DNA of 64,000 nt from an uncultured Nitrospiraceae bacterium (GCA_963706325.1 CAVPLT010000004.1:832001-896000), one strand, 5' to 3'. Positions 1 through 64,000 are shown, numbered from the stretch's first letter. Translations and numbers: made by a program. Notes: a model not told the origin generated them from the sequence alone.

Positions 1-1161
1 ACAACACACAATGGCATCCTCCGCGAGAAACTCATTCAGCGCCCGCACGACGACTTGTGGTTTGAGAGGACGGTCCATGCGCGTGCCGCGCTCCTCCATC
101 AACTCATTCCACTGCCTCACTTTGTCTTGTGTGAATTCCAGAAAGCGGCGATCTGATTTTTTGTCCAAAAGAGGCAGCAATGCGCGGAGCACATCCCAGC
201 ACTGTCCCACCAGCCCGACTTCGATCGGATAGCGGAGGCCGATTCGGCTCGCGTCGAGATCAATTTGCACCGCTCGGGCCTGGCCCGGTTTTGGATAGAA
301 CTCCAAATAGGGAAAGCTGCTGCCGGCGATGATGAGGGTATCGCAGCGTTCCAGCGCTTCCTGAGAGGGAGCCGTTCCGAGCAGGCCGATGCCGCCGGTG
401 GTCAAGGGGTGATCGTCCGGGACGAGGCCTTTTCCAAGAAGCGGTTTGACAATCGGAGCGCCCAGCAGTTCCGCCAGCTGCAGGATTTCATGTTTCGCAC
501 CCAGACAGCCTCGGCCGGCCAAGATCGCAATTTTTGACCCGGCATTGATGAGCGTCGCGGCCTTGTCGAGTAACGTGCGCGAAGGCAGAGGCAGGGGATC
601 GCTATAGAGGTCGCCGCTATGCCGGGGAATATTTGCTTTTGAACGTTCATCGTCCACGGTCCAGTCCTGCACATCCTTGGGAATCGTGATGTGCGCCGGC
701 GTGCGCCGGGAAATGGCCGTCTTGATCGCCATGTCGACCACGTTACCGACATGGGCCGGGCCCATGACCCGCTCGCTGTATGCGGCGACATCGCTGAACA
801 GCTTATTCAAATCGACATCTTGTTGGTAATGCGTACCGCTTAGGTCGTGGTACGTGTGCCCCGTGATCGCCAACACCGGTTGTCCGTCGCATTTGGCATC
901 GTATAAACCGTTGAGAAGGTGGATGCCTCCGGGTCCGGAGGTGGCCAGGCACACCCCGAGCCTCCGGGTAAACTTCGCATAGCCACAGGCCGCGAGGGCG
1001 GCGGATTCTTCATGCCGCACGAGGATCAGTTTGATGCGGTCTTGCCGCGTGCGAAGGGCCTCATAAATCCCATTGATCCCGTCTCCTGGCAGGCTGAACA
1101 CGGTATCTACACCCCAATCGATCAACCGCTCAATCAAAATATCGGCCACAGTCTTCGGCAT
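1..1161 (-). CDS. Thiamine-pyrophosphate-dependent enzyme, pyruvate oxidase/dehydrogenase (PoxB-like); runs off the window edge
   Basis: Manual translation from ATG at 1161 (GGGAG RBS upstream): MPKTVADILIERLIDWGVDTVFSLPGDGINGIYEAL...VRHEESAALAACGYAK...CLATSGPGGIHLLNGLYDAK, the typical TPP-enzyme N-terminal motifs. Absent from the ORF track because it has no stop inside the window. Confidence 0.9.
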   Translation of the reverse strand, partial: MPKTVADILIERLIDWGVDTVFSLPGDGINGIYEALRTRQDRIKLILVRHEESAALAACGYAKFTRRLGVCLATSGPGGIHLLNGLYDAKCDGQPVLAITGHTYHDLSGTHYQQDVDLNKLFSDVAAYSERVMGPAHVGNVVDMAIKTAISRRTPAHITIPKDVQDWTVDDERSKANIPRHSGDLYSDPLPLPSRTLLDKAATLINAGSKIAILAGRGCLGAKHEILQLAELLGAPIVKPLLGKGLVPDDHPLTTGGIGLLGTAPSQEALERCDTLIIAGSSFPYLEFYPKPGQARAVQIDLDASRIGLRYPIEVGLVGQCWDVLRALLPLLDKKSDRRFLEFTQDKVRQWNELMEERGTRMDRPLKPQVVVRALNEFLAEDAIVCC

Positions 1162-1171
1162 AAGGCTCCCT

Positions 1172-2353
1172 TCAGTGAACTGGGGATGACGTCTCAGCGG
1201 CGTTGCTCACGAGCCGGGGGACGATCAATTCCTGAGCGAGAATTTTTAGACAGGCAGCGACAGGAATCGCGAGCAGAAGACCATAAAACCCGCCCAGTGC
1301 GCCGCCGATAAAGACGACGATGAGCACGGTCACCGCGTTCATATCCATGGATTGGCTCTGCACCCATGGTGTCAGCAGCCAGCTTTCAATGAACTGCACC
1401 ACCAGGTACGCCAGAGAAGGCCAGACGACGATCGTCAGCAGTTCAAAGCTCCCCGCGCCTGACAACATATCTAAATATTTGAGGACTATCGCCAAAGGCC
1501 ATCCTATGAGGGACGCATAGGGAATAATAGTGAGGATGCCCGTGATTAGACCCAACAAGAACCAATATCGTATCCCGGTCAGCGCCCATCCGAGCGAATA
1601 CAGGATGCCCGACCCCAGTGCGATGGTCAGTCGACCTCGAAAAAATCCGCTGACGGCCATATCCATTCGATGCGTGATTCGTCGCACTCGGGAACGATAA
1701 GCCAGGGGCACATACCGCTTCAGTTCGGTGAGCGCACTGTCGAACTGCCAGGCAAAGAAGAAGAAATAGATCGGGACGAGGGCGAGGGCCAGGAGGATCG
1801 CGCTCGTGGTGCCGATGACCGCCCCCATCACCCCGAACGCCTGTCCGGTGCTGGAAAAAATCGGGTTGAGAATGGAGAGGGGGTCTTCTTTGAGGCTCGT
1901 AGCAATAGTGGATAGAGGCTTGGAGAAATCGCCGAGACTGAGATTGTATTGCTGGGCGATACTCTGCAGATAGCCCGGCACGCGTTCCGCAAGCGACTGG
2001 ATCTGTTCGGCAAGCAGCGGGCCCAACCATGTCACGAAGCCTCCTAGGACGAGGGCGGCGAGCAGCAGCACGATGGAAATAGAAACGGGCCGGGGAATTT
2101 TCCACTGTTTCTCCGCTTGCCTGATCAAGGGATTGCACAAGTAGGCCAACAAGAGCGCAATCAGAATGGGCGTGAAGACGCCGCGCAAGTAATAACCAAA
2201 CCAGAGTAGAAAAGCGATTCCTCCCGTCCACAGCAAGTCTCGGATCGGTGTGATTTCCCACAGGTGGCGGTCGGCGCAAGGATTGGCAGGCGTGGCCGTA
2301 GTTCGCGCCGGGCTGTCGCCATGGGTCAGCACATCGGAGTAGTCGGGTATCAT
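1172..2353 (-). CDS. AI-2E family transporter (PerM-like)
   Basis: 393 aa, multi-TM; motifs PILIALLLAYLCNPLI, GFFRGRL, IIPY, VQFIESWLLTP, GGALGGFYGLLLAIPVAA. Confidence 0.9.
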   Translation of the reverse strand: MIPDYSDVLTHGDSPARTTATPANPCADRHLWEITPIRDLLWTGGIAFLLWFGYYLRGVFTPILIALLLAYLCNPLIRQAEKQWKIPRPVSISIVLLLAALVLGGFVTWLGPLLAEQIQSLAERVPGYLQSIAQQYNLSLGDFSKPLSTIATSLKEDPLSILNPIFSSTGQAFGVMGAVIGTTSAILLALALVPIYFFFFAWQFDSALTELKRYVPLAYRSRVRRITHRMDMAVSGFFRGRLTIALGSGILYSLGWALTGIRYWFLLGLITGILTIIPYASLIGWPLAIVLKYLDMLSGAGSFELLTIVVWPSLAYLVVQFIESWLLTPWVQSQSMDMNAVTVLIVVFIGGALGGFYGLLLAIPVAACLKILAQELIVPRLVSNAAETSSPVH

Positions 2354-2386
2354 AGGGTTGTCCAGTTCTGGCCCTGTGTCCCAGTG

Positions 2387-3340
2387 CTATGCATCGGCGC
2401 TCCGGTTCTTGCTCCGCGCGGCGCGAAGGGCTGAGGCCGCCTGTTCGATCTGGGCATTGATTTCTCCACCAAGCAACATCACGACCCCGGTCAGATAAAG
2501 CCACAACATGAGCACGATCACACCTGCAAGAGAGCCATAGGCGGCGTTATAATTCCCAAAATTATCGACATAGGTTTTGAACCCGAGTGAGACGCATACC
2601 CATAGCGACGCGGCGCAGACTGAACCCGGCGTCACCCAGCGCCAGTCTTGCTCGACATTCGGGCAGATGAAATAAATAATCGCCAGGGCCAAGAGCATCA
2701 GCGACACCGCAAGCGGCCATTGCAACAGGTTCCAGGCGATGAGGAACAGCCATCCCAGACCGACGACATCGGAAATCCATTCACCGATGCGAGCGCCGTA
2801 GAGGATCAACGTCATGGAGATGATGATAAAACCGGCGAGCCCGATTGTCAGAAGCGTTGCGATGACCCGCACTTTCCAGTAGGGCCTGGTTTCTTCCGCG
2901 CCATACACGACATTCAGCGCTTCCATAATGGCCGTGACTCCGGTGGACGAAGCCCAGAGTGCCCCCAGGAGACCCAGCGAGAGGATGTCGCCTCCACTGC
3001 CACTGACCACGTTATCCAGGTATCGCTCAAGCAAAGACAAGGCGTCGGACGGCAAGACGGTGCGAAGATACGTCATGAGCTCCGGCATGACCTGCTTGAG
3101 CGGAAATAATCCCAGGAACGCCGTCAAGAACAACAATGCCGGAAACAGTGCCAGTAAAAAATAATAGGCCAACTGTGCTGCTCGGCCGAGGATCTCGTCC
3201 TTCTCACTCTCTTGCCAGAGACGCTGTCCGAAATCTTTCCAGCTGAGCCCGCCGAGCTTCCACGGGTTCAAACGCGGCGACTGACTGGTGAGGGAAGCGG
3301 ACACAGAACCCTCGGAAGCAAGGTCGGTGAAAATAGGCAT
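2387..3340 (-). CDS. YihY/virulence factor BrkB family membrane protein
   Basis: AAQLAYYFLLALFP, ALNVVY, YNAAYGSLAGVIVLMLWLY...GGEIN. Confidence 0.92.
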   Translation of the reverse strand: MPIFTDLASEGSVSASLTSQSPRLNPWKLGGLSWKDFGQRLWQESEKDEILGRAAQLAYYFLLALFPALLFLTAFLGLFPLKQVMPELMTYLRTVLPSDALSLLERYLDNVVSGSGGDILSLGLLGALWASSTGVTAIMEALNVVYGAEETRPYWKVRVIATLLTIGLAGFIIISMTLILYGARIGEWISDVVGLGWLFLIAWNLLQWPLAVSLMLLALAIIYFICPNVEQDWRWVTPGSVCAASLWVCVSLGFKTYVDNFGNYNAAYGSLAGVIVLMLWLYLTGVVMLLGGEINAQIEQAASALRAARSKNRSADA

Positions 3341-3498
3341 GTTAAAGCAGCGGCGCTAGCCTTTGAGCCGATGGCTCATCTAGAGGCCGCACCGGTGGCT
3401 GCTGTTTTGACATCCCTATGACCCATAGCCAGTGCGGACCCTACTGCCCCGTGTCGGTGTGATTCGACCCCTACGACGAAGAAAAGGGGTCAGCGCAG

Positions 3499-4203
3499 TT
3501 ATAGGGTCCTCGCAGATTGGTGCTCCTGTGAGCCCGTACGCTGCCGCCCAGCCGGGGATGGTGGCCGCCTGCTCGGTGAATCCTTCTGCTTCTCAAATTG
3601 GGAGGACAGATTGACTCCGAGAGAACGCGCGATTTCCGGCACGGCTTTGCGGACTAGCTCAGTCAGCAGGGAACGACCGGCTTGCAGCAAGACCGCCTTC
3701 GCCTCCTCAGCCTCTTGGCCAAATTCCCGCGACATACTGCTCCATAGGCTTGGGTGGTGTGCGCTCTGGAACTGCGGTCCGGATGGATAATAATCATAGA
3801 CACCTTGTGCCTGGTCGGTGGTGGCTTCGGTCTCACGAGCAGAATCCGGCATGACCCTCGATGCCCGAGCTCGCGCGGGATAATAGGGATAGACGCCACT
3901 ACGCTCGGATCGCGAGCGTGAGTCCATTAAGCCAATGGCAAAGCCCGCGCATATAGCGCCGCCCAGCATGAGCCATGGGTACTCTTCGACCTTATGAATC
4001 GGATCCAATGCGGACTTGGTTTTATCGACCATCTGGTTGACGGTTTCGGTGGTGTCCTCCAGCATGCGGGAAAATTTCATCGTGGCTCCCTCCGCCGTAT
4101 CGATAATACGTTGCTCCAACAGCTCAAGCTTCTCTGCGATTGCCACTCGCGTGTCGACGATTTCTTTTACGTCCTGATCGATAGTAGTTGTTCTTTGATC
4201 CAT
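3499..4203 (-). CDS. Hypothetical protein, DUF3618-like N-terminal coiled coil plus one TM segment
   Basis: Likely start MDQRTTT (AAGGA upstream); EIVDTRVAIAEKLELLEQRI; VEEYPWLMLGGAICAGFAIG; lies downstream of a holin-X-like gene, as is typical. Confidence 0.65.
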   Translation of the reverse strand: MDQRTTTIDQDVKEIVDTRVAIAEKLELLEQRIIDTAEGATMKFSRMLEDTTETVNQMVDKTKSALDPIHKVEEYPWLMLGGAICAGFAIGLMDSRSRSERSGVYPYYPARARASRVMPDSARETEATTDQAQGVYDYYPSGPQFQSAHHPSLWSSMSREFGQEAEEAKAVLLQAGRSLLTELVRKAVPEIARSLGVNLSSQFEKQKDSPSRRPPSPAGRQRTGSQEHQSARTL

Positions 4204-4574
4204 CGGATATCTTCCTTTATGGAATGAACGGTACGGAAAGGCCACAGCCGCAAGCTGGCCCCCACAGTGAACATGTTGTACAAAAAGAGACCGCTTAGCG
4301 CGGCAGTGACGACGGCCACTAGTCCATAACAAGCCCACAATGCTATGCCGGTCGTGGCGTGAACAAGGTGAACCAGCATCACGAGAAATAACCCTATAGC
4401 CACCAAGCTCAGCATGATACCGAGAGCAGCATGGAGCAACCCCCTGGCCGCCTTTCCTAGTTCGAACTGCATCTCGTGTTGAGCTAATCGAACCTCCTGC
4501 GAAACAAGTCGACGGAGATCCTCAACTAGCCCCGTTGCCAACGCTGCGATTGAAATGGGATGCGGATTATCCAT
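4167..4574 (-). CDS. Phage-holin-family (DUF1469/holin-X-like) two-TM membrane protein
   Basis: SIAALATGLVEDLRRLVSQEVRLAQHEM, two TM segments, C-terminal P.RT..SIKEDIRWIK; AAGGA RBS before ATG 4574. Confidence 0.8.
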   Translation of the reverse strand: MDNPHPISIAALATGLVEDLRRLVSQEVRLAQHEMQFELGKAARGLLHAALGIMLSLVAIGLFLVMLVHLVHATTGIALWACYGLVAVVTAALSGLFLYNMFTVGASLRLWPFRTVHSIKEDIRWIKEQLLSIRT

Positions 4575-4602
4575 CGCTGTTCCTTTATGCCTGTATCGCT
4601 TC

Positions 4603-4944
4603 TCAATCTGGACGGAACCGCGATAGCAAGTATCCACAACCGACCCCCACTAATAGGGTTTGAAGCGGATAGCGCCGGATGAGAACCTCGAGGTCTTCGA
4701 TAATGCCGCTCATCCCTTCACCCTTTAAGTAGTCGGCGGTTTGCTTGACACCCCGGGACATCGCGTCCGCAGCTTCGCCCATCATTCCACTGTCCGGCAA
4801 ATGCCGCCGAAGGGTTTCCCCTGCGGACCCAAGCGCCTCTGTTGCCTGCTCAGACAGGCCAGCGGTCGAGGCCGCGGTATCCTTTGCGGCTCTTTTGAGG
4901 GTCGATCCAACGGATTCATCCATGCTGAGTTTCTCCCGCTCCAT
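4603..4944 (-). CDS. DUF883/ElaB-YqjD-like tail-anchored protein
   Basis: C-terminal IRRYPLQTLLVGVGCGYLLSR, preceded by an amphipathic helical region. Confidence 0.7.
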   Translation of the reverse strand: MEREKLSMDESVGSTLKRAAKDTAASTAGLSEQATEALGSAGETLRRHLPDSGMMGEAADAMSRGVKQTADYLKGEGMSGIIEDLEVLIRRYPLQTLLVGVGCGYLLSRFRPD

Positions 4945-5046
4945 ACGATACCCCCATTTGCAGCTTGGTTTAAGACACGAGTCCGGTCGTGAATCTATTC
5001 CTGGCTATGTATGATCAGAGGATAAGGCGATCGCCCATTTTCCTGA

Positions 5047-5064
5047 ACTGGGCAAAGCCCTAGA
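5047..5064 (-). promoter_or_regulatory. Palindromic operator box (copy 1) followed 22 nt later by -10-like TATCCT
   Basis: Minus strand TCTAGG-GCTTTG-CCCAGT, upstream of the 4944 operon. Confidence 0.6.
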
Positions 5065-5152
5065 GGTCTAGTCGCCCCGACGCATCGACTCTTGTGGCTA
5101 CCTGTACTATCGCGGCGACAGAAAACATGTCAGCGATAGGATTCGATTCCAG

Positions 5153-5581
5153 TTATTCCAAATCTTTTGATGGAAGCGTTGCCAAAAGCGGAAACATGTC
5201 ACGTTCCTCCGTCAAAAAATGTGCGCGAACCGTCTGCATCATGTCTTCAAAAAATTCGTCCAACGCTTGGTCGTCGTCGGTCTCTGCTTGCTGCAACTCG
5301 GTCATCATGGCCTTGATTTCGTCATGCTCCAGCAGCGCTTCCTGTACGAAGTGACGACCCGGTTCGCTTGCGTGTTGAATGACACTGTAGAGCATCTCTT
5401 CCTCTGCCTTGAAATGCGCGGCGAGCTGATCCAGGATTTGATCCACAATAGGTTTTCGCGAGTCGGCTTCCGCGCTTAAATACAACTGAAAGAGAACCAG
5501 AATATGTCGATGCTGCTCCCGGACGGTTTTCTGCACGTCGTCGGCTCCTATGGCCGTGCCATAGTCTTTTTCGTGGATCAT
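5153..5581 (-). CDS. Hemerythrin (HHE) domain protein
   Basis: H...AHFKAEEEMLY...EHDEIK...AHFLTEERDMFP metal-ligand pattern; GGAGG RBS. Confidence 0.85.
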   Translation of the reverse strand: MIHEKDYGTAIGADDVQKTVREQHRHILVLFQLYLSAEADSRKPIVDQILDQLAAHFKAEEEMLYSVIQHASEPGRHFVQEALLEHDEIKAMMTELQQAETDDDQALDEFFEDMMQTVRAHFLTEERDMFPLLATLPSKDLE

Positions 5582-5655
5582 ACAAGGGCCTCCCTCGATG
5601 GCCGATGGTGACTCTATTCTCCAACCAGAATTTAGCAGTTTAAGACTGGGCGCTA

Positions 5656-5673
5656 ACTGGGCAAGACCCTAAT
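5656..5673 (-). promoter_or_regulatory. Palindromic operator box (copy 2) followed 21 nt later by TAAATT with upstream TG
   Basis: Minus strand ATTAGG-GTCTTG-CCCAGT, upstream of hemerythrin 5581. Confidence 0.6.
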
Positions 5674-5771
5674 CGTCCTATAGATCAAAGCGCGTTACAG
5701 GTGCAGCAGGTCAGCTAGATGGGTCACGCTTATCACGGGTGAGGAAACTATTCGTCAATCTCTTTCCGATC

Positions 5772-5800
5772 GGCAGGGGCTGCGGTAGGCAGCCCCTGCC
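5772..5800 (-). terminator. Perfect 12-bp GC-rich hairpin just downstream of the DUF4403 gene
   Basis: GGCAGGGGCTGC-GGTAG-GCAGCCCCTGCC, 6 nt after the stop codon; no clear U-tract. Confidence 0.5.
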
Positions 5801-5806
5801 TGGGAC

Positions 5807-7285
5807 TTACCGGGCTTCCTGTCTTGACAGAGTGCGGCTCCCACTATCCTCAATCGCGATATGGCCTTGGGCACTCGCCGTTCCCTGAAGCAAGATCGTG
5901 GCGATCAAGGCCTGGGGCGTCGAGTGCGCTTGATCGGGCTGTTGGCCTGTGACGAGGATGTCCATCGTCATCGACCCTACCGTGTGCTTTCCCGTCAGCG
6001 CCTGTTTCATCTGGTCAATTTGCGGTGAAAAGTCAGTAGTCACAGCCTGGCGAAGTTTAGTTCTTAATTCTCTATCCACCATTTGCCAATAGCCCACGCG
6101 GACAGAGTCAAGCGCCGCCCGCGATTCGTTGGCCATCTGGAGGTCAGGAATGGATAACGTTTTTCCGTTATCATCGAGTCGTGGAGTCCCCCAGTAATAG
6201 ATAGTGCCCTTTAGGTCGCCGCTGGTCTCGACCGCCAATAAAATACGACCGTTCGCATCTGTCGCGTTGACTTGTTCAATGATGGCGCTCTCTGTTCCGG
6301 AGCCATCTAGCACAATCGTTTGGTGAAACAGTTTGCTTTGCGCCTGATGACTAAGATTGGCGTACGGCAAGGGAATTTTGGCCAGGATCACGAACGGCTT
6401 AGAATCTGGCGAGGGCGTTCCTGAATTCACGAGCGCAGTGGTCGGTGGCGCTTCTGCGCATGATTGATCGAAACTGACCACCGGCATCTCCCTTGCAAAT
6501 CCCGAGATGATTGTCTCCTGGGTCGTCCCCCGTTGCTGCCCTAGTATCACCTCGCGTGGATTCCCGTATAAACAGGCCCGAGTGTTGAGTGCGGAGATTG
6601 GGACAGACAAGGGACCTCCGAGGTCGTCCCACAGGCGCTGAAATGGGATACTGAAAGTTTCTGGCTGAACCGACTCCGCCAGGGCGCTCTTCGCATCCGA
6701 GATGGAGAACAGTTCAGGCAACTGATCTTTGACGGGAATGTTGAACATATTACACCGGGCGTCGCTCTCGGGCTTCAGGCCGACGGCGGTCTGTCCCGGT
6801 TCAAAACCGAACGCCACGGATTCGCGGTCTTGCAACAGCACCAGTTTCCCTGTCGCGTCTAAGGTCGAGTAGACCGGATCCAGTCGGCAGGTCCCAGCTC
6901 CGCCTCGGGTTTCGATAAACCCTTTATACTCAGCATGCACCGCGACCAGGCCATCCTGGATCCGAACTTGGGGTGGGCCATTGCGAACAAAGGTCCATCT
7001 GAAATCCTTCTCCAGCGCATGTCCCGTTTCCGTGAAGCGCTCGGGGATTGCGTCCCGGATAGCAGTTTGCAGCGGGGTGAGGTCCGTTTTGATTTGTAAC
7101 GGCACCTGAGAAAGGGGGGCCTTGGGTTGTTCCTTGTTCATGGCCGCGAAAGATGGAACGGCGCTGGTGATGGGTGGCGGAACCGGCTTGGTTGCAGCCT
7201 GGGGAATGGTGTGGCTGCAGGCGCCGACGACGAAAACCATGGGCACAAGAGCCATGGTGATGGATCTTGAACGGTGTTGCATCAT
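5807..7285 (-). CDS. DUF4403-family lipoprotein
   Basis: Lipobox VVGAC; beta-rich 492 aa; GDLKGTIYYWGTP motif; AGGAGG RBS. Confidence 0.7.
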   Translation of the reverse strand: MMQHRSRSITMALVPMVFVVGACSHTIPQAATKPVPPPITSAVPSFAAMNKEQPKAPLSQVPLQIKTDLTPLQTAIRDAIPERFTETGHALEKDFRWTFVRNGPPQVRIQDGLVAVHAEYKGFIETRGGAGTCRLDPVYSTLDATGKLVLLQDRESVAFGFEPGQTAVGLKPESDARCNMFNIPVKDQLPELFSISDAKSALAESVQPETFSIPFQRLWDDLGGPLSVPISALNTRACLYGNPREVILGQQRGTTQETIISGFAREMPVVSFDQSCAEAPPTTALVNSGTPSPDSKPFVILAKIPLPYANLSHQAQSKLFHQTIVLDGSGTESAIIEQVNATDANGRILLAVETSGDLKGTIYYWGTPRLDDNGKTLSIPDLQMANESRAALDSVRVGYWQMVDRELRTKLRQAVTTDFSPQIDQMKQALTGKHTVGSMTMDILVTGQQPDQAHSTPQALIATILLQGTASAQGHIAIEDSGSRTLSRQEAR

Positions 7286-7402
7286 GAGCCTCCTTGAGAT
7301 CCGACCTGAATGGATTCCGCTAGTGACGCCTTGGGGCGTCTGTCCAGACTCTGAGCAAAACCGAAATCACTCGCGATATTTATCAATGCATGCTCCAGAG
7401 CC

Positions 7403-7717
7403 TTATGGCTGCTGGATTTGCAGATTGTTGTTCACGGTTCTCACGCCCTTGACATCACGGGCCACTTCCGCGGCTCGGCTCTTCTGATCAGCAGACTTCA
7501 CCACACCGTTGAGTGTGACGACCCCGCGTTCGGTATCGACGTCGATGCGGGAGAAGTTCGACAAGCGATCGGAGGTTAATTTGGACTGCACTGAAGCCGT
7601 GATGGTCGCATCATCAATGTTTTGCCCCGCGGTCTTTCCGGTCGTAGACTGACAACCCACGATCGAGAGACATGAGACGGCAAGAGCAATGCAAGCGAAT
7701 CGATTGATCATAGTCAT
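7403..7717 (-). CDS. BON-domain (OsmY-like) lipoprotein
   Basis: Lipobox IVGC; IDDATITASVQSKL...IDVDTERGVVTLNG...VKGVRTVNNNL; AGGAG RBS before ATG 7717. Confidence 0.92.
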   Translation of the reverse strand: MTMINRFACIALAVSCLSIVGCQSTTGKTAGQNIDDATITASVQSKLTSDRLSNFSRIDVDTERGVVTLNGVVKSADQKSRAAEVARDVKGVRTVNNNLQIQQP

Positions 7718-7745
7718 TCTCCTGCGAGGGATGAAAGCATATCGG

Positions 7746-8072
7746 CTATCCGCGTCGGGAAACGGCTTCAGCGGCGCCCTTTTCAACTGTCTGCGTGGTT
7801 TCATCCACGAACTCCCGGGCGGCTCGTCCTGCATTGCGAATGGCCTGCTTTCCACCCTCGACATACTCTTGCCCTCGCTCAACAGCCGTATCCCAGGCGG
7901 CGCGTCCTTGCTCCGTGGCCTCGTCCAATTCGTCCTTTGCTCTCGATGCGTAGTCGCGGAGAGACGTGCGAAGCTCCGATCCCGATTGAGGCGCTACTAG
8001 CAATGCGATGCCGGCACCAATAAATGCGCCCGCCAAAAACGCTGACCAATTAGAAGAATCTTGGGTTTGCAT
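7746..8072 (-). CDS. YtxH-domain protein
   Basis: FLAGAFIGAGIALLVAPQSGSELR; AAGGAGG RBS. Confidence 0.9.
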   Translation of the reverse strand: MQTQDSSNWSAFLAGAFIGAGIALLVAPQSGSELRTSLRDYASRAKDELDEATEQGRAAWDTAVERGQEYVEGGKQAIRNAGRAAREFVDETTQTVEKGAAEAVSRRG

Positions 8073-8185
8073 GCTCGTCCTCCTTTATCCCTGTGGACAT
8101 GTGCGATGGGTGATTGTGCTGTGTTGGCCTACCGGCTCGACAGCCGTTGTGTACCCACAGTCTAGCAACATGTCGGAAATCTCTA

Positions 8186-8203
8186 ACTAGGCAAGGCCCT
8201 AGT
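8186..8203 (-). promoter_or_regulatory. Palindromic operator box (copy 3, perfect arms) followed 21 nt later by extended -10 TGcTAGACT
   Basis: ACTAGG-CAAGGC-CCTAGT on the plus strand, upstream of the ytxH-BON genes. Confidence 0.7.
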
Positions 8204-8619
8204 CATGATGGATTGTGATCCCAGCAGGATGAGCCGAAGCTGGTGCATGCGATGTTGATGTGTCGCGCATTTTCGAGCTGGCATAGCTGTCAAGTACTAT
8301 ACGTAGTTGTGGTATCGGTTTCCGGTGCCCGTCGCATGTCTAGGTGAAAACTCCAGGTATGAGACTGTTCGGCCGATGGGCTCATGGCAGCCCGCACGGT
8401 GCTGCGTAGCGTGATATATCGGATCGATTCCGTGATCTTTGAGTTGATCCGTTCAATGAAGTGTGGGAGGATTGCCGACACACAATCGATGGGCTCCCTA
8501 TGCAGGCGAAAAGAGCCCTGCATGGTCAGCGCCATCGAGGGCAATTACAGAATGGCTCTACGAAAAGATATGCACTTTACACAGGCTGATTGATTGACTT
8601 AGCGGAGGGAGAAGAGCCG

Positions 8620-9030
8620 ATGCCGACAACGACGCAATTCGTGGTGAGTGGACAGAGCAAGCCAGGGGTGCTGGCCGAGGTGGCTGCGGTGCTGGGAGCA
8701 GCGGGGGTCAACATCAAGGCATTCTCGGCGCCAGAGGTCACCGGTCCGGGCAAGCTGCGGTTGATCGTGGCGGATGTCGATGCCGCGCGTATCGCATTGC
8801 GGAAATCCAAGATCAAGTTCCGCGAAGAGACGGCATTAATTTTGAGCTTGGAAAACAAACCGGGGGCGTTGAAACAGGTGGCGGATTCCCTCACCAGAGC
8901 CCGCATCAATGTGAAATGCGGGTATTGCACCCCCTCACGGGAAGGCAAGCGGGCCATTGTGGTGCTGACCGTCTCGAACACTACTAAGGCGCTCGGGGTC
9001 CTACGCACCCAATCACTGGATGAGTTTTAG
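8620..9030 (+). CDS. Tandem ACT-domain protein
   Basis: SKPGVLAEVAAVLGAAGVNI and ENKPGALKQVADSLTRARINV. Confidence 0.85.
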   Translation: MPTTTQFVVSGQSKPGVLAEVAAVLGAAGVNIKAFSAPEVTGPGKLRLIVADVDAARIALRKSKIKFREETALILSLENKPGALKQVADSLTRARINVKCGYCTPSREGKRAIVVLTVSNTTKALGVLRTQSLDEF

Positions 9031-9041
9031 TCCCTCTCACC

Positions 9042-9743
9042 ATGGAGGAGAAGAGGACAGACAGCCATCGTCATCTTCTTCTCCTCCTTCTTTTTCTCGC
9101 CGCATGGTTTAGTGGCTGCTCCGGCGGGAGCCCGGTGCGGCCGTCCTATCCGCCTGGTTACCCGCTGGGATATGTCGAGCGGGGGAGCGCCTCCTGGTAT
9201 GGGCCGGGCTTCCACGGTAATCGCACCGCGAACGGTGAGCGGTATGATATGCATCAACTGACGGCGGCGCATCGTACATTGCCGCTCGGATCGGTGGCTG
9301 AAGTGCGATCCTTGTCCACCGGCCGCCAGGTGACGGTGCGCATCAACGATCGAGGTCCATTTGCGCGTGGGAGAATTCTGGATTTATCCTTTGCCGGCGC
9401 CCAGGCGATGGGCATGATCGCCCGCGGCACGGACGATATCGAGCTGCGCGTCATCCGTTACCAAGGAAAGGCCGGGGAATTTGGGGTCATGCGGGTCCAG
9501 GTTGGTTCATTTGCTGATCCGGCCAATGCGCGCGTCTTACTGGAGCGGCTGAAGGGGCGCTACCCAGGTTCGAGGGCGGTATCGGTCGATTTACCTGAGG
9601 GCCGTCGCTATCGGGTCTATGCCGGTCAGTTCCAGACGGAGTCTGCGGCTGAGCAGGCTGCGGCTCAGCTAAGAAGGAGCTTGGATACCGATCCGTTTAT
9701 CATCCGGGATGACACTGAGAGACTCACGACAGGGGATCCATAA
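9042..9743 (+). CDS. rlpA: Septal ring lytic transglycosylase RlpA (DPBB + SPOR lipoprotein)
   Basis: ASWYGPGFHGNRTANGERYDMHQLTAAHRTLP, VRINDRGPF, C-terminal VQVGSF SPOR domain; lipobox FSGC. Confidence 0.93.
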   Translation: MEEKRTDSHRHLLLLLLFLAAWFSGCSGGSPVRPSYPPGYPLGYVERGSASWYGPGFHGNRTANGERYDMHQLTAAHRTLPLGSVAEVRSLSTGRQVTVRINDRGPFARGRILDLSFAGAQAMGMIARGTDDIELRVIRYQGKAGEFGVMRVQVGSFADPANARVLLERLKGRYPGSRAVSVDLPEGRRYRVYAGQFQTESAAEQAAAQLRRSLDTDPFIIRDDTERLTTGDP

Positions 9744-10010
9744 GGGCGACGGCCTGAAAGTACACAACAGAAAGGCCTGATTTGGTGATTCGATATCCCG
9801 CAGGTGGAAGTACTGTAACCCTTGATGCGCCTCGCTGCCTATGCTATCTGTAGAGCTGATGGATGACAGTGACCCGAGAAGACCGTTTCCCGTCATCTTC
9901 CCACGCTCCAGGGTAAGCCTTGCAAATCGGACCACGGGCTCCGAATTGATCCAAGGATCCGTCAGTTACACCCATTACTGCGTCCGGCTCTTACACCCTC
10001 AATAGGTCTT

Positions 10011-15218
<5,208 letters not shown>

Positions 15219-15219
<1 letters not shown>

Positions 15220-16178
15220 TATCGGCCAGGATGTAGAGGGTCATCGCTCTCGAAGAAAAAATCGCCTAACCCTTGAGGCAAGGCCTGGTCGCCGAGGGCG
15301 CGCTTGCGCCGCCGCGACTGAGTCGGCAAATCCAGGGCCTCTTCGCCCAGCACCTTGAGGAGGGATTCACGCCAGGCAGCATCGGCAGAAAGCGGGTCAG
15401 CCGGATCCTGCGCACGACGTTTCAGGGCGTATTGCAGGAGGTGGATCCCATCGCGAACCGAATAGTCGAGATTGAGTTGGTGGGCCTCCTGAAGAAATTC
15501 GACGGTCACAGCGAGCATCTCCGCCGGAGCAAAGGGCAGATGGTAGCGTAGAATCGCCAACTCATCCTCGCGAGCGGGAAATCCCATGCCCAGCGTCGGC
15601 TGCAGGCGTGACAGAATATAGTCTGGAATCTCATACGTCGAGGCGTCCTCGTTCATGGTGACGCAGCAGCGAAAATCCGCATGGGCCTTGATCAGAATTC
15701 CGGCGATGATCGACTCTACGCAACGCCGGTGATCCAGCAGTGGAGCCAAGGACGCCCAGCTCTTCTCATTCATGCGGTTGCCCTCGTCCAGCACGCAAAT
15801 ACTGCCTGTCAGCACCGCGGTGATTAAGGGGGATGCGTGGTAGCTGATGGTGCCTGACTCAGCCAGCACGGGCGTTATCAGCAAATCTTCGGGACGCGTG
15901 TCCGCTGTGCACTGAAAAATATACAGATCTTGTTTTCGTTCTCGTGCGCCGGCCATCGCCAATGTGGTTTTGCCGATTCCTGGTTGGCCGGTGATACGTG
16001 GCGACAGGGGCAGATCGCGCTCATCGATGACCAGCCAGCAGGCCAGTAGTTGTTTAAGTGTTTCCCGGTTCCCGATCCATTCTTGGCCCATCGTCATGGG
16101 TTGCGCGAGGTGCAGGGTGATGCCTTCAATAGCGAGGGTGCGAGACGCCGACGGTGTTGCGCTGGATGACATGGTCAT
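15219..16178 (-). CDS. MoxR-family AAA+ ATPase (AAA_5 type)
   Basis: Walker [10 protein letters not shown], Walker B VLDEGNR, sensor TMN, R-finger LSRL. Confidence 0.88.
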
Positions 16179-16272
16179 TGTGTGGGCCGATTGGTTAGAA
16201 TAGGTGCAAATCTGTTGCGACCGTAGCATAGGGGCGGGGAGAGGGTCAAACGAAGGTCCGGCCCAAATCTCT

Positions 16273-16301
16273 TTGACTTTCGCTGCCTTGGACCGTATTC
16301 T
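16273..16301 (+). promoter_or_regulatory. Sigma70-like promoter for the LysM-trp transcript
   Basis: TTGACT-17 nt-TATTCT. Confidence 0.6.
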
Positions 16302-16406
16302 TACCACTCTCGCAAGCCGCGAAGGCGAATCGGACGAACCACCCACTTGCTCGTCTCGATCGCATGCGGAAGCAACCCATGCATATCAGCGCAGCCAAGG
16401 AGCCAC

Positions 16407-17093
16407 ATGATGAGCGAGCGTAACGGACAGATGAGACGCGCAGTTAGAGTTCCCATCGGGTTGCTCATGGTAGGTAGTCTGACCCTGAGCGGATGCGTCA
16501 TGTCGGAGAAATATGAAGCGGAGAAGGCGCGCAGTCTGAATTTTCAGCGGCTTCTGGCGCAAGAGGAAAAGCGAAGTTCAGAACTTGATAGTGAAGTAAA
16601 GCGCGCCAAGCGCGAACTCGGCGACTATGAAGCGCGGAATCGGGAGCTCGGCGCCCAAGTGGAGGCGGTACGCCAGCAAGCGGCTCAGATTCAGGAAGAG
16701 GCTCAAGCTATGAAGGAAGCATCGCTGTTGGAGAAGCGCGCGCATGAAGATATGAAGCGCCTCACCACCATCCCGTCAAGGGGGAAAAAGGCAGCCCAAG
16801 CGGCGAAGAAAGATTTTTCTGCCGCTGTCGATGAGGCGTTGAAAACAGATGTGTCCTCAGAATTGAAGATGGAATCGACGAAAGAGGTCCTTGGCCAGGA
16901 GTCTACTGCTTTGGATGCCTTCAGCGCCGATCTGTCTCCTGAGGCCGCCGACACTCATACGGTGCGGGCCGGCGACACGCTCTATCGTATCGGTCAGAAA
17001 TATCATGTCGGGGTCGACAAGTTACGCAAGTGGAACAACCTCACGAAGGACAACATTGAAGTGGGACAGAAGCTGATCGTCAGCCGACCCTAA
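16407..17093 (+). CDS. Lipoprotein with coiled coil and C-terminal LysM domain
   Basis: AAGGAG RBS; lipobox LSGC; HTVRAGDTLYRIGQKYHVGVDKLRKWNNL...GQKLIV. Confidence 0.88.
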   Translation: MMSERNGQMRRAVRVPIGLLMVGSLTLSGCVMSEKYEAEKARSLNFQRLLAQEEKRSSELDSEVKRAKRELGDYEARNRELGAQVEAVRQQAAQIQEEAQAMKEASLLEKRAHEDMKRLTTIPSRGKKAAQAAKKDFSAAVDEALKTDVSSELKMESTKEVLGQESTALDAFSADLSPEAADTHTVRAGDTLYRIGQKYHVGVDKLRKWNNLTKDNIEVGQKLIVSRP

Positions 17094-17113
17094 CGCTCGC
17101 GATCTGTAACGGG

Positions 17114-18611
17114 ATGAACAAGCCTCACTATTCTCTGACACTGGATGAGTTTCGCGCCCTCGCGGCTGAAGGCAACCTGATCCCGCTCTTTCGCGAAATT
17201 TTGGCGGACTATGAAACGCCTGTGTCGGCGTTCGCCAAAATCGATCATGGGCCGACGGCCTATCTGCTGGAGAGCATTGCGGGCGGAGAAAACTGGGCGC
17301 GGTATTCATTTTTGGGAAGCGGATCTTCGGCGGTGATCCACGAAGAAAACGGCGATTTACGGGTGACGCGGGGGAAGAAAAGCCTGCTGCTCCAAAGCGG
17401 AGGCAATCCACTGGAGCGATTACGCGAGTTGATGGAAGAATACCGACCGGTGACCGTGCCGGGCTTGCCGCGGTTCGTCGGCGGAGCCGTGGGTTATTTC
17501 AGCTACGATATGGTGCGGAGCTTCGAGGAGCTCCCCACTGCTCGCAGGGAGAGCGTCGGACATGCCGGACCTCGCGTTTCTCCTGACGGACACGTTGCTG
17601 ATCTTTGACAATGTCTCGCAGAAGATCAAAGTGGTGGCCAACGCCTATGTGGAGTCGTCGAAGGAGCGGGACGTACGCGACGCCTATCGGCATGCGACCG
17701 CAAGAATCGAAAAGATGATCACGCGCTTGAAGCGGCCTGTGCGGCAGCCTCGGCAAAAACGGCGCCGCAAGCCCATTACGTTTACGCCGAACATGAACAA
17801 GGCCGACTTCGAAAAGATGGTCGTGCGGACGAAGGAGTATATCCTCGCCGGAGACATCGTGCAGGCCGTCCTGTCCCAGCGATGGGAAACGCAAATCCAT
17901 ACCACGCCGTTTCAGCTCTACCGTGCCCTACGGGTGATCAATCCCTCGCCTTATATGTACTATTTGCGCGTGGCCGGTGTGGAATTGGTCGGCTCGTCGC
18001 CCGAAACGCTGGTCCGTTGCGAGGATGGGCATATCTCGTTGCGTCCCATTGCCGGCACGCGCCGTCGTGGCCAGACCGGGCAAGAAGACCAGGAACTCGG
18101 ACGCCAATTGTTGGCGGATGAGAAGGAGCGGGCTGAACATGTCATGCTGGTGGATCTGGGGCGGAATGACGTGGGACGGATTGCGGCGCGCGGTTCGGTA
18201 AAGGTGGACTCGCTGATGCAGGTCGAACGATATTCTCACGTCATGCACATCGTCTCGCAGGTCACGGGGGAGCTGGAGAAAGGCAAGTCGGTGTATGATG
18301 TCATGCGAGCCTGCTTTCCAGCCGGAACCGTGTCCGGCGCGCCCAAAATTCGCGCGATGGAGATCATCGAAGAACTGGAGCCGACTCGCCGCGGGCCTTA
18401 TGCCGGGGCGGTGGGCTACTTTGGATTTTCAGGCAATATGGATCTGTGCATCAACATCCGCACCGTCGTCATCAAGGGCCGTCAGGCCTATATTCAGGCC
18501 GGCGCCGGCATCGTCGCCGATTCAATTCCTGAGCATGAATACGAAGAGACCTGTAATAAGGCGCGGGCGATGATGAAAGCGATCGAGCTCGCCGAGCAAG
18601 GGTTGGAGTGA
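17114..18611 (+). CDS. trpE: Anthranilate synthase component I, with apparent frameshift at ~17550-17561
   Basis: N-part LLES...ARYSF...GGAVGYFSYD (17114..17608); C-part PDLAFL...NPSPYM...PIAGTR...FPAGTVSGAPK (17562..18611). Confidence 0.93.
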
Positions 18612-18614
18612 GCA

Positions 18615-18688
18615 CGTCAATCGTCAATCGTGAAGCGTGAAGCGCCGGAACGGCAGGTCGACGAGACACGATTCACGAACAACGAGCG
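18615..18688. repeat. Heptamer-period intergenic repeat
   Basis: CGTCAAT CGTCAAT CGTGAAG CGTGAAG ... CGAGACA CGATTCA CGAACAA CGAG. Confidence 0.6.
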
Positions 18689-18701
18689 TCGGGTAGGTCT
18701 T

Positions 18702-19265
18702 ATGTTGTTGATGATCGATAATTACGACTCCTTCACCTATAACCTCGTGCAATATTTCGGCGAGTTGGGGGAAGATGTCCAGGTCTATCGCAACGACAAG
18801 ATTTCCCTCTCTGAAATCGACGCGCTTAAGCCCCGCCGCCTGGTCATTTCTCCCGGTCCCTGTACGCCGAAAGAAGCGGGTATTTCCGTGGAGGCGATCC
18901 GTTACTTCGGCGGAAAATTGCCATTGCTCGGGGTCTGTCTGGGCCACCAATCTCTCGCCGTGGCTTTCGGCGGTGAAGTGATCCGCGCGGAACGTCTCAT
19001 GCACGGAAAAACTTCCATGGTTCGGCATGACGGGCGTACGATCTTTCGCAAGCTTCCCAACCCCTTTGAGGCGACCCGCTACCATTCACTCATCGTGAAC
19101 CGCAAGACCTTGCCGGACTGTTTTCAAGTCAGCGCTGAAACGGCTGAAGGGGAGATTATGGGGATGCGGCACAAGACGCTGGGTATCGAAGGTGTGCAAT
19201 TCCATCCCGAGTCGATCCTCACCACCGCCGGCAAGGAGCTGCTGCGAAACTTCCTGAAGTTGTAG
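18702..19265 (+). CDS. trpG: Anthranilate/aminodeoxychorismate synthase component II (glutamine amidotransferase)
   Basis: [38 protein letters not shown]. Confidence 0.95.
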
Positions 19266-19306
19266 CGGCGCCATCGACCGGCTGTCGCCAGCCATCAGTT
19301 CTTGAA

Positions 19307-20356
19307 ATGATCAAAGACGCGCTGCAAAAATTGGCCGATCGTGCCAATCTTACGGAACTGGAAGCCGACACCGTCATGGGTGAAATCATGGACGGCACGG
19401 CGAGCGCCGCCCAGATCGCAGCCTACCTCATGGGACTGCGAATGAAAGGCGAAACCGTTGAGGAAATTGCCGGCTCCGTGCAGGCGATGCGTGTTCGCGC
19501 GACCAAGATCCGGGTGGGCGACCTCCAGGTGGTAGACACCTGCGGGACGGGTGGGGACTGCGCGCACACGTTTAACATTTCAACCACCGCGGCCTTCGTC
19601 GTGGCTGGGGCTGGCCTGACGGTCGCGAAGCACGGCAATCGCTCGGTGTCATCCAAGTGCGGGAGCGCCGACGTCTTAGCGGCGTTGGGTGTACAGATCG
19701 ATCTTCCGCCCGAGCTGGTAGCGGATTGTGTGAACGAGATCGGGATTGGATTTCTCTTCGCCCCGCTCTACCACCGCGCCATGAAACACTGCGCTCTTCC
19801 CAGGCAGGAGCTGGGAATTCGCACCTTACTCAACATCCTCGGGCCACTGACAAACCCTGCGGGAGCTCGGTTGCAGGTCGTCGGCGTGTTCGATGCCGGA
19901 TTGACAGAGCTATTGGCCAAAGTGCTGGTGCATTTGGGTGCGCAGCACTGCTTTGTCGTCCATGGTATGGATGGGTTGGACGAGATCACGTTGACCGATC
20001 GAACCAGAATTTCAGAAGGCAAGGCGGGGGTGGTCTCAAGCTATCTGGTCGATCCATCTGAATTCGGCCTGCAACGGGTCAACCCGAAGGACCTCGTCGG
20101 CGGCGGGGTGGAAGACAATGCGGCGATGACCCGTGACATTCTTCGAGGGCGGAAGGGGCCGAAACGCGACATCGTGTGTCTGAATGCGGCGCCGGCGTTG
20201 GTGGCTGGACGTAAAGCGAAGACCCTGCAGGAAGGATTTCTGCTGGCCCAACGAACGATTGAGACGGGTGCCGCGATGGATAAATTGGAGAGACTCATCG
20301 GCTTTACAAAAAAGGCAGAACCGTATCGTGATTCTGGATCAAATTCTCGAACATAA
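19307..20356 (+). CDS. trpD: Anthranilate phosphoribosyltransferase
   Basis: DTCGTGGD, FNIST, KHGNRSVSSKCGSADVL, GPLTNP. Confidence 0.97.
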   Translation: MIKDALQKLADRANLTELEADTVMGEIMDGTASAAQIAAYLMGLRMKGETVEEIAGSVQAMRVRATKIRVGDLQVVDTCGTGGDCAHTFNISTTAAFVVAGAGLTVAKHGNRSVSSKCGSADVLAALGVQIDLPPELVADCVNEIGIGFLFAPLYHRAMKHCALPRQELGIRTLLNILGPLTNPAGARLQVVGVFDAGLTELLAKVLVHLGAQHCFVVHGMDGLDEITLTDRTRISEGKAGVVSSYLVDPSEFGLQRVNPKDLVGGGVEDNAAMTRDILRGRKGPKRDIVCLNAAPALVAGRKAKTLQEGFLLAQRTIETGAAMDKLERLIGFTKKAEPYRDSGSNSRT

Positions 20357-21152
20357 GCGAGCAGAGCTCCGGCGAAAAAACAGCCGAGGGTATCTCGCGG
20401 ACCTGAAGAACAAAATCCGCGATGCCGGGCCGACGATGGGATTTGCTGTGACCCTCGATGCGCGGCGAACGGCAGCCAAACCCGCTCTCATTGCTGAAGT
20501 GAAGAAGGCTTCGCCTAGTTTGGGGCTCCTGCGGCCTGAGTTCGCGCAACGGTTCGAGCCGGTGACCATTGCGGAAGGTTATCGTGAGCACGGCGCTGCG
20601 GCCGTCTCCGTGCTGACGGATAAAGATTTCTTTCAGGGAAGTCTGGACTATTTGGCTGCGGTGAAACAGAAGGTTGGACTTCCGGCGTTGAACAAAGAGT
20701 TCATGGTCGCGGATGTTCAATTCTACGAGGCGCGTGCCTATGGGGCGGACGCGGTGCTATTGATCGTGGCTGGTCTGGAGAAACGACAGCTCGTAGACTT
20801 TGCGGCCCTAGCCAAGGAGTTGTCGCTCGACGTGCTGGTGGAGACGCACCACGAGCGGGAGTTGGATATTGTGCTGGAGTGGTTGCCCGACGTGCGGCTA
20901 ATCGGCATCAACAATCGTGACCTCAAGACGTTTTCAACGGATCTCCAGGTCACCGTTCGGCTGGCGAAGCGTATTCCCGGCGACAAGTTGATCGTCAGTG
21001 AGAGCGGAATTCACAAACGGGACGATGTCGTCCGGCTGGTGGAGGCAGGCGTGCATGCCATGCTGATCGGGGAGTCGCTCATCAGAGCCCAGGATGTCGG
21101 CGCGAAAATTCGTGAGCTGCTGGGAACCGAGGCGAAAAAGGAGACGCGATGA
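20328..21152 (+). CDS. trpC: Indole-3-glycerol phosphate synthase
   Basis: GTG start (ILDQILEHK); IAEVKKASPS, SVLTD, GINNRDL, SESGI. Confidence 0.96.
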   Translation: MILDQILEHKRAELRRKNSRGYLADLKNKIRDAGPTMGFAVTLDARRTAAKPALIAEVKKASPSLGLLRPEFAQRFEPVTIAEGYREHGAAAVSVLTDKDFFQGSLDYLAAVKQKVGLPALNKEFMVADVQFYEARAYGADAVLLIVAGLEKRQLVDFAALAKELSLDVLVETHHERELDIVLEWLPDVRLIGINNRDLKTFSTDLQVTVRLAKRIPGDKLIVSESGIHKRDDVVRLVEAGVHAMLIGESLIRAQDVGAKIRELLGTEAKKETR

Positions 21153-21463
21153 TGCGGATGTGTGTCGTGGCGGTCTCGGCCATGTTGCTGACCCTTGCGG
21201 GCTGCGTCAATCAAGAGGTTCATGAATACTCGCCCAAGTGGGATTCCTGGATGGGGAGCAGCAAAGACGATCGCATCAAGGAAATGGGCATTCCCACCAG
21301 GTGTCATTCCTTCAAGGACGGCGGGGAAGTGTGCGAGTGGTCGGTGCCTCAGCAGGACGGGCGACAGGACCTGATCGGGCTGACGTTCAACGCAAAAGGG
21401 CAGGCCTGTCACTGGTCCTACCGCGGGTTTTACGGCATGCAGAAGAGCAAGACGAGCTGTTAA
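21149..21463 (+). CDS. Hypothetical lipoprotein embedded in the trp operon
   Basis: Lipobox LAGC; ATGA overlap with the trpC stop; 4 nt to trpF; AAGGAG RBS. Confidence 0.8.
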   Translation: MMRMCVVAVSAMLLTLAGCVNQEVHEYSPKWDSWMGSSKDDRIKEMGIPTRCHSFKDGGEVCEWSVPQQDGRQDLIGLTFNAKGQACHWSYRGFYGMQKSKTSC

Positions 21464-21467
21464 GGCC

Positions 21468-22100
21468 ATGACGGTCAAGATCAAAATCTGCGGACTCACG
21501 AACGCCGAAGATGCAGCGGTGGCCGTCGAGGCCGGCGCGGATGCAATCGGGTTTGTCTTCCATAAGAAGAGCCCGCGCTGTGCGGAGTCGGCGGTTGCGA
21601 AGGCGATCGTCAAGACGCTTCCCCCGTTTGTGTTGGCTGTCGGCGTGTTCGTGAATGAAGAGGCGAAGGTGGTTCGCGACCTCATGGACAGTTGCGGCTT
21701 GGCGCTCGCGCAACTCCACGGCGATGAAACCGCGGCCTATTGCGAGGCGCTCGGGCGTCCGCTGCTGAAGGCGATTCGCCTCCAGGATCGTCGATCGTTC
21801 TTGCCCTTGGCCGAGTTTCAGGGCCGCGCCGGTGTGAGAGGGTTTCTGGTGGATGCCTTTTCGCCCGATGCGTATGGAGGCACGGGGCGGGTTACAGATT
21901 GGTCGCTGGCCGCTGAAGCGGCATCAACTACTACCATTCTGCTGGCAGGGGGACTGACGCCGGAAAACGTGGCACAAGCCATTCGACAGGTCATGCCGTA
22001 CGGCGTCGATGTCAGCAGCGGCGTCGAAGCGAGTCCGGGCAGGAAAGATCACGACAGGGTGCGGGCGTTCGTACAGGCTGTCAGACTTGTGTCATCATAG
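21468..22100 (+). CDS. trpF: Phosphoribosylanthranilate isomerase
   Basis: KIKICGLT, QLHGDE, GGTG, LAGGL, GVDVSSGVE. Confidence 0.97.
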   Translation: MTVKIKICGLTNAEDAAVAVEAGADAIGFVFHKKSPRCAESAVAKAIVKTLPPFVLAVGVFVNEEAKVVRDLMDSCGLALAQLHGDETAAYCEALGRPLLKAIRLQDRRSFLPLAEFQGRAGVRGFLVDAFSPDAYGGTGRVTDWSLAAEAASTTTILLAGGLTPENVAQAIRQVMPYGVDVSSGVEASPGRKDHDRVRAFVQAVRLVSS

Positions 22101-22146
22101 TTTCAGCGTTTATACTTTTATTCTTTAAACAGCTGAAGGAAAGTAT

Positions 22147-23337
22147 ATGGCGATACCAGATCGACATGGGCGGTTCGGACCTTACGGTGGTCGGTATGTG
22201 CCCGAAACCCTGATGCCGGCCTTGTTGGAATTGGAAGAGGTCTATCAAGGCACACATCGGGACAAGCGATTCCAAGCCGAGCTCAAACACTATCTGAAAG
22301 ACTATGTCGGACGTCCCACCCCGCTATATTTTGCAGAGAGGCTGACGAAACGCCTGGGCGGCGCCAAAATTTATCTCAAGCGCGAAGACCTCTGTCATAC
22401 CGGCGCCCACAAGATCAACAATGCCATTGGGCAGGCGTTACTTGCGAAGCGTATGAAGAAGCCCCGTCTCATTGCTGAGACCGGGGCGGGTCAGCATGGC
22501 GTGGCGACCGCGACCGTGGCGGCCATGTTCGGTCTGGAATGCGAGATTTATATGGGGACCGAGGACATGCAACGGCAGGCGTTGAATGTCTTTCGGATGC
22601 GATTGCTCGGCGCGACCGTCACGGGGGTCGATGCCGGTAGCCGCACGCTGAAGGACGCCATCAGCGAAGCTATGCGCGATTGGACCACGAACGTGGCGAC
22701 GACTCATTACGTGCTGGGGTCCGTACTCGGCGCGCATCCCTATCCGATGATGATCAGAGATTTTCAGTCGGTGATCGGGCGGGAAGCCCGCAAGCAGATT
22801 CTGGCCGCGGAAGGCCGCCTGCCTGATGCTCTTATCGCTTGCGTCGGCGGTGGAAGCAATGCGATTGGACTGTTTCACGCCTTTGTCCCGGATAAGAAGG
22901 TCAGGTTGGTCGGTGTCGAAGCGGGAGGCCTGGGCATCGAAAGCGGGAAACATGCGGCACGGTTTGCGGGTGGCCGGCCGGGTGTACTCCAAGGCACAAT
23001 GACCTATCTGCTTCAGGACGATAACGGCCAGGTCAATCTGACGCATTCCGTATCGGCCGGCCTGGACTATGCGGCGGTAGGGCCTGAACACAGTTTTCAC
23101 AAAGAAACGAACCGTGCTCAATATACGTCCGTGACGGACGATGAGGCTTTAGCGGCGTTTGATCTGCTCGCGCGGGAGGAGGGAATTATGCCGGCGCTGG
23201 AGAGTGCTCACGCTATTGCCGAGGTGATGCGATCGGCCCCAAAAATGAAGAAAAGCCAAGTCCTCATTGTGAACTTATCTGGGCGCGGAGATAAGGACGT
23301 GCAGCAGGTCGCCAGGATGAAAGGCGTGACTCTGTAG
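22147..23337 (+). CDS. trpB: Tryptophan synthase beta chain
   Basis: [39 protein letters not shown]. Confidence 0.98.
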
Positions 23338-23461
23338 CAGGATGTTGAAAACGGCCGGCAGCTTTGTTCTCGCGGCGCTCAGAGGCTCGACGTACCGGCT
23401 GGAGTACGCCTCACCTCTTCGCTTGCTGCGGCCGCGCTGGCAGCCCTTTTGAACATCCTGC
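23337..23461. mobile_element. ~125-bp MITE-like palindromic element, copy A (trpB-trpA gap)
   Basis: Ends GCAGGATGTTGAAAA ... TTTTGAACATCCTGC (14/15 inverted repeat); interior shared with the copy at 29569. Confidence 0.72.
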
Positions 23462-23505
23462 AAGGAAGATTGTGAGAGACTAGCGAGAGGCACAGGTATA
23501 CCGAT

Positions 23506-24306
23506 ATGAATCGCTTGGATGAGACATTGGATCGGCTGAAGGCAAAGGGCGAGAAGGCGCTCATCACGTACATTATGGCGGGCGATCCATCCCTCCAGGA
23601 GACGGAGCAATTGGTGCTTGAATTGGAGCGCGCCGGAGCTGACGTGATCGAGTTAGGGGTGCCTTTTTCCGATCCCATCGCCGATGGGCCGGTGATTCAG
23701 AAGGCGGCTGAGCGCGGCCTGCGAAGCGGGACGTCACTACGAATGATACTTGAGTCTGTCCGGCGCCTTCGCGCCGACACACAGATTCCCATCGTGCTCA
23801 TGGCCTACTACAATAATATCCGCGCTTTTGGTGAAGCAGAGTTCTGTCGCAGGGCTGTCGAAGCCGGAGTGGATGGATTGATTGTCCCGGATATGCCTCC
23901 GGACGAGGCGGGACCTCTGCGGGATCCTGCCCGCGAGGCCGGTCTTCACGTGATCTTTTTGCTGGCCCCGACCAGCACGGCTGCACGGAGGGCGTATGTG
24001 GCGAAAGCTTCCGGCGGATTTGTCTATTATGTTTCCATCACCGGCATCACTGGGGCTAAACTGAGCGACATTGCGGGGGTGCGGGAGAACGTTGCCAAAA
24101 TCCGAAAGTATACGAAGACGCCCGTGGCTGTGGGGTTTGGGGTCGCCACACCGGACGATGCCGCCCGATTGGCTGACGTCTCCGACGGCGTCATCGTGGG
24201 CAGCGCCATTGTCCGTCGGGTAGGGGAGCATGGACAGGATGGTCGGCTTATTCAGGAAGTGGGCGCCTTTGTTCGTTCCCTCAAGGCGGCGATGCAGCCT
24301 GCCTGA
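23506..24306 (+). CDS. trpA: Tryptophan synthase alpha chain
   Basis: IELGVPFSDPIADGPVIQ, YYVSITGITG, VGFGV, DGVIVGSA. Confidence 0.98.
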   Translation: MNRLDETLDRLKAKGEKALITYIMAGDPSLQETEQLVLELERAGADVIELGVPFSDPIADGPVIQKAAERGLRSGTSLRMILESVRRLRADTQIPIVLMAYYNNIRAFGEAEFCRRAVEAGVDGLIVPDMPPDEAGPLRDPAREAGLHVIFLLAPTSTAARRAYVAKASGGFVYYVSITGITGAKLSDIAGVRENVAKIRKYTKTPVAVGFGVATPDDAARLADVSDGVIVGSAIVRRVGEHGQDGRLIQEVGAFVRSLKAAMQPA

Positions 24307-24519
24307 CGGACAGGTCTACGCCGTCTGTTTTCATGCGGTAGGTCTCAGTTCATTCTTCCGCGATGATCATCGCTCGTTTCCCAGGACCCGCGTCCGAAAT
24401 CACTATTCTCTCTCGTTAAAATCCACCAAGTATCCTATCGTTTCTTCACCTGGCACGCAGGTATCGCATCAGGGTGCTGTGCTGTCTTGCAACGACTAAC
24501 GGTTCAACGAGGAGCGCTT

Positions 24520-25594
24520 ATGGCCGCAGTGCGACGAATGGTGAATCCTACGATTCGCAAGAAGCCATCGAAACCTGCGGCAAGCGTAACACGCCGCAAG
24601 GCTGTGTCACGAAAGGTGAGGCCGTTATCCGGCGGTCGCTTGATCCGAAGCCTGCAGCAGCGGCTGCTCGAGGCTGTCAGTAGTTCAGCGGAGGAAGGTC
24701 GCTCGCCCATCGGTGTCTCAGCGGTGTTTGTGCAGTATTTTTGGCAACTGACAAAGGTCGATGCGATCGCCATTTATGTTCGTGATGAGCAAACCCGTGA
24801 TATGACCTGTCTGGCGGAGGCCGGTCGTGGTGATGCGTCGATCGCCGCCGACTGGCGCAAGGTGCTGATAAGGGCAGAACATCAGGCGCATGTCACAAGC
24901 GGTGATCTGCATGCATTCCGGCTCCACCGCATCGGCCGATTGGAAGGTCTAGTGATGCTTCAAACTGGACCCGCTCAACGGTTGGCCGAGCGCAAGCTCT
25001 TGACCGTGTTGAGAGCGATTGAGCCCTGGCTGGCGGTGGCCCTGGATCATGCCCGATTGACCGTCAAGTATGCCGCCAAAATTCTCCGGATTCAGCATAT
25101 GGAGCAGGTCAGCGATGTGCTCAATTCCTCGCTGGTGAAGGAGGAGAAACTGCGGCGGGCGTTGGATGCTGCCATTCGCCTGGTCGAAGCCGAAGCGGGC
25201 GCGCTCTTTCTGGAATCCCAAGACGGCACATTACAGCTGTACGCATTGAGTGGAGACCGAATCGCTGCCGTGCCATCGCTACGGTCTTCCGTCGCTGCCA
25301 CTGTGCATCGCACAGGCCAACCGGTGCTGATCACGCACGGAGATCAAGATAGCCGCGTGACGTCACAGGAGGGATGGCACGGCCGTCATCCCTGTAGCGT
25401 CACTGGTATCTGTTCCGATCCGAGCCGGAGTCCAGGCAGTGGGCGTGTTGGAAGTCGTGAATAGACGCAGCGGGAAGCCGTTCAGCAACTGGGATGTGCT
25501 CGAGCTAGCCAGTCTGTCCAATCAATTCGGTCTGGCCATCGAGAACTTTCGGAGAGGAGCGACAGGGGCGGATGCATTGAAGCAGACGGGATAG
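24520..25594 (+). CDS. Tandem GAF-domain protein with basic N-terminus; apparent frameshift at ~25370-25392
   Basis: GAGGAG RBS; after the break another frame reads PVASLVSVPIRAGVQAVGVLEVVNRRSGKPFSNWDVLELASLSNQFGLAIEN, a canonical GAF C-terminus, with stop at 25594. Confidence 0.75.
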
Positions 25595-25596
25595 GG

Positions 25597-26202
25597 CTAG
25601 CGTTTTTCAGGCGGCATGAATTTGATCATATCTGAGGCCAGCTTTGTCGCCAGATCCCGCATGTCCGGGCGGATGAAGAGGTAACTTTCTTTCACTTGAT
25701 GCCGCGCCTTCCAGACAATGGCGCCGTTCACGGCGTCAACGAGCCGCATGCTAAGGCCCACCCTGGCGATATTGTCGCCTTCCTCCCTCGTGTATTCCCA
25801 CGCGTTGACCTTCACCACCAACAGTGAGTCCGCGCCTAAGGCTTGGCCGATTTTCACGGCCGAGCTTTTGTCTGACTGGCCTGTCGTTTCCATGCGAGAG
25901 AAGTATGTCACCAGCGCATCGAAGGCGTCCTTAGTCGTTTGGAAGGTATCAGTCACCTGGTCTGGAGGCACTACTTTTTCGACTCGGCGGCTCTTGATCA
26001 ACACTTTGGCTATGACTTCTTCCACGTCCTCCCGAGCGCTATCGTAATTTCCTGAGATTGGAAGAATGGCCATCGTTTTGGGATAGAAGCCACGCGCAGC
26101 AGGCCCTTCCCACATCTCTTGAAGACCGCCGCAGCCGGTCAGCAGCGCAAACAGCAGGAAAGTGAATAGGAGGCTGATCGGTGAAGGTTTCGGATTCGTC
26201 AT
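25597..26202 (-). CDS. Lipoprotein, GNA1162/DUF799 (LpoB/CsgG-like fold)
   Basis: Lipobox LTGC; AILP, KIGQALGADSLL, RLVDAVNGAIVW. Confidence 0.7.
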   Translation of the reverse strand: MTNPKPSPISLLFTFLLFALLTGCGGLQEMWEGPAARGFYPKTMAILPISGNYDSAREDVEEVIAKVLIKSRRVEKVVPPDQVTDTFQTTKDAFDALVTYFSRMETTGQSDKSSAVKIGQALGADSLLVVKVNAWEYTREEGDNIARVGLSMRLVDAVNGAIVWKARHQVKESYLFIRPDMRDLATKLASDMIKFMPPEKR

Positions 26203-26248
26203 GGCTCTAAAGGAAGTGTAGCAGATTGAATCAAGCTTGAAGCGTACC

Positions 26249-27391
26249 TTAGAAGGTCAAGGCTATGGAGCCGGATGCCAGGGCAGCTTGGTCTCTGAAA
26301 TCATATCCGCCGGCGATGTCGATCCGCAAGTCTAGGATACGTAAACCGAATCCCGCCGTGGGAATAAATGGGGTCTTAGCGTCCTGCATATTTTTAAACG
26401 CGCCGAGCCTGAATGACAGGAGTTCCGAAAGAATGGTCTGCTCGGCACCGAGGCTCAAGAGCTGGCTGTAGAGGTCGGGGGTGAGCGTATTGTTCTTCGT
26501 GATGTCCACATCTGCAGTCAACGTCAATGAATTGTACGGATTGACGGCTAAGCCGGTTCTTATCTGAGGCAGCAGCTTGAATTGATCCCCGTTCGGGGCA
26601 TCAAAGGTCGGCGCGGTGATGTCCTTGGCGACAATACCCATCCGAAGCCAGGAGGCGGGCCGGAACATCGCTCCTAGGTCGAGACCGAGTGCCGTTGTGA
26701 TCTTAGCGCGGCCGATATCTTTGAAGATCCGAATGTCGTCGCTGGCTCCTTGAATGTCGGTGGCGCCCGTATAGGCTGCGCCTTGAATGATTTTCCCGGA
26801 GACGCCGATCGAAAATATGCGATCCATGAACGCGTAGGCGTAAGACAGGACGGCTTGCCGGGCTTCCAGTCCGTTCATGGAAAATTGTCCGTTGACCGTC
26901 AGATTGCTGCCGTTATTGGTGAAACCGACCGGACTGCGCAGGAAGCCGCCGCCCGTGGCAACGTCGGAAATGTTGAATCCAAGCGCGTGTTCCCCGAAGT
27001 TGCCCTTGATGTAGAATCCTCCGGAAGCGGTCGCCGTTAAATTGGTGCCCGGTTGGTTGATACGGTTCACGAACTGCTGAAGGCGGGCGACGTTGGCAGG
27101 CGACGTATCGTTCAAATTGATGGAATTGATGTCCTTGATCGAATCGAAGACGTCGCCGCGGTCGATCCCCTGACCGCCACCTTGGATTCGGATATCGAAC
27201 TTTTTACTCATCACCATCCCAGCAGGGTTCCAGTAGGTTGCGAGGGAGTCGGCTGTTGTTGCTACGCCGGCTCCGCCCATACCCATCTGCCGAGATCCAA
27301 CAAACACAAATTCTGCGGCCGCCGCTTGGAACGGCAGGAGGATGGTCAGAAGAACAGCAATGGCCCGGATGCATGACGCTATCTGTTTCAT
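26249..27391 (-). CDS. TraF_2/FadL-like outer-membrane beta-barrel protein
   Basis: Signal peptide; GSRQMGMGGAGVA...ATYWNPAG; C-terminal Phe. Confidence 0.75.
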   Translation of the reverse strand: MKQIASCIRAIAVLLTILLPFQAAAAEFVFVGSRQMGMGGAGVATTADSLATYWNPAGMVMSKKFDIRIQGGGQGIDRGDVFDSIKDINSINLNDTSPANVARLQQFVNRINQPGTNLTATASGGFYIKGNFGEHALGFNISDVATGGGFLRSPVGFTNNGSNLTVNGQFSMNGLEARQAVLSYAYAFMDRIFSIGVSGKIIQGAAYTGATDIQGASDDIRIFKDIGRAKITTALGLDLGAMFRPASWLRMGIVAKDITAPTFDAPNGDQFKLLPQIRTGLAVNPYNSLTLTADVDITKNNTLTPDLYSQLLSLGAEQTILSELLSFRLGAFKNMQDAKTPFIPTAGFGLRILDLRIDIAGGYDFRDQAALASGSIALTF

Positions 27392-27534
27392 AGGATATGG
27401 GAAATTCGCAAATCAGCTCGACGACGGGCCAGTCTACGAAAAGATATGAAAGGCGTCAAGAAATCACGATCATGGCCCTCGCCGCCCCGTCTTTGGAATC
27501 AGATATGGCGTGGACGGCTGCGGTGGAGGTCCGC

Positions 27535-28203
27535 CTACTGAGAGACGATCATGCCGTCCTGCATGGACACGATCCGATCGGCATGCGCAGACAGTTTGTC
27601 ATTGTGAGTCACGATGACGAAGGTGGTTCCACGCGAGCGATTCAGTTGACGAAGCAGGGCAAACAGGGCATCTCCGGTATGGCTATCGAGGTTGCCTGTC
27701 GGCTCGTCGGCTAGGACGAGGTCCGGTTGCTGCATCAGGGCGCGCGCGACGGAAACCCGTTGTTGCTCACCGCCTGACAATTCCCCAGGCTTATGGTGTA
27801 GTCGTTCACCTAAGCCGACTTCGCACAGGAGCTTTGTCGCTTCACCTGCAACGTCCGCGAGATCGCGTTTCTGGATCATGGCCGGAAGACAGGCATTCTC
27901 CAGGGCTGTAAATTCCGGCAGCAGATGGTGAAATTGAAACACGAACCCGACTCGTCTATTTCTAAATTCTGCCTGTTGTTGTTCGGTGAGTTGAAACAGA
28001 TCCTGTCCTTCGAACGACACCGTGCCCTTCGTCGGACGATCTAACGTGCCCAGAATCTGGAGGAGGGTGCTTTTTCCGGCTCCGGAGGCTCCCATGATGG
28101 CAATGAGTTCCCCACGCTGGATCTGGAGATTGATGTTGTTGAGTACCACCAGCTCTCGCCCGCCCATGGGAAATGATTTGTAGAGTCCGACGACGTCAAT
28201 CAT
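27535..28203 (-). CDS. lolD: Lipoprotein-releasing ABC transporter ATP-binding protein
   Basis: [39 protein letters not shown]; follows lolE. Confidence 0.92.
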
Positions 28204-28272
28204 GCCTTAACGGCGCTCTCTGATGTTGAATGCCACTTGGCAAGTGTCAAAATATCTCGGTACCCGGATTGG

Positions 28273-29550
28273 CTATTCATATCGCAACGCTGCAGCCGGG
28301 TCGAGCTTCGCCGCTTGAAGCGAGGGATAGAGCGTGGCGACAAAGCTGATCACGATGGCTGAGCCTGCCACGAGCAACACATCCGATCCCGTGACGTGGA
28401 CTGGGATGCGGGATATGTAATAGACGGTCGGGTCGAACGTCCAAAACGTCTGGATCAGCCAGAGGAATGCATAGCCGAGCGGGACGCCGATCGCGGCGCC
28501 GGAACAGCCGATGATGAGGCCGTTGAGCATGAAAATACGCATGATGCCCTTGCGGGTCGCTCCCATCGCCTTGAGGATGGCGATCTCGCGCTGCTTTTCC
28601 GTCACGATCATGGTGAGGGTGCTGACGATATTGAACGAGGCCACAATCGTGATCAGCACCAACAACAGGAACATCATGGTCTTCTCAAGTTTCAGCGCCG
28701 AGAACAGATTGCGATTCATCTGCATCCAATCCCTGGCCCAGAAGGAAAAGCCGAGGCTCTGTTCAATCGTGCGGCCGATATCCGCCGCGCGGAACACGTC
28801 GGTCACCTTAACCTCAATACCCGTCACGCTGGCGCCCATATTGAAAAACTTCTGCGCTTCGCCCAGTTCGATATAGGCGAGAGAGGAGTCGTACTCATAC
28901 ATGCCGGACTGAAAGAGGCCGACCACGACGAACTGCCGGATCTTCGGTGTCATGCTGGCACCTGTCACCGGGCCGACCGGGGACACGACATTCAACGTGT
29001 CGCCGGTGAAGACGCCCAGCCGCATCGATAATTCTTTCCCCAGAATAATGCCTGGTCGCATGGCTGTGTCGGGCCCGTTGGGTTCGCGCTCCTTCTCAGG
29101 AATAGTCACCTTAATCGGGCGCGACAATTCATCGAGGTTTCCGCCCAGGAGGTTGTGCGCCAGTTCCGTGACGGTGCCTTCGCGCGCCGGATCGATTCCC
29201 CGGAGAATGATGCCCTGGACGCCCGATGGTGAGGTCAGGAGGACTTGGCGGAAAATGAACGGGGTAGCAGCGAGCACATCCGGGACGGCCGCGACCTTCT
29301 TCACCTGCTCCTCGTAGTCGACCATCGACTCTTTCATACGGTCATTCACCAAGATGTGCGCCGTGGTGCCGAGAATCTTGGCCTGAATATCTTCCTTGAA
29401 CCCGGTCATGATGCCGACTGTGCCGATTAATGCCGCGACGCCGAGCGTGATCCCAGCGATGGAGACAATTGTATTGAAAGAAATGGTGCGGTTGCGGCGT
29501 TTCGCGCGCAGGTAGCGCAGTCCGATAAAGATCTCGTAGGGAAGCGCCAT
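28273..29550 (-). CDS. lolE: Lipoprotein-releasing ABC transporter permease LolC/E
   Basis: MALPYEIFIGLRYLRAKR, EKQREIAILKAMGA, PAAALRYE. Confidence 0.9.
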   Translation of the reverse strand: MALPYEIFIGLRYLRAKRRNRTISFNTIVSIAGITLGVAALIGTVGIMTGFKEDIQAKILGTTAHILVNDRMKESMVDYEEQVKKVAAVPDVLAATPFIFRQVLLTSPSGVQGIILRGIDPAREGTVTELAHNLLGGNLDELSRPIKVTIPEKEREPNGPDTAMRPGIILGKELSMRLGVFTGDTLNVVSPVGPVTGASMTPKIRQFVVVGLFQSGMYEYDSSLAYIELGEAQKFFNMGASVTGIEVKVTDVFRAADIGRTIEQSLGFSFWARDWMQMNRNLFSALKLEKTMMFLLLVLITIVASFNIVSTLTMIVTEKQREIAILKAMGATRKGIMRIFMLNGLIIGCSGAAIGVPLGYAFLWLIQTFWTFDPTVYYISRIPVHVTGSDVLLVAGSAIVISFVATLYPSLQAAKLDPAAALRYE

Positions 29551-29568
29551 GTCTACTTTTCCGGCCTG

Positions 29569-29694
29569 CCAGGCTGTTGAAACACGCCTCCGGCTTTGTT
29601 CTCGCATCGCTCAAAGCCTCGACGTAGCACAGTGAGTACGCCTCGGCTTCTCGCTCGCTGCGGCCTCGCCGAGAGGCGCGTTTGAACAACCTGG
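29569..29694. mobile_element. ~126-bp MITE-like palindromic element, copy B (lysS-lolE gap)
   Basis: Ends CCAGGCTGTTGAAAC ... GTTTGAACAACCTGG; shares GCTTTGTTCTCGC, CTCGACGTA, GAGTACGCCTC and GCTGCGGCC with copy A. Confidence 0.72.
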
Positions 29695-29719
29695 AGTAGG
29701 AGTAAGGTGTGCTGTTGTG

Positions 29720-31201
29720 TCATTTTTCCGGCCTGAGCTGGGGGAAGAGGATGACATCTCGTATGGAAGCTTGATTGGTGAAAAGCATGACCAGGCGATC
29801 GATGCCGATGCCTTCGCCGGCGGTCGGCGGCATGCCATATTCGAGGGCGCGAAGAAAATCCTCGTCGATTCGATGGGCTTCTTCGTCACCGGCTTCATGC
29901 TGGGCGGCCTGGGCTTCGAAGCGCTCACGTTGATCGAGAGGATCATTCAACTCCGAGAAGGCGTTGGCGATTTCGCGGCCCGCGATATAGAGCTCGAAGC
30001 GATCGGTGAGCGAGGGATCCGTGTCCTTCCTGCGCGCCAGCGGCGAAATCTCAATCGGGTAGTCCGTGATGAAGGTTGGCTGCTGCAGACCCGGCTCGAC
30101 CGTTTCCTCAAAGATATTGTTCAGAATACTGACCAAGGACTCTGTGGGAGAGACTTCGACGCCCAAGCGTTGCGCGGCTGCCAGAGCCTCGTCGCGATTC
30201 TTGAGGACAGAGGGAGGCAAATGGTTCACCTCCAGAATCGCTTGATGATAAGACCAACAGCGCCAGGGCGAGGCGAGGTTGATCTGCGTGCCCTGATAGT
30301 CGATGGTCGTCGTGCCAAGGATGTCTTGCGCCAGCCGGGAGACGAGGGCTTCCGTTAGTCGGATCAAGTCCTGGTAGTCGGCATAGGAGACGTAAAACTC
30401 CAGCATGGTGAACTCGGGATTGTGAATCGTCGAGATCCCCTCGTTCCGGAAGTTGCGGTTGATCTCGAACACCCGCGGAAAGCCGCCGACGATCAGCCGC
30501 TTCAGATACAATTCCGGCGCGATGCGAAGATAGAGGTCTGTCCCCAATGCGTTGTGATGGGTGACAAAGGGCTTGGCGGCCGCCCCGCCGGGAATGGGAT
30601 GCATCATTGGCGTTTCCACTTCCAAGAATCCGCGCTCGATCAGAAACGCGCGAATACCTGAAATGATGCGACTGCGTAATGCGAAGATCTGATGGACCTG
30701 GGGATTGGCGATCAGATCGACGTACCGCTGCCGGTACCGAGTCTCGACGTCGGTGAGACCGTGCCACTTTTCCGGCAAGGGACGAAGCGCTTTGCTGAGA
30801 AAGGTGAGGGTCTTGACCTCCACCGTAAACTCGTTGGTCTTCGTGCGAAACAAGACGCCGGTGACCCCGATCCAGTCTCCCAGATCCAGCCCTTCTGAAA
30901 TGTGGTGGGCTTGTTCACCCAGCGTATCTTTCTTGAGATACACCTGCAGCCGGTCCGATCCGTCTTGCAGGACCGCGAAGGCCGCCTTGCCGAACCGCCG
31001 GAGTCCGACCACGCGCCCGGCAATCGTACAGCTGATCTGTTCCTGCTCGAGCACCTCTTTGGATTTGTCGCCGTGTAGTTTGACGAGTTCGCCGGCGTGA
31101 TCTTTGACCTCAAAGCGCGTGCCGTAGGGCTGCACGCCGAGCTGCCGGAGCTGATCGAGTTTCTTGATGCGTTGTTGGCGCTGATCGTTGATTTCATCCA
31201 T
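29720..31201 (-). CDS. lysS: Lysine--tRNA ligase (class II)
   Basis: RYRQRYVDLI, LRIAPELYLKRL, RNFRNEG, YGMPPTAGEGIGIDRL. Confidence 0.98.
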   Translation of the reverse strand: MDEINDQRQQRIKKLDQLRQLGVQPYGTRFEVKDHAGELVKLHGDKSKEVLEQEQISCTIAGRVVGLRRFGKAAFAVLQDGSDRLQVYLKKDTLGEQAHHISEGLDLGDWIGVTGVLFRTKTNEFTVEVKTLTFLSKALRPLPEKWHGLTDVETRYRQRYVDLIANPQVHQIFALRSRIISGIRAFLIERGFLEVETPMMHPIPGGAAAKPFVTHHNALGTDLYLRIAPELYLKRLIVGGFPRVFEINRNFRNEGISTIHNPEFTMLEFYVSYADYQDLIRLTEALVSRLAQDILGTTTIDYQGTQINLASPWRCWSYHQAILEVNHLPPSVLKNRDEALAAAQRLGVEVSPTESLVSILNNIFEETVEPGLQQPTFITDYPIEISPLARRKDTDPSLTDRFELYIAGREIANAFSELNDPLDQRERFEAQAAQHEAGDEEAHRIDEDFLRALEYGMPPTAGEGIGIDRLVMLFTNQASIRDVILFPQLRPEK

Positions 31202-31208
31202 CGGTATA

Positions 31209-31280
31209 GTCGTTCGTCCCTCGTCGTTCAGGCTCCCGTCACTCGCACGACGCTTTACGAGATTCGCTTCGCGTGTCGTG
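31209..31280. repeat. Heptamer-period intergenic repeat
   Basis: CGCACGA CGCTTTA CGAGATT CGCTTCG CG; related to the 18615 repeat. Confidence 0.45.
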
Positions 31281-31288
31281 TCTTGCGG

Positions 31289-32432
31289 CTAGAGGTCGTC
31301 GTCCTTCATGGCCACCGGTTCCGGGGCCTTGCCGCCCGTCAGCTTTTTCTGGAGATAGGCCTGGATGAAACCGTCGAGTTCACCATCCATGACGGCAGAG
31401 ACCTGACCGACCTCGTAGCCTGTCCGGTGATCTTTGACCATCTGATAGGGCTGGAATACGTATGAACGGATCTGGCTGCCCCAGGCAATGTCTTTTTTCT
31501 CGCCGACGATGGCATTGAATTCGGCTTCTTTCTTGCGCTGCTCCACTTCGAACAAACGGGCCTTCAAAATCTTCATCGCCCCATTGCGATTCTGCAGTTG
31601 GGACCGTTCGTTCTGGCATTGCACCACGATGTTCGTGGGAATGTGGGTGATACGAATGGCGGTCTCAACCTTATTCACGTTCTGACCGCCGGCGCCGCCG
31701 GCCCGAAACGTGTCGATCCTGAGGTCTTTATCATCGATTACTACCTGGACATCATCGTCGAGTTCGGGATACACGAAAACCGACGCAAACGAGGTATGAC
31801 GCCGTTTGTTTGCATCGAAAGGGGAGATGCGCACCAGACGGTGCACCCCGGCCTCGGCCTTGAGGTAGCCGTAGGCATAGGGGCCGGTCACGGACAGGGT
31901 GGCGCTTTTGATCCCGGCCTCGTCTCCTGCGAGCAGGTCTAGCGTTTCAACCTTAAAGCCCTTTCGCTCGGCCCACCGCACATACATGCGGAGGAGCATC
32001 TGTGCCCAGTCTTGCGACTCCGTTCCACCGGCGCCCGGATGAATCGCAAAGATCGCATTGCTGGAATCCAACTCACCAGATAACAGCAGCTCGATGCGGA
32101 ACTGAGCGACGGCCTTCTCAAATTGGCTGAGTTCGTCGATGAGTTCCCCTTCCAGTCCCGGGTCACCTGTTTCCGTCGCCAGTTCGAGCATCGCTTCAAT
32201 GTCGCTCTGCCGACGCTCGGTCTCTCGCCAGCGACTCAACTCTCGATCGAGGGTTGCTTTGCGGCGATTGACCTTGGCGGCAGCCTGGGTGTCTTTCCAG
32301 AAGTCCGGTTGGGCGGTCTTGGCGTCGATGTCGTTGAGTTCAGCAGTCATCCGAGCCAGGTCAAAGATGCCCCCGTAAGTGAGCTAACTGCTCCCCGAGA
32401 GTGCGAACACGGGTCGGGACATCTTCGAACAT
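31289..32432 (-). CDS. prfB: Peptide chain release factor 2, with programmed +1 frameshift
   Basis: ATG 32432 gives [23 protein letters not shown], then CTT TGA C (32366-32360) preceded by SD-like CGGGGG; the +1 frame has SPF and GGQ motifs. Confidence 0.97.
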
Positions 32433-32451
32433 GGCACGTTCCTTTCTTGGA

Positions 32452-34086
32452 TCAGGCTGGTCGACCGGCCGGCTCGCCACCGGCTGGTTCTGTGTCGTGT
32501 GAGAAATAGCCCGTCAGGCACAAAAGCGCGGTGAGTATAACACAGGCATATGCAAAGAGATCACCGTATTGCGCGTAAAAGGTCTGTTGATGGCCGATGC
32601 TGATCGTCGCCTTCATGGCCTCTTGGGTGAAGATCGAAGACTGTTGCGCAATGTGCCCATAGGGGTCGATGAAGCCGGAGATGCCTGTGTTCGCCGCCCG
32701 CGCGAAGGCGACGCGATTTTCCACCGCGCGAAAGACCACCATGCCGAAATGCTGATAGGGCGCTGACGAAGGACCGAACCAGGCATCGTTAGTAATCGTA
32801 ATCATGAATTCTGCGCCGTTCGCCGCAAATTGCCGCACGAGGTTGGGGAAAATGACTTCATAGCAGATCACGACACCGAATTTTAGGTGGAAATCCGTGG
32901 CTGTGGATCCCGCCGCCATCGGGGGCACCTTCTCCTGCGGTTTGAACATCAACAACGTCGACCCCGGACCGGCCTCAAAATCGCCGATCCCATCCACCAG
33001 TTTGTCCAGGAAGAACAGCAAGGAGTGGTGGAACGGAATGTATTCGCCGAAGGGGACGAGATGTTGTTTGTCATAGCGGCCGAGAATCTGTCCATCCGTC
33101 GCGAGCAGATAGGCGCTGTTGAGCAAAAACGGGCGGCCGTCGGGATATCGTCGTAAGGCGGGACTGCCGAAGAGCAACGGCGCGCCGGCTCTGCGCGCCA
33201 TGTCGATCACGATGGCCCGATACTGCGGTTCCATTTCAAAGACGAAGGGGGTGGCAGCTTCCGGCCAGACAATGAGATCGAGGTCCTCACCCAATCCGGC
33301 GGTGAGACGATCATACCGCGCCATGGTTTCCTGCCGAAACGCGACATCCCATTTTTGGGCCTGTTCGACGTTCGGTTGCACGACACCCACGGAGAGCGTG
33401 CGCGTGGGCGTGTGCTCTGCGGCGGTCAGCAGCGTGGTGCCGTACAGCAGGGCCACGCCGAATCCAGATGCAGCGGCGACGGTGGAAGGCCAAGGAAAGG
33501 CACGAATTTGAAACCCTCGATAGGCTTTGAAGCCCCAGATGATCGTTTCCGCGAGCGCCGCATTCACCAGCACCAACAGGAAGGAGACGCCATAGACGCC
33601 AAAATGATCGGCCAGTTGAATGATCGGGAGCCACTGATACTGGGAATATCCAAAGAGCGCCCATGGCAGGCCGGAGAGAAAGTAGGTACGAATCAATTCC
33701 AGAGTGACCCAGAGAAAGGGGGCGGGCAAAAAGCCTAATGTCGGGAACACCGTTCTGATCCAGGAGAGTCCGCCGGCATAGATGGCCACATAGAGACCGA
33801 GATAGACCGTCAGCAATAACATGACCAATGCCGCGATCGGGAGCGGCACCTTCCCGTACATGTTCATCGCGGTGATGACCCAGAACATGGAGCCGGTAAA
33901 GGCGAGCGTGCCGGCGAGCCATCCAAATCGAAAAGCACGGCCTGGCGACACATATTCGACCGCAACATGAAGGGGTACCAGCGCGAACCAGGCGAGTACA
34001 CCAAGGTCGAAGGCTGGGAATGAGAGTGGATAGAGGAAACCGCTCGCGCAGGCAAGCAGGATGAGGCGTGCGCGGGAAATGGTCAT
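32452..34086 (-). CDS. lnt: Apolipoprotein N-acyltransferase
   Basis: QPN, WPE, YDKQHLVPFGEY, ICYE, TNDAWFG, RAANTGIS. Confidence 0.96.
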   Translation of the reverse strand: MTISRARLILLACASGFLYPLSFPAFDLGVLAWFALVPLHVAVEYVSPGRAFRFGWLAGTLAFTGSMFWVITAMNMYGKVPLPIAALVMLLLTVYLGLYVAIYAGGLSWIRTVFPTLGFLPAPFLWVTLELIRTYFLSGLPWALFGYSQYQWLPIIQLADHFGVYGVSFLLVLVNAALAETIIWGFKAYRGFQIRAFPWPSTVAAASGFGVALLYGTTLLTAAEHTPTRTLSVGVVQPNVEQAQKWDVAFRQETMARYDRLTAGLGEDLDLIVWPEAATPFVFEMEPQYRAIVIDMARRAGAPLLFGSPALRRYPDGRPFLLNSAYLLATDGQILGRYDKQHLVPFGEYIPFHHSLLFFLDKLVDGIGDFEAGPGSTLLMFKPQEKVPPMAAGSTATDFHLKFGVVICYEVIFPNLVRQFAANGAEFMITITNDAWFGPSSAPYQHFGMVVFRAVENRVAFARAANTGISGFIDPYGHIAQQSSIFTQEAMKATISIGHQQTFYAQYGDLFAYACVILTALLCLTGYFSHDTEPAGGEPAGRPA

Positions 34087-34215
34087 TGCGCGTAACTTAA
34101 CGAAAGTTCGGAAGAGATTCAACCGTACTGTTTGTCACGATCGCGATGCAGGCAGAAAATAATCACCCAGTCTTTGAATGAGCCGAGTGGAGCAACTCGT
34201 CAGTGCCAGGCTCAA

Positions 34216-34611
34216 CTATCGTCTAAGCCTCCCGCTGAACGAGTGGCCCCCGCCAGAACCGGAGGACACAGGGGCTTGTGGCTGAGGGGTGGCCATTCCT
34301 CTCGGTTGGATAGGCAACAGGGGTGCGGGCGTCAGGAAGCTTGGGGGAGTCGGCGTTCCGAAAGCGGTGGCTGGACCGGACAGGGCGCCGGGAGGTGAGC
34401 TCGATGTGTGTGAAGGAAGGTTGGCCCCTTGGTGACTGACCCCTTTGTGACCGTGAGCATCCGAATAGATCGCTTCATGCCTACCCAAAGGCGCCAGCAT
34501 GCCATGTATACCGGCATGCTGTTGGATGATCGAAGGTTCTGCATAGACTGGTGTAAATTCGATGACGAACAAGACTGCAGAGAGGACGAGTAGGAAGCCG
34601 ATGTATTTCAT
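34216..34611 (-). CDS. Hypothetical secreted Pro/Ser-rich protein
   Basis: Signal peptide ending VYA; low-complexity C-terminus. Confidence 0.6.
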   Translation of the reverse strand: MKYIGFLLVLSAVLFVIEFTPVYAEPSIIQQHAGIHGMLAPLGRHEAIYSDAHGHKGVSHQGANLPSHTSSSPPGALSGPATAFGTPTPPSFLTPAPLLPIQPRGMATPQPQAPVSSGSGGGHSFSGRLRR

Positions 34612-34748
34612 GGCGTGTCTCTTGAGAGTGAAAATGACAGGCTATTTCCATCCTACCAACACTTCGTATCAGAACGGGATCGGCATTCTCATTCCGTTTT
34701 GAATAGCCGATCGGCTGCAACCCGCGCCCTCACTTGACTCTTCCCATA

Positions 34749-34777
34749 TTGACCGAGTTTTGAGCGAAGCGTAGACT
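34749..34777 (+). promoter_or_regulatory. Sigma70-like promoter
   Basis: TTGACC-17 nt-TAGACT. Confidence 0.5.
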
Positions 34778-35199
34778 GTACCTACGACTCGATACCACCC
34801 TTCATGGAGGTGGTCGCATGGTCTTCCGTGGCGAATATGGCCGCCGCTCGGGCCACGCCAGTCTTGTCTCTTCCACCTTCACATCTCAGCAGTCTCAGTG
34901 CCTGCTCGAGCAGGACCCACGCGGGATTGCCTCCTATCTCGTAGCACAGCGGAACGGTCCCGCTAGAAATCACACCTGCGCGCGCTTATCTATTAGGGAC
35001 GGACCTTTCACGCAGGACAATCAACCTCGGTCCGTTCTCCCCCGATCCTCATATCACCGCTGTCTGGTCCACCCTACTCTACAGGAGGACACCTCTATGA
35101 GAAAACGACAGGAAGGCTGTGTGCATCGGACTCAGGCGCGACGGCAGCCTGCCTGTTTGCCACGCGTCGAATTTTACCCGAGGCAGGGAGGAGGGCATC

Positions 35200-36147
35200 A
35201 TGGGACGGAAATTTGACCATGTTGATGTCATGGCGGCTATCGGATTGGTCGCCACGCTGTTTGGAGGGTATCTCTTCGTCACTGCCGCCGACGGATTCTG
35301 GCAGGCGCCTTCAATCAACACCATGACCACTGCCGTAGTCAGTAATGGCCCATCCACCGGAATGGAGTACTTACAACCGGTACTGGGGCAGACCATTCTT
35401 CAGGATATTCTGCTCGACCGTCATGCTGGTGCGGCAGTATCAACCTCCGCGATGGAATTGAATGACGCTGTCAGTGAGTATCAACGAATATCTACCACCC
35501 TCTTGAGTCCGCTGGTATTGGCGGAGTTGGCGGCGTTCGGCCAGGAAGCCGACCATCGTTCGCGCCTGCAGTTCGTGATGGGCAAGTCCATCGTCAATCA
35601 GACTCGTCGCGGCATCACGAGCGGGATCCTCTCGGCCGACCAATACGCGAACGACTTCAACACCAGGCTGATTCGGACGGCTGAGCTCACAGGGCAGCGC
35701 ATGCATGATCAGTACGAAGTCACACGACAGGCGGCGCTTGGTCGATCGATCGTCGAGGCGATCCAGGAAGAAAATCGATTGGCGACGACGACGCAGGAGC
35801 GGATCGGCCGGGCGGTCATGCAGGTCACTCAGGCGCAGGGGTTCTATGGAGAAGCTAAAGCCGCATTGCAGACTCAACTCGCAAGCGCAGCCATTGCGGC
35901 TGTGCGTAGTCATGCGGTGATGGATCGGTTGGCCCTGTCGGAGGAGATGCCGATTGAACGGAGCATGGTTGCGTATCACACGAATGCTTCCGCAGACGTC
36001 TCTCGTGAGTCATTGATCCTCGCTTGTCTGGCACTGATCGCCCTCTTCGTCGGCGGTCTGGCGTTCGGTACCAGAAGAAGCGATGTTGAGAGTATTCCGA
36101 TATGGAAATTGGAAACACTCCTGCAGCTACATCGTTCCAGTAGATAA
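35200..36147 (+). CDS. Hypothetical membrane protein (N- and C-terminal TM, helical periplasmic region)
   Basis: GGAGG RBS; two hydrophobic segments; internal LG(Q/K/R)(T/S)I repeats. Confidence 0.7.
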   Translation: MGRKFDHVDVMAAIGLVATLFGGYLFVTAADGFWQAPSINTMTTAVVSNGPSTGMEYLQPVLGQTILQDILLDRHAGAAVSTSAMELNDAVSEYQRISTTLLSPLVLAELAAFGQEADHRSRLQFVMGKSIVNQTRRGITSGILSADQYANDFNTRLIRTAELTGQRMHDQYEVTRQAALGRSIVEAIQEENRLATTTQERIGRAVMQVTQAQGFYGEAKAALQTQLASAAIAAVRSHAVMDRLALSEEMPIERSMVAYHTNASADVSRESLILACLALIALFVGGLAFGTRRSDVESIPIWKLETLLQLHRSSR

Positions 36148-36198
36148 TCGTGCACCCTGGGAGCCGTCGGCTCCCAGGGGTGTCAGAGGAGGTCAATC

Positions 36199-36321
36199 AT
36201 GTCTTGGGAAAACTGGGCCGTGGCAATCGGGCTCGGTGCGCTCCTTATGATGTTCTTCGTCCTGATGGAGCTATTCTTCTCGGGCGGGCGATATCCGATG
36301 GACCATTCGCATCGGAAATAA
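36199..36321 (+). CDS. Small 40-aa single-TM protein
   Basis: AGGAGG RBS; MSWENWAVAIGLGALLMMFFVLMELFFSGGRYPMDHSHRK; below the ORF-track cut-off. Confidence 0.6.
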   Translation: MSWENWAVAIGLGALLMMFFVLMELFFSGGRYPMDHSHRK

Positions 36322-36363
36322 GAGAAGTGGCGGAGTGATTGTGGGCGACTCACGGCCGAAGCT

Positions 36364-36702
36364 TTAATTCAGACAGGACCACAGGCCAGGAAGCATGACC
36401 TTTGCCATCGCTTTGAGTTCGGATTCCGATTGCGGTGGAACGCCGGAAAGAGCAATCCCAAAATCTTTTCCTTTGGCCCATCGTACTGTGCCCCGGCGGA
36501 TTAACATTGGAATATCGGGAGTAGGTTGAATGACGATGACAACCAATTCCATCCCCACACTCACCAGCTCTTGACCTCGAATTCGACCTCCTGATGCGGT
36601 AATATCCTCGGTCACGCCGATCGTCTGAAAGGTCCCATTAGAATAATAAATCGGACATTGAGCCGGAATGCGACGAGGCTCACGTTCACGATAAGCGTTC
36701 AT
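36364..36702 (-). CDS. PilZ-domain protein
   Basis: REREPRR (RxxxR) and DITASGG (D/NxSxxG-like), GTVRW, FGI; start overlaps the vanZ stop. Confidence 0.8.
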   Translation of the reverse strand: MNAYREREPRRIPAQCPIYYSNGTFQTIGVTEDITASGGRIRGQELVSVGMELVVIVIQPTPDIPMLIRRGTVRWAKGKDFGIALSGVPPQSESELKAMAKVMLPGLWSCLN

Positions 36703-37139
36703 CTGGAGAGCATTCCTTTCCTCGGGCGATGACGGCGCACCACCTGCATCAATGCCAAACCAGGGGCAGGGCAGGAATATTTCTCCTGCCACAACACGAG
36801 CGTCGCGGCCATTATTCCCCCCAACGTATCGCTCATAAGGTCGTGTAGCGACGTTTCACGACCAGGTGCCGAGCCCTGTGCCACCTCCGTCCACAAGCCG
36901 AATACCATTGATAGCAAGATGCCGCACAACATGGCATAGGATAGGGGCCAGCCTCGTCGGCGAAAACCCTGAATGAGTAACCAGGCCAGAGTCCCATAGG
37001 CCGGCACATGGGCCATATCCCTCCAGTTTTCGGGAACCAATGAGATGAGTGTGCCGTGGAAGCCGATGCCTGGCGAAGCGACGGCGAGACCGACCAGAAA
37101 AAACATGTAACCCAAAATGAGGGCGACAACAAGAACCAT
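36699..37139 (-). CDS. VanZ-family membrane protein
   Basis: AHVPAYGTL, TEVAQ...PGRETSLHDLMSDTLG. Confidence 0.8.
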   Translation of the reverse strand: MVLVVALILGYMFFLVGLAVASPGIGFHGTLISLVPENWRDMAHVPAYGTLAWLLIQGFRRRGWPLSYAMLCGILLSMVFGLWTEVAQGSAPGRETSLHDLMSDTLGGIMAATLVLWQEKYSCPAPGLALMQVVRRHRPRKGMLSR

Positions 37140-37301
37140 GTGGGGATCCTTTCGTGGGTTTACATGACCTTCCGCAGAGTACTGCGGTAGTTGTCTTAGG
37201 CGCCAGCCGTCATTGGGCCGAGGGCCTTATGCTTTCGAGGGGCGCAGAACGCTGTCAATTGAAAATGGGGATGAAGCAGACTGTCGGACAGGTAATGAGG
37301 G

Positions 37302-37814
37302 TTAGGTCGTTTTCCCAGGCTTCTGATGAAGCCACTGCTCTGGATTTCTCGAACAAGCTTGATAGGCCTGGCCAAATCCCAGGACCAGGTGGGCATCAGT
37401 CATCCGCAGTTTCCACAAAGCAAAGTCTTCGAATCCAAACATCAGCTGTGACTGAGGGAACTTCAATACGTACAGCTGCTTCACAGTTTCGTACGCCGCA
37501 TCCGTGGAGGGTAGGATCACTGCGTCACCCTGCAGGTTAACGCGCTGCAGGGCCGATGGATTTTTCCCTGGCTTGTCTGGCTCGGCAATAAATAGACTGA
37601 CCCGTGAATCTGCCGATACATGTTGTGTGTGAAGCGCGAGTCGACTCAGATGGAGATACACGCGAGACCAGTTGTTTCCAAACACGTAGGGCACATGAGA
37701 GCCGAACGGATGGCCGTCTCGCAGGGTCAGTAAAACCCCAGTGCGTACCTCATTAACCAACTGTGCCAAAGCAGCTCGAACCTCGTCACTCGACATCGTA
37801 TCCGGCATAGACAT
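37302..37814 (-). CDS. Pyridoxamine 5'-phosphate oxidase-like / HugZ-family split-barrel protein
   Basis: GHPFGSHVPY, LSRLALHTQH, RVSLFI, RVNLQG, LVLGFGQA. Confidence 0.82.
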   Translation of the reverse strand: MSMPDTMSSDEVRAALAQLVNEVRTGVLLTLRDGHPFGSHVPYVFGNNWSRVYLHLSRLALHTQHVSADSRVSLFIAEPDKPGKNPSALQRVNLQGDAVILPSTDAAYETVKQLYVLKFPQSQLMFGFEDFALWKLRMTDAHLVLGFGQAYQACSRNPEQWLHQKPGKTT

Positions 37815-37994
37815 CGACAGACCTCCACGTCAGCATACTGTAGCGACTCCCCAGAATTGTCCAGATATTGGGGGGTAAACACCCCTCCCATCTCCCGCCT
37901 CAACCGTCTTCCCTTTGCGTCCAGAACGACGACAGGGTAACATGAGCGGCGGTCGAACATGTTAGAAGAGTGAAGATTGAAAGGGAGACACACT

Positions 37995-38399
37995 ATGAGA
38001 GACATGCGGCGGGGATGGTTACTGGTAGCCCTCTGTATCATGATGGGGTGGAGCGGCTGCGGTGGCGGCAAGCAAGCGGAGATTCAAGAAGACCGGCTTA
38101 CCGTCGGGCGTGTACAGGGCGAAGTGAAAGTTGGAATGTCTGCAGCTCAAGTGGCGGAACTGCTGGGATCGCCGAACATCGTGACCACGGATGATAAGCG
38201 TCGGGAGGTCTGGATTTACGACAAAGTGTCGACGGATCGTGTCGATACCGCGAGTTCCTCCTATGCCGGGCTCATCATTCTGGGGACCAACTCCAGTGAC
38301 CGCTCAAGCTCGCAAAGGCAGCGCACTCTCACTATCATAATAAAGTACGACGAAGACAAAAAGGTTCGGGACTTTGCCTACAACTCCACTCAATTCTGA
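37995..38399 (+). CDS. SmpA/OmlA (BamE-like) lipoprotein
   Basis: Lipobox WSGC; VKVGMSAAQVAELLGSP...EVWIY...LTIIIKYD. Confidence 0.72.
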   Translation: MRDMRRGWLLVALCIMMGWSGCGGGKQAEIQEDRLTVGRVQGEVKVGMSAAQVAELLGSPNIVTTDDKRREVWIYDKVSTDRVDTASSSYAGLIILGTNSSDRSSSQRQRTLTIIIKYDEDKKVRDFAYNSTQF

Positions 38400-38994
38400 G
38401 TGCTCAGGTTGGCTCACGCCGCGTCTGCTCATGTGTATTTTGCTGAGTGTGGCGGTGCCGGTGGTGGCCGCCGGCTGTGTGCGGCAACATACACAACCGT
38501 CGGAGCTATTCCAGCTCTCACCGGAAAGTAACGCCAACCGCGCGATGCAGACTCGTTTCTTCGAGACGACGAACGACAAAGAGCTACTTTCCGCTTCAGC
38601 CGCTGCCTTGCAGGATCTTGGGTTCCAGGTAGAAGAAAGCGTACGGGAGGTGGGTTTTCTGCGGGCTGCCAAGGAACGCAGCGCGCGTGAATATGGCCAA
38701 TACCTCAATCAGTTTTTCGTCTGGCTCCTCTCGCTCGGTCACCTGATCATGCCGGTCGATTTGCATCAGAAAGTAGCCGCCACCATCGTGACGCGTCCAC
38801 TGAACCAAGACGGCTCGCGGCAAGAAGTTCGGATCATGTTTTACCGGGTCCTGTGGAAGGGGGAGGGGCAAGCCGACCGTAATTACATTCCGCCCGGTGA
38901 GCAAAAAATGGAAATGATCCGCGATCCGGAAATTTATCAGCAATTTTTTGCGAAGCTTTCCAAAGCGGTGTTTTTGGAACCGCATGCGATTTAA
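38374..38994 (+). CDS. Lipoprotein, paralogue 1 of a tandem family (true start may be 38431)
   Basis: Lipobox AAGC; MQTRFFE...LQDLGF...YQQFFAKLSKAVFL. Confidence 0.75.
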   Translation: MPTTPLNSECSGWLTPRLLMCILLSVAVPVVAAGCVRQHTQPSELFQLSPESNANRAMQTRFFETTNDKELLSASAAALQDLGFQVEESVREVGFLRAAKERSAREYGQYLNQFFVWLLSLGHLIMPVDLHQKVAATIVTRPLNQDGSRQEVRIMFYRVLWKGEGQADRNYIPPGEQKMEMIRDPEIYQQFFAKLSKAVFLEPHAI

Positions 38995-39006
38995 CTGCGA
39001 GGATTC

Positions 39007-39444
39007 ATGAGCTGGATACGAAAGCTAGGGGCAGGGGCAATCGTCACGGGGTGTCTGATGCTGTACGGTTGCACGGCGCCGGAACCGCGCAAGGAGCTCT
39101 TCGCGCCGACCGAGGCGCAAATGAAAATCCGCAGCGCGCAAACTCGCACATTCGAGGTGCAGGATCGCACCGTGGCCATGCGCGGCGTCATCGCGGCGCT
39201 ACAGGACTTGGGATTTATTATTGAACGCGCGAATGAGCCGTTAGGCTTGGTCACGGCGGCGCGGTTTGCCGAGCCAAATTACTATGATGTGCTTGGCGTA
39301 ACGGTCACTGTACGGCCACAAGGCGACGGAAAGACCATGATCCGCGCCAACGCCATCTATAATAACAAGCCGATCGAGGACCCGAAGGTGTACCAGAACT
39401 TCTTTGCGGCGGTGGAACGCTCGCTTTTTCTGACAAAGGACTAA
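39007..39444 (+). CDS. Lipoprotein, paralogue 2
   Basis: Lipobox LYGC; AQTRTFE...LQDLGF...YQNFFAAVERSLFL. Confidence 0.78.
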   Translation: MSWIRKLGAGAIVTGCLMLYGCTAPEPRKELFAPTEAQMKIRSAQTRTFEVQDRTVAMRGVIAALQDLGFIIERANEPLGLVTAARFAEPNYYDVLGVTVTVRPQGDGKTMIRANAIYNNKPIEDPKVYQNFFAAVERSLFLTKD

Positions 39445-39447
39445 GGA

Positions 39448-40047
39448 GTGAGTACGACATCCGGCAGTGCGACCTCTCAATTGGGCGTCATCCATTCAAG
39501 GTGGATCGCATGTCTGCTGACACTCGCTGGAATGATAACCGGATGTTCGCCCTACGAATGGCGGCATGAGAATCAATGGGAGTCCCGCGATCAAATCTGG
39601 TTGTCCGAAGCCAGCCAAGTAAAAGTCCGTGCCGCACAAAGCCGAATCTTTGACACCACTGACCGTCCCAGGACCCTTCAAGCCGTGGTGTCCACGTTTC
39701 AAGATCTAGGTTTTTCCGTGGAAGTATTGGACGAAGAACTCGGCATCGTGTCCGGCAAGAAGTTCGAGGATTATGAAGCCTCGGAATGGGGTGATCCATC
39801 CTACTATACGTATCGGGACGACGGACTTCTGATTCTCACCAGGCAGTTTCGCAGTTGGGGACCCTTCTACCACCGGAGCGACCTTGTCCGCCTTACCGCA
39901 ACCGTTCGGCCACGCGGTGATCAGCAGCTGGTGGTGCGCGCCAGCGCGCAGTATTATTTGAAGGCCATTGAATCTCCCGAACCCTATCAGCAGTTCTTTC
40001 GCACACTGGAGCAGGCGCTTTTCCTTCAGGCCAACAACGCGCAATAG
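39448..40047 (+). CDS. Lipoprotein, paralogue 3
   Basis: Lipobox ITGC; AQSRIFD...FQDLGF...YQQFFRTLEQALFL. Confidence 0.78.
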   Translation: MSTTSGSATSQLGVIHSRWIACLLTLAGMITGCSPYEWRHENQWESRDQIWLSEASQVKVRAAQSRIFDTTDRPRTLQAVVSTFQDLGFSVEVLDEELGIVSGKKFEDYEASEWGDPSYYTYRDDGLLILTRQFRSWGPFYHRSDLVRLTATVRPRGDQQLVVRASAQYYLKAIESPEPYQQFFRTLEQALFLQANNAQ

Positions 40048-40574
40048 GAGTTCCTTCGGATGATTCAGTTCAGCGCATGAGCAGATCGGCACTCTTGCCG
40101 CTCTTGGCTCTTGAGAGGGTGAGTAGCGATACTGAAGCTCGATCCCTGTCACACTCACCGCAAAGTCGCATCATCCATCCATCTCCACGTTGATCGTTCA
40201 ACTATGGGTTTTCGAACCCCACCGCGAGTGCTCGTCGGCATACCATTTCCCCCGGTGTTGATTGCTTTCAGCGAGGTCGAGATATCTCAGGCGTCACAGG
40301 AACCCTGTGAACATTCAGGTCGCCCTTCGGCAATGCGCAGGTGCATTATTGAGGTTGAGGTGCTTAATCCACGTCGCGACTCAACCCAACACGGCCGGAC
40401 GACGTTGCTGTCTGCGCGAGTTAGGCCCGTAGCGCCATCTGTCGGAGAAACGCTCCTGTATTCTCATTTGCGCCAGCGATGAACTCGGCGTTTGTCGGAA
40501 AGGGTGTGATAGTACTCGGGGGGTATGATGGCCGGCTTCGTTTTGCGGTGTGACGGTCCTCTCGAGCAGGAGGC

Positions 40575-40603
40575 TTGACTGTTGATGGTTGTCGGCCTAG
40601 CCT
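40575..40603 (+). promoter_or_regulatory. Sigma70-like promoter of the dodecin gene
   Basis: TTGACT-17 nt-TAGCCT. Confidence 0.55.
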
Positions 40604-40639
40604 GTGTGGCATATTTACCATCCAACCAGGGAGGTCGTT

Positions 40640-40843
40640 ATGTCTGTTGCACGCGTGACGGAAATTATTGCCGCTTCGCCCAAGAGTTTTGACGATGCCA
40701 TTCACCTCGGCATCGCCCGCGCAAATAAAACGCTACAGAATGTGAAGAGCGCCTGGATCGAAGACCAGAAGGTGGATATTGAGGATGGGAAGATCACGCA
40801 GTACCGTGTGGCACTGAAAGTCACGTTTGTTCTGAAAGATTAA
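40640..40843 (+). CDS. Dodecin-family (flavin-binding) protein
   Basis: GGAGG RBS; MSVARVTEIIAASPKSFDDAI...RANKTL...YRVALKVTF. Confidence 0.9.
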   Translation: MSVARVTEIIAASPKSFDDAIHLGIARANKTLQNVKSAWIEDQKVDIEDGKITQYRVALKVTFVLKD

Positions 40844-40860
40844 GGAATTAGAGGAACAAC

Positions 40861-41037
40861 ATGAAGAATGTGGAAATGACCGTCGAAGGAACTCTATTGA
40901 CCATCAAGGTCGATCTCTCAAAAGAGTTCGGACCGTCAGCCTCTGGGAAGACTATTATCATTGCCTCGACAGAAGGCAATGTCACCATTCCTAACCGAGA
41001 GGAAAAAATCGGGCTCAATGTCTATCGAAAAAAATAG
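40861..41037 (+). CDS. Small 58-aa hypothetical protein
   Basis: GAGGA RBS; MKNVEMTVEGTLLTIKVDLSKEFGPSASGKTIIIASTEGNVTIPNREEKIGLNVYRKK; below the ORF-track cut-off. Confidence 0.8.
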   Translation: MKNVEMTVEGTLLTIKVDLSKEFGPSASGKTIIIASTEGNVTIPNREEKIGLNVYRKK

Positions 41038-41203
41038 CATCTGTGATCGATAGAAATGATGAGGGGATAGCTCAGGGAGACTGCGCGCGATTGACTCCGA
41101 CGTCGGGCGCGGCGGTATTCGGGGGTTGGCTTCTTGTTGTAATAGGATAGTGCCTGATTAGGAAGTAGAACGGCCGAACGATTTCACTGGTTCGTTGAAT
41201 GCC

Positions 41204-42776
41204 ATGTCCATGACCCCGCGCACACTCGCTCCTGCTGAAACTGTTACACCTGCCATCCTCATAGTCGATGACGATCCTGACATTTCGCTCGTCCTGCACG
41301 ACCTCCTCGAGCATGCCGGCTACCGGGTACAGGTGGCCGGCACTGGAGCAGAGGCGCTCGCCCGGGCCAGGGCGGATTCTTTTGCCGCGGTACTGCTGGA
41401 CTTGATGTTGCCGGACATGGACGGACTCTCCGTTCTCACACTCTTGAAACAGATCGATCCTGTATTACCCGTGATCATGCTGACGGCGTTTGTCGAAGTC
41501 GCCAAGAAACACGGGTCCTTGACGGAGGGCGCATTCGGCTATTTGACCAAGCCTTATGACGGTGAAGAACTCAAAGCCCTTATCCAGCGCGCGGTGGGAG
41601 TGAAGCATTTGTCGATCGAGGCCGCCGCGGCTAAACAGGCCTTGACGGCGAGCGAGGACCGGTTTCGAGAAGTTGTGCAGACCGCTCCAGACGCGATTGT
41701 GCTGGCCGACGGCGACGGATTTATTTTGTCCTGGAATGGTGCGGCCGAGCGACTGTTTGGGTATCGGTCGGAAGAGGTCCTGGGACAATCCTTGACCAGG
41801 ATCATGCCGGAACGGTACCGCGGCAATCACCAACGAGCGTTGGATCGGGTCCGCAACACGGGCGATCTACGCCTGAAGGGCACGATCGTGACCATGCACG
41901 GTTTGCACAAGGATGGCAGGGAGTTTCCAATCGAAATGTCGCTGAGCAGTTGGATCTCCGGTGGCCAGCGCGTGCATTGCGGCATTGCGCGCGACATCAC
42001 GGCCCGCAAGGAAGCTGAGGCGCGTCTCGTGCAACAACAGATCGAACAACAGGTCCTGTTAGACCTGATTCCCGCGATGGTGTGGTATAAAGATTCCCAT
42101 AATCGCATCGTGCGGGCGAATCGGCGAGCAGCTGAATCCATTAATAAGACCGTGGCAGATATTGAGGGGCACTCGACCGATGAGTTCTATCCGGACGAGG
42201 CCGAGAAGTATCATCAGGATGATCTGGAAGTGATTCGTATCAGGGCGGCCTAAGCTGGGTATCGTGGAACCCTATCGAACCGGGTCAGGGGAGAGATCTT
42301 GGGTGCAAACCGATAAGGTGCCCTATTTGGATCCAGAGGGTCACATTCTTGGAGTCCTGGTGTTCGCGCAAGACGTGACGGAGCGCCGACGGTCAGATGA
42401 GGCCTTATATGAATGCGAGGAACGTGTACGGATCCTCCTGGACTCTGCGTTGAACGGCATCGTCATGGTCGACGGAAATGGAAGGATCCTGATGGCAAAT
42501 GCCCGCCTTGGAACGCAATTCGGATATGAGAACGGGGAGTTGCTTGGGCAATTCGTCGAGACGCTCATTCTTCCGCGGTGGCGCGGTCGGTATCAGGCCC
42601 ATCGCTCAGCCGTTCTTGCTCACCCGAAGACCATGGATTTGAGCAATGGTTCTGACCTCATCGGTGTGCGAAAAGACGGGACAGAGTTCTCCCTCTCCAT
42701 TCACCTCACCCCCCTGACCACTACCCACGGGGTTTACGTCGTCACGTTCGTGACCGATCCTCACGGGTCCGCATGA
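41204..42776 (+). CDS. Receiver + three PAS-domain protein, apparent frameshift at ~42238-42241
   Basis: REC (LIVDDD, LLDLMLP, YLTKP), PAS (WNGAAERLFGY, HKDG); after the break another frame reads SGRPKLGIVEPY...QTDKVP, completing PAS2, then PAS3. Confidence 0.8.
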
Positions 42777-43228
42777 ATCCTCGTCTCATCCTCATCATGT
42801 GCGTGCTTGCGTTCATCGGGCTGTTACTGATCGTAGGAGCTCGCACATTCTCTCGCTGGGTGAAGATCCATTATCCTCGGCAAGCATCCGCCGTTCTCCT
42901 AGGACTGTGGATCCTTGGGATCACTGGAGGTTGGCTCATCGTGCGGGAAATACGAGACGAGCCCACCTATCAGCCCAATGATCTCATTACGTTGCAGCAA
43001 CCAGTGGTGGTAAAGACAATTGCGCTTGAGCGAGATTCCCGTGCCGTGACCTGCGTGGTAGACCTCCATGAACATCTCGGCGTGATGGAGATCCAACGCG
43101 AAAGTGGGACGTTGAAAGCACGCGTGGAAAGTAACAATAGCTCGGCCGCGCTATATTGTCCTGTCGGCTCAGAAGTGCATGTTGAAATAGCCTGGCTCCA
43201 TCGACCGACGGTGACCCGGAGAGAATGA
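42773..43228 (+). CDS. Hypothetical membrane protein (two N-terminal TMs)
   Basis: ATGA overlap with the upstream gene; hydrophobic segments. Confidence 0.65.
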   Translation: MNPRLILIMCVLAFIGLLLIVGARTFSRWVKIHYPRQASAVLLGLWILGITGGWLIVREIRDEPTYQPNDLITLQQPVVVKTIALERDSRAVTCVVDLHEHLGVMEIQRESGTLKARVESNNSSAALYCPVGSEVHVEIAWLHRPTVTRRE

Positions 43229-43694
43229 GACGCAACCGAATCCGTCGAGTCTCTCATGTGATTTCCTGCCGCATTTCACAAATGTTCCACCGTTCATTTA
43301 GCCTGATATGGTCTTGACAAGCGACGAGATGCCCGCCCCATTCTTAGCCAGCCGATTTCATTTGGGAATGAAAGTGCCGCAGAGCCACAGTGAGGCATAG
43401 CAATCCGCTCCAAGACACAGAGAGACTTTAGGTCTCTCCGTCCATCGATCGCACCTGGGGGACGTGGCGCGCATCGCCCAGCCTGCAGGCTCGGCCTTGT
43501 CCGAATCCTCCGCGACCACGCATAGGTGGAACAATGCGCATGCTGCCTTGTTCGCATAGACCTGCGAGAATCGTCATTGATTCAGGAACGAATACAACCC
43601 TGAGCGCGCATCGCCTCGCGCCAAGCCATCCGAGCATCCGGCACCACGCGCCGAAGGCTATTCGACTGGCCTCAAACCAGGGTGTCGGAAGGTA

Positions 43695-43712
43695 ACTAGG
43701 GCTTCCCCGAGC
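43695..43712 (+). promoter_or_regulatory. Palindromic operator box (copy 4) followed 22 nt later by extended -10 TGgTATCGT
   Basis: ACTAGG-GCTTCC-CCGAGC, upstream of the second hemerythrin gene. Confidence 0.6.
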
Positions 43713-43788
43713 TACTCCTGCAGCGCCGCAATGGTATCGTTTGCATGCTAGGTCGGTACGCGCTACTCACTCAAAAGGAGATTCAACT

Positions 43789-44283
43789 ATGCCTCGTAGA
43801 GCAGGTGTGGCATCCGGAGTCGTGGAGATGTTGAAAGAAGATCACAAGAAGGTGAAGGAACTGTTCGAGGAGTTTGAGTCTGCCGAAGGTCGTGCGCGGG
43901 GAGAGATCGCCAAAACCGCTATCCAGGAGCTACAGGTCCATGCAGACCTTGAGGAAACGCTTATCTACCCGGCCATTCGAAAGGAAATCGAAGCAGACGA
44001 CATGATGAATGAGGCAGTGGAGGAGCATCATCTCGTCCACGTCCTGATCAAGGAGCTCCAGAAACTCAAACCCAGCGACGAAAAATTTCAAGCCAAGTTT
44101 ACAGTGCTCGGAGAACTGGTCAAGCACCACGTTGAGGAAGAAGAAAATGAAATGCTGCCGCAGGCTGAGGAAAGTGACATCGATTGGGAATCTCTTGAGA
44201 CCCGCGTGATGAAACGGAGAGAAACCTTGATGGCCAAGGCCAATGGACGGGGCAAAGGGTCCAAAAGTGCTTCGAAGGCTTAG
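43789..44283 (+). CDS. Hemerythrin (HHE) domain protein
   Basis: AAGGAG RBS; LKEDHKKVK, HADLEETLIYP, EEHH, HHVEEEENEMLP. Confidence 0.9.
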   Translation: MPRRAGVASGVVEMLKEDHKKVKELFEEFESAEGRARGEIAKTAIQELQVHADLEETLIYPAIRKEIEADDMMNEAVEEHHLVHVLIKELQKLKPSDEKFQAKFTVLGELVKHHVEEEENEMLPQAEESDIDWESLETRVMKRRETLMAKANGRGKGSKSASKA

Positions 44284-44388
44284 ATACCTTCGAAGCTTTG
44301 ATGAGTTTGGCGGCAACATCGACTCGCGGGACATTTGCCGTCTGCCTAGAGCGAGGCAGACGGCGAGGTAGCCGGGAGAGACTGTTTT

Positions 44389-44826
44389 CTATTGAACCAT
44401 GATTGAGCCTTGCGACCTGGTCATACTGGTTTTCTCTTCGGAGGACGGGCGCACCGAATAGTTGACCGTGCCGACCCGGGTAAAACAAAGACCGGCGGTT
44501 TCATTGCTGGCCAAGGTAGTGGAATTGTCCATGCCCATACCCATAGCTTTGGAAAACCCATTTCGGCAGGAAACTCTGTGGTCAAGCGAACCTTCTATCG
44601 CAACGATCACGGATTCCTGTCGTTGATTGATCCAGCGTATTTCATCGCCCGCGTGGGCGGTCAATGTCGTCGGTGTCACGGAATCTGCGATGACGATGTT
44701 TTTGACCATCCCGGTCTTCGTCCCGACTTCCATGTCAGACTTGGTGTTCGACGCGGTGGGTGAGCTTGAACAGGCGTTGAACGACAACATCGCCAGACCC
44801 ATCAGTGATACTACAAGTGTATTCAT
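44389..44826 (-). CDS. Lipoprotein with cupredoxin-like fold
   Basis: Lipobox FNAC; PTTLTAHAGDEIRWINQ, LCFTRVGTVNYSV; GAGGAGG RBS; paralogue of 50772. Confidence 0.65.
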   Translation of the reverse strand: MNTLVVSLMGLAMLSFNACSSSPTASNTKSDMEVGTKTGMVKNIVIADSVTPTTLTAHAGDEIRWINQRQESVIVAIEGSLDHRVSCRNGFSKAMGMGMDNSTTLASNETAGLCFTRVGTVNYSVRPSSEEKTSMTRSQGSIMVQ

Positions 44827-44967
44827 ACGTTCCTCCTCAATGAAAGTGGTGAGAGCATGTCCTTTCCGGTCTTTTTGCTGCTGGAGCTATAGACGGACCG
44901 TTAAGGACGGGAGCCCCTTCGACGCGTATCGTCATTCCAACAGTACTGAGGCGGGCCGTTTGACCAT

Positions 44968-44985
44968 ACTCGGGAAAACCCCAGT
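44968..44985 (-). promoter_or_regulatory. Palindromic operator box (copy 5) followed 22 nt later by -10-like TACTGT
   Basis: Minus strand ACTGGG-GTTTTC-CCGAGT. Confidence 0.6.
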
Positions 44986-45042
44986 ATGCACGGCGCGATG
45001 GGATGATCGCTTCAATCGGTCGAAGTAGTCCAGAACTCTTAT

Positions 45043-45966
45043 TTGCCGAGGTATGGTCTGGATGACCACGAACGCTCTGTTCGAGACGGAGTGGAAGCAA
45101 AGGTGCCTGCCCTGAACACATCGGCTTCAAAAATATTGGTGGCTGGGTGCGCTTTGGCGGTGATTGTGCTGACGGCGGGCTGCGCCATCACGTTTGGTTA
45201 TCGCCACGCAGATTGGTTGATTCGTTGGCAAATGGATCATTATCTGGATCTGAATGCCGGACAACGCCGAGACGTGACCACGCGGTTGGAAACTGTACTG
45301 CGGCGACATCGGACTGAAGCCCTCCCGCAATACGAGCGTTTTCTTAAAGAGGTGCAAGAAAGGGTGGCCCGAGGATTGACGAATCAAGACCTTGACTGGG
45401 TCTATGCCTCCTATGATCGCTTTCGGGCGGATGTATTTGAACGACTAGCGCCTGACGGTGGGGTGGTTCTCACCTCGGTGACAGACAAGCAGATTCGACA
45501 CTTTGAAGACATTCTGCAAAAAGAGGAACACAAAGCTGCGCGGGTTTTACAGAAACCGGCCGTCGCGCGTTTGGAAGACCGGGCCAAAACGATGCTCTCC
45601 TGGGCCGAAGACTGGCTGGGGCCGTTGAGTCACGAGCAAAGTGGCCGTATTCGTCAATGGTCGCTCGCCTTGCCGGATACCCAGCCCACCTGGTGGCAAT
45701 ACCGGCGGCAGCGTCAGCAGGAACTCGTGACCCTGATGAGGCGTCAACCTCCCGCCGTAGAGGCCACTCAAGCCCTTCGTGCCATTTTTGTCACGCCTGA
45801 CCAGAGCGCACCGCGCGTGTACCTCGACACGGTGAAGGAGCTTCGCGTCCGTCTTACGACTATGCTACTGGGAGTCGATCGGACGCTCACTCCTACGCAA
45901 CGCCGCAAAGCGATCGCCACTCTCCAAAAATTAATCGACGATGTTCACGGTTTGTACACGAGTTAG
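45043..45966 (+). CDS. DUF6279-like helical lipoprotein (start uncertain)
   Basis: Lipobox TAGC; YRHADWLIRWQMDHYLDL, HRTEALPQY, WLGPLS.EQ. Confidence 0.7.
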   Translation: MPRYGLDDHERSVRDGVEAKVPALNTSASKILVAGCALAVIVLTAGCAITFGYRHADWLIRWQMDHYLDLNAGQRRDVTTRLETVLRRHRTEALPQYERFLKEVQERVARGLTNQDLDWVYASYDRFRADVFERLAPDGGVVLTSVTDKQIRHFEDILQKEEHKAARVLQKPAVARLEDRAKTMLSWAEDWLGPLSHEQSGRIRQWSLALPDTQPTWWQYRRQRQQELVTLMRRQPPAVEATQALRAIFVTPDQSAPRVYLDTVKELRVRLTTMLLGVDRTLTPTQRRKAIATLQKLIDDVHGLYTS

Positions 45967-46001
45967 CATGAGGATGCCGACCCCAGTACGACCCTTAGCC
46001 G

Positions 46002-46082
46002 CTAAAAGTGGACGACTCCAAACAACCACAATATAAGAATGAGGCTAAAGGGAACGCCGAGCAACCAAAGAATAATGGGCAT
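46002..46082 (-). CDS. 26-aa hydrophobic microprotein
   Basis: MPIILWLLGVPFSLILILWLFGVVHF; AAAAGG RBS; operator box upstream. Confidence 0.6.
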   Translation of the reverse strand: MPIILWLLGVPFSLILILWLFGVVHF

Positions 46083-46241
46083 AACACACCTTTTCTTTCC
46101 GGAGGTGGATTAGATCGGGGAGGAAGGATTTCAGCGTGACCGCCGATGCCTCCCGCCCCGATAGAGCGGACATTTTCTCTTTGGGACCCAAGAAAATGTG
46201 CGCTGCTATGTTTATGATGTGGCCATCGGCGGGCGACAGCC

Positions 46242-46259
46242 ACTAGGAGTAGCCCTGGA
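46242..46259 (-). promoter_or_regulatory. Palindromic operator box (copy 6) followed 22 nt later by CATCAT
   Basis: Plus strand ACTAGG-AGTAGC-CCTGGA, upstream of the microprotein. Confidence 0.5.
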
Positions 46260-46312
46260 TCGGTGGCTCTATCCTCCTGAGTCAAAATATTTCAGTAGGT
46301 TTGCCTGGCCTC

Positions 46313-46341
46313 TTGACTGACAGGATTTGGAGGCCTATCGT
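46313..46341 (+). promoter_or_regulatory. Sigma70-like promoter upstream of top6B or of a candidate sRNA
   Basis: TTGACT-17 nt-TATCGT. Confidence 0.55.
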
Positions 46342-46672
46342 AATCTTGTGGGGGGAGTGAACGCCCCGGGGGAATATCGACATGAAGGGGATTGAGTGCT
46401 GAGGACGGTGTGCATGCCCAGCTCGTACTGGGAAGCCTAAAATCCTCCCGAGATCTCCGCCGTATCTACCTCTCCTCGGTAGGTGCGTGCTCCTCCCACC
46501 TAAAATGTTTTTCGTCAGTGCCGCCAGTGGCAGTGTCCCGTGATTCATCTCATCAGGGCGCAAGAATATCATCAAGGCTTGACTCTCCGGCCCGTTCCCT
46601 GTAAACGACCACGTGACTACGTATCAGACGCCTCGCGTCGTTTCAGTCCGAATCGTTTACGTGAGAGGTTGA

Positions 46673-48799
46673 ATGGGCACGAAGGCATCGCCGCCATCTA
46701 TCCGGTCCTCCAAAACTGTGTCCCACGCCGATAGCACGGACTCCGAAGAGAGCGCGTCACCTAAAAAATTATCGCTCGCGGGTAAAGCGACTTCCGTGGT
46801 TACCGCGGTTGAGATGGGCACCCGTCAGCGAGAGATTTCCGTCTCCGAGTTTTTCACGAAGAACCGGCATCTCCTGGGCTTCGATAATCCCAGGAAGGCA
46901 TTGTTAACCTGCGTCAAAGAAGCGGTGGACAACTCACTCGATGCCTGTGAGGAAGCGGGGATTCTCCCCGATGTGACGGTGAAGCTCGAAACGGTGGGGA
47001 ACGGAACGCCAGCGGCGCCAAGTCAGGCGACCAGGTTCCGGGTCACGGTCACCGACAACGGACCAGGGATCGTACGAGCGCAAATTCCTCGGATCTTCGC
47101 CAAATTGCTGTACGGGTCAAAATTTCACCGCATGCGTATGAGCCGGGGACAACAGGGTATCGGGATTTCCGCTGCCGGGATGTATGGTCAACTCACGACG
47201 GGCAAGCCGGTGAAGGTGATTTCTCGTACGGGCCCACGCGCGACAGCCCATTACTTCGAAGTGCAAATCGACACGAAGAAAAATGAGCCGTTGGTACATG
47301 AAAACAAACAAATTGAATGGGCCCAACCGCAGGGGACAGAGGTGGCGATCGAAGTGGAAGGCCGGTACCAAAAGGGACGCGCCTCCGTGGACGAGTGGTT
47401 GGAGCAGACCTCCATTGCGAATCCACATGTGCGGCTGGTGTATCAGACGCCGGAAGGCGAAACGAAGGAATATCCCCGCACCTACCATGAGCTGCCCCCG
47501 TCACCGAGGGAGATCAAACCGCATCCCTATGGCATTGAGCTGGGCGTATTGCTGAAGATGTTGCAGGACACGAAGAGCCATACAGTCGCGGGTTTCCTGG
47601 CGGCCGATTTTTGCCGCGTCTCATCGGCTTTGGCTGAGGAGATTTGCAAGGCGGCGAAGGTGTCGCCCGACGCCAAGCCTCGCGCGGTGAAACCCCATCT
47701 GGCAGAAGTTCTGTATAAGACCATTCAAACGACCAAAATCATGGCTCCGCCGACGAACTGCCTTTCGCCGATCGGCGAAAAGGCGATTTTGTCCGGCCTC
47801 TATAAACAGATCAAGGGCGAGTTTTATACGGCCGTAAGTCGCCCGCCCGCCGTCTATCGTGGGAATCCGTTCGTCATCGAAGCAGGGTTGGCATTCGGCA
47901 GGGCGCCGGAAGAAACCGCCAAACCGCAACAGGCGGCCATGCCTCTGGCGGAAGGTGAAGATCAGGGGCACGATACCGAGCTTGCGCGTGTGATTCGATA
48001 TGCCAATCGCGTGCCGTTGCTCTTCCAACAATCCGCTTGCTCCACCTTTAAGGCGGTGATCAATACTACCTGGCGCAACTACGGAATGAGCCAGTCGCGA
48101 GGGGCGCTGCCCGCCGGTCCAATGGTGATCTTTGTCCATATGGCATCTGTGTGGGTTCCCTTCACCAGCGAGTCGAAGGAAGCCATCGCCGATTACGACG
48201 AGATTCAGAAAGAGATTACGCTGGCCCTCCGGGAGGCCGGTCGACGACTGGGAATATTCCTGCGACGAAAGGAACGGGCCGCCAGCGAGTTTCGCCGACG
48301 CAACATCTTCGAGCTGTACATTGAGGAGGTCGTGGAGGCCTGCAACCGGCTCAAAGGGGGCAAGCTCCCTACCCAGCAATTGAAAGAACAACTGCACAAA
48401 ATTGCGAGCACGCGGACCGGCGGCCTCAAAACGGATGAAGCCCTTGGCAAAACCGGAGCTGGGCCGGAAGGCTTGCCGCATTCCATCATCGTGACCTTGG
48501 AGGGGATTGAAGGGGAAACAGACGTCGCCCAGCAGGCGACCACGAACCCGGATGAGGTTGGCACAGCATCACCGTCCGATGTGCGACCGAAGGTAAAGAC
48601 TCCGGCGAAGGGGCAAACAACCTCAGAGAACATCCTCGTGTCAAAAGAGACATCGAGAAGGGGTAAGTCAAAGCCTGCAGCGACAAAGGCCAAAGTCGGC
48701 CAACAGGACTTATTCGTCGAACCGGTATCATCCCGCAAGAAGGCAACCCTTCCGAAACGGAGAGGCACCGGTTCGGCCCGTCTCCGAGAAGGAAAATAG
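46673..48799 (+). CDS. top6B: DNA topoisomerase VI subunit B
   Basis: SVSEFFTKNRHLLGF, GHKL motifs EAVDNSLDACE, DNGPGI, SRGQQGIGISA; RYANRVPLL, VPFTSESKEAI; low-complexity termini. Confidence 0.95.
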   Translation: MGTKASPPSIRSSKTVSHADSTDSEESASPKKLSLAGKATSVVTAVEMGTRQREISVSEFFTKNRHLLGFDNPRKALLTCVKEAVDNSLDACEEAGILPDVTVKLETVGNGTPAAPSQATRFRVTVTDNGPGIVRAQIPRIFAKLLYGSKFHRMRMSRGQQGIGISAAGMYGQLTTGKPVKVISRTGPRATAHYFEVQIDTKKNEPLVHENKQIEWAQPQGTEVAIEVEGRYQKGRASVDEWLEQTSIANPHVRLVYQTPEGETKEYPRTYHELPPSPREIKPHPYGIELGVLLKMLQDTKSHTVAGFLAADFCRVSSALAEEICKAAKVSPDAKPRAVKPHLAEVLYKTIQTTKIMAPPTNCLSPIGEKAILSGLYKQIKGEFYTAVSRPPAVYRGNPFVIEAGLAFGRAPEETAKPQQAAMPLAEGEDQGHDTELARVIRYANRVPLLFQQSACSTFKAVINTTWRNYGMSQSRGALPAGPMVIFVHMASVWVPFTSESKEAIADYDEIQKEITLALREAGRRLGIFLRRKERAASEFRRRNIFELYIEEVVEACNRLKGGKLPTQQLKEQLHKIASTRTGGLKTDEALGKTGAGPEGLPHSIIVTLEGIEGETDVAQQATTNPDEVGTASPSDVRPKVKTPAKGQTTSENILVSKETSRRGKSKPAATKAKVGQQDLFVEPVSSRKKATLPKRRGTGSARLREGK

Positions 48800-48807
48800 G
48801 ACAGGGT

Positions 48808-49914
48808 ATGGCACAGACGAAACCCAAAAAGAACGGCGCGGTGGAAAAGAAATTGATCGGGATGGCCGATGTCGTCATCTCCGCGGCGCAGCGCGCCAAG
48901 GATCCCACGTTTGCGATTCCCATTCGCGCATTGTCGAATGTTTCGTTCAATCCTCGCAAAGGTTTGATCGAGATGGGCGAGAAGAAGCAAGCCCGTTCTT
49001 TCTTCAATGTCGGAATGGCGAAAAAGTTCATGCAGACGATGCTCGTCGCTGATGCGCTGTCTGAACTGCAGCGGGCCGATCTCACGACCTCCCTGAGGGA
49101 AATCTATTATCGTACGAAACACACGATTCAAGATTCCCACGAGAACACGTTCGACACGCAGGATGAATCGGATCCGATCATCGAGGATTTGGAAGTCTCG
49201 CTGGTGGCCCTGCGGGAAGAATTGCATGTCCGGGCGGAAAACAGCGGGAGCATTGTGGGACCGGTGGTATTCGGTGACGACGGGGACCGCGTGGATTGCG
49301 CCAAGTTGGGCAAGGGCGGGTACTCGGTGCCGTCGATTGTTGAACCCGAGTATCTTGAGATTCGTCGTTGCACCGCGGACTTTCTCCTCTTGGTAGAAAA
49401 GGGCACCCAGTGGAATCGTCTGTCCGAAGACAAATTCTGGCGAAGATATAATTGCGTTCTCCTCACAGGTAATGGGCAGCCCCCGCGCGGAGTACGCCGG
49501 CTGGCGCGACGACTGCACGAAGAATACAAATTGCCGGTATACGTGCTGGTTGATAACGATCCTTGGGGATATTATATCTACTCGGTCGTCAAACAAGGTT
49601 CAATCAATCTGGCGTTTGAGAGCCAACGAATGGCTATTCCGAAAGCGAAGTTCATCGGCCTCTCCAGCGGCGATCCCGAGCGGTATGAACTGCCACGCAA
49701 TGTGGGCATCAAGCTGAACGACAAGGACGTCACCCGAGCCAAGGAATTGTTGAACTACCGGTGGTTTCAAAAACCGGCCTGGCAAGCGGAAATCAAGCGG
49801 ATGCTCGCGAACGGTCTCAAATTCGAATTGGATGCGTTGGCCAACAAAGACTTTCAATACCTGACCAAGAAATACCTGCCGCGGAAATTGAAGGAGAAAG
49901 ACTGGTTGGATTAG
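48808..49914 (+). CDS. top6A: DNA topoisomerase VI subunit A (Spo11 homologue)
   Basis: TTSLREIYY (catalytic Tyr), Q.ESD.IIEDLE, TOPRIM VEK...G.GQP...DNDPWG, ELDAL. Confidence 0.95.
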   Translation: MAQTKPKKNGAVEKKLIGMADVVISAAQRAKDPTFAIPIRALSNVSFNPRKGLIEMGEKKQARSFFNVGMAKKFMQTMLVADALSELQRADLTTSLREIYYRTKHTIQDSHENTFDTQDESDPIIEDLEVSLVALREELHVRAENSGSIVGPVVFGDDGDRVDCAKLGKGGYSVPSIVEPEYLEIRRCTADFLLLVEKGTQWNRLSEDKFWRRYNCVLLTGNGQPPRGVRRLARRLHEEYKLPVYVLVDNDPWGYYIYSVVKQGSINLAFESQRMAIPKAKFIGLSSGDPERYELPRNVGIKLNDKDVTRAKELLNYRWFQKPAWQAEIKRMLANGLKFELDALANKDFQYLTKKYLPRKLKEKDWLD

Positions 49915-49987
49915 GGCAATCCAGCACTGGTTTGAATTGCTGTCGGCAATGGAATCACCGGACAGGTGCCTTCAAGAGAGACACGCT

Positions 49988-50293
49988 ATGAATATGCTGA
50001 TGCTCGTGTTCCGGTCCTCGCTCAAGGAACGGGTCCATACGCTACTAGAGCAGTGTGACGTACGAGCCTATACCGAAGTCCCTGAAACCGTAGGAGCGGG
50101 ACAAACGGGACCGGCTGAGGGAGTTTCTTTCTATCCCGGCGTCAATAGCGTCATTATGGTAGCCATGGACGACGTCACTGCAGAACGAGTTGAGCGCGCC
50201 ATGAAGGCCTGGTGTGATGAAGTGATGCAGCGTCCTGGTGGGCGTAAGCCCGCGATCAGGATCTTCACGTGGGCCTGCCGGCAGCTGATTTGA
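49988..50293 (+). CDS. P-II-like (PG0541-type) small protein
   Basis: VRAYTEVPETVGAGQTGP...YPGVNSVI; 101 aa with a ferredoxin-like alternating pattern. Confidence 0.6.
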   Translation: MNMLMLVFRSSLKERVHTLLEQCDVRAYTEVPETVGAGQTGPAEGVSFYPGVNSVIMVAMDDVTAERVERAMKAWCDEVMQRPGGRKPAIRIFTWACRQLI

Positions 50294-50320
50294 TTGCACG
50301 GCTGCCAATCTGGGAATCGA

Positions 50321-50710
50321 ATGTGGATGAGCGTACGCATCATAGCCATCTCAGCATATGTGTTGACTATACCCTGGCTTTCCCTGGCTCAGACGCTCTC
50401 GCTGCCATCGGGCCTTCAAAACCAGCCGGGACAGACTCCTCAGTCATTGGGACCTTTGCCTGGTTCAAATCTCCTGGCACAGCCATCTTCTATTGTTTCC
50501 AATGCCTCAGGGGCCAGTGCGCCGCAAGGAGTGACCATTCCCTCCAGCCAGGGCAAGTCATTCGGAACTATCGGCCTCGGCCTCCCCGGTATGACCGGCG
50601 GACCTGCACTCACCTCGCCGCTGGGAGCTCAAGATCCGGCCTCACGCTCAATGCGCCCTTCCGTCCTTGCGCCGCTTTTCTGTGATCCGTCCGTGAATAT
50701 TCCTTGCTAG
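50321..50710 (+). CDS. Hypothetical secreted Pro/Gly/Ser-rich protein
   Basis: Signal peptide ending SLA; terminal C-x7-C. Confidence 0.55.
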   Translation: MWMSVRIIAISAYVLTIPWLSLAQTLSLPSGLQNQPGQTPQSLGPLPGSNLLAQPSSIVSNASGASAPQGVTIPSSQGKSFGTIGLGLPGMTGGPALTSPLGAQDPASRSMRPSVLAPLFCDPSVNIPC

Positions 50711-50771
50711 AAGGCTACTCCTCACGAACAGTCCTTCCTCGAAGACATGATAGGCCCGGGCCGGAAGGTGG

Positions 50772-51206
50772 TCAGGAGGCGCGTTTCGATGCAGTGGACC
50801 GTTCAACGCGTATAGTGCCCGTCGGTGTCATTGCCCCTTGTGGATCATCCGCATCCAGCCAGACATTGAAACGAACGGTGGCGGCTTTCGAGAAACAGAG
50901 ACTGACGTACCCGAGCGGAGCGATCGTGACGGTATCCTGCACGACCCCGAGTTGCGAGAATCCCTTGTTACAAGCGAACAATTCGGACCCATGATCCTCA
51001 AGCATCCGCAAACGGACCGCGTGTTGATTGAGATTCTGCCAGCGGACTTCGTCCCCAACTTGTACAATCAGGTGACGCGGGGCAACATCCGTTCTGATAT
51101 TAAAATAGCGTATCGAGCCGGTGAGCCGAGGAGCGGGTTTAGAACTGCAACCTGCATGGAGGTCGAACGCAAGCAGAATCAGAAGGAGGAGCAGGGGGCG
51201 ACGCAT
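50772..51206 (-). CDS. Lipoprotein with cupredoxin-like fold, paralogue of 44389
   Basis: Lipobox HAGC; GDEVRWQN, ACNKGFS, SLCFSKAATVRFNV. Confidence 0.65.
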   Translation of the reverse strand: MRRPLLLLLILLAFDLHAGCSSKPAPRLTGSIRYFNIRTDVAPRHLIVQVGDEVRWQNLNQHAVRLRMLEDHGSELFACNKGFSQLGVVQDTVTIAPLGYVSLCFSKAATVRFNVWLDADDPQGAMTPTGTIRVERSTASKRAS

Positions 51207-51346
51207 GGGCGATCCTACAAAATGCCATCCCGCGGCGACTACTAGGATGGTGCCCAGGGGCTGGAGAGACAAAGGCCCCAGTCAACCAAGCCGTTCAGAC
51301 CGCGTTTAAAGGAGAGCGCTTCGGCTTCTTTGAAGTTAACCCGAAT

Positions 51347-52675
51347 ATGAGTCTCACATTCGGCGATGCCCGGCATTTCCTGTCTCGTACCGGATTCGGC
51401 GCGACCCCGGACGAAATTCGATCGCTCATGCGTCTGGATCGCAGCGCAGCCGTTTCGCAGGCTCTCACCGTTCCCATTCACAAGGCGCGAACCCCAGCTC
51501 CACCATGGGCAGACCACCTCCCGCCGTTACCGAAGGAGCGCAAACACTGGAGCGAGTCGGTGCGCAAGGCGTTTCGTGAAGCGCGAAAGGTCGAGGGCCA
51601 GGAACTGAAGGCATGGTGGTATCGGGAATTGCTGAGTACAGGCAGTCCCCTGCTGGAGCGCATGACTTTATTCTGGCATAACCACTTTACCTCGAGTCTA
51701 CACAAGGTGAAGTGGCCCCCGTTTCTGTACCAACAAAATGTGTTGTTCAGGATTCACGCGCTCGGATCATTCCGAACACTCCTGCATGCTGTGGCGAAGA
51801 ATCCTGCCATGTTGCTCTATCTCGATACGCAAACCAATCAGAAGGAACGCCCAAACGAAAATTTCGCCCGTGAACTATTCGAGCTGTTCACGCTTGGGGA
51901 AGGCCACTATACCGAGACTGACATCAAGCAGGCGGCACGAGCCTTTACCGGCTGGCATCTCGATCATCGCACAGGCGCATTCCGAGTCGAGCAGCGGAGG
52001 CATGATGACGGGCGAAAAGTGGTCTTCGGCCAGTCTGGATATTTTGACGGGGACGACATCATCTCACTTACGCTGGATCAGCCTCAGGTGGCCCGTCATG
52101 TAGTGGGGAAGTTGTGGCGTGAATTTATTTCGGACGAGCCAGACGCGGTGGAGGTCGACCACCTCGCCGTCTCATTCAGGCAGAAGAAATACAATATTGC
52201 CGCACTTCTGGCTGACCTCTTTCTGACCCCGCACTTTTGGGCATCTGAGCAGCGTGGTTGCTTGGTCAAGTCTCCGGTGGAACTGATGGTGGGAACGGCT
52301 CGACTGTTCAATCTGGTGAACGAACCACCGCTGCAGCTTATTCGTTACGGGCGGCGGCTTGGACAGGATTTATTTGATCCCCCCAATGTGAAAGGGTGGC
52401 CAGGCGGCACGCGCTGGATCACCACTGCGACGCTGCTGGATCGAACGCAGATGCTTCATCGCGCAATCCGCGGGCACGAGACGGGTCATGCCACGGAGCA
52501 GGGAATGGTGGGCATGGCTCACGCACAAGGCGCGAGATGGCTGGCCACAGAGCCGCTCGACATTGTCGAGGCGACGCTGCTATCCCTAGCGCCCGTGCGG
52601 CCTCTCGACTCAGGCGAGGACCGAATCCAGGTCGTTCGCCAATGTGTCCTCGATCCGGTCTATCAACTCAAGTGA
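51347..52675 (+). CDS. DUF1800 family protein
   Basis: HFLSRTGFG, ERMTLFWHNHF, PAMLLYLD, PNENFARELFELFTLG, PPNVKGW. Confidence 0.92.
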   Translation: MSLTFGDARHFLSRTGFGATPDEIRSLMRLDRSAAVSQALTVPIHKARTPAPPWADHLPPLPKERKHWSESVRKAFREARKVEGQELKAWWYRELLSTGSPLLERMTLFWHNHFTSSLHKVKWPPFLYQQNVLFRIHALGSFRTLLHAVAKNPAMLLYLDTQTNQKERPNENFARELFELFTLGEGHYTETDIKQAARAFTGWHLDHRTGAFRVEQRRHDDGRKVVFGQSGYFDGDDIISLTLDQPQVARHVVGKLWREFISDEPDAVEVDHLAVSFRQKKYNIAALLADLFLTPHFWASEQRGCLVKSPVELMVGTARLFNLVNEPPLQLIRYGRRLGQDLFDPPNVKGWPGGTRWITTATLLDRTQMLHRAIRGHETGHATEQGMVGMAHAQGARWLATEPLDIVEATLLSLAPVRPLDSGEDRIQVVRQCVLDPVYQLK

Positions 52676-52679
52676 GGTC

Positions 52680-53894
52680 GTGATGATCGTGCATGGATTG
52701 CAGCGACGAGAGTTGCTCAAAGCCGCTGCGGCCCTGCCGCTGGTTCTATTGCGCCCGCTCTGGCTGGATCAGATTTGGGCGGCACCTGCCAATGAGGCCT
52801 CCGGAGAGCGACCCGAGAGAGGACGCATACTGGTCCTGCTCGAACTCCATGGCGGCAACGATGGGCTCAACACCTTCGTGCCCTTCGGTGATGGCGCTTA
52901 CTATCAAGCTCGGCCGCAATTGGCCATTCCACGCGCACAGGTCCGTCAGCTGACGCAGAAGTTTGGATTCCATCCGGCATTAACGCCGCTAATGCCACTG
53001 TGGGAGGGCAAGGAGCTGGCATTGATCAGCGGGGTAGGGTATGCCATCCCGAATCGTTCGCATTTCAGGTCGATCGAAATTTGGGAAACCGGCTCGGACA
53101 GCGAGGAGCTCGTGGATCAAGGATGGCTGTCGAGTGTCTTTGAACAATTCCCATTGCCTTCGACATTCACCGGGGAGGGCGTTCTTCTCGGCAAAGGGGA
53201 TACTGGTCCGTTAAGTGGCGTGAGGACACGCGCCATTTCATTGCACGATCCGGAGCAGTTTCTCCGGCAAGCTGGGTCGAGAAGATCCAACTCTATTCAG
53301 ACCACGAACCGCGCGCTGGTTCATATTCTTAACGTGCAGCGTGATCTATCCATTGCGGCGGAAGACCTTCATGGGCGCATCGAGCCAGGAACGCAACTGG
53401 GGGTCGAGTTTCCAGCGAGCAATATCGGCAAACAGCTCGAGGTGGCTGCCAAGCTGATCGCGGCGCATGTTCCTGTCGCTGTCATCAAAGTAACTCAGGG
53501 AAGCTTCGACACCCATGCCGGACAATTACCGGCGCATCATCGTTTATTAAACGAGCTGGCGCAGGCGTTGACGGCTTTTCAGATAGCCCTCCAGAAACAA
53601 GACGCTTGGAACGATGTACTGGTGATGACCTATTCCGAATTCGGCCGCCGCGTAGGAGAGAATGCCAGTCATGGAACCGATCATGGCACGGCGGCACCGC
53701 ATCTGCTCATGGGAGGCCGAGTGAAAGGGGGTCTGTATGGTGTGCCGCCGTCGCTCACGGACCTTCAGGATGGCGATCTCAAATACACGATCGACTATCG
53801 CAGTCTGTATGCGACCGTGATTCAAAAATGGTGGAGGTTGCCCCCGGTTGCCTTCGGCAAGGGGGGATATCCGGCCATCGATTGTCTGGGTTGA
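52680..53894 (+). CDS. DUF1501 family protein with Tat signal
   Basis: RRELLKAAA; LHGGNDGLN, NRSHF, FDTH, SEFGRR..ENASHGTDHG. Confidence 0.92.
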   Translation: MMIVHGLQRRELLKAAAALPLVLLRPLWLDQIWAAPANEASGERPERGRILVLLELHGGNDGLNTFVPFGDGAYYQARPQLAIPRAQVRQLTQKFGFHPALTPLMPLWEGKELALISGVGYAIPNRSHFRSIEIWETGSDSEELVDQGWLSSVFEQFPLPSTFTGEGVLLGKGDTGPLSGVRTRAISLHDPEQFLRQAGSRRSNSIQTTNRALVHILNVQRDLSIAAEDLHGRIEPGTQLGVEFPASNIGKQLEVAAKLIAAHVPVAVIKVTQGSFDTHAGQLPAHHRLLNELAQALTAFQIALQKQDAWNDVLVMTYSEFGRRVGENASHGTDHGTAAPHLLMGGRVKGGLYGVPPSLTDLQDGDLKYTIDYRSLYATVIQKWWRLPPVAFGKGGYPAIDCLG

Positions 53895-53947
53895 TCGGTT
53901 GTCTTGTGATCGATGGGGGAGAGAGCGCGGGAAAACCCAGACAGGCA

Positions 53948-53976
53948 TTGATTTCACCGACGTTTTTTCCTATGCT
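53948..53976 (+). promoter_or_regulatory. Sigma70-like promoter of the Cys-rich protein gene
   Basis: TTGATT-17 nt-TATGCT. Confidence 0.55.
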
Positions 53977-54002
53977 ACGCCCGTCTGAAAGGAAGGTGAG
54001 GC

Positions 54003-54368
54003 ATGAAGGGGTGTTCATTACAGCGGATAGTCGGAGCCGGCGCTCTGCTGCTGCTTATCCTGGTGGTCGGTCTCGGTGCGCCTTCAGCGGCGGAAGAACT
54101 AGGCTTCGACGGATCTCCGTCGCGGGTCACGGCGACCGCGAGTGAAAAAGATGTTTCGCCGCAGACTCAGGCTCCTGTCATGTCGTCTCCCCCGCTGCTG
54201 TTGGCTGAAGGCTCCAATTCCTGTGAAATTGTGTCTTGCGGGATGGGGATTAAGCAGACCTGCCAGATCACGTGCCCTGCCGGTAAGACCCCGAAATGCA
54301 GTTGCGACTGCGAGAGAAGTTTCGGCCCCATGTGTATGGACTATAAGGCCAACTGCCGCTGCGAATAG
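54003..54368 (+). CDS. Secreted protein with a C-terminal 10-cysteine domain
   Basis: Signal peptide, linker, then CEIVSCGMGIKQTCQITCPAGKTPKCSCDCERSFGPMCMDYKANCRCE. Confidence 0.7.
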   Translation: MKGCSLQRIVGAGALLLLILVVGLGAPSAAEELGFDGSPSRVTATASEKDVSPQTQAPVMSSPPLLLAEGSNSCEIVSCGMGIKQTCQITCPAGKTPKCSCDCERSFGPMCMDYKANCRCE

Positions 54369-54384
54369 CCTGGGAGAACCGCGA

Positions 54385-54585
54385 TTAATTATCGTCTGAA
54401 GAAAATGATTCCGGTTCCCCTACCGTCCAGCTCGTTCCTGCTACACGATAACGCTCACTAGCCCAGGCTCCCAGGTCAATGACTTGGCAGCGCTCAGAGC
54501 AGAATGGACGCCAGGGGTTGTCTTGCCAAGTCGTCGGCATGTGACATTCAGGGCAACGGATTGTGGAAGGCGGCGTAGGTGACAA
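54385..54585 (-). CDS. yacG: DNA gyrase inhibitor YacG
   Basis: CPEC...[24 protein letters not shown]. Confidence 0.92.
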
Positions 54586-54615
54586 GCTGTATACGTCTGT
54601 CCAGAGGTGTGACTG

Positions 54616-55290
54616 TCACTCTACCACTCTCGTGCCGAAGGCGGCAAACAACTCACCCGTGAGATAGGGTGTCTGCTCTCCGTCCCGCCAGTGTTTCCGT
54701 CGCAAATAGTCATTCACCACGCGCCCGTCGGTGCTCCGATGGGCATGGGGATGGGCCACGTTCATGCGATATCGTTCAATCGCGCCCGCCACTCGGCTGA
54801 TGAACACAACGGTGCCGTCCGTCTCCACTGCCTCGACGATACCCACATGGGTCAAGGGATCGTTGAGACGGCCATCTCCATTGAAATCCCACGTATTGTC
54901 AAAAAATACGAGATCGCCGGCGCGTACGACTGGACCACGGTGGAGCTGTCCATGGGTGCGAACATGATTGTAGATGAGGCGTACGCCGTTGGATGCGCTG
55001 TCTATCGCGCCTCCCTCATAGAGATCGATTCCATGGGCGAGGTAAATGGCTCGAGTTACGCCGGCGCAATCGTAAGCAATGCGGCGTCCATTGCTCTCGA
55101 TCGTGCGTGCGCCGACGAGGTTGACCGCCGTGCGAACGATGGCTTGTTGACGAGTATCGGCCTGAGTGGTGCGGCAGCAACCAGGTATGGGTGTGACGGT
55201 CGAACGGTTGCCTTGTGAGGAAGGAGCGACGCAGGCCGTGAGCGTAACGGCAAGGGTGAGGCTAGTGAGCGTGCGAGATAAGATCGGCAT
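54616..55290 (-). CDS. NlpC/P60-like lipoprotein (peptidoglycan peptidase)
   Basis: Lipobox LTAC; YDCAG, AGDLVFF, THVGIV. Confidence 0.8.
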   Translation of the reverse strand: MPILSRTLTSLTLAVTLTACVAPSSQGNRSTVTPIPGCCRTTQADTRQQAIVRTAVNLVGARTIESNGRRIAYDCAGVTRAIYLAHGIDLYEGGAIDSASNGVRLIYNHVRTHGQLHRGPVVRAGDLVFFDNTWDFNGDGRLNDPLTHVGIVEAVETDGTVVFISRVAGAIERYRMNVAHPHAHRSTDGRVVNDYLRRKHWRDGEQTPYLTGELFAAFGTRVVE

Positions 55291-55352
55291 ACTCGTGTAA
55301 GTATACCTGGTCCTCAGAATCGTGAAACGCGGCGGCCCACCGGCAGGATTTT

Positions 55353-57005
55353 TTAGGCCCCCGCGCTGGAGAAGACTTGCTTGATCAAGACCTGCGCGTC
55401 ATCTTGAATACGTCGGAGGTGAGCCGGGCCGTTGAAACTTTCCGCGTACAGTTTGTAGACATCTTCGGTTCCGCTCGGGCGCGCGGCAAACCATCCGTTT
55501 GCCGTGGTGACCTTGAGCCCACCGATAGAGGCCTTGTTTCCGGGCGCTTCCGTCAACATGGCCGTGATCGATTCCCCGGCAAGCTCCCGACTCTGCACTT
55601 GCTGCGGGGAGAACTTTTGAAGGGCGGCTTTCTGCGCCCTCGTAGCCGGCGCATCGATGCGTTCGTAGACCGGCTCTCCCAGTCGGGCGGTCAGTTCGCC
55701 ATAGAGCTGGGCCGGATCTTTCCCGGTTACGGCCAGCATTTCCGCCGCGAGAAGATCCATGATGATGCCGTCCTTATCGGTCACCCAGGTGGTCCCGTCA
55801 TGACGGAGAAATGCCGCGCCCGCGCTTTCCTCCCCGCCAAACCCCAATGAACCATCACTGAGCCCCGGTACGAACCATTTGAATCCCACCGGCACCTCAA
55901 CCAGACGACGGCGGAGGTCATTGGCCACACGGTCGATCATGCTGCTGCTGACGATGGTCTTGCCGATACCGGCGGTCGCTTTCCAGCCTGGGCGATGGGT
56001 GATCAGATAGGCGATGGCGGATGCGAGGTAGTGATTGGGGTTCATCAAGCCGGCGCCGGGTGTCACGATGCCGTGGCGATCCGTGTCCGTGTCATTGCCA
56101 AAGGCAAGGTCGAACCGGTCCTTCAGTTTTATCAACGAAGCCATGGCATAGGGCGAGGAACAATCCATGCGGATTTTTCCGTCCCAATCGAGTGTCATGA
56201 AACCAAAGGTCGGGTCGACCTTTTCATTGACGATCTGGATGTCCAGGCCATAACGCTCCGCCAGGGGACGCCAGTAGGCTACGGCCGCTCCGCCCAGAGG
56301 ATCGACAGCGAGACGCAGCTTCGCCGCCTTGATGCGATCAAGATCGACCACATTGATCAGGTCCGCCAGATAAGTTCCGACAAAATCATACCGCTCCGTG
56401 GAAGAGGCCTTCAACGCCTGTTCATGGGATACACGCTTCACGCTTCGCAACTTGGCGGTCAGGAGTTCGTTGGCTCGATTCTCGATGATTTTCGTGACAT
56501 CGGTGTCCGCCGGCCCACCATGCGGCGGGTTATATTTGAAACCGCCATCTTCCGGAGGATTGTGCGACGGAGTGATGATGATGGCATCAGCAAGGCCGGA
56601 TGTCCGTCCTCGATTAAAAGTGAGAATAGCGTGGGACATCACCGGCGTGGGGGTATAGCCATCGTTCTGATCCATGCGGGCATGGACCTGATTCGCAGCC
56701 AACACTTCAAGTGCGGTGCGTTGGGCCGGTTCGGAAAGCGCATGGGTGTCCTTGCCGATGAAGAGGGGACCGGTGGTGCCGGCTGACTGCCGGTATTCGC
56801 AGATGGCCTGTGTGATGGCGAGGATATGAGACTCGTTGAAGGAATGGCGCAATGATGAGCCGCGATGACCACTGGTGCCGAAGCTCACGCGCTGTTGAGG
56901 ATCGGACGGATCCGGCGTGGCTGAGTAGTAAGCCTGTTCGAGTTGTACGAGATCGACGAGCTGTTCCGGCTTTGCCGGTAGTCCGGCCTGTGGATGGAGA
57001 GGCAT
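55353..57005 (-). CDS. pgm: Phosphoglucomutase
   Basis: [36 protein letters not shown]. Confidence 0.97.
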
Positions 57006-57162
57006 GGGCTCCTCGAGGGGACGTTATGAATTGTGAATGCTGGGTTCCGGTTTCACCGAGCGCTCAGTATATACAGGTCGATGATCAATGTCAGGCCGGC
57101 TCGCTTGCGTGCTCCTTTGCGCGGGTGTTAAGATTCGATCACGTGAAGGAGAGGGATTGAGT

Positions 57163-57429
57163 ATGCCGAACGTTACGTTGCTACACTCACCGACCTGTGG
57201 CGCCTGTCCATCGGCAAAACGCGTATGGAAGGAGCTCAGGGTGAAGTATAGCTTTAGCTATCGAGAAGTCGACATCACCACCACGGATGGTCAGGAATTG
57301 GCCAATCGGCATTCAGTCCGAGCTGTGCCGGCGACCATTATCGATGGACGATTGACTTTTGTAGGTGTCCCACCGCGCGAGAGCGCTGAGAAAGCGTTGC
57401 AGCTGAAAATGCGACCGCAGGGCGCTTAA
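57163..57429 (+). CDS. Small thioredoxin/glutaredoxin-fold protein
   Basis: SPTCGACP (CxxC), AVPATIIDG. Confidence 0.85.
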   Translation: MPNVTLLHSPTCGACPSAKRVWKELRVKYSFSYREVDITTTDGQELANRHSVRAVPATIIDGRLTFVGVPPRESAEKALQLKMRPQGA

Positions 57430-57442
57430 GAGTAGGAGTGTA

Positions 57443-57610
57443 ATGACGGTTCCAGATGAGGATGACTTCGAATTGCCGGACCTTCTTCCCTTGATGGGTA
57501 AAGGGCCTCCCCCTGAATGCGGCACCTGCGGCGAGCCGATGAAGTTTATCGATGGGGATTGGTCTTGCATCGATTGCAATGGAGAACTGCTGGGCCCGGA
57601 AACCGGCTAA
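57443..57610 (+). CDS. 55-aa acidic zinc-ribbon protein
   Basis: AGGAG RBS; MTVPDEDDFELPDLLPLMGKGPPPECGTCGEPMKFIDGDWSCIDCNGELLGPETG (CxxC-x12-CxxC); below the ORF-track cut-off. Confidence 0.7.
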   Translation: MTVPDEDDFELPDLLPLMGKGPPPECGTCGEPMKFIDGDWSCIDCNGELLGPETG

Positions 57611-57702
57611 CCACGGTCATGTAGAGTCCTGCATGATTGATGAGGAACGGTGTCGTGCGGATCATTAAACATGCGCTATTGATCACTCCTCATTCGGTGT
57701 AG

Positions 57703-60700
57703 ATGCTTCGTCTTGTCACCGGACCGTTTCATCCCACCCTCGAAACCGCACTTGTCGATGATCTGCGATCCCTGAAAACGCTCGATCCGCTCGGCGGTGT
57801 CGCGCTCGTCGTGCCATCCGATGAGCTTCGCCGTTCTCTGAAGCGCCTCCTAGCGGTGACTCATGGCCTGTCGCTGCTCAACGTGCACATCCTTTCATTC
57901 CATCAACTCGCGCTGCACCTTGACCGTGAGCGCATTCTTAACGGACGGTCCTGCGACAGGGCGCGCAGGATCGATCTGGTCACGGATGTGTTTTTTGAGC
58001 ACCTGCTTCAGCTATTGAGCCAGCGTCACGTTCCGCAGACGGAGGCGCTTCGCTTGTCGCAGCTGGCGCCGGGAGCGTGGGCAGCCCTGTGGGCGAGCTT
58101 GCGTGACCTGAAGGATGCGACCGTTGATCCCGCGGTGGCGCTTCGTGCCGTGGATGAGAAACAGTTCACGACAGAGGACAGTGAAAAGCTCAAGGGATTA
58201 TTTACCTTATATGCCGCACTTCGGGAAAGCCGATCCGCGCTCGGGGTAGGGTCTCCTGATGACTTGGCCGCTCTCGTTACAGAAATGGTCGCAGCTTCGC
58301 CGTTTCTGGGCGGTCTCACGCGGCTCTGCTATTACGGTTCCTATGACCTGACGCAGACCCAATTAACGCTGTTAGAAAAGCTGGCAGCAACTGTGGCGGT
58401 GACAGTCTATTTTCCACAGGCTACGCATCCGGCCTATGAGTTTGCCCGCCAATTTCTGGAGCGCTATCTTTATCCGCTCGCCGGTGGTTCGAAAAACGCT
58501 CCACTCGCGTCTTCGGACGAGACCCTTTCCTCTCTCAATCACAAATCAAAAGTATCTGTTGAAGTACGAAGCGCCGCCGGCGTGGATGACGAATTGGCTC
58601 TTGTGTGCAAACAAATCCTTTCGCTGGTGGAAACTCACGGATATCGCTTCGGCGAGATCGGTGTGGTAGGGCGAACGCTCGTGCCATACCAAGCAATACT
58701 GCGGCGGACCATGGACCAACATCGGATTCCATTCGTCTCCAGCGCGAACCTGCCGCTCTTGCAGGAGCCGGCGACCAAGACGCTGCTCCATCTCGCACAA
58801 CTGAAGGGGAACGGTCTCTACTGGCCGGCCATGCTGGAAGTCTTGACCTCGCCCTGGAACCGCGGCGTCAGACACAATACCGAACATATTGAACCGCGGC
58901 CGGACCTGTGGCGTGTGGCGGTACGGGCGTTGGGTATCACCAGAGGCGAGGGGGAATGGAGACGGCTGGCGCGCCTGAGCCGTTTGGATGCTTCGACCCC
59001 GGACAGCGCGGAGCAATTCACGGAGAACATGGGTGGGATATCCATCGATGGTGGACAACTGCGCCTGCTGTGGAACGCTGTGTCACAGTTGATCAACGAT
59101 GTGAATGGTCTTCCCGGCGAGGGTGGCTACGGCGAGCTGACGGATGCCTTTCTAGCCCTGGCGGAGAAACATTTGACTATGGGCTTGGAAACCACTCAAT
59201 CGGGTGATCCCATGTCGCGTGGGGACGACGCGGGAGACGCGAGTGAGGCGCTCTCAACGGTCTTCATGCAACTGCGATCACTGGATCGACTGGCGCTCGA
59301 CATCACGTGGGACCAATGGACCGAGACCTTCGCACAACTACTGGAACGGACGACCTATGCGGTAGCGACCCCTTCCCATGACGGCGTGCAGGTACTCGAT
59401 GCCATGGCCGCGCGTGGTTTGGGCTTCCGGGCTCTCTTTATGGTCGGACTGAACGAAAAAGCATTCCCCCGCTTTATTCACGAAGACGGATTTCTCCGGG
59501 ACCGGCACCGGCTGATCCTCAGTGAAACCCTCGGCTACAAAATTGATCAAAAGCTTCAAGGATATGCCGAGGAAGCCCTGCTGTTCGAATTGCTACGCTC
59601 GTCTGCGACTGAGCGTTTGTATCTCTCTTATCAACGCGCGGATACCGATGGTCGTCCACTTGCTCCCTCGGCCTATCTGGATACCATGGGAGCCCTTGCG
59701 GGGCAGCCCAATCCCGGCGCAGTGTTTGCCTTGCCGCGTCGATGGCCGGATCGGGCAGGCCTCGCGCTATTTGCACCGCCGCTGCTAACTCGCGAGGAAC
59801 TTACGGTCAGCACGGTACTGCAGGGACGAGACGTGTCCGAGTTAATGGAAGTAGTCGGGCGCGATGGGCAATTATTTTCCCATGGCCTGGCGGCGCAAGG
59901 GGCGATAGAAAGCGCTCAACCGAGATTGAATGCGTTCGACGGTATCCTCGAACATCCGACCGCTGACTGGGACCTCCTGAGTCGGCGCGGTTTCTCGCCG
60001 ACCGCGCTGGAATCCTATGCGCGTTGCCCGTTCCAGTATTTTGCCGATGAGGTGCTCAAGCTGGAATCCGTGCGCCAGGCGCCTTCCATGAAAGTGTCCC
60101 CCCCTGCGATGGGGCAGCTATGCCATGAAGCGTTGCGTCACTGCTATCGTGCTCTGATCCGGCAGGGTTGGCCGGAAGCGTTGCCGCCCAGGGGCATCGT
60201 CGCTGAGGAGGTGAGTCGAGCAGTGGCTCAAGCTTGTGCCGCCTACGGCACGACGCATGGAACCGGCTATGCCGTGACGTGGCAACTGGCGCAGGAACAG
60301 ATCCACCGTATCGTATCCCTCACAGTGGCATTCGATCGCGAGGAGGCCATGACCTCAGGGTTTCTTCCGGTGGAATTTGAAATCGATGCCAAGGGAACGT
60401 TGCCGTATCGGGCGGATTTGGATCCCGTGCCGATTCGTGGACGATGGGATCGTGTTGATCGTCATCCGGTTTCAAAGGCTCTACGAGTCATCGACTATAA
60501 GTACCGGGCCAATGACCAGGTTGAGGTCAAGGATCGAAATCTCGTTCAGTCCGCCTTCCGAGGCTCGCGTCTGCAACCGGCGCTGTATACCTTGATGACG
60601 GCCACGTTGCCTGGTGAATCGCAAGATTCCCTGCCCGAGCAGGTCGACTTCCTGTATCTATTGCCTCGCGCCACGCCAAGCGTCGAACGCGCCTCATTTC

Positions 60701-60933
60701 CAGCAAAGGCGTGGCAGGGCTCTGCCGGGCCGATGCTGAATAGGACACTGCAAGTGTTGGTCGAGGGCGTGCGTGATGGTCACCATGTCATCGTTCCGGA
60801 TGCCTACTGCGCGCACTGCGATTTTTCTACCGCCTGCCGCCGGACGCATCAGCCGAGCTGGTGGCGCGCCTATCGTTCTTCGCAGGCCGGACTCTTGCGA
60901 AGCCTGCGGTCGCTGAAGGTCCCGCGTGACTGA
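57703..60933 (+). CDS. addB: AddB-like inactive helicase / PD-(D/E)XK nuclease subunit
   Basis: Degenerate Walker A; FSPTALESYARCPFQY, RGRWDRVD, VIDYK, LQPALY, CAHCDFSTAC (4-Cys Fe-S staple). Confidence 0.85.
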   Translation: MLRLVTGPFHPTLETALVDDLRSLKTLDPLGGVALVVPSDELRRSLKRLLAVTHGLSLLNVHILSFHQLALHLDRERILNGRSCDRARRIDLVTDVFFEHLLQLLSQRHVPQTEALRLSQLAPGAWAALWASLRDLKDATVDPAVALRAVDEKQFTTEDSEKLKGLFTLYAALRESRSALGVGSPDDLAALVTEMVAASPFLGGLTRLCYYGSYDLTQTQLTLLEKLAATVAVTVYFPQATHPAYEFARQFLERYLYPLAGGSKNAPLASSDETLSSLNHKSKVSVEVRSAAGVDDELALVCKQILSLVETHGYRFGEIGVVGRTLVPYQAILRRTMDQHRIPFVSSANLPLLQEPATKTLLHLAQLKGNGLYWPAMLEVLTSPWNRGVRHNTEHIEPRPDLWRVAVRALGITRGEGEWRRLARLSRLDASTPDSAEQFTENMGGISIDGGQLRLLWNAVSQLINDVNGLPGEGGYGELTDAFLALAEKHLTMGLETTQSGDPMSRGDDAGDASEALSTVFMQLRSLDRLALDITWDQWTETFAQLLERTTYAVATPSHDGVQVLDAMAARGLGFRALFMVGLNEKAFPRFIHEDGFLRDRHRLILSETLGYKIDQKLQGYAEEALLFELLRSSATERLYLSYQRADTDGRPLAPSAYLDTMGALAGQPNPGAVFALPRRWPDRAGLALFAPPLLTREELTVSTVLQGRDVSELMEVVGRDGQLFSHGLAAQGAIESAQPRLNAFDGILEHPTADWDLLSRRGFSPTALESYARCPFQYFADEVLKLESVRQAPSMKVSPPAMGQLCHEALRHCYRALIRQGWPEALPPRGIVAEEVSRAVAQACAAYGTTHGTGYAVTWQLAQEQIHRIVSLTVAFDREEAMTSGFLPVEFEIDAKGTLPYRADLDPVPIRGRWDRVDRHPVSKALRVIDYKYRANDQVEVKDRNLVQSAFRGSRLQPALYTLMTATLPGESQDSLPEQVDFLYLLPRATPSVERASFPAKAWQGSAGPMLNRTLQVLVEGVRDGHHVIVPDAYCAHCDFSTACRRTHQPSWWRAYRSSQAGLLRSLRSLKVPRD

Positions 60934-63900
60934 CTTGACGCCGATACCGGATCAGGCGTCCCGTATCGCTGCCGCCACCACCTTCGATCGTAATGTGGTG
61001 GTGATCGCCGGAGCGGGTACGGGGAAAACAACTCTGCTCGTCAATCGGCTCCTGTACCTGCTCATGCGCCGGTCCGATCCGCTTGATCTCTCACATATTG
61101 TCGCCTTGACCTTCACAAACAAGGCCGCTGCCGAAATGAAACTTCGCTTGCGGGAGCGGCTTCGCGCGTTAGTGAACGCAGAGGGCCGCGACAACCTTCT
61201 CGCCGGCAGCGGAGGCGTCTCCATCGCCGACTTCCGCGCGCGATATGGCTGGACGACCGACGAGATTGTGGCCAGGGCGGAGGCCGCTTTTCGCGAAGTC
61301 GAAAAGGCCCAGATCGGAACACTCCACAGTTTTGCGGCGCATTTGCTTCGTCTCTATCCCATCGAAGCCGGCGTGACGCCGACATTTGGAACGGATGAGG
61401 ACGGGTCGCGGTTCGACGACCATTTTACCCACGAGTGGGATCTCTGGCTGGATCGGGAGTTGGGGCTAACCGGCGGCAATCATGAGAGTTGGAAGATGGT
61501 ACTGGGCCTGTTCACCCTCGATGACCTTCGTGAGTTAGCTTACAGCCTGCACAGTGATCTGATCGATCTTGAAGGCCTGACCAGACAGGTCGGGGAGCCC
61601 AATCTCAGTCCCGGGCTGCGCGAATGGTTCACTCGCCGGCAGGCTCAGGCCGAAGATCTGCTGGCGCGGTATGATGGCCCGAAACGGAGAAAAGTCGAAC
61701 AGATGCTGGCCGCGATCGCGGAACTTTGCGGCAGGCTGCTGTCTCAAGGCTTGAACGGCCTACAGGACCTCCCACGTGAAACGCAGGAGCTGCTGGCCAA
61801 AGATCTCGGCGCGGCTCCCGCAGGATGGACTGATACGGATTTCGCTGACGCGGAGGCCCTGCAGCGTATCGCGAAGCGATTATTCAAGGTCAACCAAACG
61901 CTGCTGGAGAAGCTGCTGACGCTGCTCTCGCCCTTCGTGCAGGCGGTACGAAAATCTTTTTTGAATTCCGGTTGGCTCACCTTCGACGGGTTGTTAGGCA
62001 AGGCCCGCACGTTGCTCCGGGATCATCCGGCGATCCGTGAACAATTGAAACGCGACTACCGCGCGCTGCTCGTCGATGAGTTTCAAGATACGGATCCCGT
62101 GCAATATGAGATCGTGCTGTATCTTGCCGAGCGGGTAGGCACGCAAGCCACCACTTGGCGCGACGCTGAACTTGAAGCGGGAAAACTGTTTATTGTCGGC
62201 GATCCTAAACAATCGATTTACGCATTTCGTCGCGCCGATATTGAAGCCTTTGAGCATGTCGTCGACCGAATGGAGCGCAGCGGCGCGCTCCGTTGTGAGC
62301 TGGCGACCAACTTTCGCAGCCATGCTCAGGTTCTTGACGTGGTGAACGGGGTGTTCAACGCATTGCTGGTGGCGCAACCCTCCATCCAGCCTCCCAACGT
62401 TCCGCTCAGGGTTCAACCGAACCGATCGAGTCAGTTTCGCAATCCCGGTGTTGAACTTCGCTTGGTCACGACGGAAGACGATGACGACTTGGACTCTGCC
62501 GCGGCGACCAGGGTTGAAGCCGAGCAGATTGCGCTCCTCATCGATCGATTACTGCAGCCGGCTGAACATGAATCCACGTCGACCCAATCAGATCATGCGC
62601 TGCGTCCGGGTCATATCGCGCTTCTGTTCCGGAAACTGACGCAGGCCGAGCATTATCTGGAAGCCCTTCGCCGGCACGACATTGCCTACATTATCGACGG
62701 AGAAAAGCATTTCTACCGTCGTCAAGAAGTCATCGATTTGGTCAACATTCTTCGCTGCATCGAGAGTCCTCATGATCACATTGCCCTGGCGGGCGTATTG
62801 CGCTCGGCGATCGGAGGCTTGCCCGATTCGGCATTGCTCTCGCTGCAGAAGATGAACGCCTTGGACTATCGCCGGATTGATCGACTGACGGCCTGGGTCA
62901 GTCCGCATGCCGAGCCGCTCCGTCGCCTCTATGGGGCTCTCTTGCGGCTCCATGCACAAGCGCCTCGTTGTCCATTGCCGGAGGCGGTGAGCCTCGTCTT
63001 TCAGCAGCTGCCGGTGTTGGAGTTGGCGGCGGCGTCTCTGCACGGAGAACAGGCGGTCGCCAATTTACTCAAAGTTCGCCAGATGGCGGCAGAGCTGGCC
63101 GATCGTCCCGCGCTGACCCTGACGGGGTTCGTGGAGTTACTGCTTGAGCGGCTTACGGAGCAACCGGAGGAAGCCGAAAGTGCTCTGGCGGAGGACACCC
63201 TCGATGCGGTGCGGGTCATGACTATCCATAAGGCGAAGGGGTTGGAGTTTCCACTGGTGATACTGGGCGGGTTACATCACGGGGACGGAGTCGGTCGTGG
63301 CCCCTCGCGCCCGCTTCTCTGGCACGATTGGTCCACCGGCGTGCAGGGCCTCGACCTGGGCGACCATTGCAGTCTGGGTGCGATCCTGGTGGCGGAGAAA
63401 GCCCGAACACGTGAACAGGCGGAACGGAGCCGGCTGTTCTATGTCGGAATGACGCGCGCGCGCGAGTCCCTGGTCCTATCCGGAGCTCTGCCTCGACGAC
63501 GGGCAGGCGGCGCCCTCATCGAGCTGTTGCAGCAGGCCACCGGAACGGAGCTCGGTCGGTCTGATCAGTCGAATATTCCAGTCGGTCACGTCGGCCTGCG
63601 CCAAACTCTTCTTCAGGGCGATGATCGGCCGCCCGACAGGCCACGCGCGCAGCCGGTCGTGTTGGAAGCCGGGGTGATCGAAATGTCACACGATGTGCGC
63701 TGGGAACAGCGTGATCAGCAATGGAACGTGCAAACGGCAATGCCCCTCTTGGTCTCGGCCACCGCTTCACTCTCCAGTGAGAGTCAAGTGAAGGCACCTA
63801 AACCAAGGACCGCAGGTCGAGCGGGCCTAGGACTGGCGATAGGGACAACCTCCCACCGCCTTCTGCAGTATTGGGACTTCAACGACGATGCATCGGCGCA

Positions 63901-64000
63901 ATTGGCGCTGATCAATCGGCAGTCCCTGGTATTGGTAAAGGAGCACGACGAGGCCACACAAGAGGTCATTGTTGAGGAGGTGCGCGACCTCCTGCGCGCC
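60926..64000 (+). CDS. addA: AddA-like UvrD-family helicase/nuclease; runs off the window edge
   Basis: GTG at 60926 overlaps addB; AGAGTGKTT, LTFTNKAAAEMK, IGTLHSF, LVDEFQDT, VGDPKQSIYAFR, NFRS, MTIHKAKGLEF, LFYVGMTRAR. Confidence 0.9.
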   Translation, partial: MTDLTPIPDQASRIAAATTFDRNVVVIAGAGTGKTTLLVNRLLYLLMRRSDPLDLSHIVALTFTNKAAAEMKLRLRERLRALVNAEGRDNLLAGSGGVSIADFRARYGWTTDEIVARAEAAFREVEKAQIGTLHSFAAHLLRLYPIEAGVTPTFGTDEDGSRFDDHFTHEWDLWLDRELGLTGGNHESWKMVLGLFTLDDLRELAYSLHSDLIDLEGLTRQVGEPNLSPGLREWFTRRQAQAEDLLARYDGPKRRKVEQMLAAIAELCGRLLSQGLNGLQDLPRETQELLAKDLGAAPAGWTDTDFADAEALQRIAKRLFKVNQTLLEKLLTLLSPFVQAVRKSFLNSGWLTFDGLLGKARTLLRDHPAIREQLKRDYRALLVDEFQDTDPVQYEIVLYLAERVGTQATTWRDAELEAGKLFIVGDPKQSIYAFRRADIEAFEHVVDRMERSGALRCELATNFRSHAQVLDVVNGVFNALLVAQPSIQPPNVPLRVQPNRSSQFRNPGVELRLVTTEDDDDLDSAAATRVEAEQIALLIDRLLQPAEHESTSTQSDHALRPGHIALLFRKLTQAEHYLEALRRHDIAYIIDGEKHFYRRQEVIDLVNILRCIESPHDHIALAGVLRSAIGGLPDSALLSLQKMNALDYRRIDRLTAWVSPHAEPLRRLYGALLRLHAQAPRCPLPEAVSLVFQQLPVLELAAASLHGEQAVANLLKVRQMAAELADRPALTLTGFVELLLERLTEQPEEAESALAEDTLDAVRVMTIHKAKGLEFPLVILGGLHHGDGVGRGPSRPLLWHDWSTGVQGLDLGDHCSLGAILVAEKARTREQAERSRLFYVGMTRARESLVLSGALPRRRAGGALIELLQQATGTELGRSDQSNIPVGHVGLRQTLLQGDDRPPDRPRAQPVVLEAGVIEMSHDVRWEQRDQQWNVQTAMPLLVSATASLSSESQVKAPKPRTAGRAGLGLAIGTTSHRLLQYWDFNDDASAQLALINRQSLVLVKEHDEATQEVIVEEVRDLLRA

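Follow-up and report, generated by a model that had tools for sequence, protein, structure and literature searches.

A palindromic box at a fixed promoter distance and a candidate pair of NarL-type regulators in a predicted stress regulon of Nitrospiraceae

Box sites in the window

The DNA analysed here, called the window below, is a stretch of 64,000 nucleotides from an uncultured Nitrospiraceae bacterium. An earlier note on it had described an 18-bp palindromic box followed by a -10 element in front of six genes or operons, and had proposed that one LuxR/NarL-family activator acts through this box on a general-stress or osmotic regulon. The description proves accurate: all six 18-mers lie at the coordinates given there, each outside the gene calls, and their -10 hexamers are those named, at gaps of 21-22 nt. 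The six boxes, a seventh, and their predicted targets are as follows (ranks are those within the window).

5047-5064, minus strand: box 1; -10 TATCCT at 5019-5024, gap 22; faces the operon running from 4923 down to 1172
1172-4923, minus strand: predicted box 1 operon, from gene calls, with co-transcription predicted from gene order
5656-5673, minus strand: box 2; -10 TAAATT at 5629-5634, gap 21; score 9.8, rank 8
5153-5581, minus strand: hemerythrin-domain protein 1 (PF01814, E 4e-16), predicted box 2 target
8186-8203, minus strand: box 3; -10 TAGACT at 8159-8164, gap 21; rank 1
7403-8072, minus strand: ytxH and BON-domain gene (PF12732, PF04972), predicted box 3 targets
43695-43712, plus strand: box 4; -10 TATCGT at 43735-43740, gap 22
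43789-44283 (start codon approximate), plus strand: hemerythrin-domain protein 2 (PF01814, E 7e-15), predicted box 4 target
44968-44985, minus strand: box 5; -10 TACTGT at 44940-44945, gap 22; between divergent genes, facing the lipoprotein
44389-44826, minus strand: 145-aa predicted lipoprotein without a Pfam match, predicted box 5 target
46242-46259, minus strand: box 6; -10-like CATCAT at 46214-46219, gap 22; rank 2
46002-46082, minus strand: 26-aa hydrophobic microprotein, read as an ORF, without an NCBIfam match; predicted box 6 target
51241-51258, minus strand: seventh box; -10 TAGGAT at 51212-51217, gap 23; score 13.2, rank 6

With a matrix built from 55 sites, all outside the window, five of the six boxes take ranks 1-5 and the one at 5656 comes eighth; this box, with T at position 2, is the weakest of the six. 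Three further sites had been put forward as weak candidates. The seventh box, which faces a paralogous lipoprotein at 50772-51206, holds up. The candidates at 41141 and 53925, which rank 97 and 1957, were rejected.

The box 1 operon comprises a 106-aa ORF, a holin-X gene (PF07332), a 234-aa ORF, a YihY/BrkB gene (PF03631) and an AI-2E transporter gene (PF01594). Pfam supports the labels holin-X, YtxH, BON and both hemerythrins, but the ORFs called DUF883, DUF3618 and cupredoxin-like have no Pfam match, and the first two no NCBIfam match either. The microprotein is a real 26-codon ORF, kept with its box in all four orthologous loci examined. Rfam gave 0 matches in the window. Two box-bearing orphan sites that we suspected to be small RNAs both lead to small proteins; several other box sites have no called gene.

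The box across the genome

The system is larger than the six boxes first described: about 90 sites lie across the genome. Their consensus in Nitrospira is the 18-nt palindrome ACTAGGG-N4-CCCTAGT. A matrix scan beyond the window found 26 further sites scoring at least 16, of which 25 are intergenic (baseline 21%); at a score of at least 14, 45 of the 49 matches of the six-site matrix outside the window are intergenic. An order-5 Markov model of intergenic DNA predicts 3.2 and 0.7 matches at scores of at least 14 and at least 16, respectively. As the earlier note required, the box is commoner between genes than within them: CTAGG-N6-CCTAG occurs 22 times in intergenic DNA (0.3 expected) and 0 times in coding DNA. 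The CTAGG/CCTAG dyad peaks at spacer 6, with 22 copies against five at spacer 7 and 0-3 at other spacers. Because GATC is common and CTAG rare, the reversed pattern GATCC-N6-GGATC was not used as a control. The middle of the box is AT-rich (66% A+T at positions 8-11), and its halves differ: G stands at position 7 in 46/61 distal but 21/61 proximal halves, an asymmetry repeated in other genomes (42 distal versus 14 proximal, n=50).

What lies behind these sites? By Pfam, the predicted targets include SOD, Dps/ferritin-like proteins, CsbD, Ku, GlgC, PRC-barrel, YtxH, hemerythrins and DUF1328, together with TreS-type amylase, RsbR/S, BON-YflT, YceI and DoxX; glycogen/trehalose and stressosome genes are among them, and many targets belong to no family. 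Such families are typical stress genes. They fit the general-stress part of the earlier proposal, but nothing in the data points to an osmotic response in particular. The stretch C4:768-890 kb holds 24 of the 83 intergenic sites listed. Across 120 genomes of the family, strict box counts run from 0 to 23 and split within genera. Our literature search, which covered listings and abstract openings outside most subscription journals, found no published description of the motif or regulon in Nitrospira or Acidobacteria, nor any regulon described for Nitrospira stress survival.

Promoter geometry and conservation

The fixed spacing claimed for six promoters extends to the whole genome. Here 18 of 112 flanks have TAnnnT at gap 22 (0.9 expected), and so do 32 of 172 flanks in 20 loci from other genomes (1.4 expected); the two other top intergenic dyads have no comparable TAnnnT gap peak. 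This spacing places the box centre near -43.5, a predicted position that assumes a hexamer start at -12. The earlier placement at about -52 to -35 holds as a spacing, but for the predicted centre the non-canonical mode of E. coli NarL at -43.5 is a better match than the class II activator position: CRP class II sites centre at -41.5, two bases closer. The corresponding gap of 20 for an 18-mer occurs in 3/112 flanks here and 0/172 elsewhere. No -35 consensus emerges from 51 scored promoters. The extended TG is present at three of the six window boxes, as had been noted, but only 4 of the 51 promoters carry it, against a background of 6.7%, which rejects it as a general trait of the regulon. Position -13 shows a slight excess of C (20/51 versus 24.5%, p 0.02).

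Orthologous promoters keep the box and the -10 while the spacer drifts, in agreement with the earlier proposal. Box 1 with TAnnnT at gap 22 recurs in 9/9 orthologous loci, in which the box is 94% and the spacer 43% identical to the window. Box 3 and its -10 are kept in 10/10 loci, and box 5 with TACTGT at gap 22 in all four other genomes having the ortholog. Among the 16 homologous loci L002-L017, which include three matches at paralog level, 15 have box 4 upstream; the variant form of box 2 is found in 7 of 11 orthologous loci examined. Even the gap of 23 at the seventh box recurs in the sole orthologous locus examined (L116). Box-free control genes gave none (DUF4403 0/10 loci, topoisomerase VI 0/3, a REC-PAS gene 0/2).

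Candidate regulators and kinases

Two genes 41 kb upstream of the window, within the cluster of sites at C4:768-890 kb, are the candidates for reading the box:

G000 C4:790072-790758, plus strand: RR1, NarL-type response regulator, convergent with RR2
G000 C4:790944-791600, minus strand: RR2, NarL-type response regulator, convergent with RR1

Both have a receiver (PF00072) and a GerE HTH domain (PF00196) above cut-off, and the recognition helix K[TA][VI]EFH[KR]. Of the 21 sequences aligned for each regulator, the 12 shown for RR1 and the 12 shown for RR2 keep the phospho-acceptor positions DD, D, T and K. One of the two best NCBIfam matches for each is PRK15369, which we take to be the SsrB model (165 bits for RR1 and 151 for RR2, below its cut-off of 242). 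A predicted RR1-RR2 complex, modelled with no folded control, scored 0.23 against a mark of 0.34, which speaks neither for nor against their pairing.

RR1 travels with the box. With an ortholog cut-off read after the search from a bit-score gap of 242 to 260, RR1 is present in 30/32 box-rich and 0/34 box-poor genomes, and RR2 adjoins it convergently in 30/30. Among 54 held-out genomes, box counts are higher in the 14 that carry RR1 (p 1e-5), and over all 120 the median is 9 boxes with RR1 versus 1 without. Permutation within genera reproduced the association in 0 of 100000 trials; in all these counts kin genomes are not independent, and co-occurrence would look alike for a regulator and for a target passed down in one island with it. 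The fit has exceptions: 4-13 strict boxes are present in 9 of the 76 genomes in which RR1 was not detected, and 2 of 44 RR1 genomes have only 1-2. G131 (99% complete) has 9 boxes and neither the pair nor the kinase clade described below; G100 (91% complete) has 13 boxes and 9 kinases and lacks the pair. A UvrY-like response regulator, by comparison, does not track the box (23/32 box-rich versus 17/34 box-poor). Regulator profiling covered the types of 6 of 25 GerE proteins, directly or via a close query, and left out three with non-receiver N-termini and four that are HTH-only.

No kinase adjoins RR1 or RR2, and an orphan HisKA_3 kinase clade co-occurs with them. It has seven members here and up to 20 in other genomes, is present in 31/32 box-rich versus 5/34 box-poor genomes, and genomes with more boxes tend to have more copies of it (rho 0.78). 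One member sits at the end of an RsbR/S/T stressosome operon. Boxes precede six of the seven orphan kinases and also RR2, which box and -10 face in 15/21 loci (two more doubtful); they face RR1 in 1/21.

Discussion

A box held at a fixed distance from the promoter, and travelling with one regulator pair, is likely to be the docking site of activators. On these comparative data, NarL/FixJ-family response regulators probably bind it near -43.5 and would act as activators of a predicted general stress regulon with some 90 promoters. In five acidobacterial genomes, too, boxes gather near regulators that a quick tree places in the RR1/RR2 clade (SH-aLRT 99), and TAnnnT is at gap 22 in 23/88 of their flanks. 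The LuxR/NarL-family activator proposed earlier has a co-occurring candidate, though probably as two proteins from a clade of seven paralogs and not as one. The orphan kinases would phosphorylate RR1 and/or RR2; a regulator dimer would then occupy the box, directly ahead of a poor -35, and recruit sigma-70-type polymerase via the alpha subunit, as NarL does at yeaR. The boxes before RR2 and the kinases may close a positive feedback loop. The five paralogs that come paired with kinases have a similar recognition helix and probably also act through this box, at a small number of local sites.

The most serious alternative, though we think it unlikely, is that the box is the common site of the whole KTVEFHK clade, so that kinase-regulator pairs drive subsets of sites, there is no single regulon, and RR1/RR2 merely travel with a stress island. 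The seven paralogs do form one clade with similar helices, and where RR1 is lacking, the C7:696210-type regulator is closely followed by a box that is conserved. The acidobacterial boxes adjoin local kinase-regulator-receiver modules, and behind them signalling, transport and ATP-synthase genes prevail instead of classic stress genes. Yet paired paralogs without RR1/RR2 mostly go with 0-2 strict boxes, their type does not track the box (25/32 box-rich versus 23/34 box-poor genomes), and high counts need the pair, which is present in 35 of 38 genomes with at least seven boxes.

There is only a slight chance that an RpoS-like sigma reads these promoters and sets stress specificity, with the box protein helping or repressing until stress. 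Such a sigma is encoded (best NCBIfam match rpoS, with 326 bits against a cut-off of 379), the genes behind the boxes are much like those of sigma-driven general stress regulons, and C at -13 could be its mark. However, that bias is weak, the sigma is near universal in the family and does not track the box (30/32 box-rich versus 28/34 box-poor genomes; profiling took in the RpoS-like type and left out the ECF members among 14 sigmas found), and where promoters lack a -35 consensus, a site whose end falls near -35 would suit activation better than repression.

Still less probable is a binder from another family, a CRP-like protein with 5-6-5 geometry or a quorum-sensing-type LuxR. The box fits what we take to be the CT-N12-AG pattern of the latter, three GerE proteins have non-receiver N-termini, and two CRP-like genes (C2:68267 and C1:147132) lie near boxes. 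Against this, neither CRP-like type tracks the box (16/32 versus 10/34 and 13/32 versus 5/34; FNR-like C6:128034 left out), each going undetected in half or more of the box-rich genomes, and the class II centre is off by two bases. The autoinducer-binding domain PF03472 was not found in G000 (96% complete), with a positive control in E. coli only; the LuxI synthase PF00765 had no match in G000, and none in control genomes either. By the family tests, the candidate binder is neither RcsB nor a quorum-sensing LuxR. Finally, that the box reflects CTAG rarity in coding DNA, or a small repeat without regulatory role, can be set aside: CTAG is three times denser between genes, but the dyad peaks at spacer 6, 45 matches stand against 3.2 expected, and spacers and flanks vary freely while the -10 stays at gap 21-22 and is kept in orthologs.

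NarL/FixJ-type activators that may read the box have several known counterparts. At E. coli yeaR (PMC10853779), a NarL dimer sits on a palindrome that has its centre at -43.5, immediately before the -35, in a 7-2-7 site contacted by K188/V189/K192, and activates via alpha-CTD bound in the minor groove between the monomers. The family of the candidates, the predicted centre and the AT-rich middle are alike here; the box differs in being 7-4-7, the helix in being KTVEFHK, and the targets in being stress genes, not nitrate respiration, and the NarL model gives RR1 110 bits, against a cut-off of 250. Salmonella SsrB (PMC2837388) is a NarL-family activator with an 18-bp 7-4-7 palindrome and a one-hybrid motif mCCyTA, which the half-site CCCTA overlaps. 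SsrB has one cognate kinase, no strict start-site spacing and control of a secretion system, whereas here we find fixed spacing, an orphan pair and stress targets. RcsB and RcsA-RcsB sites lie just upstream of the -35 of stress targets such as osmC, with rcsA autoregulation and heterodimers that make one half-site differ (PMC5651002). The asymmetric box and the box before RR2 resemble this. Points of difference are the low scores of RR1 and RR2 on the RcsB model (88 and 77 bits, cut-off 235), phospho-acceptor residues kept in both proteins, and candidate kinases of HisKA_3 type in place of an RcsC/RcsD relay.

DevR is sixth in the PDB match list. DosR of mycobacteria, OrrA of Anabaena and staphylococcal NreC are NarL-type regulators of survival or low-oxygen regulons acting through GC-rich palindromes; for NreC, binding to such a palindrome is given in PMC8139620. 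All three differ from the system here in having one regulator with one or two kinases and another half-site spacing; sequences were compared only via the PDB match list. The general stress responses of sigma-B, RpoS and EcfG/PhyR share with the predicted system here overlapping target families (Dps, CsbD, YtxH, BON, YflT, Ku and trehalose/glycogen enzymes), many input kinases and an RsbRST stressosome. They differ in their dedicated sigma promoter motif; here an activator box at promoters with an ordinary -10 would confer the specificity.

A bolder and quite tentative reading is that Nitrospiraceae run their general stress response by activators, not by a dedicated sigma: up to 20 orphan kinases, one on a stressosome, might converge on an RR1:RR2 heterodimer that reads the asymmetric -43.5 box and amplifies itself via RR2 and the kinases, with clade and box rewired to other targets in Acidobacteria. 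If true, a general stress response would rest on NarL-type activators and a stressosome would have an output outside sigma-B lineages. Nitrospira drives nitrification in soils and treatment plants, and the box would be a countable marker of a stress-survival trait. The two candidate regulators, the kinase clade and the roughly 90 promoters named here are open to work in vitro or in E. coli, with no need for genetics in Nitrospira. Weak matches to the box also occur elsewhere in GTDB, in Burkholderiales/Rhodocyclaceae (9 loci, gaps 21-22), Caulobacter and Mycobacterium.

Box sites, spacing and conservation

The box, an 18-bp palindrome proposed earlier as an activator site, is real, occurs genome-wide and tracks with lineage. 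Its six copies in the window (5047, 5656, 8186, 43695, 44968 and 46242) and their -10 hexamers were all confirmed on the sequence. The genome under study, G000 (4.24 Mb, 8 contigs, 96% complete), in which the window spans C4:832001-896000, was annotated with our own hexamer-based caller (4370 genes), so what counts as 'intergenic' (21% of it) is approximate. In the scan proposed in the earlier note, a symmetric six-box matrix was run on DNA outside the window: 45 of 49 matches scoring at least 14, and 25 of 26 scoring at least 16, were intergenic. An order-5 Markov model of intergenic DNA predicts 3.2 and 0.7 matches at these scores; 20 column-shuffled matrices gave 1-16 matches at score 16, of which 0-4 were intergenic. 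Among all palindromic intergenic 5-mer dyads, ranked unguided, CTAGG-N6-CCTAG comes second, with 22 copies against 0.31 expected; coding DNA of G000 holds 0 copies.

The fixed 21-22 nt gap between box and -10 hexamer also held. For scoring, a -10 weight matrix was taken from textbook frequencies; spacing was mainly tested with the plain pattern TAnnnT. Across the 112 flanks of 56 sites outside the window, this pattern lies at 22 nt in 18 and at 21 nt in 6, with 0.9 expected per position. A matrix trained on 61 of the sites refines the consensus to ACTAGGG-N4-CCCTAGT. It finds 94 intergenic matches versus 5.6 expected (score 13) and 152 versus 45 (score 9), from which we estimate about 90-110 intergenic sites in total. 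A matrix trained without window sites places the six boxes at window ranks 1-5 and 8. Three weaker candidates had been named: that at 51241 stands, ranking sixth, and those at 41141 (97th) and 53925 (1957th) fall away.

At orthologous promoters, box and -10 are kept while the spacer drifts; the genomes are kin, so the following counts are not independent. At 5047 both are kept in 9/9 loci, with 94% identity in the box versus 43% in the spacer. Box and -10 occur together in 10/10 ytxH loci, in 15 of 16 loci of the second hemerythrin and its paralogs, and before the lipoprotein in 4/4 genomes. A box precedes the first hemerythrin in 7 of 11 loci and the microprotein in 4/4; it is absent from 15 loci of three control genes. 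Flanks at 20 regulator loci from other genomes carry TAnnnT at gap 22 in 32/172 cases. Single sites have been gained or lost, since a strict box at L088:1501 in a related genome (G006) precedes the ortholog of a 58-aa ORF (window 40861-41037) whose window copy has none.

Candidate regulators

What protein might bind the box? G000 encodes 25 GerE-domain proteins, and no autoinducer-binding domain was found in this 96% complete genome. The candidates are two convergent receiver-GerE proteins, 41 kb upstream of the window in an island on C4, with no adjoining kinase:

RR1, C4:790072-790758 (+), NarL-type response regulator
RR2, C4:790944-791600 (-), NarL-type response regulator

RR1 homologs of 94% identity are labelled Nitrospira sp. 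in their source records. Strict boxes number 0-23 per genome among 120 genomes of the family, from which 32 box-rich (at least 7) and 34 box-poor (0-2) genomes were chosen for profiling. An RR1 ortholog is present in 30/32 box-rich versus 0/34 box-poor genomes (scores of 269 bits or more), by a cut-off set after the search from a gap in the scores. Synteny (20 loci) and a tree (8 pairs) back the orthology. RR2 adjoins RR1 in 30/30; three box-poor genomes pass the RR2 E-value through other paralogs. The remaining 54 genomes hold 1-8 boxes in 14 with RR1 versus 0-7 in 40 without (p 1e-5), and over all 120 the medians are 9 with RR1 versus 1 without. The split persists within genera (0/100000 permutations). 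There are exceptions: of 76 genomes without RR1, nine have 4-13 boxes, and in several such cases boxes adjoin kinase-paired paralogs of the same regulator clade. The control types profiled on the same 66 genomes do not track the box, as the table shows.

Genomes with each regulator type (box-rich; box-poor)
UvrY-like regulator: 23/32; 17/34
Kinase-paired paralogs: 25/32; 23/34
RpoS-like sigma: 30/32; 28/34
CRP-like, first type: 16/32; 10/34
CRP-like, second type: 13/32; 5/34

A local profile finds 20 HisKA_3-type kinases in G000: 12 adjoin a regulator and 8 do not. Of these eight, seven group in a single clade (SH-aLRT 100, quick tree), and a same-strand box lies within 7 kb upstream of 6/7 of them versus 0/12 paired kinases. 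The clade occurs in 31/32 box-rich versus 5/34 box-poor genomes, its copies per genome (0-20) correlating with box number (rho 0.78). One member closes an RsbR/RsbS/RsbT-type stressosome operon (C7:8618-16495; locus L050 and beyond), which has a perfect box at its head and two kinases after it; no sigma-B-type output gene was seen beside it.

Proposed mechanism

A gap of 22 places the box at -52 to -35, centred at -43.5, provided that the first base of the hexamer is -12. The 51 promoters compared show no -35 consensus. According to PMC10853779, E. coli NarL activates yeaR from -43.5, the position predicted here, via the alpha-CTD and with no sigma-4 contact. From position, precedent and missing -35 consensus we infer that RR1 and/or RR2, once phosphorylated, would activate box promoters. 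Judged from sequence, NarL-type activators probably work on the box near -43.5. Among the sigma factors of G000 that may read these promoters are RpoD and one further RpoD-like factor, besides RpoS-like and RpoH-like ones; enrichment of C at -13 is only slight.

Box and -10 face RR2 in 15/21 loci and RR1 in 1/21. Read in the direction of transcription, the two halves of the box differ at position 7, where G stands in 46/61 distal versus 21/61 proximal halves in G000 and in 42/50 versus 14/50 in other genomes; in Acidobacteria the box is nearly symmetric. The asymmetry would fit a heterodimer, and it would equally fit polymerase contacts on the proximal half. In partner autoregulation and asymmetry the predicted system resembles RcsA-RcsB (PMC5651002). 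SsrB shares the 7-4-7 site and CCCTA half-site (PMC2837388). Neither RR1 nor RR2 passes the NarL, SsrB or RcsB equivalog cut-offs. DosR and Anabaena OrrA are analogues of the RR1/RR2 system. The activator family is already known; its wiring here is without description in the literature searched, where no published account of the motif was found (supplements and subscription journals lay outside the search).

Predicted targets and range

Pfam families were assigned among 152 proteins encoded in the island or downstream of boxes. Those preceded by a box, directly or at close range, include Fe/Mn SOD, a Dps/ferritin-like protein, CsbD, a CBM48-GlgC pair, a TreS-type amylase, Ku with topoisomerase IB, PRC-barrel proteins, YtxH-BON, BON-YflT, DUF1328, hemerythrins, YceI, DoxX, several hybrid kinases and the RsbR/RsbS STAS proteins of the stressosome operon, families that we take to be typical general-stress genes. 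LigD and glycogen-debranching genes lie inside the island with no listed box of their own, and many predicted targets match no family. C4:768-890 kb holds 24 of the 83 listed intergenic sites. Several boxes also stand before small ORFs that encode two CxxC pairs and may belong to two zinc-ribbon families:

C4:771982 (-)
C4:812485 (-)
C4:587803 (+)
C1:585492 (+)
C7:696118 (-)

Strict matches occur in 4/101 genomes of the phylum outside the family, 1-2 each. Scanning GTDB for a box followed by a -10 gave at least 123 loci from 5/64 parts. Among the matches listed, 20 are from Nitrospirota (all gap 21-22), 34 from Acidobacteriota (gap 22 in 31) and 60 from other taxa, spread over gaps 19-22. In each of five acidobacterial genomes, 7-24 strict boxes cluster around regulators of the KTVEFHK clade to which RR1 and RR2 belong; the predicted targets (35 ORFs) consist largely of kinases, receivers, AI-2E transporters and ATP-synthase subunits, plus a single DUF892. 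Hence the coupling of box to this regulator clade looks general, with a stress role that looks specific to Nitrospiraceae. Single sites of box plus -10 at gap 21-22 also turned up in records from Burkholderiales, Rhodocyclaceae, Caulobacter and Mycobacterium (loci L133, L137, L138, L171, L175, L184, L185, L202, L204, L224, L230, L242).

Other observations

First among the intergenic dyads is CGTAC-N7-GTACG, a near-identical 23-bp palindrome present in 25 copies (e.g. C4:628367, C4:105245, C5:94239), which resembles a REP-type repeat. Another, GTATC-N6-GATAC, with 21 intergenic copies that often stand in close pairs (e.g. C1:422245, C3:72126, C7:88307), may be a site for a sigma-54 enhancer-binding protein. 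Across G000, neither dyad is accompanied by a -10 at constant distance.

Topoisomerase VI B and A subunit-like genes (window 46673-49914 (+)), identified from translation alone, have no box in 3 orthologous loci. A receiver-PAS gene (window 41210-42776 (+)) changes frame near 42245-42253, an assembly error or pseudogene. Trehalase-like and glycogen-debranching genes of the C4 island are called in 2-3 pieces (L047:5351-6615, L049:689-2641), which may be assembly indel errors. Soil metatranscriptome assemblies (runs X1, X3, X7, X8) contain short fragments that match window 2000-9500 with identities of up to 100%, as contigs with no level or strand. Two contig starts (C1:1461 and C7:2187) share the same box and a near-identical promoter, which suggests a short duplication or assembly overlap.
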